Notes: generated by a model not told the origin, from the sequence alone. Numbered from the stretch's first letter, positions 1 through 64,000 are shown. The stretch is 64,000 bases of DNA from Marsupella aquatica (GCA_973895155.1 OZ316898.1:14786330-14850329), one strand, 5' to 3'. Numbers and translations: made by a program.

Positions 1-589
1 ATGCAAGGAGACGATTCAAACTGCGGAGGAAGATCGCGAGACACAACTTAGAAACACCGGAAAAACCGTTTGTTCTTCCCTCCTATGCAGAGAAAGCCGC
101 AAGGAAAGCAGAAAGTGCAAGGACACTTTGCTGGGAAAACAAAGGTCTTCGGTTACGAAGGGGTGTTGACCGAAAGTTCATTAAACATCCTTATGTTGAT
201 GACTTCTCCCGCAGCCAGTACGTAGATGATGAGGCTGTGTCCACGGACAGATCCCAGAGTACAGATTCTGGTTCCGACTCACAATCTTCGGAACCGTGAG
301 AAGTAGTGGGTAGTTGAGGCTAAATCTTTTAGCAGCGCCCGGCGCTTGTAACATCTATATTATTTCCCTCTGCTGAGGGTCCTTTTAAATTGTTGATTTC
401 TCTCTACTTGTTGATTACTTTTGACTTCTGTTCTTTACAAGCGCCTGGCGCTCGCCAAATGGAATCTCTAAATGGCCGTTTAGTCTTTGTTGTTTCCTGT
501 CAACGGTCATCGTCATTGGATACCAACTGCCATTTGGATTGTGTTCTTTAGTCAGTCTTCGGAAAGCCGTTGGGGACCATAGTTTTGGG

Positions 590-960
590 ACGATGATTCC
601 ATAGTTTAGGGACCGGGCGGAAGGGACGACTATAGTTTCAGTTTAGGTTTGTTCGGGACGACGAGAGTTGGGGACGTCGATAGTTGAGGCCGATGATAGT
701 TTCGGGAGGACGATAGAACGGGACGATAGAACGGGACGATAGAACGGGAGGGGAGACTTTGTTTCGGGAGGATGATAGAACGTGACGATAGAACAGGACG
801 ATAGTTCGTTTGGGAAGACTTTGTTTCGGGAAGACGATAGAACGGGACGTTAGAGTAGGGCGATAGAACGGGACGATACCTGTTACCAAGGCGAAGATAG
901 TTTTGGGAGGCAATAGAACGGGGTGATGATAGTTTGATGGTCATTTCGGAACGGTAGTGT
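590..960. repeat. Degenerate ~13-bp minisatellite (GATAGAACGGGAC)
   Basis: Repeated gacgatagaacgg units, near-perfect at 710-750. Confidence 0.85.
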
Positions 961-1084
961 ACGCGGACCTTTATCTGGCGTCTTAGTCTTCGCAGACCTT
1001 TCTTTGACCTTTGTCGGCTATAGCACTCGCGGACGACGTTCTTACGGGAGGAGAGGTTATATATTAGATCGGGATCTTTGAAAC

Positions 1085-1546
1085 ATGGCGAGTCAGTATG
1101 AGCCAATGGATTGGGAGGCAGCTTTTCGTCCTTCTCGTGTGCGTCTGGAAGAGAGCCATTTCAGCTCTTTTGAATCGCGGATGGAGACTGAAGAAACTGA
1201 AACTTCCACTTTTCGGAACTGTCATGCTCTCCCGTATGATGAGGCTATTAGTCCTGGAGAGAACAACATCCCTTGGATTGTCGATTCCCCTGCGCCTCCG
1301 TTCTCTAGTCGGTTTTTGTCTCACCCGGGAGTTCTTGTTGATGGGGTACTCCCAATCGATCGAAGAGGACAAGAAATGTTTGGGCGAGTTGATTTTAAGG
1401 ACAGTAATATTCCTAATGAACATTTTACGAGGGCTGTTCGTCGAGGACCTTCAGAGGGATACGTTCGTTTGCGTGGTCTCGGCTTCAAGAAAGATCGGTG
1501 GAGAGAAGCAGCAGGAGTGGATGATGATTGCAACTCGGAAAGCTAG
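1085..1546 (+). CDS. Hypothetical 153-aa protein, probable transposon cargo
   Basis: ATG-started ORF with natural-looking composition, flanked by the AGCGCCnGGCGCT palindromes. No recognisable domain. Confidence 0.35.
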   Translation: MASQYEPMDWEAAFRPSRVRLEESHFSSFESRMETEETETSTFRNCHALPYDEAISPGENNIPWIVDSPAPPFSSRFLSHPGVLVDGVLPIDRRGQEMFGRVDFKDSNIPNEHFTRAVRRGPSEGYVRLRGLGFKKDRWREAAGVDDDCNSES

Positions 1547-2223
1547 ATGGAAATTTTGTTTTGCTGATCGCTTTAAGCTAGCGCCAGGCGCTGCTAAAGT
1601 TTTCCGGATTTTGTGGCATTGAAGTCGACCTCAGCTCTGGCGTTAGGGTTTTCCTGGTTGTCTACTATTTAGGTTTTGGCTAGCGCCGGGCGCTATTGAA
1701 ACGACAACGGATTTTGTGGGAGGGAATGGATCTTGACTATGTTGTCTGGGTTTGGACGCATCTTGTCTCCAAGAAACGACTAGTTTTCTAGTTAGTTTTT
1801 GGCTAGCGCCAAGCGCTGTTCATGTATTAGTCGAAAACCTCCGACGGTGTCGACCGTGACTTCATGGATGGGATTTTTAGGCCAGATTGTTGATGTTGAT
1901 AACTGCATTTTGTATCACTTAAGCCGAGCGTGTTTTCTATTTTGCGATAATATATGCGAATATTTTTTCCGGCCTTTCTTTTCTACTTGTATTTGTCTTG
2001 GATTTTGTGTATCTCAATTGGCAGCCGTCTTTTATGTTTCAAATTTTTTTTTCCGTGTTGTTCTTTTATTTATCACGAGGGTTTGGTGGTTTTGTTTTCT
2101 ATTCTTGTACTTCAAATGGAGATTTTGAGACCTTTTTTTAAGATCACTGTTCACGACCATCCAAACACTGTTCACTGGTAACAGCTCCTTTTAACTGGTA
2201 CCAGAATCTGTTTCCTATTATTG

Positions 2224-4065
2224 TTATCTGTTTGCTGTCGTTTGTAAATTCCCCGTTGATGTTGATGAAGAGTCAATTCTTTCTTCCTTAACCTTCCCTT
2301 TATTTTTGGCTAGCCCATCCCACCTTTCCTTTCTTCTGGTAGATCGAGTAGAGACCCGGTAGCAATCATGATCCAAATCCTCTTCTGAGAAGGTTGATAG
2401 GGCCTTGGCCTCATCATCAGATGGTCCAAACCCTGCCTCGGCATCCGTTTGCCATCCGAGTTTGATGTGGTTGATTTGAACTCCTCCGGGGGTAGTACCT
2501 GGCGGTAAGACCTTGACTGGCAAGAGCTTATGATTTGCGGCTAGGCCTGCCAACCACGTAGGACATTGTCCTAGCATGTGACCCTCCTGTCGGCATCCCA
2601 TACATAGCTGAGCTGGTTGTCCATCACCTTGTTTGCGTGCATTCGGGCATTCTCTAGCAAAATGACCAGGTTGACCACAATTATAGCATGCCGCAAATCT
2701 GTGCACATTTGGCCTAGGAGGTACTGACGGATTTTGAATAATCCGAGGATACATTTCTCCCGGATTGTTCCTTAATCCTGACCAGAGAGATGCAGGTCTG
2801 TTGGATAGGTCTCGTGCTCCAGTCTCACTGATGTTGAAAACACTATCAACGACATCCCCTAAAACGTACTCTACTTCTCCCTGACATGGTCTGACCTCAG
2901 CCATATGCCGAACATGACTAGTATTAAGTTTAGGACACGCATCTTTATGGTGTCCGGTTTTATAACATAAGGCACACCATACAGAGCTATCCTCCTGTAC
3001 TACCTTCTTCTTCGGTTTTACCTCTGCTATTATAGCCTTAAGCTGCTCGGTAAGGGCTACGATGTTATCTGGTGTTTTAGCCTCTAGCTTGACTTTCATC
3101 TTCCCCCTCCTTCTACCCTTCCTTTTCCTAGTTTTTTCTTCTTCAGAACTAGAAGATGACTCACTCTTGCTACCTCCACTATCCGAGCTTGAGTTATCAC
3201 TTCTTGACTTCTTAGAATGTTTCTTTTTCTTATTGTTTTTCTTATGGGTTGATCCTTCCTCCGATGAGGAACTCTCAGACTTAAGTTGTTTCTTCGGGCT
3301 TGTGATATCTGCATTAATGTATAATTGAATATCTCTAATTGCCTTGGCTAGAGTCTCTGGATTCTCCTTCCTAATTGCAAAACTCATCTTTTGTGGCAAA
3401 GCATTCACTAACCATTGAAGTTGCATACCTTCAGATGCATTGGTCTTTGTACGTCTTACCATCTTTTGGAAGCGTTGCAGGAACTTCCTGAAGGATTTGT
3501 TCTCCTTGAACCGAAGTCGTCCCAACTTCAGCACTGCTAACTCTGAAGTTCCAATGGGTCAAAACTCCTTGACAAATAGCGATCTGAAAGTATTCCAGAT
3601 GGCTTGATTTTCCACGTCCAATGCTCTGTACCAAGGCCTAGCCTCACCCTTGAACAGGCCGGGAAGAATTTGCATCTTGATGGCCGATTCTCCATTTGCT
3701 ACAGCAGTTCCTTTGAAGTCATCCAACCATTCGTCCGGATCCTCATCTCCTCTTCCATGAAAGGCCTTGTAATGAATACGCGACCGTTGGCTCAGTCTGG
3801 TCCCTGGCCTCTCGTCTGGCCGTGCCTCTGGTTCCCCCATGTCGGTTGGAGACTCACTTCTCCTTACCGACCCTTCTTCTGGTATGTCTTCTTCGATGCC
3901 AATTTCAGTTACAGAGCTACTAGCTCTTTCTGCCCCTCTTAGTCGCTGTGTATCATGCCACCCGACGAGTTGCTGTAGACGAGCTCTCTCCCATTGAATC
4001 GCTCTTTCCTCTCTCGGTGTAGGTTCAGTCATTACCCACGCTTCCTTCCTAACTTCATATCTCAC
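2224..4065 (-). pseudogene. gag: Ty3/Gypsy gag (retrotransposon gag domain + CCHC zinc knuckles), premature stop, 3'-truncated
   Basis: FHGRGDEDPDEWL gag motif and three knuckles (CALCYKTGHHKDAC, CYNCGQPGHFAREC, CMGCRQEGHMLGQC). In-frame TGA at 3559-3561; the paralogue at ~61690 reads KEFR, consistent with CGA>TGA. Confidence 0.9.
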
Positions 4066-4101
4066 GGCTTAAGAAATGCCCCCTCCATCTAGCCCCAAAA
4101 A

Positions 4102-4964
4102 TGTGGTGCGTCCCATGGCTCCCCAAACCCAAGAAAACCCCCTTGCTCAAGCCGATTCCCGCAGGTTTCATCCTCGGCGAGGCCGTTTCCGCGGGTTAGC
4201 GGCATGGGACGCTGCTAACTCTCCTTCTACTACTATTAACATTTTACACACATATACTGGACAGATCCTTCATCGGGTCATGAGATACTTAGCCGGCCTA
4301 TTCTAGGCCTTCCCTTGTATTCCTCTCCTGGTCTTCCATTAGGTATGTTTGGATTTTGCCGCCGGAATGATCCCCAATTGGCTTGGTTAAGCCGCTAAGA
4401 CCCCTCTCAGCTCGACACATCCAACTCTCACTCCCTTGCTACTTCCCTTCATTGATGTGGGCACTCTTCACACAAGTTAATGCGACACACAAATAGCAAA
4501 ATGACTCCTTCTTACTGAGTTATACCATGCACTTGCCATACAAACAGTACATCTCATACACAAGCTCTGCGAACTAAGCCGTGAGGCCAACTCTATTCAG
4601 TTCTTAGGCATGAGGAAACATGAATATACACATGGGTCATTGTATAACTAACCGAGAGCTTCTCTTACTACTTGATCCCAGCCCTGCTGGTGCAACTAAA
4701 AACTTGCTAAAGAAGAGGCCCTGGACTCCCCGCTGCCCAAGTATTTATCCTGGCAATGGATCTGTCCAGAACTTTGCTACGTAAGCTTAATCTATCCTAC
4801 CTGTAATCTACCTAATTGTACAGCGAGGCAGGAGCACAAGTGTTGCTCCTACCAGTGGATCCGCCATCCCACTAATCTAAGTGTCAGGCCGTCTCTTGGT
4901 CTTGATCCTAATCCTAAACTTGGAGATCTGAGCCCGCCCTGCCCACTCACGCCTCCTACCTCCA
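4102..4964 (-). repeat. Gypsy LTR (~863 bp), reverse-orientation copy
   Basis: Reverse complement of 10697-11436 + 53201-53323. Ends ...CACCACA on the minus strand and is followed by PBS-like TTTTTGGGGCTAGATGGAGG then gag. The 5' boundary is inferred from PPT-like AGGAAGGGCGGACA. Confidence 0.75.
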
Positions 4965-5002
4965 TGTCCGCCCTTCCTAAAAGGAATGGCGCCCTTGCAC
5001 CG

Positions 5003-5849
5003 TCACGACCCTGGTGGCGGATCCTCAATGGACGCCCCCAATGCTTCCCCCATAGCCACTGCCATCGGTCCATCCTCTGACAGATTACTTGCCCCGGACC
5101 GAGTCAACTCTTCATCGGCTTGACTGGGTCCACCCTCGGCTTTGGCCTCAGCATCGGTCATGGCCTTCGATACGGCTTCGGCCTCCCCGACATGTTCTAG
5201 TGGAGGATCTGATACCTCGGCTTCATCAATAGCTGTCCCGGCCTCCGCCTTGCCATCCCCACCTTTTTCAACAAGTGGATCTACTGCCATGACCATGCCG
5301 GAGGTTGGTGCCAGGTTGACCTCCTGGGTCACAACGGCTTGGTAAGTCGTATAACTCCCAGACCCTGAAGGTTTTCGCTTCTTCTTCTTCCCTGTTTTGG
5401 TAGCTGGTCCCTTCCCTTTGCTACCTACCTCCGGCACCGGGGCTTGTGTCTCGGCTTGTCCTTCGGCCAGTACCCCTCCTGGTAACGGAGTTCCCACAAT
5501 TGGAATTGGACCAGATGAAGCTAAGCACTTAAATACTGTGGCCTGTTTCTTCAGCCGCTCCGTTTGGTTGTCGGCCCGCCGCTGTAAGTTCTCCATCTTC
5601 CTGGTGGTTTCCTCCAACTCCTCCTGGGCTTCCTCCAGGTCCTTCCGTCCCTCCTGCAGCTCCTTTCTGGCTTCCTCCAATTCCAATTTTAAGGTAGCCC
5701 TCTCCTCCTGGGTTGCTCTTAGCTCCTTGTCGAGCTCTGTTACAACCTCAGACTCCATCTTATTCATCTTGGCATAAGTCTGGTCGAGCTGGTCGTCCTT
5801 CTCACGCAGGTCGGCCTTGAAACTGGCCGTCAGGGACGCAAGCTCCTGC
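5003..5849 (-). pseudogene. Inverted partial copy of the Gypsy 3' coiled-coil ORF
   Basis: Protein nearly identical to the C-terminal half of ORF 9237-10658. The DNA match ends at a junction at ~5850. Confidence 0.9.
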
Positions 5850-6204
5850 TACAGCTTTAGAGGAGGCAAGAATGATTTTAGCCGAGAGAGTAGAATATAG
5901 ACAGAATACCATGAAACAGCAGTATGATAAAAGGTTGAAACTAGTTAGTATTCACACAAGAGATCTTGTATTACTTTATGACAGTAGGTATAGTAGGTTT
6001 CCGGGGAAACTTTACACCTCCTGGTTAGGACCTTTCAGGGTATCAATGAAGTTCTCTAATGGCTCTGTGAAATTGGCCAACATTACTGGAGAGGTGTACC
6101 CAGTTCGCATCCATTACAACCGCCTCAAGAAATACTATATGGACGAAGATGAAGTTGTTCACGAGGACGCTTCACAATTAAGTGGGGAGCTATGTGATGC
6201 CTAG
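5850..6204 (+). pseudogene. pol: Gypsy integrase C-terminal (GPY/F) fragment
   Basis: VLLYDSR...PGKLYTSWLGPFRV...NGSVKL...YNRLKKYY, the typical Athila/Tat integrase tail. 5' part missing. Confidence 0.85.
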
Positions 6205-6752
6205 CCAGGAATCACTAGGCCAGTTAAGTGGGGAAAACGGAGGTGTACCCTATAAACACATTAGTATAGTAACAAAAACAAGGAAAATATAAACAATTAA
6301 GGGTGACTATGGAACCCGGGCCGAGGCCGGAGGTAAGGACGCCGGGGGAGAGAACACGATTAGGGTTAGGGCGCGCTAAGCATCGGCGGCTAGGGGTAAC
6401 CAACGGGAGGAAAGACCAGAGGAGGAGAGGGGTAAGGACCGCTCACGAGGAATGGTGGCTCATTTGCAAGCACAAACTAGGCAGACGACTACGAAAAGCC
6501 AACTACTGTCAGTTGCTTAGGCAAGCACTCTAGGCGAGAGCAGATACCAACGATCAACTCAAGGAGGGTATGAGCAACGTCAATCAAGCGGCACATTTTT
6601 GGGGATGCCTGTTCAAACGGGCAACTGAGTACATTAGGACTTACGAGGACGAAGAATCCGAGAGAGCAGCTCGAGAATGGCAGGAGCTTGCTCGACTGTG
6701 GGAGCTATAGAAGTCTGCCTTCTTAGGAGGAGAACTCATCAAGGCCGAGTTC

Positions 6753-9700
6753 TTGTGGACTCCTACTGCCAATCAGCTTGATGACCTTCTGTTTTGCGAA
6801 GACAGAATCATCGGCATTCGGGAAGCCATCAACCGCTGCAATGATGCGCACTGGGAGTTGAAGGGTAGCACGGAGGGGTGGACGAAGGCAACTGTGCTAG
6901 CAGAAACATCCATGACAACCGAGATGAAGAGGAAAGGAAACAACAACAAAGAGGCCACCCCGGCAAAAAGAACAAGGTCGGCGGCACCAAGGAAGCCAAT
7001 AGAGCAGCAGAACAGGAGGCAGGGAGAAGCCGAAGAGGAGGAGGTCGATCCCATCAATGCCATTCCAACAAAGGATGACACCTGGAAAGGCTGGGCGGCG
7101 ATCCTACCAGAGGAAGTGCAATTACATTTTGCACGGGAGGAGGATGCATGCTTTACGGCCATGCAGACCAAGAAGTACCAAGGCTTCATGGCCGGATCCG
7201 GCTTGGAAGCCTTCGTAAGATTACCATGGCTGAAGCCGGAGGTGCCGGACTCAGACTTATTAGAATTCGTGGGATCATGGGAACCCGAGACCAACTCCAC
7301 GAGGGTGTATGGGAAGGATTTCTATCTCACTCCCCGGGTGATTGCCGAGGTGTTTGGCTTGCCGATGGCCTCATTCACAATTGGAGGACCCAAAAGGAAC
7401 GTCACACTCAAAAGTGACCATAGTTTATTATGCTTTAGGATATCATTTTTAGGGTGTAATGAGATGATATAGAAAATTTGATATACTATACTTAATAAAC
7501 ATCCTATAGGTTGGTAACATTCATTAAACTATCTAGCATGTGAGACTTTGAAGCTTTCCTTATATGTCCTTCAAAGATTGATAAAAGGACTTGTCACGCA
7601 ACGGGTCACATCATTTCAGGACTCAAAAGGACTCTAAAAAATGCATTTTAGACAATGAAAATTTACCAAAGCATGCATACTAATAGCATAATCTTATATT
7701 TCAAAACTTAAATAGTGACACGTGCACTAAACCTTTATGTACAGGACAAAAATAATCAGCAATTTTGGCTTATTTAGGGCCATCAATACCAGGATCCCTT
7801 AAAACAGTTGAAAACTTGATGTATCTACATGGTGAGGTAGGTTACACCATGTAAAATAGTCTTGTGAAAAAAATTAGACTTAAATGTCTTGAGATAAAAT
7901 CATGATGAACCTTTTTCCATGTTACAAAAGTCATTTTTCACTAACAAAGCATGTTTTTGAGTCCTGAAAGTGGTTCCTGCGAGGTACACCCAATTGTGAA
8001 TGAGGCTCGATGGGTAATAAGACCAAGGTTGATACCAGGAAGACCTTACTTGACAAGGAGTTCCGGTCGTTCCTAGGACCATCAATGAAGAATGGATTCT
8101 TCTGGAACACCTGCACCAACCCGCACATTGGAGAGATGATCGATTTCTTGCGGGTGACCATGCATTGTAACTTGCCAAGGGCAGAGATCGGCAAGGCTTA
8201 GGTCTACTTGGCAGAAAGGCCAGACCCAAGCCAGGATTACAACGGGTACCTCCTCAACCAACTGAAGAAGATCTTGAAGGAGGAATAGCAGGTGATCGGC
8301 GTGGGAAGCGTGTCCCGGCTTGGCTATCACATGCCGTTGTTGTGCCGGTATGCCAGAAGTCAAATCTTTGCCCCAGTACTTCCCCTATCGGCAAGGGCAC
8401 CGGAGGAGGTTCCGGAGCAGAGGCCGGCAACAGAAGAGCCCAACCAGCCTGCCAGTCCTACGATCGAGCAGGTGTTTCGGCCAGGGAAAGAAGACTTGCC
8501 GATGCAGCAATCAGGCATGCACAATCTGTTGAAATTGCTGGAGAAAGAGAGAACGGCACTGGCAACGGCAACGGCACCGGTACATGACACTACCCCAAAG
8601 GCCGGCCTATGCCGACTCAGGAGGGAAAACCCCTTTATCGGAGCCAAGGAGAGAAGGAGGCCGGAACACAAGCCGGGATTTCAAATGTATGTGGGAGCCT
8701 CAAGCCCCGAATCGGAGGCAGAGCAGCCTAAGGCTCCTTCCCGCAGAAAGCAGGGGGAGAGGACAGCTTGGAAACCAGAGGAGGAACCAGAGCCCGTGAT
8801 CTATGAGGCCGTTTTCACGGCAAGACCAGGGGAACAGAGGGGGAAGCCGGGAGTCCAAGCAGTGGAGGAGGCGGTGGAGGACTACAGCAATGATAACTCC
8901 AGCTATGGATCGGATCATCATGTTCCAGGAGTAAGGACCTGTGGCCGGTTTATCCCTACGCTTCCACGAGTAGTTCGAGGGGACCCCACCTAGCAGAGTA
9001 GCCCTGAGTCTCCCCCACCAGAGGTTGCTCCCCCGAGCTTTGACGGCATAAAGCAGACGGCACAAGAGTTTTAGGAGCAACTTAGGGAGGAAGAGAAAGC
9101 AGCCCTGGCTAGGGAGAAAGATTTACTAGAAGGAGATTGGCCGGAGGACATCAGGCGGCTTGCCAAAAAAAGAAGCAACCCTCTTGCCACCATAGAAGAA
9201 ATCCACAAGGCGGCTTGGGAACAGAGGCCGCGGTGGTTGATGCCAATGAATTCTACTTACTCCACCTATGCTAAAGATAGAGCCATGGAGTACGGGGAGA
9301 TGTGTGGGGATCTTGCACTCAACATCTTTGGGGAGGAGTTGGAGCAGGGACCCTTTTTCCAGAGGGAGATGTTGGAGAAGCACCGATTAGAAGAAGCGGT
9401 GGCTTTGGAGAGAAGCAAGAAGGACGAGGTCATCGGGCGGCTTAGGGAGATGGAAGCCGAGGTGGAAGACCTGCAAGCGGCCAAGAAAGCCCAAGATGAG
9501 CTACGGATTAAGCGGCATGAGCTAAACATCATGCAAGGACAATTGGATGCCGCTCAGTCTGGCAATCAAATTATCAAAGATAAACTGACTCGGACCCAAG
9601 GAGAGTTGGCCAACGCGGTCAAGGACAGGGAGAAGTGGAAGCAGGAGCTAAGGGACGCAGAGGAGGCCCACATAACCGCCAACAACCGGGCCATGGCGGA

Positions 9701-10658
9701 GACTCAGAGAAGGGAGAGGGCGTTGAAAAGAGAGCTCGAGGATATCCGCGGAGCCCTTGAGGAAAAGGAGGCCGAGTTAGGGAAATCCTATCAAGGGATT
9801 ATTGCACTGCAGCAGGAGCTTGCGTCCCTGACGGCCAGTTTCAAGGCCGACGTGCGTGAGAAGGACGACCAGCTCGACCAGACTTATGCCAAGATGAATA
9901 AGATGGAGTCTGAGGTCGTAACAGAGCTCGACAAGGAGCTAAGAGCAACCCAGGAGGAGAGGGCTACCTTAAAATTGGAATTGGAGGAAGCCAGAAAGGA
10001 GCTGCAGGAGGGACGGAAGGACCTGGAGGAAGCCCAGGAGGAGTTGGAGGAAACCACCAGGAAGATGGAGAACTTACAGCGGCGGGCCGACAACCAAACG
10101 GAGCGACTGAAGAAACAGGCCACAGTATTTAAATGCTTAGCTTCATTTGGTCCAATTCCAATTGTGGGAACTCCGTTACCAGGAGGGGTACTGGCCGAAG
10201 GACAAGCCGAGACACAAGCCCCGGTGCCGGAGGTAGGTAGCAAAGGGAAGGGACCAGCTACCGAAACAGGGAAGAAGAAGAAGCGGAAACCTTCTGGGTC
10301 TGGGAGTTATACGGCTTACCAAGCCGTTGTGACCCAGGAGGTCAACCTGGCACCAACCTCCGGCATGGTCACGGCAGTAGATCCACCTGTTGAAAAAGGT
10401 GGGGATGGCAAGGCGGAGGCCGGGACAGCTATTGATGAAGCTGAGGTATCGGATCCTCCACTAGAACATGTCGGGGAGGCCGAAGCCGTATCGAAGGCCG
10501 TGACCGATGCTGAGGCCGAAGCCGAGGGTGGACCCAGTCAAGCCGATGAAGAGTTGACTCGGTCCGGGGCAAGTAATCTATCAGAGGACGGACCGACGGC
10601 AGTGGCTACGGGGGAAGCGTTGGGGGCGTCCATTGAGGATCCACCACCGGGGTCGTGA
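6753..10658 (+). pseudogene. Extra sense-strand ORF(s) between pol and 3' LTR of the Gypsy element (Athila env-like/accessory type, long coiled coil), decayed and interrupted
   Basis: ORFs 6753-7472, 8010-8201, 8292-8993 and 9237-10658 on the + strand are separated by in-frame stops and an AT-rich insert. GLEAFVRLPW..LLEFVGSW..FYLTPRVIAEVFGLP resembles plant retroelement accessory ORFs. Confidence 0.6.
7417..7966. mobile_element. ~550-bp AT-rich insertion in the accessory ORF
   Basis: Abrupt GC drop, flanked by direct AAAGTG (7411-7416 / 7967-7972). Internal 15-bp inverted repeat at 7614-7628 / 7955-7969. Confidence 0.5.
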
Positions 10659-10696
10659 CGGTGCAAGGGCGCCATTCCTTTTAGGAAGGGCGGACA

Positions 10697-11436
10697 TGGA
10701 GGTAGGAGGCGTGAGTGGGCAGGGCGGGCTCAGATCTCCAAGTTTAGGATTAGGATCAAGACCAAGAGACGGCCTGACACTTAGATTAGTGGGATGGCGG
10801 ATCCACTGGTAGGAGCAACACTTGTGCTCCTGCCTCGCTGTACAGTTAGGTAGATTATAGGTAGGATAGATTAAGCTTACGCAGCAAAGTTCTGGACAGA
10901 TCCACTGCCAGGATAAATACTTGGGCAGCGGGGAGTCCAGGGCCTCTTCTTTAGCAAGTTTTTAGTTGCACCAGCAGGGCTGGGATCAAGTAGTAAGAGA
11001 AGCTCTCGGTTAGTTATACAATGACCCATGTGTATATTCATGTTTCCTCATGCCTAAGAACTGAATAGAGTTGGCCTCACGGCTTAGTTTGCAGAGCTTG
11101 TGTATGAGATGTACTGTTTGTATGGCAAGTGCATGGTATAACTCAGTAAGAAGGAGTCATTTTGCTATTTGTGTGTCGCATTAACTTGTGTGAAGAGTGC
11201 CCACATCAATGAAGGGAAGTAGCAAGGGAGTGAGAGTTGGATGTGTCGAGCTGAGAGGGGTCTTAGCGGCTTAACCAAGCCAATTGGGGATCATTCCGGC
11301 AGCAGAATCCAAACATACCTAATGGAAGACCAGGAGAGGAATACAAGGGAAGGCCTAGAATAGGCCGGCTAAGTATCTCATGACCCGATGAAGGATCTGT
11401 CCAGTATATGTGTGTAAAATGTTAATAGTAGTAGAA
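10697..11436 (+). repeat. Gypsy 3' LTR, 5' part (remainder at 53201-53323), split by the OUTER transposon
   Basis: Joining 11436 to 53201 reproduces the uninterrupted LTR copy at 4102-4964. Confidence 0.85.
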
Positions 11437-11744
11437 GGTGGAAAGCATGATTGAGGGGTACCAAAATGTGCAAAAATGATTGGGATTCTGGGATGGCAGT
11501 CCTCACAATCCTTGGCACATGAATGGTTGAGATGACAAGGATCTTGAGCCGCCAAGGATGTTTTGAACTCACTTTGAGACAAAACATACTTAAGACTTAA
11601 TAACGACATTGGTGGGGCTAGGACATTATGAGGACTCCAAACGCGCGGAGTTCTCTGCCAATTTGAATCCCTTGAGAAGAGAAGTGCGGCCAACGTGAGA
11701 GTTGTACAGTTGTCCACAAAACTTCCCGCTCACAGAAAGCTTGG

Positions 11745-11920
11745 GCCGCCCATTTCTCACTTGCACTTGTTTCACTTGGGCGGAGCTCTATCCGCCCATT
11801 TCGCACTTGCACAGTTTGTTTCAAATGGGCGGATTCCTTTCTCATTGAAGTTTCACTTGGGCGAAGCTCTATCCGCCCATTTCTCACTCAAGTTTCACCT
11901 GGGCGGAGCTCTATCCACAG
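11745..11920. repeat. Subterminal palindromic repeats GGGCGGA-N6-TCCGCCC
   Basis: 3-4 copies of cacttgggcggagctctatccgcccattt inside the left end of OUTER. Confidence 0.8.
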
Positions 11921-12369
11921 AGCGTATGTGGTAATGAGGGTTTGAGCATTGCGGATTTGCCAATTGATAGAGGATTGCTGCTTGACGGGTTGTTGATTGC
12001 TGCGCATTGGGGGATTGGTCATTGCTGTGCATCGGGGATCGTGGATTGCTGCACATTGGAGGATCGTTGATTGCTGGGCATTGGCGGATTGCGAGCTACT
12101 TAATTGCGGTGGAGGATTACTGCTCGTTACTAGCTGGTTGCTGCTCGGTGGAAACTACTCGGTGAGTTGCAAAGCAGACATCAGAGGGGACTTAATTTTG
12201 TTATCGTGGCTAGAAGGTATAGCTCAAACTTCAAATTTATGTATATTCCTATATAGGCTATCGCTCCGTGTAGTTTAGTCCATCCTGTGAGGCGTACCTT
12301 TACATATTGTGGGCAGAGCTCTTATTGAGTGTTTAGTCACAGTTTTTTTGTTTATTCAGGAAGAGTTCG

Positions 12370-14794
12370 ATGAATACCACTTCTCCATTGACAATTGATG
12401 GAGGGGTGGATGTCAAGTTGATACAACGAGTATCCAATGTCCTGGCGAAAGCTGAGACAGGCATCACGAAGGAAAACACCAAAGCTCAACTGCCAAGAGC
12501 AGCTAAGAAAGTGAAAGGCCAGAGCTCTGATGTAACTTGGTCTCCGACCGAGTTCTACAAGGATGTTGCCTGGTTTGCTACAAAATTTGGTCTCCCCAAT
12601 GAGGGTGAAACTCCGCACAAGATTTTAGATCTCACCAAGGAACAGTTGAGTGCGTGCTTTGGTGAGGTAACAAGGAATGGCTATAAGCTAAGTACTTGCA
12701 CGGGTATTCCTCTTGATGAGATTTTAGCACTGTCTCAAGTGGTGGACGGGTATGAGAAGCCTATTAATGGAATTCTATCTCATACGTTTGTCAAAGGTGC
12801 CTATGCCGAGCGGGTGCTTCATAGAAAGGTAAACTGGGCAGCTTATGCATCGACAAAACTGAAGGGTCAGGTAACTCAGTGGTCACGAGATGGGAAAGGT
12901 AGGCCTGATGGCCCTCCTTGTGTTAGAAAGCCTCAACTGTATTCAGCTCCAAAGTCTTCGTCAGAGACTAAACCCGTCGTCTGTGACGGACAGTTAGCAC
13001 TTTTTGAGAGCCCTAAAAGTGTCGTGCCCAAGGAGCTTGGCAGTTGCAGCTTGACCAAGGTTAGGACAGTACCTCCTCCCACACCTATTCTATGTGTTCG
13101 TCCATCTGAGAAGAGACAGATTCCCTTGAAAGTGAAGAATGTTCTGGTATCTGCCATAGAAGTCGAGATATCTAAAATGAGGGGTCAGCTCGTGTCTGTG
13201 AACAAGAGGTTTGACAAGGTCCATTCTACCATGGACAAACTGAAGGTAATTCAGTCGGGACGTGATGATGTGGAGAGCTCATTACAGCAAGAGATTGAGA
13301 ACCTACGACTTCAAGAAGATAAAATCTCCAACGAAATTGATGCAGAAGAAATTGCAGTGGAAGAACTAACGACCGACATTGAGTTGGAATCCAACAAGCA
13401 GGGTGAAGGAGAGGCGATTGAAGAGGTACTTTGAGATTTCCTCCTTCATCTTGCTAGGATCATGTCCTTTCTCTGTTTAGGACCCGTTTGTTTGCGGTTG
13501 TGGACTTCAATGTGGGCTTTAGGCGATGGACCTTGTGGCAAGACATGTGATTGTTTGAAATGTTGATATTGCAGGTTAACAACGACTTGTTGGCCTTGAT
13601 GGGGACAACGCTGAGAACTCACGAGAGTACAGTCATCCAGCTTTCTAGCCTGTTGGAAGCCACCCGATGGGATTTGCATAGTGTGAAGGAAAGATTATAG
13701 AGAAAACAAGAGTATGACGAGAGTGTGCCTAAAATGATGTCCCGGATGTTTGACTTATCTAACAAGTTAACAGCAGAACGCCGAAAGATTGAATCTAATT
13801 TGAAGCATCAGGAAGTAGAGCTTGCGATTGTGGCAGACATTTTATGCAACCCATGTCCTGCAGTGATGCCATGTTATACCCTTACGTCCACTGAAACAAG
13901 TTTTAGCAGAGTTTTTGTATCAAGTTGTCCAATTTGTTGCAATGGATACCATTGCTACAATTGGATCCCAACATCATGTGGGCACACATATCATCCTGCA
14001 TGTTTGTTTACTTATATTCATTCATGTACGGGCGGCCCACAATGCAAGGCATGCGGGGCAATTTTCAGTAATGACTGGTTACAAACCTGGGGTTTAGATG
14101 ATGAGCAAGGCTACAAAGAGGGCACTCATATAGCCCTGGAGCATCACCCAATGGCCATGGAAGTGGAGGACCTATATGGGAAGAACTGTAGGCGATTGGC
14201 CCAGAGGCGACAGTTGGTGAACAATATGGTCTCAATCGAAAGAAAGGTATCCACTGATCTGCACTTTAATTGCTAGTTGGCTTTCAATTGATGAATTTGC
14301 AATCTTTGGAGATGGATGGGTTACGAATGGATGTTGAGCACTGTTCATTGTGTACTGCTTCTTATGGAACATGGTCTGCTGTTGTGGAGCAGGATTTGCA
14401 AGAGATTGTTGAGCGATGCTTGGCTTCTATAACACCTTCTTCCACGGTTGAGGATGCAGCTATTGAGGATTGCGGTGGTGAAGACAGATCATCCAAGATG
14501 GTCATGTTGTCACCAAAGGTTGAGGATGAGGATTCAGGGAAAAAATGGAAGTGTGATGTCGATTCTAGCAGGAAGGTGAAATTAATACCGTTGTTGAGTG
14601 CTAAGCCTGGTCAACATGTGCTAACGCCTAGTGCCACTCTCCCATTTTCCCCAGAGGCAGATGTCACCTTTAAGACATACTCTTCACTGAAGACTCCAAG
14701 CCCTTATGGACCGACAATACCTCCACCAAATTGCGATGGTGTAGATGCTAGGCCAAAGAAGAAGCTTTACAATATGCCTCGGATAACGTTTTAA
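12370..14794 (+). pseudogene. OUTER cargo: intron-containing coiled-coil + RING-H2 protein (putative E3 ligase), with stops
   Basis: Coiled coil at the end of ORF 12370-13434, GT..AG intron ~13426-13574, then RING-H2 CPIC-x13-CGHTYHPAC-x13-CKAC in 13725-14276. Confidence 0.65.
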
Positions 14795-15079
14795 GTCGTA
14801 CATTCTGTGGCTGTTGAAGATGTGGTGTGCATTTTGCAATGCGCATACCGTGATTTTCATGCCTTTTGTGTTTAAAACTTCCTCTATGCTCTTTGTGCAG
14901 CTTCGAAAGACCAGCTGCAAATCATATTTTTGAGCAATTCTCAGTTTCTCACTGATAAGTCTTCACTAAACCCTCTATTGGCAAATGTCATGTGCAAATG
15001 ATGAGGAACCTTTAGCAAAGTCTTGTTGGTAATAGCACGGTCACTCTCTAATCCGAGTAATCTTAGATGAGGGGTCTGG

Positions 15080-15830
15080 TCCTTTTTGAAAGGAGTGTAC
15101 ACAGGAGCGAGTCTTGTACAGTCCTTTTACACTTAGTTCATGACTTGTGTCAATTAAACGAGTTCTGAAATCTGCTCTGTCAAGGACTGTGAGCCCTTGT
15201 CAACCATTTTTTTACCTCTTAGATGTTCTTCTTTGTTAAGGACTGGGTGGCCTTCGTGAAGGAGTGGGTGTCAGTTTTCAAGGAGTCCATGTCCATTGTG
15301 AAAGGAGTCTAACTCCTTTTCCAAGGAGTCTATTTCCTTTTCCAAGGAGTCTGACTCCTTTTCCAAGGAGTTCAGGTCCTTCTGAAGCAAGTGCATGTCC
15401 TTGGTCAAGGAGTGTCACTCCTTTGTTAAGGAGTGCATGTCCTTTTTAAAGGACTGATGGTCCTTGACAAAGGAGCACTAGTCCTTTGAAAGGACAGTTG
15501 GTCCTTGACAAAGGAGCAATAGTCCTTTTGAAAGGACTTTCGGTCCTTGTAAAAGGAGTGTTACTCCTTTCCAAAGGACTGTTCATTTAGGAATGTTTGT
15601 CCTTTGGAAAGGAGTGTGTGTCCTTAAAGTAGTAGACGTCTTCGAAAAAGGAGTCGAACAGGGAGTGCATGTCCTTAGAGAAGGAGTGATTCTCCTTTTT
15701 GAGGAGTGGGTGTGATTCAAGTAATTTCTCCCTTCTGCAAACAAGTCCTTTCCTTGGTCAAGTCCCCGGTCAAGTAGAGTATGTGCTTTGTAGTATCTGG
15801 ATCTTGACTGTGTCCTTAAGGAGTGAACTG
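15080..15830. repeat. Degenerate array of AAAGGAGT-N3-ACTCCTTT palindromes (~21-22 bp period)
   Basis: For example aaaggagtctaactcctttt at 15301, with many variants. Confidence 0.8.
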
Positions 15831-16630
15831 TGAATGTGCCATTCAGTACTTCCATGATAGCATACGTGCAGCATAAGATTTTAGCAGTTTCTAAATACTT
15901 AGCCTCTCTGTTTGATTTGCTGCAGATGGCCAAGAATGAGAAGTTTGTCACCCTCCATCTGGCCAAGATTGAATCCATGTGGGGACTTTGTGCTGGCTCT
16001 TATGTTTATGAAGGTTGTTCAAACCTGTTGAGTGATGGTAGACCCTGTGCTTTGGGCAAGCACAAGCAAAAATTGAGAAGGCAAGATGCAAACTCCCCAA
16101 TGGGACCCCATTCACGAGGCAGAACCACACATGAGTGCTGTGTTGATGGGGCTGGTACACAGATGTACTACTTTGCTGTGCAGATTGGCGATGAAGTGAT
16201 TCAGTTTAATGAAGAGAATGGGGAGAAGCTAATGGGTGTGTCTGGTAAAGTTTTTAAGGACGAGCTTGATGGCTACCCTGACAAGATCAGGAGTGCATGT
16301 ACTCAAGTAATGAGTACATTGTGGACTATTACTTATGTGAAAGACAAAGATGCCTGTCGAGCACTTGCTGTGGCTAGGTCTTTACAGTCAACTAGTGTTA
16401 TTAAATGTGAGCCTAAAGTAGGACCTAGCCTCCCTGAGCCACATAGTAGTGTACATGTGATCATACCAAAGGAAGACAACAATCCTAAGTTTTTGAACTC
16501 GCTCAGCTGTAGTGACACTACTCCGGTGAAAGCCCACTTGGGGCCGCTCAGTAGACTTAAGGATGCCTGTGTGAATTTTGGAGGGGAGCTATTTGAGTCC
16601 CTGAAATCTATGAAGATCACCTACGAGTAG
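15830..16630 (+). CDS. OUTER cargo: putative zinc-ribbon OB-fold protein (RPA1 C-terminal-like)
   Basis: YVYEGC..C..K..CC..MYYFAVQIGD..FNEENGEKLMGVSG loosely matches the RPA1 DBD-C pattern (YxAC..C..RY.L...D..F.E.AE.LLG.SA). Likely start ATG ~15926 after an AG acceptor. Confidence 0.5.
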   Translation: MNVPFSTSMIAYVQHKILAVSKYLASLFDLLQMAKNEKFVTLHLAKIESMWGLCAGSYVYEGCSNLLSDGRPCALGKHKQKLRRQDANSPMGPHSRGRTTHECCVDGAGTQMYYFAVQIGDEVIQFNEENGEKLMGVSGKVFKDELDGYPDKIRSACTQVMSTLWTITYVKDKDACRALAVARSLQSTSVIKCEPKVGPSLPEPHSSVHVIIPKEDNNPKFLNSLSCSDTTPVKAHLGPLSRLKDACVNFGGELFESLKSMKITYE

Positions 16631-16820
16631 TATAGTGAAGTAGTTAGACAAAGTTGGAACCAATTACACTTGGATGTTTACTCCAATCTTTGTAAAACTA
16701 AGACTCAAGAGCAATCATGAATATATTTTGAAGCGTGTATATTTTTCCCCACTCAAATGACTTTCCTGTGGGACATAAGTACTACCTTTTAGTAGCGGCT
16801 ATTGAAGTAAGTTAGACAGT

Positions 16821-17366
16821 TTAACTCCACCTTGGGATGCGCTTGACTTCAAAACCTCCACCTTCTAGTATACTGTGGGACATAGGTTGCATTTTTACTC
16901 TTGCAGTGGTAAGTGAATATTCAACTCCATCCCATCCCCGCAGGGCACATATAATGGATGACAACTCCAGCCTCCCTTTCTCAAGGTTGTAGGTTTTGAG
17001 TTCTCTTAGGTTGGACTTTTCCAATATGAAATCTCTACTGTACATTGTCCTGCTCTTTCTGGATCTGGAACAGGTAGACAATGAGAATACTAACCATTCT
17101 TAGAGCTGGGAAGTGGTCCCATTTGGAAGCGCATCAAACTCTTCCTTAGTCCTTATGAACTAGTCAGGGATAGTCGATCCAAAAACATTTTGGGAATTTG
17201 GGAGTCTTGAATGGGAAGGACTGTAGCTATGTTCTAGACAACAAATACACAAACTCAAACATGAAGTCCAGATGATTGAAATTAATACATTCAAGTGATA
17301 TAGCCAAATAGACACGCCACTTGAGACTTCTCGGTTGAAAACTAAGCTTGACAAGAGATGGGCCAA
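16821..17366 (-). pseudogene. Decayed hypothetical ORF (OUTER cargo)
   Basis: ORFs 17160-17366 and 16821-17081 are in the same frame, separated by two stops. No recognisable domain. Confidence 0.3.
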
Positions 17367-17514
17367 TTAAAATGAACTTTATTGTGCACAAGGGATTTAT
17401 TACAAAACAGGTGCATCTTACTGCACATATATAGCGATTACTAACAAGAGACCTTTACTAAGTAATATTCAATGCTACCCTTCACTAGTGATATCCAATG
17501 CCTGCTTAGCCTTT

Positions 17515-17614
17515 ATTGTATACTAACTGAGGACTATCCACTGATATGGTTTAACCTTCAGTGGATAGTCCTCAGTTAGTATACAATCATATCAGTGGAT
17601 AGTCCTCAGTTAGT
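17515..17614. repeat. Perfect 30-bp hairpin with a third arm copy
   Basis: 17515-17544 is the reverse complement of 17558-17587 (13-nt loop); 17588-17614 repeats the right arm. Confidence 0.9.
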
Positions 17615-17929
17615 CCACCTTCAGGGAGCTCAAAGTCCTATGGAACAACAATCCACATAAATATTAGTGACAGAAATAGTCAAGCTCACGCAGGGAAGAA
17701 CAGTTCAGCAAATAGACTTTAGCCAACCTACTGTAGCAACTGTAATGTACATATATAAGTAAGACGGATTTTGGTCTTTTTAGCAAGAAGTACATGGCTA
17801 TAATATCTCCCAGGGCTCTAACTCTAGACTCAGGAAAACCCTGAGGACAGTTGTTTAGGACATAAGGGCAGACTGGGTACTGGGAATTTAGGACTAAGGA
17901 TTGACAAAAGTTTGCTAATTCAGGACTTG

Positions 17930-18480
17930 GGCCAGAGGACTCATTAAGTAGGGATGGCAGATTGAGGACTCAATCAGGGTGGAGGACTGATGACTCAGGG
18001 TAGAGGACTGAGGACTAAGGATGGAGGACTGAAGGCTCGGGGAAAAGGACTAAGGACTCAGAATGAAGGACTGAGGATTTGGGGCAGAGGACTGAGGACT
18101 CGGGCACAGGACTGAGGACTAGGGATAAGGACTGAGGACTGAGGGTTTAGGACTGAGGACTAGGGATAAGGACTGAGGACTGAGGACTTAGGACTGAGGA
18201 CTTAGGACTGAGGCAGAGGACTGAGGCAGAGGACTCAGACTGAGGACTCAGGGAAAAGGACTGAGGACTCAGGGAAAAGGATTGAGGACTCAGACTGAGG
18301 ACTCAAGGAAAAGGACTGAGGACTCAGGGAAGAAACCGAGGACTCATGGCAAAGACTAAGGACTGAAGCCAACGGATGAGGACTCCGGACGTTCGGACTG
18401 AGGACTCCGGACGGAGGAACTGAGGACTAGTGACCGAGGACTGAGGACCAGCAACAGATAACTGAGGACTAGAGACAAAA
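17930..18480. repeat. GAGGACT / CTGAGGACT minisatellite downstream of the OUTER transposase
   Basis: Dozens of gaggactga units. Confidence 0.9.
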
Positions 18481-18562
18481 GACAAAGGACTTCAAACGGA
18501 GAATAGAGGACTGGTGATGGAGAAAAAATGGTGAACACACCTCAGTATCCTCCTTCATATTG

Positions 18563-21500
18563 CTAGGAACCCAAGGATGCATATATTGCTGCCAGAGTCT
18601 CGGGCTCAAGGGTGTACATTCTATATCGTCCCTTTCCTGCCTCACATGGAGTGAGACCAAATCTAAGGTGAACTACTGTCTCAGCATGGGCGTAGCTCAC
18701 GCCAGCTAGATCGTTCACCACAAATTTGTTATCTCGCCCTGGGACCTGTTGAAACCACACTGCCCTCAAAGCTAAATCACCCTCGTTAAATTCCTCTCCA
18801 TACGAGTCCTTGAAACTCTTCTTCACGGTGTGCAAAGTCTGCTCACATTGAAGAATGTAGAAGTCCACATTCCACTTGTTACCTATCTCAGCCTTCACTG
18901 CAAAGAAGTCACCTTGTTGAACCAATTCGGCCAGCAGCCCATCCTCCCATTGGTACAGTCCTTCCCCCACTCCCATTTCTTCCACATCAGTTCTCACGTC
19001 ACTTGGCAGGACTCCTTTCACCATGACGAGCTTAAACTGTCCAGCCCAACTTATATTCTCACATTGCAAAGGTTCATCATCTAAGCAATGAGGACAAAAA
19101 CAACAAAGTTCTCTGACTTGAAGGAGAGTTGATAGGCGGTTACTAAATCCATCAAAGCAGTGTAAGGATCGGGAACCTAGGATAGGATCACAGTCCCATT
19201 TCTTCTTGCGATTGACAGCTCCCATTGGAATCTCCCAAAACAGGCGTCGAACAAGTTGGACGTCTCCATACTCCTTTTCTTGGCCCATAGCAAATTTGTC
19301 CTTGCAGAACAAAACCACATCATGGGCATTCTCCAATCGATGTCCATGGATTCCCTTCAGCTGTTCTCTCTCAATCCCTTGCTTTATGTGGCCTCCAAGG
19401 GCATCCTAAAAGCACACACCATAGTACTCATCTCAGGAAATGAAACTTGGATGATGAATGAATATAGAACAACAAATTTACTATAGGGAACTTCAGCTTA
19501 AAACACAATCTGGAATGAGCGGATGTACATGTAAAGTAATATTGCAACTTACAGCGACACCTTTTCCGTGCCCTGAAGCATGGAAATACCACTTCATTCG
19601 TGCACCAAATCTTTTGTAGTATCTGGATACATAATAAAAAGGTCTGCAAGCCTTGAACTGTGAAGCAGCCCCATCTGACCAGACCCAATGTTGCTCAAAC
19701 TGAATTCCTTCCTCCCTCATCCACTGGTTATGAGCATCCATGCAATGTTGGACGAAGAGAGTGTCGTGACAATTGTCATCACTGATATAAAAATGATAAT
19801 CTGCAATAATGTCTCGACCACCCTCCTCATCCAATGCCATCCGAACCGTACTTCCAACAGCAGCCTCCAGAGATTCCACACAATCTTCTCTATGCCTATA
19901 AGTGACATGAATCAACAAAGTGACCTGTCTATTATCCCAGTGTTGACTCTGTATCTCATTTTGGATTTTGAACGTGTAATTTTCAGAGAAATCAATAGAT
20001 GACACTATAGTTCCTCTAGGGAAAGTTTTCAAACAAAGTTTGAATTGTTATGACTGCCAACGTGCTCTGAAATTATGCACAATGAATGTCTTCATTGTAT
20101 TCAAAACCTGACTCTTGAATTCACCCATTGAAGTTCTCTTAAACACCATTCTCAACCGTTTTGACTTTTTTGTAGCACTCTCGTCTGTTCCTTTTTTCTT
20201 CTCTCTCTTTTGCTGGGCTTTCTCATCTAACTCCAAATACTGAAATGTCTCCCACTCAATAAATTGCTTGTCAACTGGATCTAACTCAGATGTACACCAA
20301 TCCAACTTGTTGACACCACAATTCTTACAGGAACCCATGATACATTTCTTTCCATGCCACTGCTTCCCCTCAGCTCTTGGACAAAGAGCTCCATCTATCC
20401 AGCCCCGTACAGATGTTATTGTTGTTCTAGAAGCTACACAACTCTGCAAAGGAGCATCAACTGATGTGCAAATGGGGCAATCACAAGAGCAATGCTTACT
20501 GTGTTCATGCTTCCTGAATTTGTTGATTGCCTCCTTCAAGAGGTCCATTTCAACATGTTGCTTACAGCAACAAACGTTTCTGTCTTTCATAGGACGAATG
20601 TAGTAAGGCTTCATATACTGAAAAGACCTGAAGCCTATATTAACTCCATTCTCATCTCTGCTGCAAAACTCCTGGAATTTTAGAAAAAACTCCACCTGAA
20701 AAAGATGCAAACCTTGCTTCAAAACATATTCAATCATTGTAAACAAAGATGCAGTAGAGTTCAAATTGCTTACTGATGAACATGAAAGCTCCTGTACCCT
20801 ATTGTAAACCCTATTTGAATGTCATTGATAATGACAAATTAACAAAATCTAACCTGGGTATCCTCCAGCCAATGCACCCCATGCTCCTCGTACACATTTA
20901 TACTCAATCTTAGTCTAGCCTTGTCCTTGGCGCAAGGAGAGATTCGAGTATTTGATTCCCAAAACTTTTCCACAATTCTTCGGACTTCAGCTGAAATTTT
21001 GTCGCTTCTCACTTTCCTTTCCCCCATTGGAAACCTTATCAAACAATCGGAATCTATGGACTTCCTCCTTCTTGAAGCTTTATATATGATTTGCCGTTTG
21101 ATACCCAAAGCCCCAGCCACTGAAGTCTGATACCTATTCACTACTGTGGCCTGGCTTGCCAATGCAACTGTCAAGATCTGCTTTGCACCTAGATGGTCTT
21201 TCCGCTTTGCAGTCTTCACTTTTTGCAAGCAATTCTTTAGGTCAGCAACTGCAGCAAGTATCGCTACATCTCTCCGACGAGTCCCAAAAACTGCAGGGAG
21301 GTACTTCTTCAAGGAAGGATGGAGCATAAACTTAGTGAAAAATAGCTTCCTTGCAGACAAATTAAATTTGTCCAATCTACTCAGGATGGATGTCACCGCC
21401 ATAGACACCTGAGACTGAACACTTCGTGTTCTCCTATTGGAATTCAATTCATCTTCTAAATCACCAGCAGACCCACATTGCCAAGCCTCTGTGCATGTAT

Positions 21501-21945
21501 TACCCTTTTTCTTCTATTACCCTTTTTCTTCCAGTATGCTGCTCGCTTCCTTTGAGCATCTCGTGCTCTAAATTCTGTTGAAGCAGAGGATTGATAGTTT
21601 GCTTGCCTCGAAGCTGAACTCTCCCGCTGCAGCTCTGAAGTTTGGCCATGCATGCTCTCACCGAGAAGTTGCCCATCTAAGGACCGAAGACGTGCTTCTT
21701 GACGCCCTATGCAATTGCGGAGAGTTTGTCTTCTTTGTGTCAATTTGTCACATTGTAATTGTGTAGACTGTAGGATGCTAGTAGCTTGTGTACTTGCATT
21801 CACTATGATGTCGGCAGCCTCTTGGGAAGCCTCCGCACGAATTCTACTCGCTTCATTCTCAGCAGATGAAATCATTTGCTGGCATTTGTTTCGCGCATCT
21901 TCCAACAAACCCTGTCTAGCCACATCGTTACTATTACCACCATGT
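18563..21945 (-). pseudogene. Sola2-like DDD transposase of OUTER (main part; 5' exon pieces at 52361-52275 and 51927-51889)
   Basis: Catalytic motifs IDFSENY..EIQSQHW, WSDGAASQFK and HGKGVA|DALGG (spliced across intron 19552-19406). Cys-rich region RNVCCCKQH..CSCDCPIC. In-frame TAA at 20048. Confidence 0.85.
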
Positions 21946-22571
21946 GCAAATCACTATATTCATTAAAACTGTACTTTTAAAAGTCCATAAGATGAACCCT
22001 AAAGTTAATTTATTTCAGGCCAAATTTCTATTAAAGCATTCCCAAAAGCTAATTTTTTTCAGCCCAAATATACACTTTTGAACGCCCAAAATTTTGTTTT
22101 TTTTCACCCAAATGTTTAATAATAACTTAAATTATATATTCTAATTAATTTAAAAATTAGAGTAAATTTAATTTAGTCCAAAAATCAGAGGCCAATACCA
22201 CTCAGACCATCTATAAATTAAAAAATATAGATGGTCATAAATCAAGGGTCAAAATGAGATTGACCCACTATATAATTATTAAATTGTCCAGTCCAGTGAG
22301 AGAGCCTCACACTAAGCATATATCCTAATTATTTACTTTATCCTACATGTTCAAAACATATCCTTTCAAGACATAATATGAATGTACAATTCAGGGTAGG
22401 CACTAGAGCAACCCTATCTCCTAATGATCAAGACAAAACTCATTTGAACAAGAAAGTCTGCTTCCTGATTTATCATAGCGGATGTCACGGTCGCAAGTAT
22501 CTCTTGCATGGTGGTTCTTAAACTTATTGGTGAGATCCCTAGTTCTGAGAACTTTCCAAATAAAATGCCTT

Positions 22572-23480
22572 CTATTTTGTGTATGAGGACCAAAATAGTT
22601 GTCTCCAAGTATTACGTTTGCAGTTTCTTCGATCGATCTCATCCGTGGTCCACGTCTCCAGTGGTGGGTAATGCTGCACCTCGTTCTTTCCGTCCCAAGG
22701 AATCTCTTCAGGAGTCACATCCAAGATGGTTCCAAACTCCCTATGGATACAACGACAATCTCCCCACTTCTGTTCCAAAAGAGCATAGATGGCAGCATGA
22801 TCCTCCTTGCTTGTTAATAAATTGAAAACATACCACTTTGGATTGTTGACAGTGATATAATGTTGAACGCAGTAAGCCTTTCTCAAATTGCAAAGATACG
22901 GCCATAATATCTTGGGCAAAAAAGTGTCATTTGAAGCTGTGTGAGTAAATGGATTTGGAAACAATCCATTCACGTCATAATTCAAAAATGCCTTCAATGG
23001 AGAATCATCAATAAGAACTGTATTAGAAGCATCATATTTTTCTGGAAAACGGTCCCAAATGGTTTGCAAATTCTTCAGAAGTAAATTGGCCTTCCCATCT
23101 GTTATATCTGGCCTTTGGATGCAACTATCAAAGGTATCTTCTTGAGTAAAGACAAACTTGAACTTCTGTCGCTCCTCCTCAGTGAAAATCAACTCCATTA
23201 AGTCCATTGTTTTTGGCCTCCTTGCACAGGTCCAAATTGCGACGTCAAAAACCATGAAAGCTGCATATAGAAATTCGTGGAGGTATGGGCGCTCCACATA
23301 CATGAAATTAAACCCTCCACGTCTCCCCCAGTGCACACCACGTAAACTTGTCTGATTTTGCCATGGTCCTGAGCTTCTGGTTTTAATGCAATCCCAACAA
23401 ATCTTGTTAAGGTCAAGAACCAAGAGCTTTCGCCGGATCGGAGAGTGTAGTATTGGAGTGAATTCTGGAAACATTAACAT
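22572..23480 (-). CDS. MIDDLE cargo: FCP1/SCP-like HAD-family phosphatase domain protein
   Basis: KLLVLDLN, YVERPYLHEFL..FDVAIWT and NTVLIDDSPLK motifs of the FCP1/NIF family. DxDxT is altered to DLNKI. Confidence 0.8.
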   Translation of the reverse strand: MLMFPEFTPILHSPIRRKLLVLDLNKICWDCIKTRSSGPWQNQTSLRGVHWGRRGGFNFMYVERPYLHEFLYAAFMVFDVAIWTCARRPKTMDLMELIFTEEERQKFKFVFTQEDTFDSCIQRPDITDGKANLLLKNLQTIWDRFPEKYDASNTVLIDDSPLKAFLNYDVNGLFPNPFTHTASNDTFLPKILWPYLCNLRKAYCVQHYITVNNPKWYVFNLLTSKEDHAAIYALLEQKWGDCRCIHREFGTILDVTPEEIPWDGKNEVQHYPPLETWTTDEIDRRNCKRNTWRQLFWSSYTK

Positions 23481-23818
23481 AAGCCCTTAGTCAATGCGAC
23501 TCAAAGTTTAAACAATTACTACGGAGGAAAACTCTCAAAATTTGAAATCAAACAAACTTTGTTATAGCATTTGAAGTAGAGAGGAACGACCCTGGGGCGA
23601 CCCTCCTAGAAAAACATTAATTACATTCAATTGCCATTTTTTAGATCCAAAGTATACGTGGGTCAAACCCTTCCTCCACAGCAACGCTTTCCGAGGGAAT
23701 GCCAACAAAATCCTTTGAGGAAGGAGATTCTACGACGGAACTTTGGTCTGTAAAAAATTATATTATTACAAAGATAAAGCTTAGATTGTCATTAAAATAC
23801 CAAGAACCAAAGAAAGGG

Positions 23819-26800
23819 CTAATAATTTCCAATGCTAAAATGCCCAAATTCATCTATTGTTTGATCACCTAGAACACTATGTATCTCGGAATTGATACCA
23901 CTGGGAAGTTGCTCTTCAAAGGATGGGGGTGCAAAAACTGGGCTCAGTCTCAAGTTCAGTTTTTTGTAATCTGATTTTGCCATTATCTTTGGAGCATCGT
24001 CTAGTGATTCTATCATTCCAACCTTTGGTCCATTTCTCCATATAAAATGAGTTGCAGGACGGACTGTTTTCATATATCCAGTCCTGTCGATCTCGGATCC
24101 AGAATTTTGTGAAAATGATAATACTACGGGGCTTCCTGTAGAAGCACTTGTAAAAACCAATTTAGTCTCTGATGAGCAATATAGAGGAGACAGGGGAGGA
24201 TTTGAAGCACCTGCCTTCTCTTCTTCATTTGCAGCGGTCTCAGGTACTTGACGATCATCCTCCTTTGCAAGCGCAATGTCTGACATTTCTCCCAATTCTA
24301 CTGCGTCAATATTGCCTAGACCATCTGTGGTTGCCTTCCAATGTGCATCCGATGTGGACGATGTAAGATCTGGGTCCGATTGGTGCATCCAATTCTCTAC
24401 ACCGACAAAGGGATTTCTTGGTGGGTCGCCCTCAGGTCGACCCACAACATCAGCCAACCCCACACCAAAGTAGGGAATACCTACCACTTGTGTTCCACGT
24501 TCATCCAAATTTCGGGTGACCCTGTTGTCTGTGTCGTGACCCAATTCTCCTTCCTCAATATCATCTTCGCCCTAGTCTACGCCTTCTTTGGCACCAACAT
24601 GCTCGGAAACCCCATCGCGGGCTCTACCAAATTTTGAACCGCCCATCCGGTCACTCATTATGGAAGGAACTTTCTCGCAGAGAACCCTTCCATATGCCTG
24701 AGTGAAATCATATTCATCCTCAGTGTCTGAATACGCAAAGCATTCTCTGAAACACAACAATGACACCTTCATAACCTGTCCTCCCGAGAAAAAGTCAAGT
24801 ATAGTCTCCCCTTCAGCCGAAAAAAATTCAATAATACTCTGCAGCATACATTTTGGCTTAGCATGAATATTCACAAAGCCACCTCTACTTCCCACCATCT
24901 CAAACATGGGAGCCTTTTGTAAGAAATCTCCAATGTGAAATGCTGAAGTTGACTCAGTCTCTGTCTCCTTACTTGTCTTACTCTTATTCTTATCTCGCTT
25001 CTCCGTCTTGTCTTCCACTTGGAAATCAGGGGCGATTGCCGAATTGTAAGAAAATTGGCAATTAAATCCAAGCCTGAACACTTGCTTCCAATCAAATTTC
25101 TCCTCAGTGGTGATTCCTGCAAAGATTATCTCCTCCATACCACAACTGAAAAGTAAGCCCTCTGGAACTGGTGTATCACTCCGTCGATAGCTCCCGTAGT
25201 CAACGTGGATGTCCATTCCCTTTTCATGTTGCAATTTCCTAAGGGCACTCAAAATGTTTGCAGCAAGTGGCCCCGGATGCACAGTCATGACAACAACAAT
25301 TGTTGGATTTCTTGGAAGATCCACAATGTATTGCAGTAATGCAATAATTTCAGCATCGGTCCAAACATGTTGTCGGAGCCTACTGAAGTCAACAATGGCA
25401 AGAGGACACAAAGGCGAAGGCTCTTGTAGCATTTCCGGCACGGTTGTCTTCATCAAATTCTCACTAAAAAATGTCAAGAAAGGCTCCATGCGAGAATGAC
25501 CAATCCCACCAAATTCTTTACAATGCAACCCATCTAGTCTGACCATTAGACTTTGTGGGAAACTCTCCTTGACCACATTCTTCTTCAATGAATTGTTGAG
25601 GTAAACCTCACCGTTGCTCTCCTCAATTTTGTCATCTCAAGCTCAGATTTCAAGGAAGGCAACAATATCACCAGAGACTCCCAAGATGTGCCAACAGGAA
25701 ACTTCTCACGATACTTTTCCACGAAATAGCCAATAATGACTGTTCTCAATTTGGACATTATCTTGATTGTAAGGGCCAAGTCTCCCATTGCGACAAGCTC
25801 TGATTTGTTGGTGATATCCTTCTTCAGCAAGACACGCTCCTCTTCAACGTCCTTCAAGATCTCAATTATCTGTTTGCTACTAATCTCTCCTTCAAAGCAT
25901 CAAAAGGTACTAGGAGTGATCAATTTTGGGGGTCTTGGCCCTCCATACCCACCAGCCCCGTCTTGGAGCTTCCCACTCAACCATTTTGCACACACGTTCC
26001 GCCATAATTCAAAGAGCTCATCTTTGGCAAAAAGTAACCAATAAATGCTCTTTAGGCTTGACTTCCCCATTGTAACCTTTGCCAGGGCAAACCAATCCTG
26101 CATATCCAATGGACTTGACATTAGTTTCAGGGTACAATGCATATGTTAGAAAATTTATACCTATGTTTGAAACAGGCTAAGCCGCCTCGCCCCAAGGGCG
26201 TGGCGAACCTCTACATCTAACCGCAATTGACTGAAACGGAACTAGGGAATTATTCTTAGAGAGACTAGTCTAGGTTGCCTCGCCCTGAGGGCGAGGCAAA
26301 CATTTGCTTTAATCTTCTAACCACCAAGGAAAACAAGAAAAGGCAGCCTCGCCCTTGGGGCGAGGCAAACCTCTACCATTGACAATCTTTAAACAAAGCG
26401 GATCAAGAATAGTTTGCGTTGCTCCAACATGTACCTGATAGTTTTTCCTGTCTGTATTTTGATTGGTCCCAATCCCTGGACGCGGCGGTTTCCCGCACTC
26501 CTCAAACTGCCTTCGTGCATGAACAATAGTCTCTAAAAAACAAGACTTAAATTGCATAGTATCATTGACAGCATTCGATAAACTTGAATGCTCAACCAAA
26601 ATTGTCTTCGAAGTGAGGTCAGATAGGATCCTTGCTTTCCTATACTTTAGTTTGTTGGCAAGATCTGTCAGCTTGGCGTCAGTCTCGGCCCACCCTTGGA
26701 TCCATTGGGTAGCTCTTGCAGAATGCTGGCCACTGATGGCAAGGAATTGGATCTCATGCTTCTTCACACCAATCAAAAACTCTTTCCTATCCTGAGGTGT

Positions 26801-28845
26801 GTTGTCATAATGAAGCAACTGTTTAGTGCTCTCGCGATACGGAATCAAATCAGCAACTTGTGGTTCCTGTCCAGGGTTTTTCATCATAGACTTTGATATC
26901 TCCATTGCATGCGAAAGATTGAACATTCGATATACAAAAACGGCCGATGGCGGATTAATACTTTTTACAGGAATATCAAAAACTTTGCGGATGCCAAAAG
27001 TATAATACTGCTCAATATTACGCAAAACCTCTTGGCCTTTGAGCACATCATCTTCTTTGGGTCCTTCTGTCGGACACATATCATCCTCTGGATGCAAGAC
27101 AAAGTTTGAAGTCGACCCTGACATTGGTTTTGATTTTGCAACCTTTGCCTTCTTTGTCTGCTTTTTTTGGGGGCCCTCATCATCTTCATTTTTTTTAGCC
27201 ATCTTCTTACGGCGTGAACTCCCAGATTGTTTCTCTTGTTGAACAACCGGCTCTTGAAGCTTTTGTTTCTTCTCTGTCTTTGATTGCGCACTTCTTTCCA
27301 CTGTCTTCTTTCTCTCCTTTGCCTTATGCTTTGCTTCTTTTTTCTTCATCTCTGAAATCCACGTCCGGCACGCGGCCTCTTGAAACTCTGGACAAAAAAT
27401 GAAACTCTTGTCGATTGCTTGCTCGTATGAAAAATGTGCCTTATCAATCATCCTTTGAACTATCCAAGTAGACGGAGGGTCCACACTGTCCGCATTGTCA
27501 TGCATGTGCTTCTTTACGTAGAGAAATCCAAACACTAGGTCAACTCCACTTATTTGAGAACGCGTCTTCTCAAACATCTGATCAATTGTTACTCCATCTG
27601 GGAAGAATCCCATATCAGCTACGCTTATCTCCAATCAAGCCATCCACTCAACATTCAGTAAAGTCGAGTAGAGTTTTATTGGCACTAGAAGTCTCATCCA
27701 CTGAGATTTCTCATTGGACTCAACAATAATCGTTGCATTGCGGTTGTTGTCCGTGTTCACAAGGATGACTGGACCTAGAGTAACAATTGTCTTGCGGTCA
27801 TTCAATTGACTTGTGAGGCCCTTGAAACAAATCAAGAGACTGCCTTCCGCCGACACCCCAACTTCTAGTGCCCATCTAAATCCTGGAGTATCTTGGTCAG
27901 GGAAAACAAAGTCCTTGATATCCTCGTCCATAATATTTAACTCCGGCTTCTCAAGATTTTTTCCTGGTAAGAAACATTGAAAACAAAATGGTCAGCATCA
28001 TATTTTTAACATTGACATGTGGAAAACTTTCAAGGTGCCTCGCCCTTGGGGCGAGGCGACAAATAGAAGATTGCAAAATCTTCTTTGCTCCTAGTGCAAT
28101 TAGCCCTGCCACCTCATCCAAGCAATCAAACATTATTTAGGAATGCAGACGACATCGCCTCGCCCCAAGGGCGAGGCAACTTCTAGGAAAGCAAACAACA
28201 TTTAGGAATGCAGACAACATCGCCTCGCCCCAAGGGCGAGGCAACTTCTGGAAAGCAGACAACATTTAGGAATGCAGAGGACATTGCCTCACCCCAAGGG
28301 CGAGGCAACTTCTGGGAAAGCAGACAACATTTAGGAATGTAGAGGACATCGCCTCGTCCCAAGGGCGAGGCAACTTCTGGGAATGCAGACAACATTTAGG
28401 AATGCAGATAACATCGCCTCGCCCCAAGGGCGAGGCAACTTTTGGGAATGCAGACTACATTTGAGGAATGCAGACGACATTGCCTCGCCCCAAGAGCGAG
28501 GCAAAAAATAGAATATAGCTAAAGATCCTTTATTAATGTAAGATACAAGGTCCAATACGCCTTTGGAGCAACAAGAAATCTAGAATGAAGTAGATGTCGC
28601 CTCGACCTTGGGGCGAGGCGACTGCAAAGGAATATAGAAATTTTCCTAATAAGAAGTTTGAAATCCAAATTAAGTAAAGTTGCCTCGCCCTTAGGGCGAG
28701 GCAAGAAGTTGAAGCAGGTGGTGCCTTACGTGGAAAAGTTAATTGGGCTTTCTTTGACGCCTCCAACGCATTGTTAACCAATTTTTGGACATCCGGGTCT
28801 TCAGGGTCATATTCATACAGAGAGTTATAATTGAAGTTCAATGAC
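23819..28845 (-). pseudogene. MIDDLE cargo: ParB-like + degenerate beta-class DNA methyltransferase-like protein (start at 46469-46417, split by INNER)
   Basis: ParB-N-like IPVKSINPP..YR....SHA.EI..SM..NP..FLAISGQHSARA. MTase-like HAKPKCMLQSIIEFFSAEGETILDFFSGG. The catalytic position reads LAIVDFSR instead of D(P/I)PY. Stops at 27635, 25900 and 24572; frameshift at ~25586. Confidence 0.7.
26180..28705. repeat. MIDDLE signature palindrome GCCTCGCCC-N3-GGGCGAGGC, including a ~65-bp x ~5.5 tandem array at 28137-28505
   Basis: Copies at ~26184, 26277, 26346, 28037, 28157-28500, 28599 and 28682. Half-sites recur at 46600-46670, on the other side of INNER. Confidence 0.9.
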
Positions 28846-31800
28846 TCTTAACACGATTTCGGACCGAACGAGAACTATTTCCTCTAAACGAGAAGTGTAT
28901 TTTTATTTTCCGCCGAATCTCACGAAATCGGCAGTTTTTTTCATCAAAAATGCATTTTCGGGGAAATAATGTAATTCGTATCGGAGTTCGGATTGAAACA
29001 ACAAATTTAATAATGATCAAAACCAATGAAATTCATGCTAACAAACATTCATATTATCAAGGAACAATTAGATCCAAAAAACTTTCTCCTTGACCTCATA
29101 TTCACGCTCTCCGAAGATATATGAAAGGTCTTATCTATAAATCCATATCCATGTTTCGAGCCAAGTGCGATAACTGTATCGGACTCCGGATTTGAGCCAC
29201 GAAAACTCCGACCCAATCTCAGGTTTCTCAGTTTTTGGATATTTACCAAAAATATTTTACATCACAGTTGATAAGAATTACTGCACGGTTCGTCAAATTT
29301 ACCTTGCAGTTACCTCCGCAATTGACCAGTTACCTCCGCAAGTGACCATAGTCAACATGTCATTCTTTCAACAGCAATGCGCAGTCCGATAAAATTATCG
29401 CGAAAACTACGGGCGACAAAAATACTAGTCGACAATACTAAGATCCTTCGGTTCATCGGTTAAATTTCAAAATTCCTATCCATATGAAGAAAACTCTTCG
29501 CAATACCAACATCAGATAAATTTATCGCTTCAATTTCAAAATTGCAACTTCCATATGAAGGAACCACTTTTGCAATACCAACATCAGATAAATTTATCGC
29601 TTCAATTTCAAAACTATATAATTTTGCCACGATGCACGTGTGAGAATGAAATTGGAAATCCAAGAAATATACCCTTTTCTGCTATTTTGTCATTTAGGGT
29701 GACAGCCAATCAAAAGTGGACACGTGGGCCAACCCCTCAACAGACACTATAAAAGGGCCACCGCCGATAAGTTTTTGGCGTCATTATCGAGAGTAGAGTT
29801 TTGGGAGTTGTGTTCTTGGAGCAACATTCTGTCCGTTGAGCCTTTCGTTTTCCCTGATTGTGGGAGGAATGCAAAGCCCCATAGTGTCTCGGATAGCCAT
29901 GTCTCAATCAGACACAGATTCACCTTCCAGTTCAGTTGAATCCTCTCCTAATCTTGTCGCTCGCTGTTTGCCAAGTCGCATACTTAAAGCTCTACCTCTC
30001 TCACAGCAAATAGTGCCCGAAATCTCTGACTCAGATTCTGATGCAAGTTCTGGTCCTGAGCCCAGTGCTTACTATGTGTCGCCTAGTAAACTTGAGAAGC
30101 GTCGTCTCTTGAGCGTTCCATCGCCAAGAAATGAGAAACTTTCAATCCCAGGTTTAGGTCCGAGACGTCGCTTCAGGCCATCCATCCCGGGTTATGGAGA
30201 GGGTATCCGGCGACCGATATGCGTATCACAGTCGGCATTCAAGTCGCCACATTCAACACAAGTTCAACGACGGATCTTTCAGTCTCTGGGTGAGGATCGG
30301 GACACAGAAATACAAAGACCGATACGACGATCGGTCTTTGCATTGCCTGGACTGGATGTGCGAGCAAGCGAGGGAATCGGACTGCAAAGTCCAGACTCGG
30401 CCCTTTCTCGAATGGTCCGTGGGAATCGTGGTGAACAAGTGCTCAATTTTCCAGCAGCTCGCGGAGTCGTTGGGACTGCACGTGCGAATCCAGAATCTCC
30501 AAGTTCTCAAGGGCGGACTGTCATTGGTTCTAGGCTCCAAGTATCGAGGAGAGGTCTTAGTGGCGTTCGGGTTATGTATAGAGAGCCACGGAGTCCAATT
30601 GTGTTTTCAGATGAGTCGAGTGTATCGGAGGACGAAGATGAGGAAGGAGATAGAGAATCCGATATAATAGCACAAGTTGTGTTTGAATGTTTAGAAGGAG
30701 CTGTCAAAGAGAATAGCTATAGTCGTCTATTCAGTGCCCCTCTAAATGCGTCAAGGAGATCTATAGAGGATGGTAGCTCAGCAGAGAGTGATGCATCTAT
30801 TCGCGAGGCACCTGAAGGACCCAAAAATGCCAATGTTATGAACGGATTTCAGGTTGTAGAGAAGTCAAATGAGCCTAGTAAAAAAGATAGGGACCGAATT
30901 ACTAGGAAAGACAATGTGATAAATGACAAATTGAATAGAAACAAAATGAGAGAAATTCAGAAGTATTCGTGTTGTGATAATTACTGTCTGCGGAATTTGG
31001 GTCTGCTAGCCGTGACGAAACAACGCACTTATTACTATGGGCTATCCTACCCAGAGAAGAACGTCCTTCTAAGAGGATGTGTGAAGGGTGGGCATGCTGG
31101 TGCAAGTGGTTACTCAGTTAGCGGTAGATCCTTTTGTCGAAGTGGTTTTAAGAAATTATTTTCACTGGGAAATAATCGTCTCCAAAAAATCTCGCAGAAC
31201 ATGTTTTCTCGGATACAAATCGGTACAGTTTGTCAAGAAAAATCACCCGCACATCTTGGTCTCGTCCAATGGCTAGATGATTTTTTTTCCACAAATGTCG
31301 AGAGTCTCCCAACAAGGATATCTTTCATTTACCTGACAATTGGACAAAAACAGAAGTTTTTGATGCCTTCCAGTCCGAAACTCTAATGCGCTAAGAACAA
31401 TGCATGACATATTCATGGTTTGTTCGCATTTGGAACAAGGAGTTTCCTCGCGTGCGCATCCCCAAAAGGAGCCGTTTCTCCACCTGCGCCCCGTGTACTG
31501 AATTCAAAGCACTCCGTGACAAGGCAACACTCGAAGCAGAAAAGAGTAAATTTCTAAACCTGTGTGTTACTCCCGATAATTTTATCGGGTTGAGTATTCA
31601 TGTGCTTCTTCTTTGGCCATGTGAGTGAATATATCGTTTGAACAGTTTGAATACTGAACCTGATAAATTTATCGCTGTCACAGTTTTTCATTATGGTCTT
31701 GTGTTTGAATACTGAACCCGATAAATTTATCGTTGTCAGGGTTTATCATTACGGTCTCGTGTTTGAATACTGAACCCGATAAATTTATCGCTGTCAGGGT

Positions 31801-32094
31801 TCAACATTGCGGTTATCATGTTTTGTCCTAAATTTTTTTATTGTTGTAGGAAAATTCTCAACATTGCTAAACGAGCATCGGAAGGCACAAGCAGTCGAGA
31901 GGGAGAAGTTAGCAAAGCACCGGAGCAAATGTTACAAGAGTCCGGAGAAATATTTGGGCATCTGTATTGATGGAATGGATCAAAAGAAGACAGAGTTACC
32001 TCATTTCATTCGGTGCCCGAAGAATATGGATGAAAAGTATTTCATCCCCGTACACGTAGTGGGTTGTTTGATCTTCAACAAACAATTAAGTTCA

Positions 32095-35000
32095 TGTTGT
32101 AATAGACAACTAAAGGAACACTCAAAGATACTCCAACAAGATAGATCCATTACTATTGATGAGGGGATATATATATCCCCTTGGTTACATGGTAGGCAAA
32201 TGCCCTTATACTGGTCCTATGGTTAGGAGTTCTCATACTATGGTTAAGGGTTCTCGCCCTATGGTTAAGGGGTAAACTAGGGTTTACAACACTCCCCCTT
32301 GGTTAGTTTATGGAGGAGCATAAAGTAACCACATCTCTTGAACCTAGGGTATAATCCGGTTTAGGGGTCCACCTGTGTGATGTAGCCTCATTAAAACCTC
32401 GTCGCTTTCTTCTCGAGGAAAGAGTGCTACCATCACTTATATAGGTGGTTTCCCATATCTAATGTCCTGGTTAAGCCTTTTTGCCATGTCTTAGTTAGTG
32501 TTGATCGTATGTGCTAAGTGGGGTTATGTGAATGTTCCTAATGGGTGTCTAGTCTCCCCCTCAGCTCGTTGCCTGGTGTGCGCCTCGTGTTGTTCTTCAT
32601 GTCGTTTTGCGTATTGCGCTTCGCTTCGTGTTGTGCTTTGGGTTAGTGAGGCCAAGTCGGGCGTTTTTGCGTTGGTTTGCGTTGTTTCACGTCGGGGATG
32701 TGGTGTGGCGCTCGCCGAGTGTGGTGGTCGGGCATCTGGAGGCGGCTTCATCGGGCAACAGCTTCGTCGTTGGGTAATCCTTTCGAGCTTCAGTGTTATG
32801 AGGTGGGCTTGATCGTGGACAATCTGCTCATGCCTATACCTTCGAGGTGCGCTCTGTGCAATCCGGCTGGTAGTGGTTTCGTAAACATGTCTGCTCGATT
32901 GTCCTGAGATTTGATCCATGCAACATTGATACTTTTCCCTTGTTGTTCTTGCGTGAAGAAATACTTGGGGTCAATATGCTTGGTCCTCTCGGTCTTCAGG
33001 ATTCCGTTGGTTATCTGGTCGATACACGCCTTATTGTCTTCGTAGATTGTGGTTGGCTCTGTTATCTGTGGTTTACCGGTGCTGGACCTAATATGATTGA
33101 TAATGCTTCGTAGCCATACAGCTTCTCTGCACGCCTCGTATAACGCTATGATTTCCGAGTGGTTGGATGACGTTGTGGTCATCGTTTGCTTTGAACTTCG
33201 CCAAGATATTGCTGTCGTCCCCTGTAAGAACACGTACCCAGTCTGTGATTTGGAGTCCTGGGGGTCCGACAGGTAGCCGGCATCAGTGTAACCGGTAAGC
33301 GTATCGGGGCTATTCTTAGGAAAGAATAGTCCAAGGTCGATCGTCCCTTGTAGGTATCTCATGATCCTCTTGATGCCGTTCCAATGCCTGATGGTGGGCT
33401 GTGCGCTGTGTCTCGCTAAGAGACTGACGGCGAACGATATGTCAGGTCTCGTCTGGTTCGCTAGATACATAAGGGCACCCACCGCTGATAGGTACGGTTT
33501 TTCTGATCCCAGTATGGGTTCGTCTTCTTGGCGCTTCCGAAACATATCTTTGATCGGGTCTAGAGATCTGAGTTTCATCGGGGTGGAGACAGGGTAGGAT
33601 TTCTGCATGTTGAATTGATGAAGTATCTTCTGCGTGTATGTCGATTGGTAAAGGAATATGCCTGTTTCTAAGTGTTCGATCTGCAGGCCTAGGCAGTGGT
33701 TGGGTCTTCCAAGGTCCTTCATCTCGAAGACTCCTTTCAGTGTATGTATTGTGTCTTTCATCATCTGTTTAGTCCCGATAAGTTCACATCGTCCACGTAC
33801 AGTGCTAGTATCAGGACTTCGTCCATATGCTTTTTGATGAAGATGCAGGGGGCCAGTCCGCTATTTGTAAATCCGAGGGCGAGCATCTCTGTCTCGAATT
33901 TCTGATACCAGATTCTGCCGCTCTGTTTAAGTCCGTTGATGGAACGTAACACTTGGACTGTAAGTTTTGTTGTTAATTTCTTTCCTCTGGTATGCATTGC
34001 CTGTGTATTTCCACTTTGCATCAAGAGGGCCTTTGTATCCCCATCAGGTATTATTTGGCTGATGCCTTTTTTAATCTCTGTATTCAGGTTCTGGGACGTC
34101 TCCCCCTGAATGTGCTGCTTGACCCTCTCTATCAGTTCCGGGGGGGCAGTCATGTATATCTCAGTATCGAGTGTGCCGTAAAGGTACGCGGTTACCACGT
34201 CCATAAGGTTATTAACCAGTTTATGGTGGACTGAATGTGCTGTGAGATAGCGATATGTAGTAGCGTCCATTACTGGTGAGTATGTTAAATCGTAGTCCCT
34301 GCCCGGGATTTGTGTGTAGCCTTTGGCTACTAGCCGGGCTCGATATCTTACTACTATGCCTTTCTCATTTCGTTTTTTCAAGAATGTAAATCGAGAGTCG
34401 GTGTAATGTGTACCTGGTAATGCCATTTTAAATGGTCCGAATACTTGTCGCTTGATGAGGGCGTCCATCTCGGTATGTATTGCTGCTTGCCACTTTGGCC
34501 AATCTGGTTGTTTCTTTGCCTCGTTTATAGTGAGCGGATCAGGAATATCGTTGGTGATTTCCTGTATTACGTTATAGGCAAATTGTTCATCAATTTGGGT
34601 TGTCGGTCGTTTATATATGTTACCTGTTTGCATGTATGTGATTGACATTTCCTCGTTTTCTTCGCTCAGTGGGTCGTTTTGATTTATCGCTGTCACGTTA
34701 AGTGTGATCGCTGGTTCCAGCGCGGGTGTACCCAAGTTTGCTGCTGGAGTTTTACGTTGGCGAGGCTGGGAGTCCTTGATCCCTGGTGGTCTGCCTCGCT
34801 TTGCTCTGGGGGCTGTTACATTGGCCGGTGTCGAGGAGGTTTGTACTCGCGATGGCGCATTAGCTGCTAAGTTGTGGGATCTTGTGACATTTGCAGCGTC
34901 GTTAAATGAGTCTGGAATCTTTTCGAGCATTTCATGTAGGTGGAGAAGTCTTCTGACTTCTTCGTCTGCCTGCTTGGTTCTGGGGTCATTTCTGTTTTGG

Positions 35001-37968
35001 TCTGCTTTCCAATTTATGGGCGTTTTCGTTGTGTCCTTGGATTGTGTTGATGCTGTATTCGTGAGCTGTGGGAATTGATCTTCATAAAAATGGCAGTCCT
35101 GATGTCTTGCCTTGAACAGGTCTGCCGTAGTCGGTTCAAGGTATCTAATGATCGAAGTAGAGTCAAACCCAACATAGATACCTGCATTCCGTTGGGGTCC
35201 GAGTTTTGTTCTCTTTGGTCCTAAGATAGGCACCATTACCTGGCATCCGAAAACGCATAGGTGGGACAGGTCCGGTGGTATGCCGAACGCCAGGTGGTAT
35301 GGTGTCTTAGAGTTATATGCTGACGGTCTATATTGGATTAGTGCAGCTGCGTGAAGGATGGCATGTCCCCATGCTGATGTGGGTAAGTTTGACTTCATTA
35401 ACAGTGGTCTTGCCACCATTTGAAGTCTCTTAATAACCGACTCAGCTATACCGTTCTGAAAATGAACGTGGGGAACTGGATATTGAGTATCGATGCCCGC
35501 TGCCCAGCAAAAGTCGTCGAATGTTCTTGATGTGAACTCGCCAGCTCCATCTACTCTTAATCTTCTTGTAGGATACTCTGGGAACTGTGCTCTTAATTTA
35601 AGAATATGTGCTAAGATCCGCGCAAATGCCAAGTTGCGGGTAGATAGCAATGAAATCTGCAGCCATTTAGTTGATGAGTCGATGATTACCAGGAAATATT
35701 TGAAAGGGCCGCTCGGGGGGTCTATAGGTCCGCAGATATCTGCATTGATCTGCTCTAGGAACTGTGGTATTGAAAATATTGTTTTTGGTATTGATGGTCG
35801 TATGGTCATTTTTCCTTGTGAGCACGCTATGCAGGCTGTTTTTACCTTTGGCTTGACTGTCTTGGGGATTCCTTTGGAGTCCCTTATAATCCTGTTGTAC
35901 ATAGTGGTACCCGGGTGGCCCAGTCGACAGTGCCAGATGTATGTCATATCCTCTGATTCTTGGTGTATATGGAATGTTTGGATACTGGTTGCGTATAGGC
36001 CTGGGGGGATCAATGCAAATGTTTCTTTAATGGATGGCTTACCCTGTATGTCTTGTATGATCTGTAATGTCTCTGTTTTGCCCTGAGTATTCGTGCGCAG
36101 TTGGAGGTTATTGGATCTGATATCCTGGAAGCTGATGAGGTTTCGGGTTGCTTTCGGGGCATAAATTGCTGACTTCACGGTGATTTTAGTTCCTCCTGGT
36201 AGTATAAATGTGGCTCGTCCTTTGCCTTCTTCTATATGATTAAGTCCTGCTATGGTGGTGATAGCGCGGGATGATGGGGTGATGGCCTCAAAATACTTGC
36301 TGTGTTTTAAGATAGTATGTGAGGTTCCGCTGTCGATGATGCCCGTATCGGGGTCGTCTAATGTCGGGTATTTCCAGTCAGTAAGAGAGGTATGTACTTC
36401 TATCTGTTCTTGTGTTTCTTCTCTCTGAGAGGCAATCAATTCTTCTTCTATCTCCATATAATGTCCTTGGGGGTTTTGTCTGGACTTATTTCTGTCGTTT
36501 ATGTATCTGTGGGCCTCTTGTTCTGTGGCTGCACATGCGTTTCTAATGTGGCCAATTTTGCCACATCGGTAACACATTTTCTGGGAATTGTTTGCAGTGT
36601 CGTATTGGTTGCTTCGTCCTCTTCCTCTATTATTCATGGTGCCTCTGCGCCACGTGTTATTGGATCCGGAGGGTCGGTTATAAGGTTTGCCTTGTCCTCT
36701 GAATTGATTTCTCCCGCCCCTGAATTGGTTTCTTCCGCCTCTGAATTGAGTTCGTCCGCCCCGGTAATTTCCTCGTTGTTTGTCTTCATAATTGGTGTAG
36801 TGGGTTTCGGGTCGATGTGGTGGGGGGTCTGATCCTGCTGGGCGCTTTCTGGCGTTTTGCAAGGCCACGATCTGTTGCTTCTCTTCCACAAGTAAGTGAG
36901 CAATCAGATCTGAGTACTTAGTGAAACGCATGTTCCTATATTGTGTACCTAATGTGATATTAGATTCAGGGAATGTCGATAGTGTCTTATCGATTCTATC
37001 TATGTCATTTATTGGATGTCCACACATTTCTAATTGAGATGTAATTCTGCACAGTGCGCTATTGTAATTGGCAATTGTGGTGTGGTCCATGACGCGCAGG
37101 TTATGCCAATCCCTTCTTGCCTCTGGGAGCCATATCTCCCTCATATGATCAAATCGGGCTTTGAGGAGATCCCATAGTTTTCTTGGATTAATTTCGTTCA
37201 TATACTCATTCTTTAGTTGAGGGGTTAGATGTTGCCTGAGTAGAAACGCTGCCTTAGCCTTTTGTTTGAGCGTGACATCGATGTCGGTATCTAAGGTGTC
37301 TTCAAGGTCTTGTGATGTAAAGTAAGTTTCGACATCTGTGATCCACGTCAAATAGTTGGATCCGTCGACTTTAAGTGCTGGCCATAATAATTTTTCGACT
37401 GTATTCATTATTCGGGATGTCAGTTGATTTAAGAACTTTGGTGAAGATTGAATCGAGTGAAGTATCTCGATTGTACAATTGACCGGTTGGAAGCTTGTAT
37501 ATGGAGCTGAGGGAGCTTTCAATCATGCCAATAAAGTATTAGTCCTTTGGACTCTCGATATGCTGGTCCCGAATTGATGCTCTATGTGAAATTTCGTGTT
37601 TTGTAAAAAAAATTCAACTCTGAGGCAAAAGAATGGAGACCAAGAAAAAAAAACGGTTATGGCAGTTTCTAAAAAAAAAATGCCACTTTACGAGCATTCT
37701 CCTCGTGTAAAACTCGATTGCATCTGCTTGAAAAAAAAAATGATTTTAGAGACTAGCTCGTGCTGATAACGTGTTGTAATAGACAACTAAAGGAACACTC
37801 AAAGATACTCCAACAAGATAGATCCATTACTATTGATGAGGGGATATATATATCCCCTTGGTTACATGGTAGGCAAATGCCCTTATACTGGTCCTATGGT
37901 TAGGAGTTCTCATACTATGGTTAAGGGTTCTCGCCCTATGGTTAAGGGGTAAACTAGGGTTTACAACA
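32095..37968 (-). mobile_element. Ty1/Copia LTR retrotransposon, Bianca-type, very recent
   Basis: Identical 197-bp LTRs (32095-32291, 37772-37968; TG..CA), TSD GTTCA, PBS CGTTATCAGCACGAG and PPT AAGGGGGAG. Confidence 0.95.
32796..37522 (-). CDS. pol: Copia gag-pol polyprotein (gag, CCHC, PR, IN, RT, RNaseH) with one frameshift at ~33780
   Basis: CYRCGKIGHIRNAC, IIDSGTSHT, WHCRLGHPG, DICGP, RVDGAGEF, YVDD, YTDAGY and IYEDN motifs. Confidence 0.93.
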
Positions 37969-39666
37969 GTTCAAATGTTTTTTTGAACTATCCAAATATT
38001 CACAATGATAGCAACCTGACCATCCACGTTATCCAGCATATTCTGAATACCTGGGAAGGTCTGCTCCCTCCAGTGCTTTACCTCCAGCTTGATAACACAG
38101 CTCGGGAAAACAAGAATAAATATCTTATGGCATATTTGAATATGTTGGTGGAGATAGGTGTTTTCCAGAAAATAAAGGTTGGTTTCCTATTGGTGGGGCA
38201 CACCCATGATCAAATTGATCAAATGTTTAGCAAGTTTTCTTCAAAATTGAACAAGCATAAAGCTTTCCGGTTGGACACTCTTTCAGCAATCATAGAGGAA
38301 TTCTACAATCCTACGGCAAAGATATTTTTCGTCGACGAGGTTGCCGATTTCAAGAAATTTGTGTCAGACAAGGATCAAGCAAATGACAAGGATATGGATG
38401 GTCAGGTTCTACGTACTCTCCACGGCATAAGTGCTAAAAAACAATTTTGGATTACTAGAGTACTCGAAGATGGAAGTGCTCGGTCCGTATTCCATGCCAA
38501 ACATCTTTCAACGACAATCGATTGGGGGGAGACGGTGGATTTTGTTTGGTACATTCCATCATCTGGAATATGGGTCGCACCACAAATGGCATTGAAGTCG
38601 GCCACGGGAGCGACAGGAGACAATGAAGAGCAAGAGAATGATGCTGAGGAAAAAGATGAGCGGGCGGCTCAAAGTTATTTGTCAACTCTTCAAAAATATC
38701 GAAGAGCAATTGAAGATGGATTCAATTACTTTGACGATGCAGATCGTCTATGGTGGGGTCGTTTTTTTTACAAACAAAAAGAAGTGATTCAGCACCACCT
38801 GAAACCTGCACAATGGAGTTTTGATTGGAGTTGGCCCAAGGTAAACGTACAGAGAGAACTTCCGAGTAATCCTATGGAAGCAGCAATGGAACCTAGCTTG
38901 GTTGATAAAGTAGCGGGTGTGAGGACAGTCATGTATTCCGGAAGTCGAAGAAAAGTCACGGAAATTGGAGACTTCAAGGATCTAGAGGTGAATACTAAAT
39001 TTGCAATGATATGTGTAGTAGCCCATCAGGATCCCAAGGGAAGACCATTCTGGATGGCAAAAGTGACTGAGATTCTCACAAGAATTAACGACATCCCGGA
39101 GCGGATTAAAATCACTTGGTATGCAATGGATTCGGAGGAAGAGTCTGCAATTGAAGGCAGATATTATCCGGAGAAAGAGGCTTCGTCTAGCAAAGTACTG
39201 GAGGATGAATTGTCCCTATCAGAAACTGCCGTTTATGCGTATAACTTTGCGTTATTGGCAAATAGTACTCTCCCTATACAAACAAGACGAATCATTCAAA
39301 ATGCAATGGAGACTGTAGTCGTTGATAGTCGAAGCTAGTTTCAGGTTTAAGTTATAATGGTTATCATTCCCATGAATATGTACAGTGGTTATTGTTCTGG
39401 GACTATGTACTCCGAAGCTATAATGATATCTTTTTTTTTAAATAATTGCAATGACAAACCAGTTAGAGAATACAATGCTGTCCGATAAGATTATCGACAA
39501 CTCCATTCCCCCAGCAGGAACACCGCGACAGTCCGATATATGCAAAGTCCGATAAATTTATCGCATTAATAAATGTGACAAAGGTTCTTCCTCATGGAAT
39601 ACAGAAGTCGATAAATTTATCGACAACTTCATTGGTGATTGACATTATCCTAACAAGCACACGCAA

Positions 39667-42600
39667 CTAATCTAATAACATGTCGTTGAGATCATCCTCA
39701 TTTGGTGTTCTGGGAGGCTCTTCCTCAGTTTCTTCTTGTTCCTCTTCGGTCTCCTTCACAACCTCAACTACGTAAGTCGATGTCCCGAGTACACCCAATT
39801 GGCCTGCAATTGGTGGTTGAATCTCATGACCTTCAACGCCGTGCCCTTCAATCTGGGATTCTTCATATAAATTCCAGTTTGACTCCAGAATCATGATCCG
39901 GGATTTTACAAAACCAATCTGCGCAGAACTCTTATCAACAGCACAACCCTGGCGAGAATTGAGGAGCGTAGCAGCTAATGTCGATCCGGTTCCACAACAA
40001 AGATCAATAACCCAATCCTCTTTCTCAGAGAAATGGGAAACAAACCAAGCCCCTAAACCAACAGGCTTCTGATATGGGTTCACAACAAATCCCAACGGAT
40101 CAACGGACTTCTTGGTTACACATGGAACCTTGATGATATTGACGCGAGACTCATCCGGTTGGAAATTGTACATGTTCATGTTCCGAATGCCTTCCTCGCT
40201 ATAGAAACCTATCGACCAGTTCTCAAAACCCCACGCCAATCGAGCTCCAGCGGGACGCTCATGAATGTTAGTCTTCTCCCAGATTCCAGCCTCGACCCCA
40301 CAGTTGCATACACTCTCTAGTGCAGACATCACCATATTTGCTTGTTGTAGTGAATGGATCACAACAAACCTCCACTGCTTAGCGGTCGTCATCTTTGAGA
40401 AACTTGTCAACATGTCTAAAATGTCCTTTTCTGTGAAGGCCACTTCATCAAACTCCGAACCAGGAGCATTAAAACCATACGGAATATCCGCAACCGCAAG
40501 GGTGTAAGCCCTTGGCTGAACAAAAGAATCCAAAATTTGAACATCACCAACATGGAGATAGTAGGGAAAAGAATCCCCGTCTGCATTTTTCCATGTTTGT
40601 TCAAACGCTTCTGCTGTGCCCTCGCCTAAGGACCTCAGCCGATTGTACTTATCGATTGCAGCAAGCACAAAATTCTTAAACACAAGGGATTTCAGCTGAG
40701 GGAACAATAACCTCCCCCGCAGAATTATAAGTGACAGCCGGAACCACTTTGCTTTTCCTTTTTGAATTAATCTTCAGCTATAAGAATGTCAAACACATCT
40801 ACAGTTAGAATAGTGTGAGATGAATGCTAAGGCCGATAAAAATCTCGCGATGGAGCACGCTAGCCAATAAATGGAATCGCTTAGAAACCAACAAAGGAAT
40901 GCTAAAAACGATAAAAATCTCGCGATGGAGCACGCTAGCTGATAGATACAATCGCTTAGAAACCAACAAAGGAATGCTAAAGCCGATAAAAATCTCGCGA
41001 TAGAGCATGCTGTGAGAGGAATGCTTACCGCGTCACTCAATTTCTCCGCCCATATGCCAAGGACCGAGACATCTGTTTTGTTGGGAAACATTTCTCTGCA
41101 TGTTGCCCAATCTGGCTGACCAGATATCTGCAAAAATAGTTTCTTCACCTTGGCAAGCTTTTTCAACTTCTCACCTTCCTTGTGCATTTGATCCAAAGTG
41201 ATCACCTTCCCGATAACCCTATTCAAGAGACGCTTGACATGCTCCTTATTTGACAGTCCTTGGAGACCTCGAAATGAATTTAAGTTGAGGTCACCAGCAA
41301 GTTTATTCATTTTAATCTCCCTTACCGTCAAAGGTTTCACCTTTCCCTTTGCGTTCGTCGTTGCCACAATTTTTTGGGTTGTCCTAAGACAATACCTTTC
41401 TCCCACATCTGGAAAATTTGCTCCTGAAGATCCCAAATTTCACCTGTTCGGAAAGCAATTTGGAAAGCCGGATCATGTTTGGCCATGGAGTCACGAACTC
41501 CTGGCGTGTACTCCATCGTGCATTCTTGACAACATGCTTCGCGGACATCTTTAGTCGAGCCCACACCCATTTCAAGGAAAATATTGTGACAAGCGCGAAC
41601 TTGGTCAATTTTAGTCATGTTCTTCCGATACTCCTGGTCATAGTTATGCTGGAAGCCTAACTTTTGGACCTCGGATCTCGTAAGCCCAGCGTAAACCCAA
41701 GCTTCCAGCTCACCATATATTTGCTTCCCGTACATTTTAAACAACTCGGACTTTGCCCGAGCACCATGATTCCCTCCAATAATTCTATACTTCCATACCC
41801 TTGACTTCAGGATGTCCCAATCTGCGGTTGTGGGACAATCCTTCGGATCCACACACAGGACGAACGGGGCACTGAAGTTGGTGGGGTTTTTCATGAGAAG
41901 TATCTTGATATTTTCCACATGCAATCTATCCACTGGTCTAATCAAAGTTGTCAAATCCCCCTCCTCATCAAATATGAGATTGTCGACATGCAGAAGCACA
42001 ATTGTCCTTTGCACCCTTCGTTGCATCAGAAGACTGAGCTCTGCCTTGATCGCGTCCGTCTCATACATCAAAAGAGCCGTCTCCTCCTCCTGATCAGCCT
42101 ACAAAAGCGTTGCAAATTCAATTAAGGAAAGAAACTGCGAGATTTTTATCGGAGTTCGCATTTGTTCAACATAACTCCACAATCCGCAATTCAGGAAATA
42201 AATAGCGAGATTTTTATTGGATTTCGTGTTTGTTAAACAGTACAACGACGTAGTACTTACCAATGGCGCCGTAGGAACCGCGACTGGAACTGATGGAATT
42301 GACGGAGCTCTATCTCAGTCCAGGAAGTCCTCTTCCTCTTTGTGCTAAGTCCAGAACCAGATGGCCCGGATCCCTCGGATCCTTTACTTTCGCTTGGTTT
42401 AACGGATGGTCCTCGATGGTTGCCCCGGCCTCTCCCACTACCGCCAGTTTCCTGGCTCTTCTTCCCACCGTTAGAGGTTCCCGCGGCATCTCCCCTGCCG
42501 CTACCTCTCCCTTTCCCTTTTCCACTTCCCGAAACCCGACCAGAAGTTGTAGGTTCATCCACGTCAATATGTGTAGAGGATTGCAATGGTTCTTTCCGCC

Positions 42601-43210
42601 CCGATATTTTATCGGCACTAGAACCACCGCTTCCACTTGAACCTGGTTTCTTGAAAACAATTTTGCGGACAGGTTTGAACTCTTCACCCACAAGTCTCTT
42701 GTACTCTGCGTTCACCCTTGGAAGCATGATGGCATCACAATCTTGCACATACTGGCCGATCCAAGCCGAACCCATAACATTCATCTCTCTTGCTGCCCGA
42801 ACATCGGCAACAAGGGGATCTTCTGGATAACTATCCATCGATTTCTCATCAAAGTTATCGAGAGTAACAATGAGAGATGTGAAACCCTTGCGCCCACACA
42901 TTGTCAAGAAACTAAGGCCCTCTGTCAACACTTTTCCCTCCCCGTGGCCAACCATGAACTCGACGACGGCAACAGCAATGACAGGGCCATACAAAACATT
43001 AACCTTCGTCGATTTTTGCAACTGGACCCAAAGGATTGGGGTAACATAGTCTTCGAAACCCGTGGACTGTAATTTGGTGTCACGGAAGTACCATGACTTC
43101 TTGATACACTTGATCTCTTCACAAATGTCTTCACTTGTCCAAATTGCATTGGTGAGGCTTGTCATGAGACTTTCTGCCTCAGCAGATCCACTCTTTCCAC
43201 TAGCAGCCAT
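39667..43210 (-). CDS. INNER cargo: ParB-like domain fused to a beta-class N6-adenine/N4-cytosine DNA methyltransferase (3 exons; apparent 1-bp frameshifts at ~42320, ~41372, ~40685)
   Basis: ParB-N-like LHVDNL..IRPVDRLHVENIK..NP..YRIIGGNHGARA. MTase LHVGD..LAVADIPYG (motif IV) .. IWEK .. YQKPVGL..HFSEKEDWVIDLCCGTGST..GCAVD (motifs X-I-II), the circularly permuted beta order. GT-AG introns 42260-42099 and 41028-~40780. Confidence 0.85.
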
Positions 43211-43430
43211 GGAAAAGTCTGCAAATAAACAAATTCCAATGCAAAGAGCGATAAAATTATCGCCGCCAATCTCACAGCACATGTGGACACGACATCTCAT
43301 CACACAAGGACAAAGAGACCGATAAAATTATCGCAAAAGTGAGCCTTCTTTAAATTGACGGCCGAGTGTACAGGTCGAAGAATCAGCTATGGAACCCTAA
43401 ATCCAAAACCTTAACCCCTAAACCTAAACC

Positions 43431-44084
43431 CTAATCATAGTTGAACCTCGCCAGAGCGAAGCGTTCGATCCGCTTCTTGGGCCATTGGGGAATATGAGTG
43501 ACGCGATGATCATAAGCCCACAACCAATGGAAATCAACTTCACCAGTCTCAGGATTCACTACTGCTACTGAATACCGGCGTGACGGAATGTCACAACAAG
43601 CATTTGTGCAGCATGGACAGATCTCACCATTGGCAAGGACGTTCGTCCACAGGCAACTTACATAGATCAAGTTAAAGAGCCCACAGACCGGCTGGGGGGG
43701 GAGTTGACGAATCTTGTATGAATATAGTTTCCCACCAGTGTCAATAAAAAACTCGGTGGCAAGAGGATTGTCCAGCTCGTCAATCACATCCTGAATCTCA
43801 TCGAATGCTCTACGTCTGTTGTCGGCATAGAATTCTGGCTCATAAGCAGGATTTCCCTTCACAACATGACAGCAGTGGAGTATAAAACGTCTTACTGCAC
43901 CGGTTTTCAGAAAGAGTAGGATAACTCTTCTAGAAAATCCAACATATCTATCCCACCGAATATAAATTTCTCCCCCTACCTGATCTACGTAGAAGTGAAA
44001 TGCGTTATGGTAAAACGGTTTTACTACCAGCCTGCATATCTTTAAAATTAGTGACTCATCCAGCCTCCTTAGCTGGTCCAGCAT
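43431..44084 (-). CDS. INNER cargo: hypothetical 217-aa protein with Cys cluster
   Basis: Intact ATG ORF containing ICPCCTNACC. No recognised family. Confidence 0.5.
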   Translation of the reverse strand: MLDQLRRLDESLILKICRLVVKPFYHNAFHFYVDQVGGEIYIRWDRYVGFSRRVILLFLKTGAVRRFILHCCHVVKGNPAYEPEFYADNRRRAFDEIQDVIDELDNPLATEFFIDTGGKLYSYKIRQLPPQPVCGLFNLIYVSCLWTNVLANGEICPCCTNACCDIPSRRYSVAVVNPETGEVDFHWLWAYDHRVTHIPQWPKKRIERFALARFNYD

Positions 44085-44436
44085 GGCTCCATTCCCTCAT
44101 TCTGGAGGATCCGGGAAGGGTACAAAAATGCGTCGCTCGAGCATGGCCTGATCACCGAATAGAAATCAGGAATAAATTTTGGAGAACATACTAATTACAA
44201 TTCTACAAGTTTCATCCAACTTTACAGTACCTTGTATAACGGGCTGTGAAGCCAATGCACTTGTCAGCTAATCGTCCGAAGAGGCGCAAAAAAATACACT
44301 CTGGACCACACAACCCGAAGTCAGGGGAGGCAAAGTCAATTATATTCAAAGTGTTTCTTTACAAGCACCCAAAATCGACTAGAGGAATGAGGAGTGCGAT
44401 AAATTTATCGGATGTTCGCTGCAATGCCTCATCCAC

Positions 44437-44984
44437 TCAGACTCGTCCATGCCATGCAAGAATTGTCCGCTTCCCGCTTTCTCCAAGATTCACCCAAACT
44501 CTAAGAAACGCATCTAATCGGTCATACGAGAAGCACCCAAGCATATCTATGGGAGGGAGGAAATGAGTTTCCTCTCGGAAGACCCTAGCAATATGTAGGT
44601 TTGAGAGAAGGACGGCATTAGGAATGCTTGCGAGCATTTTGTTTATGTCATTGATCTCACGGACTGCATATTTCAATAGCGCCCAAAATCGTGTACCAAC
44701 AACAAGATGGTTCCATTTCTTCGAGGTGGCTCCAAGACAAATGATTGTTCTCATTTGAGTCAGTCGTTCTTCTGGTAGAAGTTTAGGTCAAGGCCAAGGT
44801 GTTCATCTTGTGTGCAAGACAAGGCTAGGAGGGGCCAAATGTGAGATTCAACGAGTTCATCGGGAAGTCCATTCAACAAACTTCCGCATTCCACACCGGG
44901 CACTTTTCCTCGAATATATTTCCTACGCTCGTGGGCTAAAACGGATCCCATCTTTGCAACGATTAGATTCTCCGATGCAGCCAT
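44437..44984 (-). pseudogene. INNER cargo: F-box-like protein, frameshifted at ~44757
   Basis: LLNGLPDELVESHIWPLL ... LGATSKKWNHLV..RFW is an F-box-like pattern. Confidence 0.6.
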
Positions 44985-47599
44985 GAAGCAGAGCTACCAA
45001 AACCACCAATAAAAATACCTTCAATCACCAGGTGTAACCAAACACAGTACCAACCCTGCACGACAGTTTAACGATTAGGACTCGTGACGTATTATATTTG
45101 CTGCGCAAGGGTAGGACTTGTTTATTTAAATATGTCCTTCCAAGATGCGCCTCAATGAAAAGGTCGAAACACTCATCGTGAAAGGTTCACCCAAGGGTCT
45201 TCGTTCCAAATCTTACAACAGAAGTGAGCCTGTTTGTGGTACTTGTTATCAAGACGACGACAACAATAGTTACAAGAAAACTCCAAAGAATGTAAACACG
45301 CCATTAACATCAACCTCGAACGAATTGGAACTCCTGCATCATTCATTCCACAGAATTCAATGCGGAGAGGATTCTGCCTATCTCCAGGATCAGTACCACC
45401 CATCCACAATGCTCCTATACCGATGGGGAGAACTTTGAGTCACACGAGTCTCTTGTACAACCGGCGTGCATGTTTGACACAATTTTCAAGGAAGACAGCC
45501 ATTTGTCACAATACCTGTTGTCCACGGAGTGCAATCGACCTTCCGTTGTGCCTCCTAAACCCGGCAACACTGTGACATCAGAGATGAAGATGAGTCTCCA
45601 AACAAAACAAAGGAAAATGATTCTCACAGGAGGATGCGATAAGTTTATCGCACTCCGCATTCGAATTGAAAATATGACTTCCTCAAACACCTAAGCCCTG
45701 AATTCAATCTTTCACAAAAATGACAACTCCGATAAATTTATCGGATTCTCAATTACTCCTCTTTCCATGAAAGGAATGGAGACTCCGATAAATTTATCAG
45801 AATGAAGGCAACACCTCTCTAAACACACTCGATCAAATGATTGCAACAGAGGAATGCAAAATGCGATAAATTTATCGCAGTCCGCTCGGATCTGGACATT
45901 TTACACTAAATGACTAGTTAGTCTTACATGGAGAACTTGAACAGGAATGGTTGTTCTGATAAATTTATCGGGTTTTCGGTAGAAAGAGTCGAATCGCTTG
46001 GGAGGAATGTAAGACTTGATGGGAGTTTGGTATTCGCTCTCAGTTAGGAGATATTTGCTCTGGCAAAAGCAAACGTTTTATGGGCAGCCCGCTCCTCTTT
46101 ATATAGGAGACGCTCTAAACCATGGTTAATTTCCCCTTAACCATGGTTAAGTTCCCCTTTTACCTGGGTTAGTGAGTGGTCATTCCTGGATTACGCGGTT
46201 CGGACCAAGTTACTCGCAGTTCGGACTTTTTCACTGACGGAATGTAAAACCCGATGCACGTATCGCTCCCTGCATTCCCGCGGCGATGCAATGGAGGAAA
46301 GTGGCGTTTCGGAGAGTTTTTGCCAGTTTTATCGGTCATTGCATTGCCTTAGAAAAAAATGGGATCGGGCTAAACGAGAACTCCGACACACTTCTCGGTC
46401 GGTCCAAAATCGTGTTTCTTGAGAACTGGCGGAGGTGGTGGAAGCTTCAGAACTGGAGGAAGTAGACATTGTAAGGGGCAAGTGAGATTTAAGATGACAT
46501 GTGGCAGCAATGGAGAATGCCACAGGCTGCAAGAGGGCACTAACAGGCAAACAATGATCGAGGGAGCGACCCAAAAGGGAAGGGAGCAAGGCAGAAATAA
46601 AAGCCTTAGAGCGAGGCGGAAAAAAAATCCCAAGAGCGAGGCAAAAACAAAAGCCCTAGAGCGAGGCAAGAGGGAGGCAAGGAAATGAGGCCTCAAGCGC
46701 AAGGCCTGCCTTCCTATACCCCCTGCGAGCGAGGAGTCCGAGGAGGCAAGGATCCGAGAGGGTACGGAGGCATCAATGCGCGCCAATGATGGAGACCCTC
46801 CTCGGTGCATGTGATCGTGAGTCACCGATGGTGTGACCACTCACGACCACTCGCGACTCACCTACCAATTTTAAACTTCCGAGCTGTCAGCGGTGTGTGC
46901 TCGCAACTCACCTATCACTCGTGAGTGATTGGCTGACACCCTATCCGATGTCTACTTGTGTGCTGGGTGCGTGCCTCATCCACCCGTGCCTGATCTGTTG
47001 GTGTCCACTCGTGTGCTGGGTAATGTGTGGGCTTTTTGCCTCTCAAACTGAGTATAGACCTCCCACAATCCATTTTTTGGTTCATTGTCATTTAGACAGT
47101 GATTGGTACGATCACTGACTCTCCTCTGTCCGAGTGCCTTGTTTAGGTCCGCATGGTTGAATGCAAGGTTTAGTAAGGGCACTGGTGAGCACTATGGTGC
47201 TAAGAGTTACAATGCTGGCATCCAAGGTACCCATTTAGCTTGTACAAGGGTGGGCAGAGATATATTGCGGAGCAGGTTAGTGATTTTATTTATTTATCTT
47301 AGAAGTACTAGCTCAACTACATCTAATTCAATACCTTTAAGCCAAACCTAGATTAAGATTTACACATTAGGTTCTAGATCATATATTTTACTCATTTCTA
47401 GACCTTTATCCACAGTCTAGCATGTGTAGAACTTACTGTACCCCTTTATGTGATTACTAACATAGTTTCTAGAAGTGGGTCGGAATTATTTCGTGCCGAC
47501 CTGACTATGTCATCTTAACTAGCATTTTAAACTGGTATATAAAAGCATAAGCAAGATAGTTTCACAAATAGTTTTGACATAATTTCAACTTAATAGTTG

Positions 47600-47925
47600 G
47601 AGTAGGGTCGAAATAATTCCGACCCAACTTATCAATGTTTAGTCAATTAAATCATTTTAAGACATATTGTTGGAGGAGGGTCGAAATAATTCCGACCCGA
47701 CTTGTAAATGTTTAGTCAATTAAATCATTTTAAGACATATTGTTGGAGGAGGGTCGAAATAATTCCGACCCAACTTGTAAATGTTTAGTCAATTCAATCA
47801 TTTCAAGACATATTGTTGGAGGAGGGTCGAAATAATTCCGACCCGACTTGTAAATGTTTAGTCAATTCAATCATTTCAAGACATAATGTTGGAGGAGGGT
47901 CGAAATAATTTCGACCCGACTTGAA
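47600..47925. repeat. 73-bp x5 tandem array containing palindrome GGGTCGAAATAATTCCGACCC
   Basis: Palindrome starts at 47605, 47678, 47751, 47824 and 47897, with an inverted variant at ~47477. Confidence 0.9.
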
Positions 47926-48026
47926 TGTATTTAGGGTTTTGAGTGATTTTACAATATTTTTTGGAGGAGAGTCCAGATTTTGAAACATGATTATAACATG
48001 GGGAACTTAACAATTTCTAAGTTTAT

Positions 48027-51000
48027 TTGAATACTGAAACACTCGGGGTTGGTCGCATCAGTATAAGAATATCTGATATTGTTAAGGGAAATCAAAAATT
48101 GCCATACTCGCACCCTGGAGCTGATACAATAGAAGAGGCCTTGCATACCTGGGTTATCTGGGATGTTGCGCATGTTTCTAGAAAGGGCACTCTACGAGAT
48201 TTTGGCGTGTTTGGTAGTTCAAATATTTTCAATGATCTTCCATTAAAAGAATTTACACTACGTTCCAACTGGATGGCGGAGGAGGTTGATTTGTATGACG
48301 CTTCTCATTGTCGAAAGGTTGCAACAGGTGTTATCACGGTCCCATTTGAAACAGGTGCCGTTGACGATGAACTTCTTGTTGCAGATCATGTTGGTGTTGC
48401 TGTTGTGAATATCAATGAACCCGGATTATTTCCAAATATCCGTGTTGGTACCCCTGGCTTGGTGAGGTGAGAAATCAAATCCCTTCTATTGATTTCGTCT
48501 CAAAGGTTTCTTGGGGATATCCTTGAGGAAGTTTCAGAGAAGTGGATGGAGTCGGGTCGAACTAAGGGCGATCCGGATTCGGATGGTGATGGTAAACCTA
48601 CAAAAAGACCATACAATTTCATTAGGAGGACAAAAGTTGATCTTGAGGAGAGGAAGAAAAGGCATTTGGAGTCGAGTGCACTTTTGAAAATTAACGAGGA
48701 GTCCATTGATTCCATCCAAAGAGAAGGTTGTTGCAAGCTGAAGTGTTGCTTGAACATGCCTAGGGAGGACTTAGAGGCAATGAGGAGGGAATACCATGGA
48801 ATGTCAAGTGACAACAAAACAAGTCACATCTTTAGTCTCTTTGGGTGTAGAGAGGAGCAAGTCAAGAGAAAGGGATTTTTTGTTCTAAAGGGACGTGTGG
48901 TTTGTAAAGATGCATTTATTAAAATGCATGGGTTCAGTACAACAAAGTACTATGACTACAAAAATCAATACGAAGCTGGTTGCACAATTGGTTTCCATGG
49001 AAATCAGGGACAATGGAGGACACGATCAAGCACTTTGCACGCTCGCGCCTTGTTGGAGTCCATTTTAATCCAAAATGGGGAACCAATGCCACATCTTCCC
49101 TATGGTGGGTCCAACGGCACTGACACTATTGAATATCGGCTCCCATCTTGTTTTACTAAGAAGGAGATTTTCCAAGAGGTGTTTACCAAGATGGAATTAG
49201 ATGGGTTTGCTAAGGTTACTGAAGTTACTATGTACAACATCTGGAAAAACTCATTTGATAATTTTGACTTTCACAAGGGAAGTGCATTTGCCAAGTGCAC
49301 ATTTTGCATTGAGTTCAAAGATCAATTGATGCGGGAGAAGAGAAAAAAAGAGCGTGCAGAGATTGAAGAGAAAAGAGCGCGACATTCGTGAACAAATGTC
49401 AAGAAGATATGTTTACTATGCTCATAGGGTTCTTGCAAAGAAGGATCCTCAAAACTATCTTTGCATTATTCACGATAAGATGGATCAAGCCAAGACTTGG
49501 ATCCCCAGGTTGGTCCCCACTCCAAAATCCCTCTCTGGTAGTGGTCAGCCTTTGCCTATTGCTCTTACTGGGATGTTAACCCATGGAAGAGATCCTGGAG
49601 TGTATGCACATTTCAGTTTGACTGGACTTTGGCCTGGAGATGCAGACTTTACCGTGACATCTTTGGCCAAATGCCTCCGAGATTTGGAAGATTACACAGG
49701 AGACAAAACTGGAGACCTTCTTGAGGGATTGAATTGGAATGCAACTAGGCCAATATTTCAGTCCCTTCTAGACTTTGAAGCATTTCTGGCCAGTTACTTG
49801 GAACCCAAAAATGTTTCAATTGTTCGATTTCAAGGCATTGAAGATGGTCAGGAGACTAAAAAGTCAAGCACAGTGGATGTTGGTTCTAAGGATGATCCTG
49901 AGACTACTAGGGGCTCTTTCAAGCCCTTACCAAGGCACCTAACGTTGCAGATGGACAATTCAGGGAAAGATAACAAAAATCAATATGTGATGGCATTTTG
50001 CACTGAGCTTGTTAGCAGGGGGTGTTTGAAACTGTGCAAATGTCATTCCTCATGGTTGGCCACACCCATGAAGATGTGGATGCATTATTTTCTCAAGTAT
50101 CCAAACAGGTCAGATACAAAGAGGTTGCTACCCTCTTGGGGTTGATGGCTGAGGTTTGGGAGTGTGAAAGCATTCATCCTGTACCACGATTGATTCAAGA
50201 GGTTGCATCTTACAAGGAGTATTTGAAAACTTTCCAGGTGAAAGAGATAGAAGGTCACTCAAAACCAGTGGCATTTCTTTTCTCCATGAGGGATAATGTG
50301 CCAGTGTATCAATATAAAGCACATGTCAAGCAACCTTGGCTTCCGACAATGGGGAGGTCCATTTGGAGAACTGATCCCATCACAAATGCGCTCATTTTAC
50401 CGGAAGGCCAACCATTTGCAAAACCTATATCTGGGGATGTACAAAAGAAGGCTGGAGAAATCATCCCATTCCTTAATCGCTATATTGATTTCTTGAAGAA
50501 AAGTTGTAAGGATGAGACCTCTGCAGCATATAAAGAGAGATTTCCTCTGGTCAAATATTGGGAGAATCTTGTGCAAGCACTGTCCGAGGAACTTACAATA
50601 GAAGGGGAAGGGGAAAGACATTTGCCATTGACAACTGATTTTTGGCCAAAGACTAACCATGGCACAGGTTACAAGATGATTTTGGGGACATCTCAGCCGT
50701 CAAGTGAACCTTCTCAAAATCCAGAGATGATGGACCTTCAAAATGAGTACATGGAAGAGATGGAAGATCAAGCTGCACCCTTTGTTGGTGCACGACAAGA
50801 GCGAGAACCTGCACGTTGGATTCCTCTACAAGATATTCAAGAAGGTCACTTTGTATTTTTACGTCCAGAGGATGAATGGGAACAGGAAAATGGCAAAGGG
50901 CGTTTCTAGTTGGTTCAAGCTTTGGGTGGTGTGGATCCAAACCATGAGGTTCCCTCAACAGATTTGCAACATATTGAAGGGTCTTCTTCAACGTCTGTTG

Positions 51001-51296
51001 AGAGCATTCCTCTTAGGAATGCTCCTATGTTCCAAGTACAATGGTGGAGGCCTAAACATGGTAAGCATGATGCAAAGGATGATGTTCGATATGAACGTTG
51101 CTTTCAAACCACTAAGACTTGGGAGCTGGATCCTGGGTTTGACAATGTTACTCAAAGTTGGCAGTTTGCAAATTCTGCAATGTATGGGTTTAAGTCAGGT
51201 GCTAAAGAACAAAATATTATGGATAGAGGTTTGACAATTCCTAAGAATGTTTTGAAAACTCTCAAAATTTACATGGAAGGTATAATTGATGAGTAG
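48027..51296 (+). pseudogene. Sola1/DUF7869-like DDD transposase of MIDDLE, decayed
   Basis: GCCKLKCC, FAKCTFC, IIHDKMDQAKTWIP, LQMDNSGKDNKN and FLMVGHTHEDVDALFS motifs. Probable TGG>stop at 48468 and 50907; frameshifts at ~49385 and ~50020. Confidence 0.87.
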
Positions 51297-51888
51297 ATTG
51301 ATAGAACTCGTAGGTTACAAGTCTCCACTCAAATGACTTGTGATTAAGAGGGTCGAGTTGATTTCCATGCGTTTGTCTAAAGTGAGAAAACAAGACAATC
51401 AAATTAATACTCTATGATCTCTCAAAGCTATTGAATGGACTTTCTTATAATTATTATTTTATTTGTCTTAGTATATTTTAATTCTAGAAAATGATGCCAT
51501 TTCATTCTTTCTAGTAGGTTGGATATCATCCTAGTTAACTTTGTCTAGACACTATAGTCATTCCATTGTATTGGTGCTTAGTTAGATATCTTACTCAAGC
51601 TAAATGTTTGGAATATAGATGCTATCCAAGCTTATATGTTATTACTAGATTCTATCTATTTTCCAACCAAATGAACACTTTTATCACCCATTTTTTTTTT
51701 AATATTATCCAATTTAATATTTTACTTTCCCAAAATTTCATTTTTTTGTCCCCAAATTTACATTTAATGATGCTTGAATTTTCATTTTTCATCTTCCAAA
51801 TTTATAATTTTCATGCCTAAAACTATGTTTTTAAATCGCCAAATTTCCCTATATCCTTTATAATTTCAGTTTTAATGAATATAGTGAT

Positions 51889-52361
51889 GCAATCGATTGT
51901 CCATCGGTGATCTGTTGCTGCCTATTAGGTCAATTGCAAGATTGAGGGGGGCAAAAGGACGCAAAAAGGATTAGCTCAAAAAGGAGAGAAAAATGACTCA
52001 AAGATCATAAAGATTTAGTTGAACACCACTTCCATAAAAGTGGGACACACTTCCAAAATTGTTGTGCACACTTCCAAGAAGATTGGGACTTCCTAAAAGC
52101 CTAGACACACTTCCAAAGACTTGGCATGCAAGATCTCACCATCCAATCTCAACAAACTAATCCTAGCCATTTGGTGTAACACCTTGTCCACCCCTTGTAA
52201 ATTAGAAAGGACTGGAATCCTTTTGGTGGAGAAATTGGATATCCTTTTTGCCCCCCTCAAGCTTGCAATTGACCATTACAATAGGACTTGCGTCTGCTAA
52301 GGTTTCGCCTTTCTGATCTCTCTCTTGCTAGGGCATCGTGGACTTCAGCAAGACTGGCCAT
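51889..52361 (-). pseudogene. 5' coding end of the OUTER transposase, split by the MITE
   Basis: After removing the MITE and MIDDLE (one TSD each) the frame reads MASLAEVHDALARERSERRNLSRRKSYCNRQQQITDGQSIAHGGNSNDVARQGLLED..., continuous with ORF 21456-21923. Confidence 0.8.
51928..52274. mobile_element. 347-bp MITE related to the OUTER family
   Basis: ~32-bp TIR GGTCAATTGCAAG(A/C)TTGAGGGGGGCAAAA and TSD ATTA (51924-51927 / 52275-52278). The right end resembles OUTER's right end (tccttttggtggaga..atccttttt..cccctcaa). Confidence 0.88.
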
Positions 52362-53200
52362 CCGATGTCAGGCACCGCATCAAGTACTAGACAAAACTTG
52401 GGAGGTATTGAGCGGGATGCAGAGCATCTGAGCATTCAGATTCTACCTGATACTAGGCCAATACTTCTAAACTTGCCTACCCATTTGATCCTGCGAGCAC
52501 CATGGCAAAGCTCAACAATCGCCCGAGGTCCACCAACGCTTCAATCACAGTGCTCCTCCTATGGGCAATCTCCGAGATGCATTGCTGTAAATCAAACTTC
52601 CATGATGAATCATCAACTCCCGATCCAAAGCTTCAACTATCCAACTATGCCCCATCCCCAACAACTCAGCTCTCACATTGCGTGTGTATGGCACAAGCTC
52701 CTTCGATGAGTAATCGACCACCATAGCCATCCCTAACCCCTAAGCCCTTCGCTGTTGGTGCGTGCCCGTCCCAAGACAATTCAAGCCACTTGTGCTTAGA
52801 ACAAAATCCGCGATCAATTTCAAACATCGACTATGAGTCCTTGCCCACTTTAGTCCTTGTTGTCAAAAGCATCGACTATGAGTCCTTGTATTCAAACACA
52901 CTGCGAGCCGCAACTTGCTCTATTCAATGTCACAGGATCCAAGGAGAACATTTATACGTCGTCCTTGCTAAAGTCCAAGATAGGAATTACGCATCTAGAC
53001 TGTACTTCAACCGGTCCAAATGAATACTTAATGCATTTTTGATTGATATTCAAATCCAGCCTTTGATTTGGTCCTTCTACATCTTGGCCCTTGAGTGTAA
53101 CACCCCCCAATTTATTGCAAAAATCATGAGGACTCACTCCTTTTGGTGGAGACTTTGGAGATCCTTTTTATGTACCCCTCAATCATGCTTTCCACCAGAA

Positions 53201-53323
53201 GGAGAGTTAGCAACGTCCCATGCCGCTAACCCGCGGAAACGGCCTCGCCGAGGACGAAACCTGAGGGAATCGGCTTGAGCAAGGGGGTTTTCTTGGGTTT
53301 GGGGAGCCATGGGACACACCACA
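53201..53323 (+). repeat. 3' end of the split Gypsy LTR (ends CACCACA)
   Basis: Reverse complement of ~4102-4224 with about 4 mismatches. Confidence 0.88.
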
Positions 53324-53754
53324 CCTTCTCTCATCATCACTGTCTTCCTCCGGTAGATTCTCAGCAGGAGTCCATTCATGACTTGGAGGTGAGGGATTAG
53401 CAACTTCAACTTCCGTAGATGTTGCAACAACAACCACAGGTACCTCAACAACTAGAGATACTGCAACAACTAGCGGCCTTGCCTCCTCCTTTGTGGTGGT
53501 CAGCCTTCGCTTGGGAACGTCCACTACGGGTTCTTCCCGTTTGGTGACCAGAGGGGTATCAACTGCTTCCGTTGTGAGAAAGTTGACGCTAGCTTCTTTG
53601 AGCTCAGGAGGTGGCGGTCCCTTCTTCTCCGGTCCTCCAACTTGTTGAGCTTTGAACGCTTCCAGTGTTGGGCAGTGTGGTCCAAGGTGACCCTCCCCCT
53701 TGCACAACTGACACAATCGGGCAAAATCTCCGTTGCCTTGACGGGTGGGCTCTA

Positions 53755-56700
53755 TGTTGAGCATAGACGACATTCGTAACGGCAAGCCCATGAAACATCC
53801 AACGCACAATAGTCGACACAAAGAGATACGTGGTTCACCTCCACATGAGGCTACGTTCACGGGAACACACAAGAGCTTTACTACACTCTAGGCCGACCGG
53901 CCATACCAAGCATCCACAGCACAAGCTCTTCCTATCTCTCAACTAGCTTCGTAACAATGAGCCTAAGTTCCACCAGGGTCTGGCATCAGCCCTGGCTATA
54001 TGCACACCAGCACTACCGCTAACATTAGCTAAGTCCTAACCCGAGTTAGACTAACTGTGGTTAGCTCATGAGTCACAAGACTAGAGCAATATCTAACAAA
54101 CTCCTCCTTGACTCTTGTCTTGGGGACTGGACTAAATGCTACCATATGGAATCCTCAACGGGAAGTTCTAGACAATCACCAAACCAGGTCTCCTCCTAAA
54201 AACCACAAGGGTTAACTAAGGGTTAACTAGAACTAAGCCATAGCCTAATAGGAATGAGTAATCCATATACAAATAGTCATACATTGCTAAATAACTCTAC
54301 TTGCACTACAACTGCAAAACCTGCAAAGTAGCACGGTGTCTTGAGAAACTCTCCAAAGAAATCACTTTGGTAAAGGCATTAGCAGGATTGATCTTTCCAT
54401 CAATCTTGACTAGCTCAAAAGTTTTATCAGACACTGCTTGCCTGATAAAATGGTACCTGATATCAATGTGCTTCACCCTGCTATCCATCACCTAGTTAGC
54501 AGCCAAGTGAAAAGCACTCTAACTATCACAGTTTAGAGTCATTTTGCCATGCTCTAAACCCATCTCCGTGATCAACTTATCCAACCAAATTGCTTCCTTT
54601 GTTGCTTCTGCTGCTGCAACATACTCTACTTCTGTAGTAGACTGAGATATGCACTTCTGCAAGGTAGATTTCCAACTGATACATCCTCCTCCAAGAGTGT
54701 ATACAAACCCAGTTGTAGACCTCCTTGTATCCAGACAGCCTCCATAGTCAGAATCTACAGAGCCAACTAACGTTCTATCTGATCTGGCATCAAATAGTAA
54801 TCCATAGTCCTGTGTTCCCTTCACATACCTGAGAATCCATTTCACAGCTTCCCAGTGTACCTTTCTTGGATTTGACATGAATCTGCTAACCTTGCCCATT
54901 GCTAGGGCCAAGTCAGGCCTAGTACAAGTCATCAAATACATCAGACTGCCTACTGCCTTCTCATAAGGAATCTTAGCCATCAGACCTTTCTCCACAGCAT
55001 CCGTAGGAGAGAAAGCCGATGATAACTTGAAATGTGAAGCTAAAGGAATACTCATTGGCTTACAGTTTTCCATGTTGAATCGTGCAAGTACTTTCCTTGC
55101 ATATTGGCCTTGACTCAAACACAACTGTCCAGTCTCAGAGTTCCTAAAAATCTCCATACCTAAGATCCTCTTGGCCTTACCAAGATCCTTCATCCTGAAT
55201 TCAGCACTCAATTTCGCCTTGAGACTGTCAACCTCAGATTGATCTTTAGCCACAATCAGCATGTCATCCACATAGATCACCAGAATGATGAAACCAAATA
55301 CATCATTCTTGACTGATTTCGTATACACACAAGGATCATACACCATCCTTGTAAAACCTTGAGCAAGCATGAAATCATCAAACCGCTTGTTTCACTGTCT
55401 GGGAGACTGCTTCAATCCATACAAGGACTTGAGCAATCTGCAAACTAAGTTCTCTTGGCCCTTCTTCATAAAGCCTAGTGGCTGTCTCATGAAGATCAAC
55501 TCTTCCAAGTTGCCATAGAGAAAAGCAGTAACAACATCCATCTGATCCATCACCAGATTAAAAAACACAACAAGCTGACACAAGATCCGTATTGTGGAAT
55601 ACTTAGCCACCGGTGAAAAGACCTCATTGTAATCCACTCCTTTCTCCTGAGTGAATCCCTTGGCAACAAGCCGTGCCTTGTAGATCTTATCTCCACCCTC
55701 TGAAGGACTGTCCTTCAACTTGTAAATCCACTTACTGTCCACCACTTGCTGACCTCTTGGAAGCTCCACTAGCTCCCATGTCTTGTTGTCACTCAAAGAT
55801 TGCAACTCCCTCTGCATTGCTGCATTCCACTCATGCTTATGCTCTGAAGCACAAGCCTCATTGTACGAAGAAGGCTCTCCTTCTTCCAAGATCAAAGCCA
55901 TGTCATCATCATCAGGTGCAATGTCAATATCATTTAGCTTAGATGAGTCTGCCCATTGACCATACCTGGTAGGAGCTCTAGTAGAACGACTGGAAGTTCT
56001 TCTAGTAGATGACTCAGGCTGATCTGTTGCTGCTGCTGGTTGAATTTGAGGTACCCCAACAACAATCTGCTCCTCTTGTTCCATCACAGGAACCAACTCC
56101 AAGCCTGGAGCTTCTCCATCTCTCCTGTCATGAACTGCATCATGACTAATCTCCCCCTCAACCCGGTCCGGGATGGGAGATTTCCCCTTGTCAGTATGGG
56201 AGTCCTGAGAACTCTCCCCCTCCTTTGATGATCTGGATTCATTAAATGACACATCTCGACTGACAATTAGCTTACAGGTTACTGGATCCCATAACCTATA
56301 ACCCTTCACACCTTTCTGATAGCCAAGGAAAATGCACTTCTTTGACTTGGACTCCAGCTTGGATTGCAGCTAGGAAGGTGTAAGGACATGAGCATCACAT
56401 CCAAAAATCCTCAGATGTGAGTAATCTGTTGGACGCCCGTACCTCATTTCAAATGGCGTCTTGAATCCAATAGAACTGGATGGAGAAAAATTTACCAAAT
56501 AAGCTGTAGTGTTGACAACTTCAGCCCAAAACTCATGTGGTAAGCATGATTGACTCAACATACTCCTTGGGCGGTCCAATAGTGTTCGGTTGAGTCTCTC
56601 AAAAACACCATTTTGTTGAGGAGTATAACTTGTTGTGAGATGGCGGGTAATCCCCTGCTCCTTACAATACGTTCCAAATTCCATGGAACTGTATTCACCT

Positions 56701-59211
56701 CCGTTATCCGATCGAAGATATCTCACCTTATTACCAGTGTGATTCTCAACTTGGGCTTTTCACTCCTTAAAAGTGGCAAAAACATCAGACTTATTGTGTA
56801 GAAAGTATATCCACACATACTTTGAGTAATCGTCAATGAACGTGATATAGTATAACCGTCCAAAATATGAGGGAGTAGGGGCAGGACCCCACACATCACT
56901 ATGTACATACTCAAGTACCTCCTTGCTGGTATGAGTTCCAACTCCAAAGGGTTTCCTGTGCTTCTTTCCTAGCACACAGTGCTCACAAAATTCCAACTTA
57001 CAAGATTGCAAATTAGAAAGTAATCCTTTCTTCTGAAGAATAACCAAACCTTTTTTACTCATGTGGCCCAAACGGAAGTGCCACAGCCGGGCCGTCTCCT
57101 CATGAGACAAGGTTACATTGGCTTCATCACAAACTACACTGCCCTCCAAAATGTATAGATTGCTTGTCTCTTTCCCTTCAATACAACTTTAGTACCAGTT
57201 GAAACCTGAAGGACACCATTAGCAGAACTCCACTGATGGCCATTTGCTTCTAAAACTCCAAGTGAAATGAGATTTTTCATCATGCTGGGAATATGTCTCA
57301 CATTCCTCAACGTTCTCACAGCACCATCAAACATCTGAAATCTTACAGATCCAAGTCTAACAACTTGACATGGGATTCCATTTCCCATCAACACTAACCC
57401 ATTGGAAACCGTGCAAGAACTGAAACAATCTCTCCTAGAGCAAATGTGAAAAGTACATCCACTATCAAGAATCCAGTCATTACTACCTGGATTTGATACT
57501 ACGTTGAGAGCATAACCTTGACATCACAATATGTCATCATCATCGAGTAAATCTACCTCATGTGAGCTCGATACCGCGTTAGCAGAGGCAGTAGGGACCT
57601 TTACTCGACAATCCCTTTTCATGTGGCCAGGCTTGCCACAATTCCAACATGCAAGAGGCTTCCTCTCTTGCGATTTCCCTCTGGATTTAGATCTCCCCCG
57701 TGATGTAGATCTAAACCGGTTCTGCCCATTCGTGCGCTGCGCTGCTCTTCCCCTGTTCACATTGAGCGCAGTGCCAAAAGAAGATGCTGTCTGTGATTGA
57801 CCCAGCTTCTTTTGAGCATCATCAGACAGTAAAGAGCTCACCACCTCATTATATGAAATGGACTTCAGATCTCTATACAAGAGCATCTGTTTCAAGCCCT
57901 GATATGATGACGGTAAGGAGCTTAGCAGAAGCAAGGTCTTATCCTCATCTTCAACTCCTTTTCCCAGGTTTGACAGATCCACTGCTAGACTGTCAAACTC
58001 ATCTAGGTGATCCTGCATTTTGCTCCCTTCCTTGAGCCTGAGGCTCATCAAGAGAGACTTCTTGTACAGCCGGTCTGACGCATCTTCCCGGCAGTACGAG
58101 TTGTGTGTATACACCTCGTATACACACACAGGGACCAAACCCCCTTTAAACGCCAAAAATGACCCCCCCAAGCAAAAATCAGTCACACACCTTAATTGCC
58201 GCTGATTTAAATGAGAAAAGTGAATATCACCGACGGGAAATGTTTCCGAATTGCACCGGCACAGTCTGCAGCTCCAGCAGAGTAAATTATTTCCGCCGCG
58301 TCGCCTTCACTCCGCATCAAGTGCCAATCCCGGGCTCAAAATGACTGCCTCGCCATGATCAAACCGTTGAGTCGTGGCACTTCGCGTCTCTTCCAACAAG
58401 TCGGACGTCACGAAGGGAAACCCGATTCAGATGAGAATAAGCTCCATAGCTTGTGAGAAAACCTGAACGCCTCCTTCACTCGTCACGACGCTCTCGGTAA
58501 CAACTCAGCAGCAATCCAACTACCAAAATGACCAGCTCGCTTCAACCTTTAAGATGAGCTATAATGTGCGATCCCTCCCGCACCGCACAGCTCACACCGT
58601 TGAAAAATGCGAACTCTGGTCTCTCCCCCGAAATACCGTCGAACACTAATAAACCCTGAACGACGCAAACTTTGATTTCTCCGCACCACGGATACCGATC
58701 AGCGAGTTCTAACCATTGTTAGAAAGCCCTCTCACTAACCTATCCGCACAGCCACACACATTCAAGTTTCATGCGACAAAACTCCGAATGTGCCACCAAC
58801 AATGAACGCTGGAAAAAACCTATCACAAAAAAACCTCGTCACCTCCCAAGCATGCTTTGATACCACTTGTTGAGCATAGACGACATTCGTAACGGCAAGC
58901 CCATGAAACATCCAACGCACAATAGTCGACACAGAGAGATACGTGGTTCACCTCCACATGAGGCTACGTCCACGAGAACACACAAGAGATTTACTGCACT
59001 CTAGGCCGACTGGCCATACCAAGCATCCACAGCACAAGCTCTTCCTATCTCTCAACTAGCTCCATAACAATGAGCCTAAGTTCCACCAGGGTCTAGCATC
59101 AGCCCTGGCTATATGCACACCAGCACTACCGCTAACATTAGCTAAGTCCTAACCCGAGTTAGACTAACTGTGGTTAGCTCATGAGTCACAAGACTAGAGC
59201 AATATCTAACA
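53755..59211 (-). mobile_element. Ty1/Copia LTR retrotransposon (TNT1/Tork-like), decayed
   Basis: 344-bp LTRs at 53755-54098 and 58868-59211 (~9 mismatches), TSD CTCTA/CTCTG, PBS TGGTATCAAAGC (tRNA-iMet) and PPT AAGGAGGAG. gag, IN (HSDVWGP, SDNGGEY) and RT (YVDD) fragments carry many stops and frameshifts. Confidence 0.93.
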
Positions 59212-59417
59212 CTCTGGGCACACATTAGCGTAATGGCCCGCCAATCTACAATTGTAACAAATAGGGATCTTCCTCACTCCAGGATACGGTGGTCGATTTC
59301 CTGGGTTAGCATTGGGATAGTTGGAGTATGCGGGTGCTCCAGCGTTCGTTGAAACTCCATGAATGCTCCGTGGTCCTGGGTTGAGAGGTTTACACTATAC
59401 ACGTTGTCGGGGGAATC

Positions 59418-60863
59418 TTTAGTTCTTGGGAAGCACCGAGCTCTTGTTTTTCCTATCTTGGAAGAAACCTTTCCAAAATACGTCTTTTCTCACCTCACAT
59501 TACCCTTGCGATCCCCTTTGTCGATCAATTTCTCTCACCGTTATCCTCTAAAATATCTCTCACAGCCTTTGTCCCACTCTACGATGAGCGGCTTCCTCAC
59601 ACTAAGCCTCGAATCGGCCTATCCTCTTTCCATATAACTTACTTCCCAAGTCAAGTCATAGATTGCAATTTCCAACGAATCCTACAATTAGATAAGTCAA
59701 TTATAGAAAATAAAGACTATGATCTTAAGATTTACCATAGATGATATAATCACAGGCTCTGGCATCCTAAGCATAACATTGTATCTTTCATCTCCATACT
59801 TTCTAACTAAAATATCTCTACAATCAACCTTCTTACGGCATACCACTCTAATGTCAATAGATGAAGGAAAATCAGACACATTATTAGGAAGCCTATTCAA
59901 ATCTAACTCCGGTACATTTACGGATTGTCTATTAAAATCCATCTAATATAAAATAAAAATAGTTACATTCCATTCATTTCCATAAACAACAATCGGGTAT
60001 ACAAATGGTGCATCGCTATTCATAACTGTTTTCATTAACTCAAACCCAAAATGATAAAGAAGATGCATTCTCATGGTATGCTTACTAAGACAATGAATTC
60101 TAATTAAGAAAGGATTGACAAATGGCACAGCAGGTGGGGGATAAACTCTAGGTACTCTATTTATCATATTATTCATTACAAGCACACTAAATTGATCTCA
60201 AGACTAATAAACATAAAACATAAAATAGTTCTAAGGCTAACAATCAAGTTAGTACCCAAACATGGAGATAAATAATAAACAAGACATGTGCACAAGAGGG
60301 GAAGAGTTCCTTACAGTGTTGCGAGTCCAACATGATAGATCAAACAAATGCGAATGAGGAGAGTGTGCTCCTCTTCACTTTATTTATAGTGCCCCTTTGT
60401 GTTTTCCAAGAGGGCATGGATCGATGCCTTGACCCTTGGATGGAAGCCAAGTGGCAAGCATCAAGCACCTATAAGTGTGCTAGTACTATTCATAGTTGGT
60501 GGAACTACCGTGCGTAGTTGGTGGAATCATTACGCGTAATTGGTGGAACTACTATACGTAATTGGTACAACTACTATGCGTAGTTGGTGAAACTACTATA
60601 CGTAATTGGTGTAACTACTATGAGTAGTTGGTGAAACTACTATGCGTAATTGGTGCAACTACTATGCGTAGTTGGTGGAATTACTATGCATCTAGTTTAT
60701 AAAACTACTATGCGTAAATGGTGGAACTACTGTGTACCATTGTAAAATGTACATACTACATATAGAATGTAACATATATGCTCTAATAGTACTATGGAGC
60801 TTTTAAGTAAAACTCTCTTCACATAAACTCAAATAACATAATATGGATTCTTGCTTTCTAAAA
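59418..60863. mobile_element. ~1.45-kb non-autonomous insertion in gag
   Basis: Flanked by direct GGAATCT (59411-59417 / 60864-60870). Contains AT-rich minus-strand ORF remnants and a 22-bp tandem array. Confidence 0.6.
60490..60732. repeat. 22-bp tandem repeat (TTGGTGGAACTACTATGCGTAG) x~11
   Basis: Directly visible in the sequence. Confidence 0.9.
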
Positions 60864-63800
60864 GGAATCTCCACGACAATGTTGGCCTTTGGTGGCTCCT
60901 CCATGAAGTACTCTACTGGTCCTTCCGCTGCATAAGAAGGGTTTGAGTAGCTTGCTCCCTCAACGTCATCCTCCCGTACTTGGAAAACCTTGGCTGGTTC
61001 TCCCGTTGGGCACTCCTTCGGGGCATGACCAAACTTCATGCACTTGGTACACCACACATTGGCTCTCTCCACCGGAACTTTTCTCCTCTTAGGCTTGAGT
61101 CCGGCAAAATGTACTTTCAAGGCTTTCATTTGCTCCGTCAACTCATCATATCTGGCCTCTTGCTCCTTCAGACGTCTTGCCGTAGAGAATGGTGTAACGG
61201 CCACCGTGGGTAGTACCACTTCACGGTGAGAGGACTTCTTAACTTTCTTCGACAACTTCTTCTTCTTCCTCCTTCGTTTTTCAGCTTCTGAGTCCGTAGT
61301 GTTTGACTCTGTAGTACTCTCAGAATCCTCAGATTCATCACTACTATCCGACTCAGATCCACTCAATTCCTCACTGGAGGAACTGTCAACCGGCTTCAAC
61401 TTCTTTCTTCAACAGTGCTTGCTTGTGGCATCAGCTGCAGTGTATGACTCCACTGCTGCAATAGCTTCAGCCAATGTGGTTGGCTTGGCTTGACGTACAA
61501 AGAACCCCATCTTGCTTGGTAGGGCAGCTACAAACCATGCTTATCGCATGGCATCGTCGGTACGGGCTTGAATCCGCCGTACCAACTTCTAGAATCTTTG
61601 CAAGAACCTCCGTAGCGACTCTTTCTTCTTCATCCTAAGTTGACCCACCTTCAACAGGGATGTGGCTTCCACTCCAATAGATCGGAACTCCTTCAAGAAT
61701 GCTTGCTTGAACAAAGCCCAATCAGCTTTCACGTTGGGTAGCAACGAGATGAACCATGGGCCTGCCTCCCCCTCATCATTCCGGGAATGATAGTGAGCTT
61801 GTGGGCAGATTCTCCATTGGCTTCAGCGATCCCTTCGAACTCTTCAATCCATTCGTCTGGATCATCTTTTGGTCTTCCCTTGAAGGGTACGTACTGAACA
61901 CGGGTACGTTGAGCAGCTGCCATTGGTGCAGCTGGTCCCCGTATCAACACAAGTGGTAATGGCGTACGTTGGGCCACCGGTAACGGCAATGCTGATAGGT
62001 GTGAGATGATTTGTGGCAATGCAGTGAGCTCTGGGCTCAAATTTGGCCGTAACTCAGACTGCACCAACACAAAGGGCTTCCCTTCTTCTTGCACGTGATC
62101 TACGTCTGGCTCTTCGTCTGGACGTATGGCCTCGTTGTGTTGAGACCCTTTGTGCGGCACACCAACTTGTTTATCTAGCTCATGTGGCAACCTCCTCTCT
62201 TCTGCAAGCCGTAATTGTTCTTCGGCAGCAACCCAAGAGGGCACTCGGTCTAGCTCAGGCGTACGTGAGTGTTGGGGGCTTGCTCTTCCTCCCCTTCTTC
62301 CTCTCGGCATCCCATTGAGACCTGCATGCCAAGCTCACAAAAAACAATATCACCAACAAATCTTCCTCAAACATCAACCATCGCAAGTTGCGTTGTGGTT
62401 GACGTAAAATAACAGAGTAACCAAGAAAAATCTTCTCACATATCAACCGTCACAAGCTGCATTGTGGTTGATACGCTTGAACTCTAAATAGACGTAGCTC
62501 CCCTCCTCTTGCAACCAAACAAGGAGAAGGTTCCCCGACAACGGTGCCAAAAACAAGGACCATACTTATGTCACTTGTCTACCCAACCATTTATACGTAA
62601 AATACTACTCTCCTGTGCATAAACTGTTGGTATCATGTTACGGGGTCGTGGAGGGACGCTATTTGGAGGATTTCCACACCTAAGGATGAGTATATTTGAT
62701 TCCGCTCCCGGAAATGTAATTTTTGATCAAGTCTACCGACTAGCCATTCTCTGCTTTTGATCAAGTCCCATGGACTACACCACACACACACACACTTCTA
62801 CTGGTCGTTGTGGAGTGCTGTCACCACCCCCCTTTCCTTAACTGGTTGACCAACCCAAGCAAGGATTCCTTAGACACTTCCCAGGAAAGAACACAATCGT
62901 GAACCGGAAAACATAACGCAACACCAAACTTGAGAAATCAAATCAAATCCATATGTTTTGGTAAAAAGGATAACACATTGCAAGGACAACCTAGCCTCCT
63001 GCCGTCTGTCCAACTCCTGCCTCAATGGGGCAAGCGCTACCCTCTACCTCACTACTCTGACTCGGTTCCTCCTTCTGGTCCTCCGCTAACTTCCCGTAAG
63101 CAAACACTATACTGAGTTCCCCCCTAACTACTCCGGGGCTCTCCCCCTAAATACCAAAAAACACACCAAAGCACCCCTCACGGGGCCACAACGATGGCGG
63201 CTTACCCTAGCGGCGCCGCTAAACCCTTGAACACTAAGAAACCCCTAAACTAAAATCATGCGGCACACACATGATTCTAAAACCCTAAACCCTAAACTAA
63301 CAATGGGGCCGACGGTGCCTTGGACGGCGCCCCAACATTACTCCGTGAACCGTGAAATTGCAAGGAACCCCACAATGGCCGAAACTAGGTGCCCTTCCAT
63401 TTGCACTTCTGAGTTCACCCCTGGATAGCCCTCCTCCTCCTGATCAGGAATCACTTAACCGCTCTTGAAACGGACATCAGACGACCAAGTTATGGCCGTT
63501 TCAGTATCCCGTAAACCCAACCTCGTCGGGCCCTAACTTGCTCATCCTGGCTCCGTTTGAGGAGCGCCGCCTCTTGTTGGAATCAGCTCCGCGAGCTATT
63601 TCCAACAAGCCCGTGAGTGACCCCTCACAAAAAATTTGGAAAGTCAAGGGGCCGTACAAATACGTCCGTACGACCACTATAATCCTCCTCCTCTTCATTC
63701 ACGGTGCCCTGGCTTGAGCTCCGTGAGTGGGCCTCCTCATCACTCTCCACTGGAGTGAGTGCCACTTCACTCCTCTTCTTCTTCACCGGGGTACTCCTTA

Positions 63801-64000
63801 TGCTAGTGCTTCCCTGCTTCCTCAAATTGGCCAAGGCCTGCCACGCCTTGATGTACCCCTCACCAATGGTGTAGGCCATAAGGCCGCCTCTTCACCAGAC
63901 CGCAACTCCAACGGTAAAACCTGCCCGGTGGCCATGGGAGTCCCAGGGGTGACAGATCGGGATGGCATCCCCGGGGTCCCCGTGTTGACCTGAGCCTCTC

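Follow-up and report, generated by a model that had tools for sequence, protein, structure and literature searches.

The locus described here, within a window of 64,000 nucleotides (the whole stretch of Marsupella aquatica DNA that was analysed), is very probably a nest built up as one Sola-superfamily cut-and-paste transposon after another inserted into a part of the genome rich in TEs, and the lineage of its two inner elements, B and C, carries a ParB-like/methyltransferase-like gene. The outermost element, A, appears to be of the Sola2 type, while B and C appear to be of the Sola1 type (Table 1).

Architecture of the nest

The preliminary description reported three nested TIR pairs, each with a 4-bp TSD, and this was borne out, as the duplications AGAA (A), GCAA (B) and TCTT (C) proved to be exact. 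The native sizes, calculated as the span minus inserts minus one TSD copy, were 11,466 bp for A, 12,368 bp for B and 11,688 bp for C, in agreement with the ~11.5, 12.4 and 11.7 kb given earlier. The validation by empty site or reading frame also held: a paralogous copy of the A target, in which AGAA occurs only once, lies uninterrupted in the opposite arm of a 1.75-kb inverted repeat, and ORFs were rejoined at every junction. Excision of B and the MITE in silico restores a 205-aa minus-strand ORF in A, excision of C a 183-aa minus-strand ORF in B, and excision of the Copia element a 558-aa transposase ORF in C, where the family HMM runs unbroken at position 170 on either side of the insert. 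The Copia LTRs (197 bp each) are 100% identical to each other and its TSD is GTTCA. The MITE, flanked by an exact ATTA duplication, resembles A in its TIR (GGTCAATTGCAAGATTGAGGGG) and subterminal sequence.

This arrangement is best explained by four steps, in which A would have entered the 1.75-kb repeat, the A-related MITE and B the 5′ ORF of the A transposase gene, C the 5′ part of the accessory gene of B, and finally Copia the transposase of C. Each DNA-transposon step generated a 4-bp target duplication, as expected of a DDD transposase that cuts its target with a 4-nt stagger.

Table 1. Features of the nested locus (positions in the window)
Feature	Position	Strand	Evidence or remark
Element A, outermost, Sola2-type	11437-53196	.	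TIRs and TSD, paralogous empty site, size
A, own DNA	11437-21949 + 51889-51927 + 52279-53196		
A, TIRs	11437-11466 / 53167-53196		30 nt, 93% complementary; GGTGG...CCACC
A, TSD	11433-11436 + 53197-53200		
A, empty site	4186-4265	-	paralogous, inverted copy
Inverted repeat, A in one arm	4102-5854 vs 9807-11436 + 53201-53323		
A, cargo block	12337-16627	+	homologues, Riccia collinearity, weak Pfam match
A, coiled-coil ORF	12337-13431	+	
A, RING-like ORF	13701-14273	+	
A, cargo ORF	14270-14791	+	
A, 21-bp palindrome-bearing repeat array	15233-15790		between cargo ORFs
A, cargo ORF	15827-16627	+	
A, private direct-repeat array	17874-18499	+	ACTGAGGACT core; directly beyond transposase 3′ end
A, transposase	18566-21513	-	relatives, HMM collinearity, invariant D residues, Sola2-1_Ec32 motifs
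A, transposase exons/ORFs	20842-21513	-	
	20051-20821	-	Cys-rich
	19496-20047	-	IDFSENY, WSDGAASQFK motifs
	18566-19405	-	third D
A, additional 5′ ORF	21459-21949		resumes beyond B and MITE, up to 52367
Element B, middle, Sola1-type	21950-51888	.	TIRs, TSD, size
B, own DNA	21950-28849 + 46417-51888		
B, TIRs	21950-21981 / 51857-51888		32 nt, 91%; ATCAC...GTGAT
B, TSD	21946-21949 + 51889-51892		
B, cargo	22575-28841	-	Pfam matches and motifs
B, NIF/FCP1-type phosphatase-like ORF	22575-23486	-	NIF 6.8e-17
B, degenerate amino-methyltransferase-like region	24575-25636	-	N6_N4_Mtase 8.6e-4, 19.8 bits (Pfam cut-off 26.7)
B, ParB-like region	26312-27634	-	ISGQHSARA (GxH.AR-type) motif alone
B, private palindrome, 12 copies	26184-26366 + 28037-28702		GCCTCGCCC-N3-GGGCGAGGC
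B, transposase, Sola1/DUF7869	48471-50906	+	Pfam PF25273; overlapping HMM coordinates
Element C, innermost Sola, Sola1-type	28850-46416	.	TIRs, TSD, size
C, own DNA	28850-32094 + 37974-46416		
C, TIRs	28850-28881 / 46385-46416		32 nt, 84%; AACACG...CGTGTT
C, TSD	28846-28849 + 46417-46420		
C, transposase, Sola1/DUF7869	29797-39335	+	PF25273, 3e-43
C, transposase N-terminal ORF	29797-31383	+	
C, transposase next ORF	31395-31625	+	
C, transposase intron	~31566-31854	+	
C, transposase catalytic exon	31855-32094 + 37974-39335	+	
C, ParB-like/amino-methyltransferase-like accessory gene	39670-43327	-	convergent with transposase
C, methyltransferase-like part	39670-40773	-	N6_N4_Mtase 6.6e-5, 23.4 bits (Pfam cut-off 26.7)
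C, ParB and HTH part	40792-42098	-	frameshift within 41340-41439 overlap
C, third ORF	43434-44096	-	221 aa, Cys-rich
Copia LTR retrotransposon	32095-37968	-	youngest insert, in C transposase; LTRs and TSD
Copia, TSD	32090-32094 + 37969-37973		
MITE	51928-52274	.	347 bp, in A 5′ transposase ORF; TSD

Transposases and superfamily assignment

Each element encodes one DDD transposase, as had been claimed, but the family of A differs from that of B and C. The three aspartates D59, D140 and D182 are invariant in the Sola1/DUF7869 family (60/60, 74/74 and 76/76, respectively, among 76 relatives) and both B and C retain them, B in the motifs HDKMDQ, QMDNSGKDNKN and VGHTHEDVD. The B gene is divided into three overlapping ORFs in different frames, hence at least two frameshifts have occurred. 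Besides the Copia insertion, the C gene has a private stop codon (31392-31394) and lacks 1 bp near 31307, while other C-family copies found in public read sets have a C at 31392, an extra C at 31307 and no Copia, suggesting that copies free of these defects exist. The A, B and C copies at this locus are inactive owing to in-frame stops, frameshifts and nested insertions.

The catalytic and N-terminal motifs of B and C agree with those of the curated Sola1-1_Ec32 transposase of Ectocarpus. Four blocks of 6-13 residues were recognized by inspection: MDGANQ, QVDNTVAENKNNY, VGHTHIQIDQIFS and F.RIW..EFP of the algal protein correspond to IDGMDQ, QLDNTARENKNKY, VGHTHDQIDQMFS and FVRIWNKEFP in C. Sola1-1_Ec32 was classed as Sola1 by the curators, with Repbase Sola1-1_PPa as best BLASTP match (PMC12477816). 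Its termini read AACCG and its TSD is 4 bp long; the termini of C read AACACG and those of B ATCAC. Judged by similarity to this curated transposase, both elements would belong to the Sola1 group, in which they are two distantly related members.

The A transposase matched no Pfam family and shows no clear relationship to those of B and C. It has 1,740 relatives and is collinear with a Calypogeia fissa gene over HMM positions 24-195, 197-342 and 343-588; the reading frame contains a stop at 20048-20050, and a conserved intron follows GHGKG. The aspartate columns of the family (38/38, 36/36 and 32/33 among 38 relatives) are all occupied in A, and since a fourth D is also invariant, the triad was chosen from the motif context. 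About ten collinear motif blocks, among them CxCKxH, CxCxxC, CP[KR], DF.E[KN][FY], [ST]DG..[KS]Q[YF]K and H[FG]KG..D, were found by inspection in common with the curated Sola2-1_Ec32 fragment, an element for which the Ectocarpus curators gave GGCGG termini, a 4-bp TSD and Repbase Sola2-1_HM as best BLASTP match. On this transposase similarity, A can be regarded as a probable member of the Sola2 group.

The Sola1 and Sola2 assignments come from motifs read by eye against the paper supplement (Sola1-1_Ec32 and Sola2-1_Ec32) rather than from a computed phylogeny, no published superfamily label for DUF7869 was found in the literature, and the A-type and DUF7869 profiles are connected with little statistical support (in an 84-column hhalign alignment the D2 and D3 motifs of the two families coincide, P = 0.0098, 4% probability). 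A superficial likeness to Sola of elements that belong to another DDE/DDD superfamily, such as CMC/EnSpm, Zator, Kolobok or Ginger, is nevertheless highly improbable. CMC and Zator have 3-bp TSDs and Kolobok duplicates TTAA, while the duplications at all four DNA-transposon insertions here (A, B, C and the MITE) are 4 bp long and differ in sequence, none of them being TTAA. CMC/EnSpm was rejected on the TSD length and on the termini, which are GGTGG, ATCAC and AACAC instead of CACTA. The long motif matches to transposases that the curators classed as Sola-1 and Sola-2 also argue for Sola. The earlier term "Sola-like" with DDD transposases is thus appropriate for all three elements as regards TIRs, 4-bp TSDs and the DDD residues, but it covers two Sola groups, not one.

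Accessory genes

All three elements carry extra genes, which confirms the preliminary description. In the Sola1 lineage of B and C these include a gene that combines a ParB-like with a beta-class amino-methyltransferase-like part. In C, the methyltransferase-like part has the motif I CGTGS and DIPY where DPPY is expected, while no DPPY-type catalytic motif is present in the corresponding region of B. [quoted passage not shown] The third ORF of C gave no family match in the searches. The palindromes are private to their elements: all 12 copies of the B palindrome in the window lie inside B and all 19 of the C palindrome inside C. By analogy with the proposal made for algal transposons, the ParB-like protein may bind the palindromes of its own element.

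Homologous ParB-methylase genes adjoin the transposase at two further loci, which represent independent relatives. At L001, where the transposase is 62% identical to that of C at the amino acid level, the accessory gene shows 62-64% identity and is convergent with the transposase as in C; at L005 it shows 34-40% identity and is divergent as in B, and a Pfam match of its methyltransferase-like gene is on record, without mark. In all four cases, the accessory gene lies on the strand opposite the transposase. We concluded that it was inherited together with the Sola1 transposase.

The A cargo differs in kind, being coiled-coil/RING-like (the latter from a weak zf-C3HC4 match, E=0.04), and may be only loosely tied to the A transposase. 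Five homologues were found, Riccia sorocarpa among them, where three of the ORFs are collinear at one locus (28-34% aa identity). None of the A ORFs gave a Fanzor/TnpB-type match in Pfam. All 25 copies of the A direct repeat in the window fall within A.

These data bear on whether the extra genes are intrinsic or are locus-specific captures or unrelated insertions, i.e., chance passengers of ordinary transposase-only Sola elements. For A, no Sola2 transposase lies within 10 kb of the collinear plus-strand block in Riccia, and the Calypogeia Sola2 transposase has no A-type block within 10 kb; therefore, A may have captured its cargo recently, or the Riccia locus may represent a host gene. In addition, no methylase-like gene was seen on a 7.7-kb contig that encodes a Sola1 transposase. 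For B and C, against this, the pairing recurs at L001 and L005 across 37-62% transposase identity, and Ectocarpus Sola1-1 has been described with this pairing as well (PMC12477816). Chance capture is thus an unlikely explanation overall. As to whether other copies lack the cargo, the Sola1 cargo is retained, but that of A was not upheld.

Discussion

Reading the locus as a nest of gene-carrying Sola1 and Sola2 elements raises the question of how far it departs from known systems. Sola elements in the sense of Bao et al. (2009) have a DDD transposase, 4-bp TSDs and variable TIRs, and form three groups almost without mutual similarity; most are described as 2-9 kb (PMC10741241), which the present 11.5-12.4 kb exceeds. 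The same 2023 review mentions some Sola elements >15 kb and the presence of Sola in the moss Physcomitrella (PMC10741241). The idea that Sola transposons are transposase-only could not be maintained, since Sola2 with Fanzor1 passengers was described in 2013 from Dictyostelium and Polysphondylium chimeras (PMC3627910) and a 21.5-kb Ectocarpus Sola1 with a ParB/DNA-methyltransferase accessory gene was described in Genome Biol in 2025 (PMC12477816). "Little-described" was therefore an overstatement. Nor do the three elements form one class, A being Sola2-type and B and C Sola1-type. As gene-carrying Sola elements were already described in algae, the locus is a new land-plant example, not a new class; a limited literature search gave no earlier record of a Sola2 element from a land plant.

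Sola1-1_Ec32 resembles B and C in transposase motifs, 4-bp TSD, AAC-type termini, large size and multiple genes. Opposite its transposase it encodes an accessory protein of ParB-like and N4/N6 DNA-methyltransferase type, to which the ParB-like/methyltransferase-like genes of B and C would correspond. It is, however, a brown-algal element of 21.5 kb with 282-bp TIRs, compared with 11.7-12.4 kb and TIRs of ~32 bp in B and C, where the methylase catalytic motif is altered (C) or missing (B), and B has an additional NIF-phosphatase-like ORF. Palindrome arrays, element-private here, are not mentioned for Sola1-1_Ec32 in the available text (PMC12477816). Element A shares with Sola2-1_Ec32 the Cys-rich region, catalytic blocks, GG-type termini, short TIRs and 4-bp TSD, but is 11.5 kb instead of 4.6 kb. 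Like Sola2-Fanzor1 it has passenger genes beside the transposase, though coiled-coil/RING-like ones (PMC3627910).

The size similarity, called striking earlier, was not shown to have a meaning. The three native sizes differ by at most 8%, as a real size optimum or constraint would predict, yet A has another transposase family and a different gene set, the Ectocarpus Sola1 and Sola2 measure 21.5 and 4.6 kb, and three elements are too few for testing, which makes a constraint improbable. The likeness in size follows from comparable gene loads and, in the case of A, is probably coincidental.

In Marchantia, MpDN4MT1a/b are host beta-class N4-cytosine methyltransferases that write 4mC in sperm (bioRxiv 10.1101/2021.02.12.428880). 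A rather speculative reading, to which we give little weight, is that the Sola1 elements of liverworts have retained a bacterial-type module of ParB and a beta-class amino-methyltransferase, with lineage-specific palindromic "parS" sites, and that these host enzymes might derive from the module or have a recent ancestor in common with it.

As a land-plant record of transposition by Sola1 and Sola2 elements, the locus is clean and self-validating, given its 4-bp TSDs, the empty site and the frames that excision restores. The ParB/methyltransferase module of the brown-algal Sola1 has a conserved ParB-like/methyltransferase-like counterpart in a Sola1 clade of land plants, in two layouts and with lineage-private palindromes, and the proposed function in self-recognition or self-marking is therefore testable in liverworts.

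Organization of the nest

The inverted-repeat scan of the window delimited three elements, A (outer, 11437–53196), B (middle, 21950–51888) and C (inner, 28850–46416), each bordered by an identical 4-mer immediately outside its terminal inverted repeats (TIRs). The preliminary description of three nested TIR pairs with 4-bp target site duplications (TSDs) was borne out by the TIRs and TSDs, by an empty site of A and by reading frames restored upon computational excision. A is inserted within a 1.75-kb inverted repeat, in which the uninterrupted arm provides the empty site (4186–4265, reverse complement) with a single AGAA and 1 mismatch in 80 bases. Excision restored a 205-aa minus-strand ORF in A over the B and MITE junctions, a 183-aa minus-strand ORF in B over the C junction and a 558-aa transposase ORF in C over the Copia junction, where the match to the family HMM breaks off at position 170 before the insert and restarts at 170 after it.

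Features of the nested elements (window coordinates)
Feature	Position	Strand or size	TSD	Properties
TIRs of A	11437–11466 / 53167–53196	30 nt	AGAA	93% complementary
TIRs of B	21950–21981 / 51857–51888	32 nt	GCAA	91% complementary
TIRs of C	28850–28881 / 46385–46416	32 nt	TCTT	84% complementary
Copia LTR retrotransposon	32095–37968		GTTCA	197-bp LTRs, 100% identical; gag, integrase, RVT_2 and RNase H domains
MITE	51928–52274	347 bp	ATTA	TIR and subterminal sequence like those of A
A transposase	18566–21513	minus		Cys-rich region; motifs IDFSENY, WSDGAASQFK, GHGKG..D
DUF7869 in B	49354–50909			Pfam PF25273
DUF7869 in C	37983–39338			Pfam PF25273, E = 3e-43
C accessory gene	39670–43327	minus		N6_N4_Mtase 6.6e-5, under cut-off
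A cargo block	12337–16627	plus		5 homologues

The Copia insert, carrying gag-pol ORFs of 1253 aa and 322 aa, is the most recent event of the nest and probably comes from a recently active family. Subtracting the inserts and one TSD copy gave native sizes of 11,466 bp (A), 12,368 bp (B) and 11,688 bp (C), thus the Copia and MITE inserts account for the sizes proposed earlier (~11.5, 12.4 and 11.7 kb). The conspicuous similarity that had been seen in these sizes is probably not meaningful: three elements are too few to judge, and published Sola sizes of 4.6–21.5 kb count against it.

The arms of the inverted repeat (4102–5854 versus 9807–11436 plus 53201–53323) are 98% identical, both begin with TGTGGTG and have no obvious TSD; possibly they are a pair of oppositely oriented LTR-like copies. 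The repeat is adjoined by a gag-like zf-CCHC ORF (2224–3534), and the right flank contains a second Copia-type element (54519–58186, minus strand; RVT_2, SH3_retrovirus, gag, zf-CCHC).

Transposases and superfamily assignment

For the similarity searches, spliced and excision-restored proteins were searched exon by exon, and the Copia-excised C ORF was used in local scripts only. Pairwise BLASTP and phmmer among the ORFs of the three elements linked only the B and C transposases, that of A being not detectably similar to either. Both B and C contain Pfam DUF7869, a name that was not found in the literature searched, and an HMM built from 76 relatives matched in the window only B (48471–50906) and C (31281–32223 plus 37953–39335). 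Members of this transposase family are widely distributed among marine invertebrates, and a fern has the family as well. Its invariant aspartates (D59 in 60/60, D140 in 74/74 and D182 in 76/76 sequences, numbered on the restored ORF of C) are all kept in B and in C.

DUF7869 was not matched in A, and neither the ORFs of A nor ten long A-type relatives contained any Pfam family. Exhaustive phmmer found 1,740 relatives of the A transposase with E ≤ 1e-3; of the ten longest that were examined, the named relative with the highest score came from the liverwort Calypogeia fissa, and others came from molluscs. The exons of A are collinear with the Calypogeia gene at 41–59% amino acid identity, and the invariant D residues of the A-type family are kept.

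The Sola1-1_Ec32 transposase and a Sola2-1_Ec32 fragment were taken from the supplements of a curated Ectocarpus transposon library (PMC12477816), whose curators assigned the two elements from their best BLASTP hits in Repbase, Sola1-1_PPa and Sola2-1_HM, respectively. Both have 4-bp TSDs, with termini AACCG..CGGTT in Sola1-1_Ec32 and GGCGG..CCGCC in Sola2-1_Ec32 (PMC12477816).

Motifs and termini of Sola1-1_Ec32 and of the inner and middle elements
Motif	Sola1-1_Ec32	C	B
First catalytic	MDGANQ	IDGMDQ	
Second catalytic	QVDNTVAENKNNY	QLDNTARENKNKY	
Third catalytic	VGHTHIQIDQIFS	VGHTHDQIDQMFS	
N-terminal	F.RIW..EFP	FVRIWNKEFP	
Termini	AACCG	AACACG	ATCAC

Inspection of the motifs revealed about ten collinear blocks common to A and Sola2-1_Ec32 (CxCKxH, CxCxxC, CP[KR], C..C..CG and Q.[VI]EW, followed by FP.G..V...DF.E, S[ED]D..HD, [ST]DG..[KS]Q[YF]K and H[FG]KG..D..G...K), while the termini are GGTGG in A versus GGCGG in Sola2-1_Ec32. 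Since motif blocks and termini resemble those of the curated Ectocarpus elements, we take A, on this comparison by eye, to be of the Sola2 type, and B and C to be of the Sola1 type. The earlier designation "Sola-like" thus stood for all three, but they do not belong to one group. Profile–profile comparison of both families aligned catalytic motifs two and three of one family with those of the other, but only at P = 0.0098, a weak match that fits the published near-absence of sequence identity between Sola groups (PMC10741241).

Cargo genes and their inheritance

In the accessory gene of C, a DIPY motif precedes motif I (CGTGS), as in the beta class. Single-sequence PDB searches with the C cargo ORFs gave nothing useful, a profile search gave a weak Spo0J match (E = 0.12) and the 221-aa ORF of C had no usable match in the ESM Atlas. 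The upstream exon of the accessory gene was modelled from 19 homologues (pLDDT 78), and the best PDB matches of the model were Noc, ParB and KorB (E 6e-5 to 8e-4 for the first nine), spanning both the ParB N-domain and the HTH. B contains a more degenerate version of this gene with an ISGQHSARA motif, from which the catalytic motif is absent, and also encodes a NIF/FCP1-type phosphatase-like ORF (E = 6.8e-17).

If the cargo were a locus-specific insertion, as the preliminary description had considered, other copies should lack it. For the Sola1 cargo, the 5.3-kb metagenome scaffold L001 (transposase 62% identical to that of C) carries a homologue of the methylase-like gene (64% identity) together with the end of the ParB part, in the convergent layout of C. 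The 8.8-kb contig L005 (transposase 40% identical) carries homologues of the ParB (34%) and methylase (35%) parts, here in the head-to-head layout of B relative to the transposase; no ParB–methylase cargo was found in the 7.7-kb contig L006. The homologues in L001 and L005 indicate that transposase and Sola1 cargo are inherited together over a deep clade. The outcome for A was divided: its block is real, as its 5 homologues show, and is a candidate for intrinsic cargo, but the collinear block of Riccia sorocarpa has no Sola2 transposase close by, and none accompanies the Calypogeia transposase. Neither the Calypogeia locus (L003) nor the Riccia locus (L004) had TIRs like those of A.

L005 (a Logan contig) contains at 273–8146 the Sola1 transposase and the ParB/N6_N4_Mtase gene, the latter with an unmarked Pfam methylase hit on record; it is likely an intact relative and a useful experimental template.

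Each element has its own short repeats. All 19 copies of CGATAAATTTATCG in the window (≤2 mismatches) are in C, four of them in the transposase intron; all 12 copies of GCCTCGCCC-N3-GGGCGAGGC are in B, and all 25 copies of ACTGAGGACT in A, adjoining the 3′-end of the transposase. The last array is paralleled in Calypogeia fissa, where an array of GTACTAGTAC-type palindromes (L003:13159–13517) lies directly downstream of the Sola2-type transposase gene. The ParB-like proteins may read these element-private palindromes. B also has a 73-bp tandem unit in about six copies upstream of the transposase (47520–47957), and, at 28059–28513 upstream of its accessory gene, a tandem 65-bp unit that includes the B palindrome.

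Decay of the copies and their relatives

The A, B and C copies are all dead. The transposase gene of A is interrupted by B and the MITE and has an in-frame stop (20048–20050) at a point where the Calypogeia gene is open. That of B is spread over three overlapping frames whose HMM coordinates overlap, implying at least two frameshifts, and its accessory gene is interrupted by C. C has the Copia insert in its catalytic exon, an in-frame stop (31392–31394) and a frameshift near 31307, and its ParB-like gene also carries a frameshift.

Contigs of public sequencing runs (organisms coded) were aligned to 27500–33499. The runs contain ~58% of the sampled words, thus they derive from close relatives, not from the source sample. 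Covering contigs have cytosine at 31392 versus the T of the stop codon, contigs of two runs have an extra cytosine at 31307, contigs pass from 32094 directly to the post-Copia sequence, and at least eight distinct flanks precede 28850. These differences and varied flanks indicate that other sites hold C-family copies that lack these three defects of the C copy in the window (stop, 1-bp deletion, Copia insert). One contig of run X1 joins 31565 to 31855, which fuses the two transposase ORFs of C exactly in frame and coincides with the point where homology restarts; tentatively, this join looks like a splice, perhaps in a sister-copy transcript, although the run type is not on record and the acceptor here is AA, not AG.

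Two contigs of run X2 differ otherwise. One of 951 nt matches B (28464–28849) at ~99%, ending exactly at 28849, and continues with 564 nt of non-C sequence; it may derive from a B copy or allele that lacks C. The other has, at 31616–31761, 29 other letters in place of 144 nt of the 58-bp palindrome-bearing intron repeats, which points to variation of array copy number among C-family members.

Relation to known Sola elements

The view of Sola elements as transposase-only, and of gene-carrying ones as little described, was overstated, because Sola2-Fanzor1 chimeras were published in 2013 (PMC3627910) and a 21.5-kb Ectocarpus Sola1 described in 2025 has an opposite-strand gene with ParB-like and N4/N6 methyltransferase domains (PMC12477816). 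A 2023 review lists Sola in Physcomitrella and sizes >15 kb (PMC10741241); for liverworts, no such elements turned up in our literature searches. A, B and C are further land-plant examples of an already known gene-carrying Sola type, to which the present locus adds a clean nest, a Sola2-type outer element with different cargo, two gene layouts, and evidence for C-family copies elsewhere that lack the defects of the C copy in the window.
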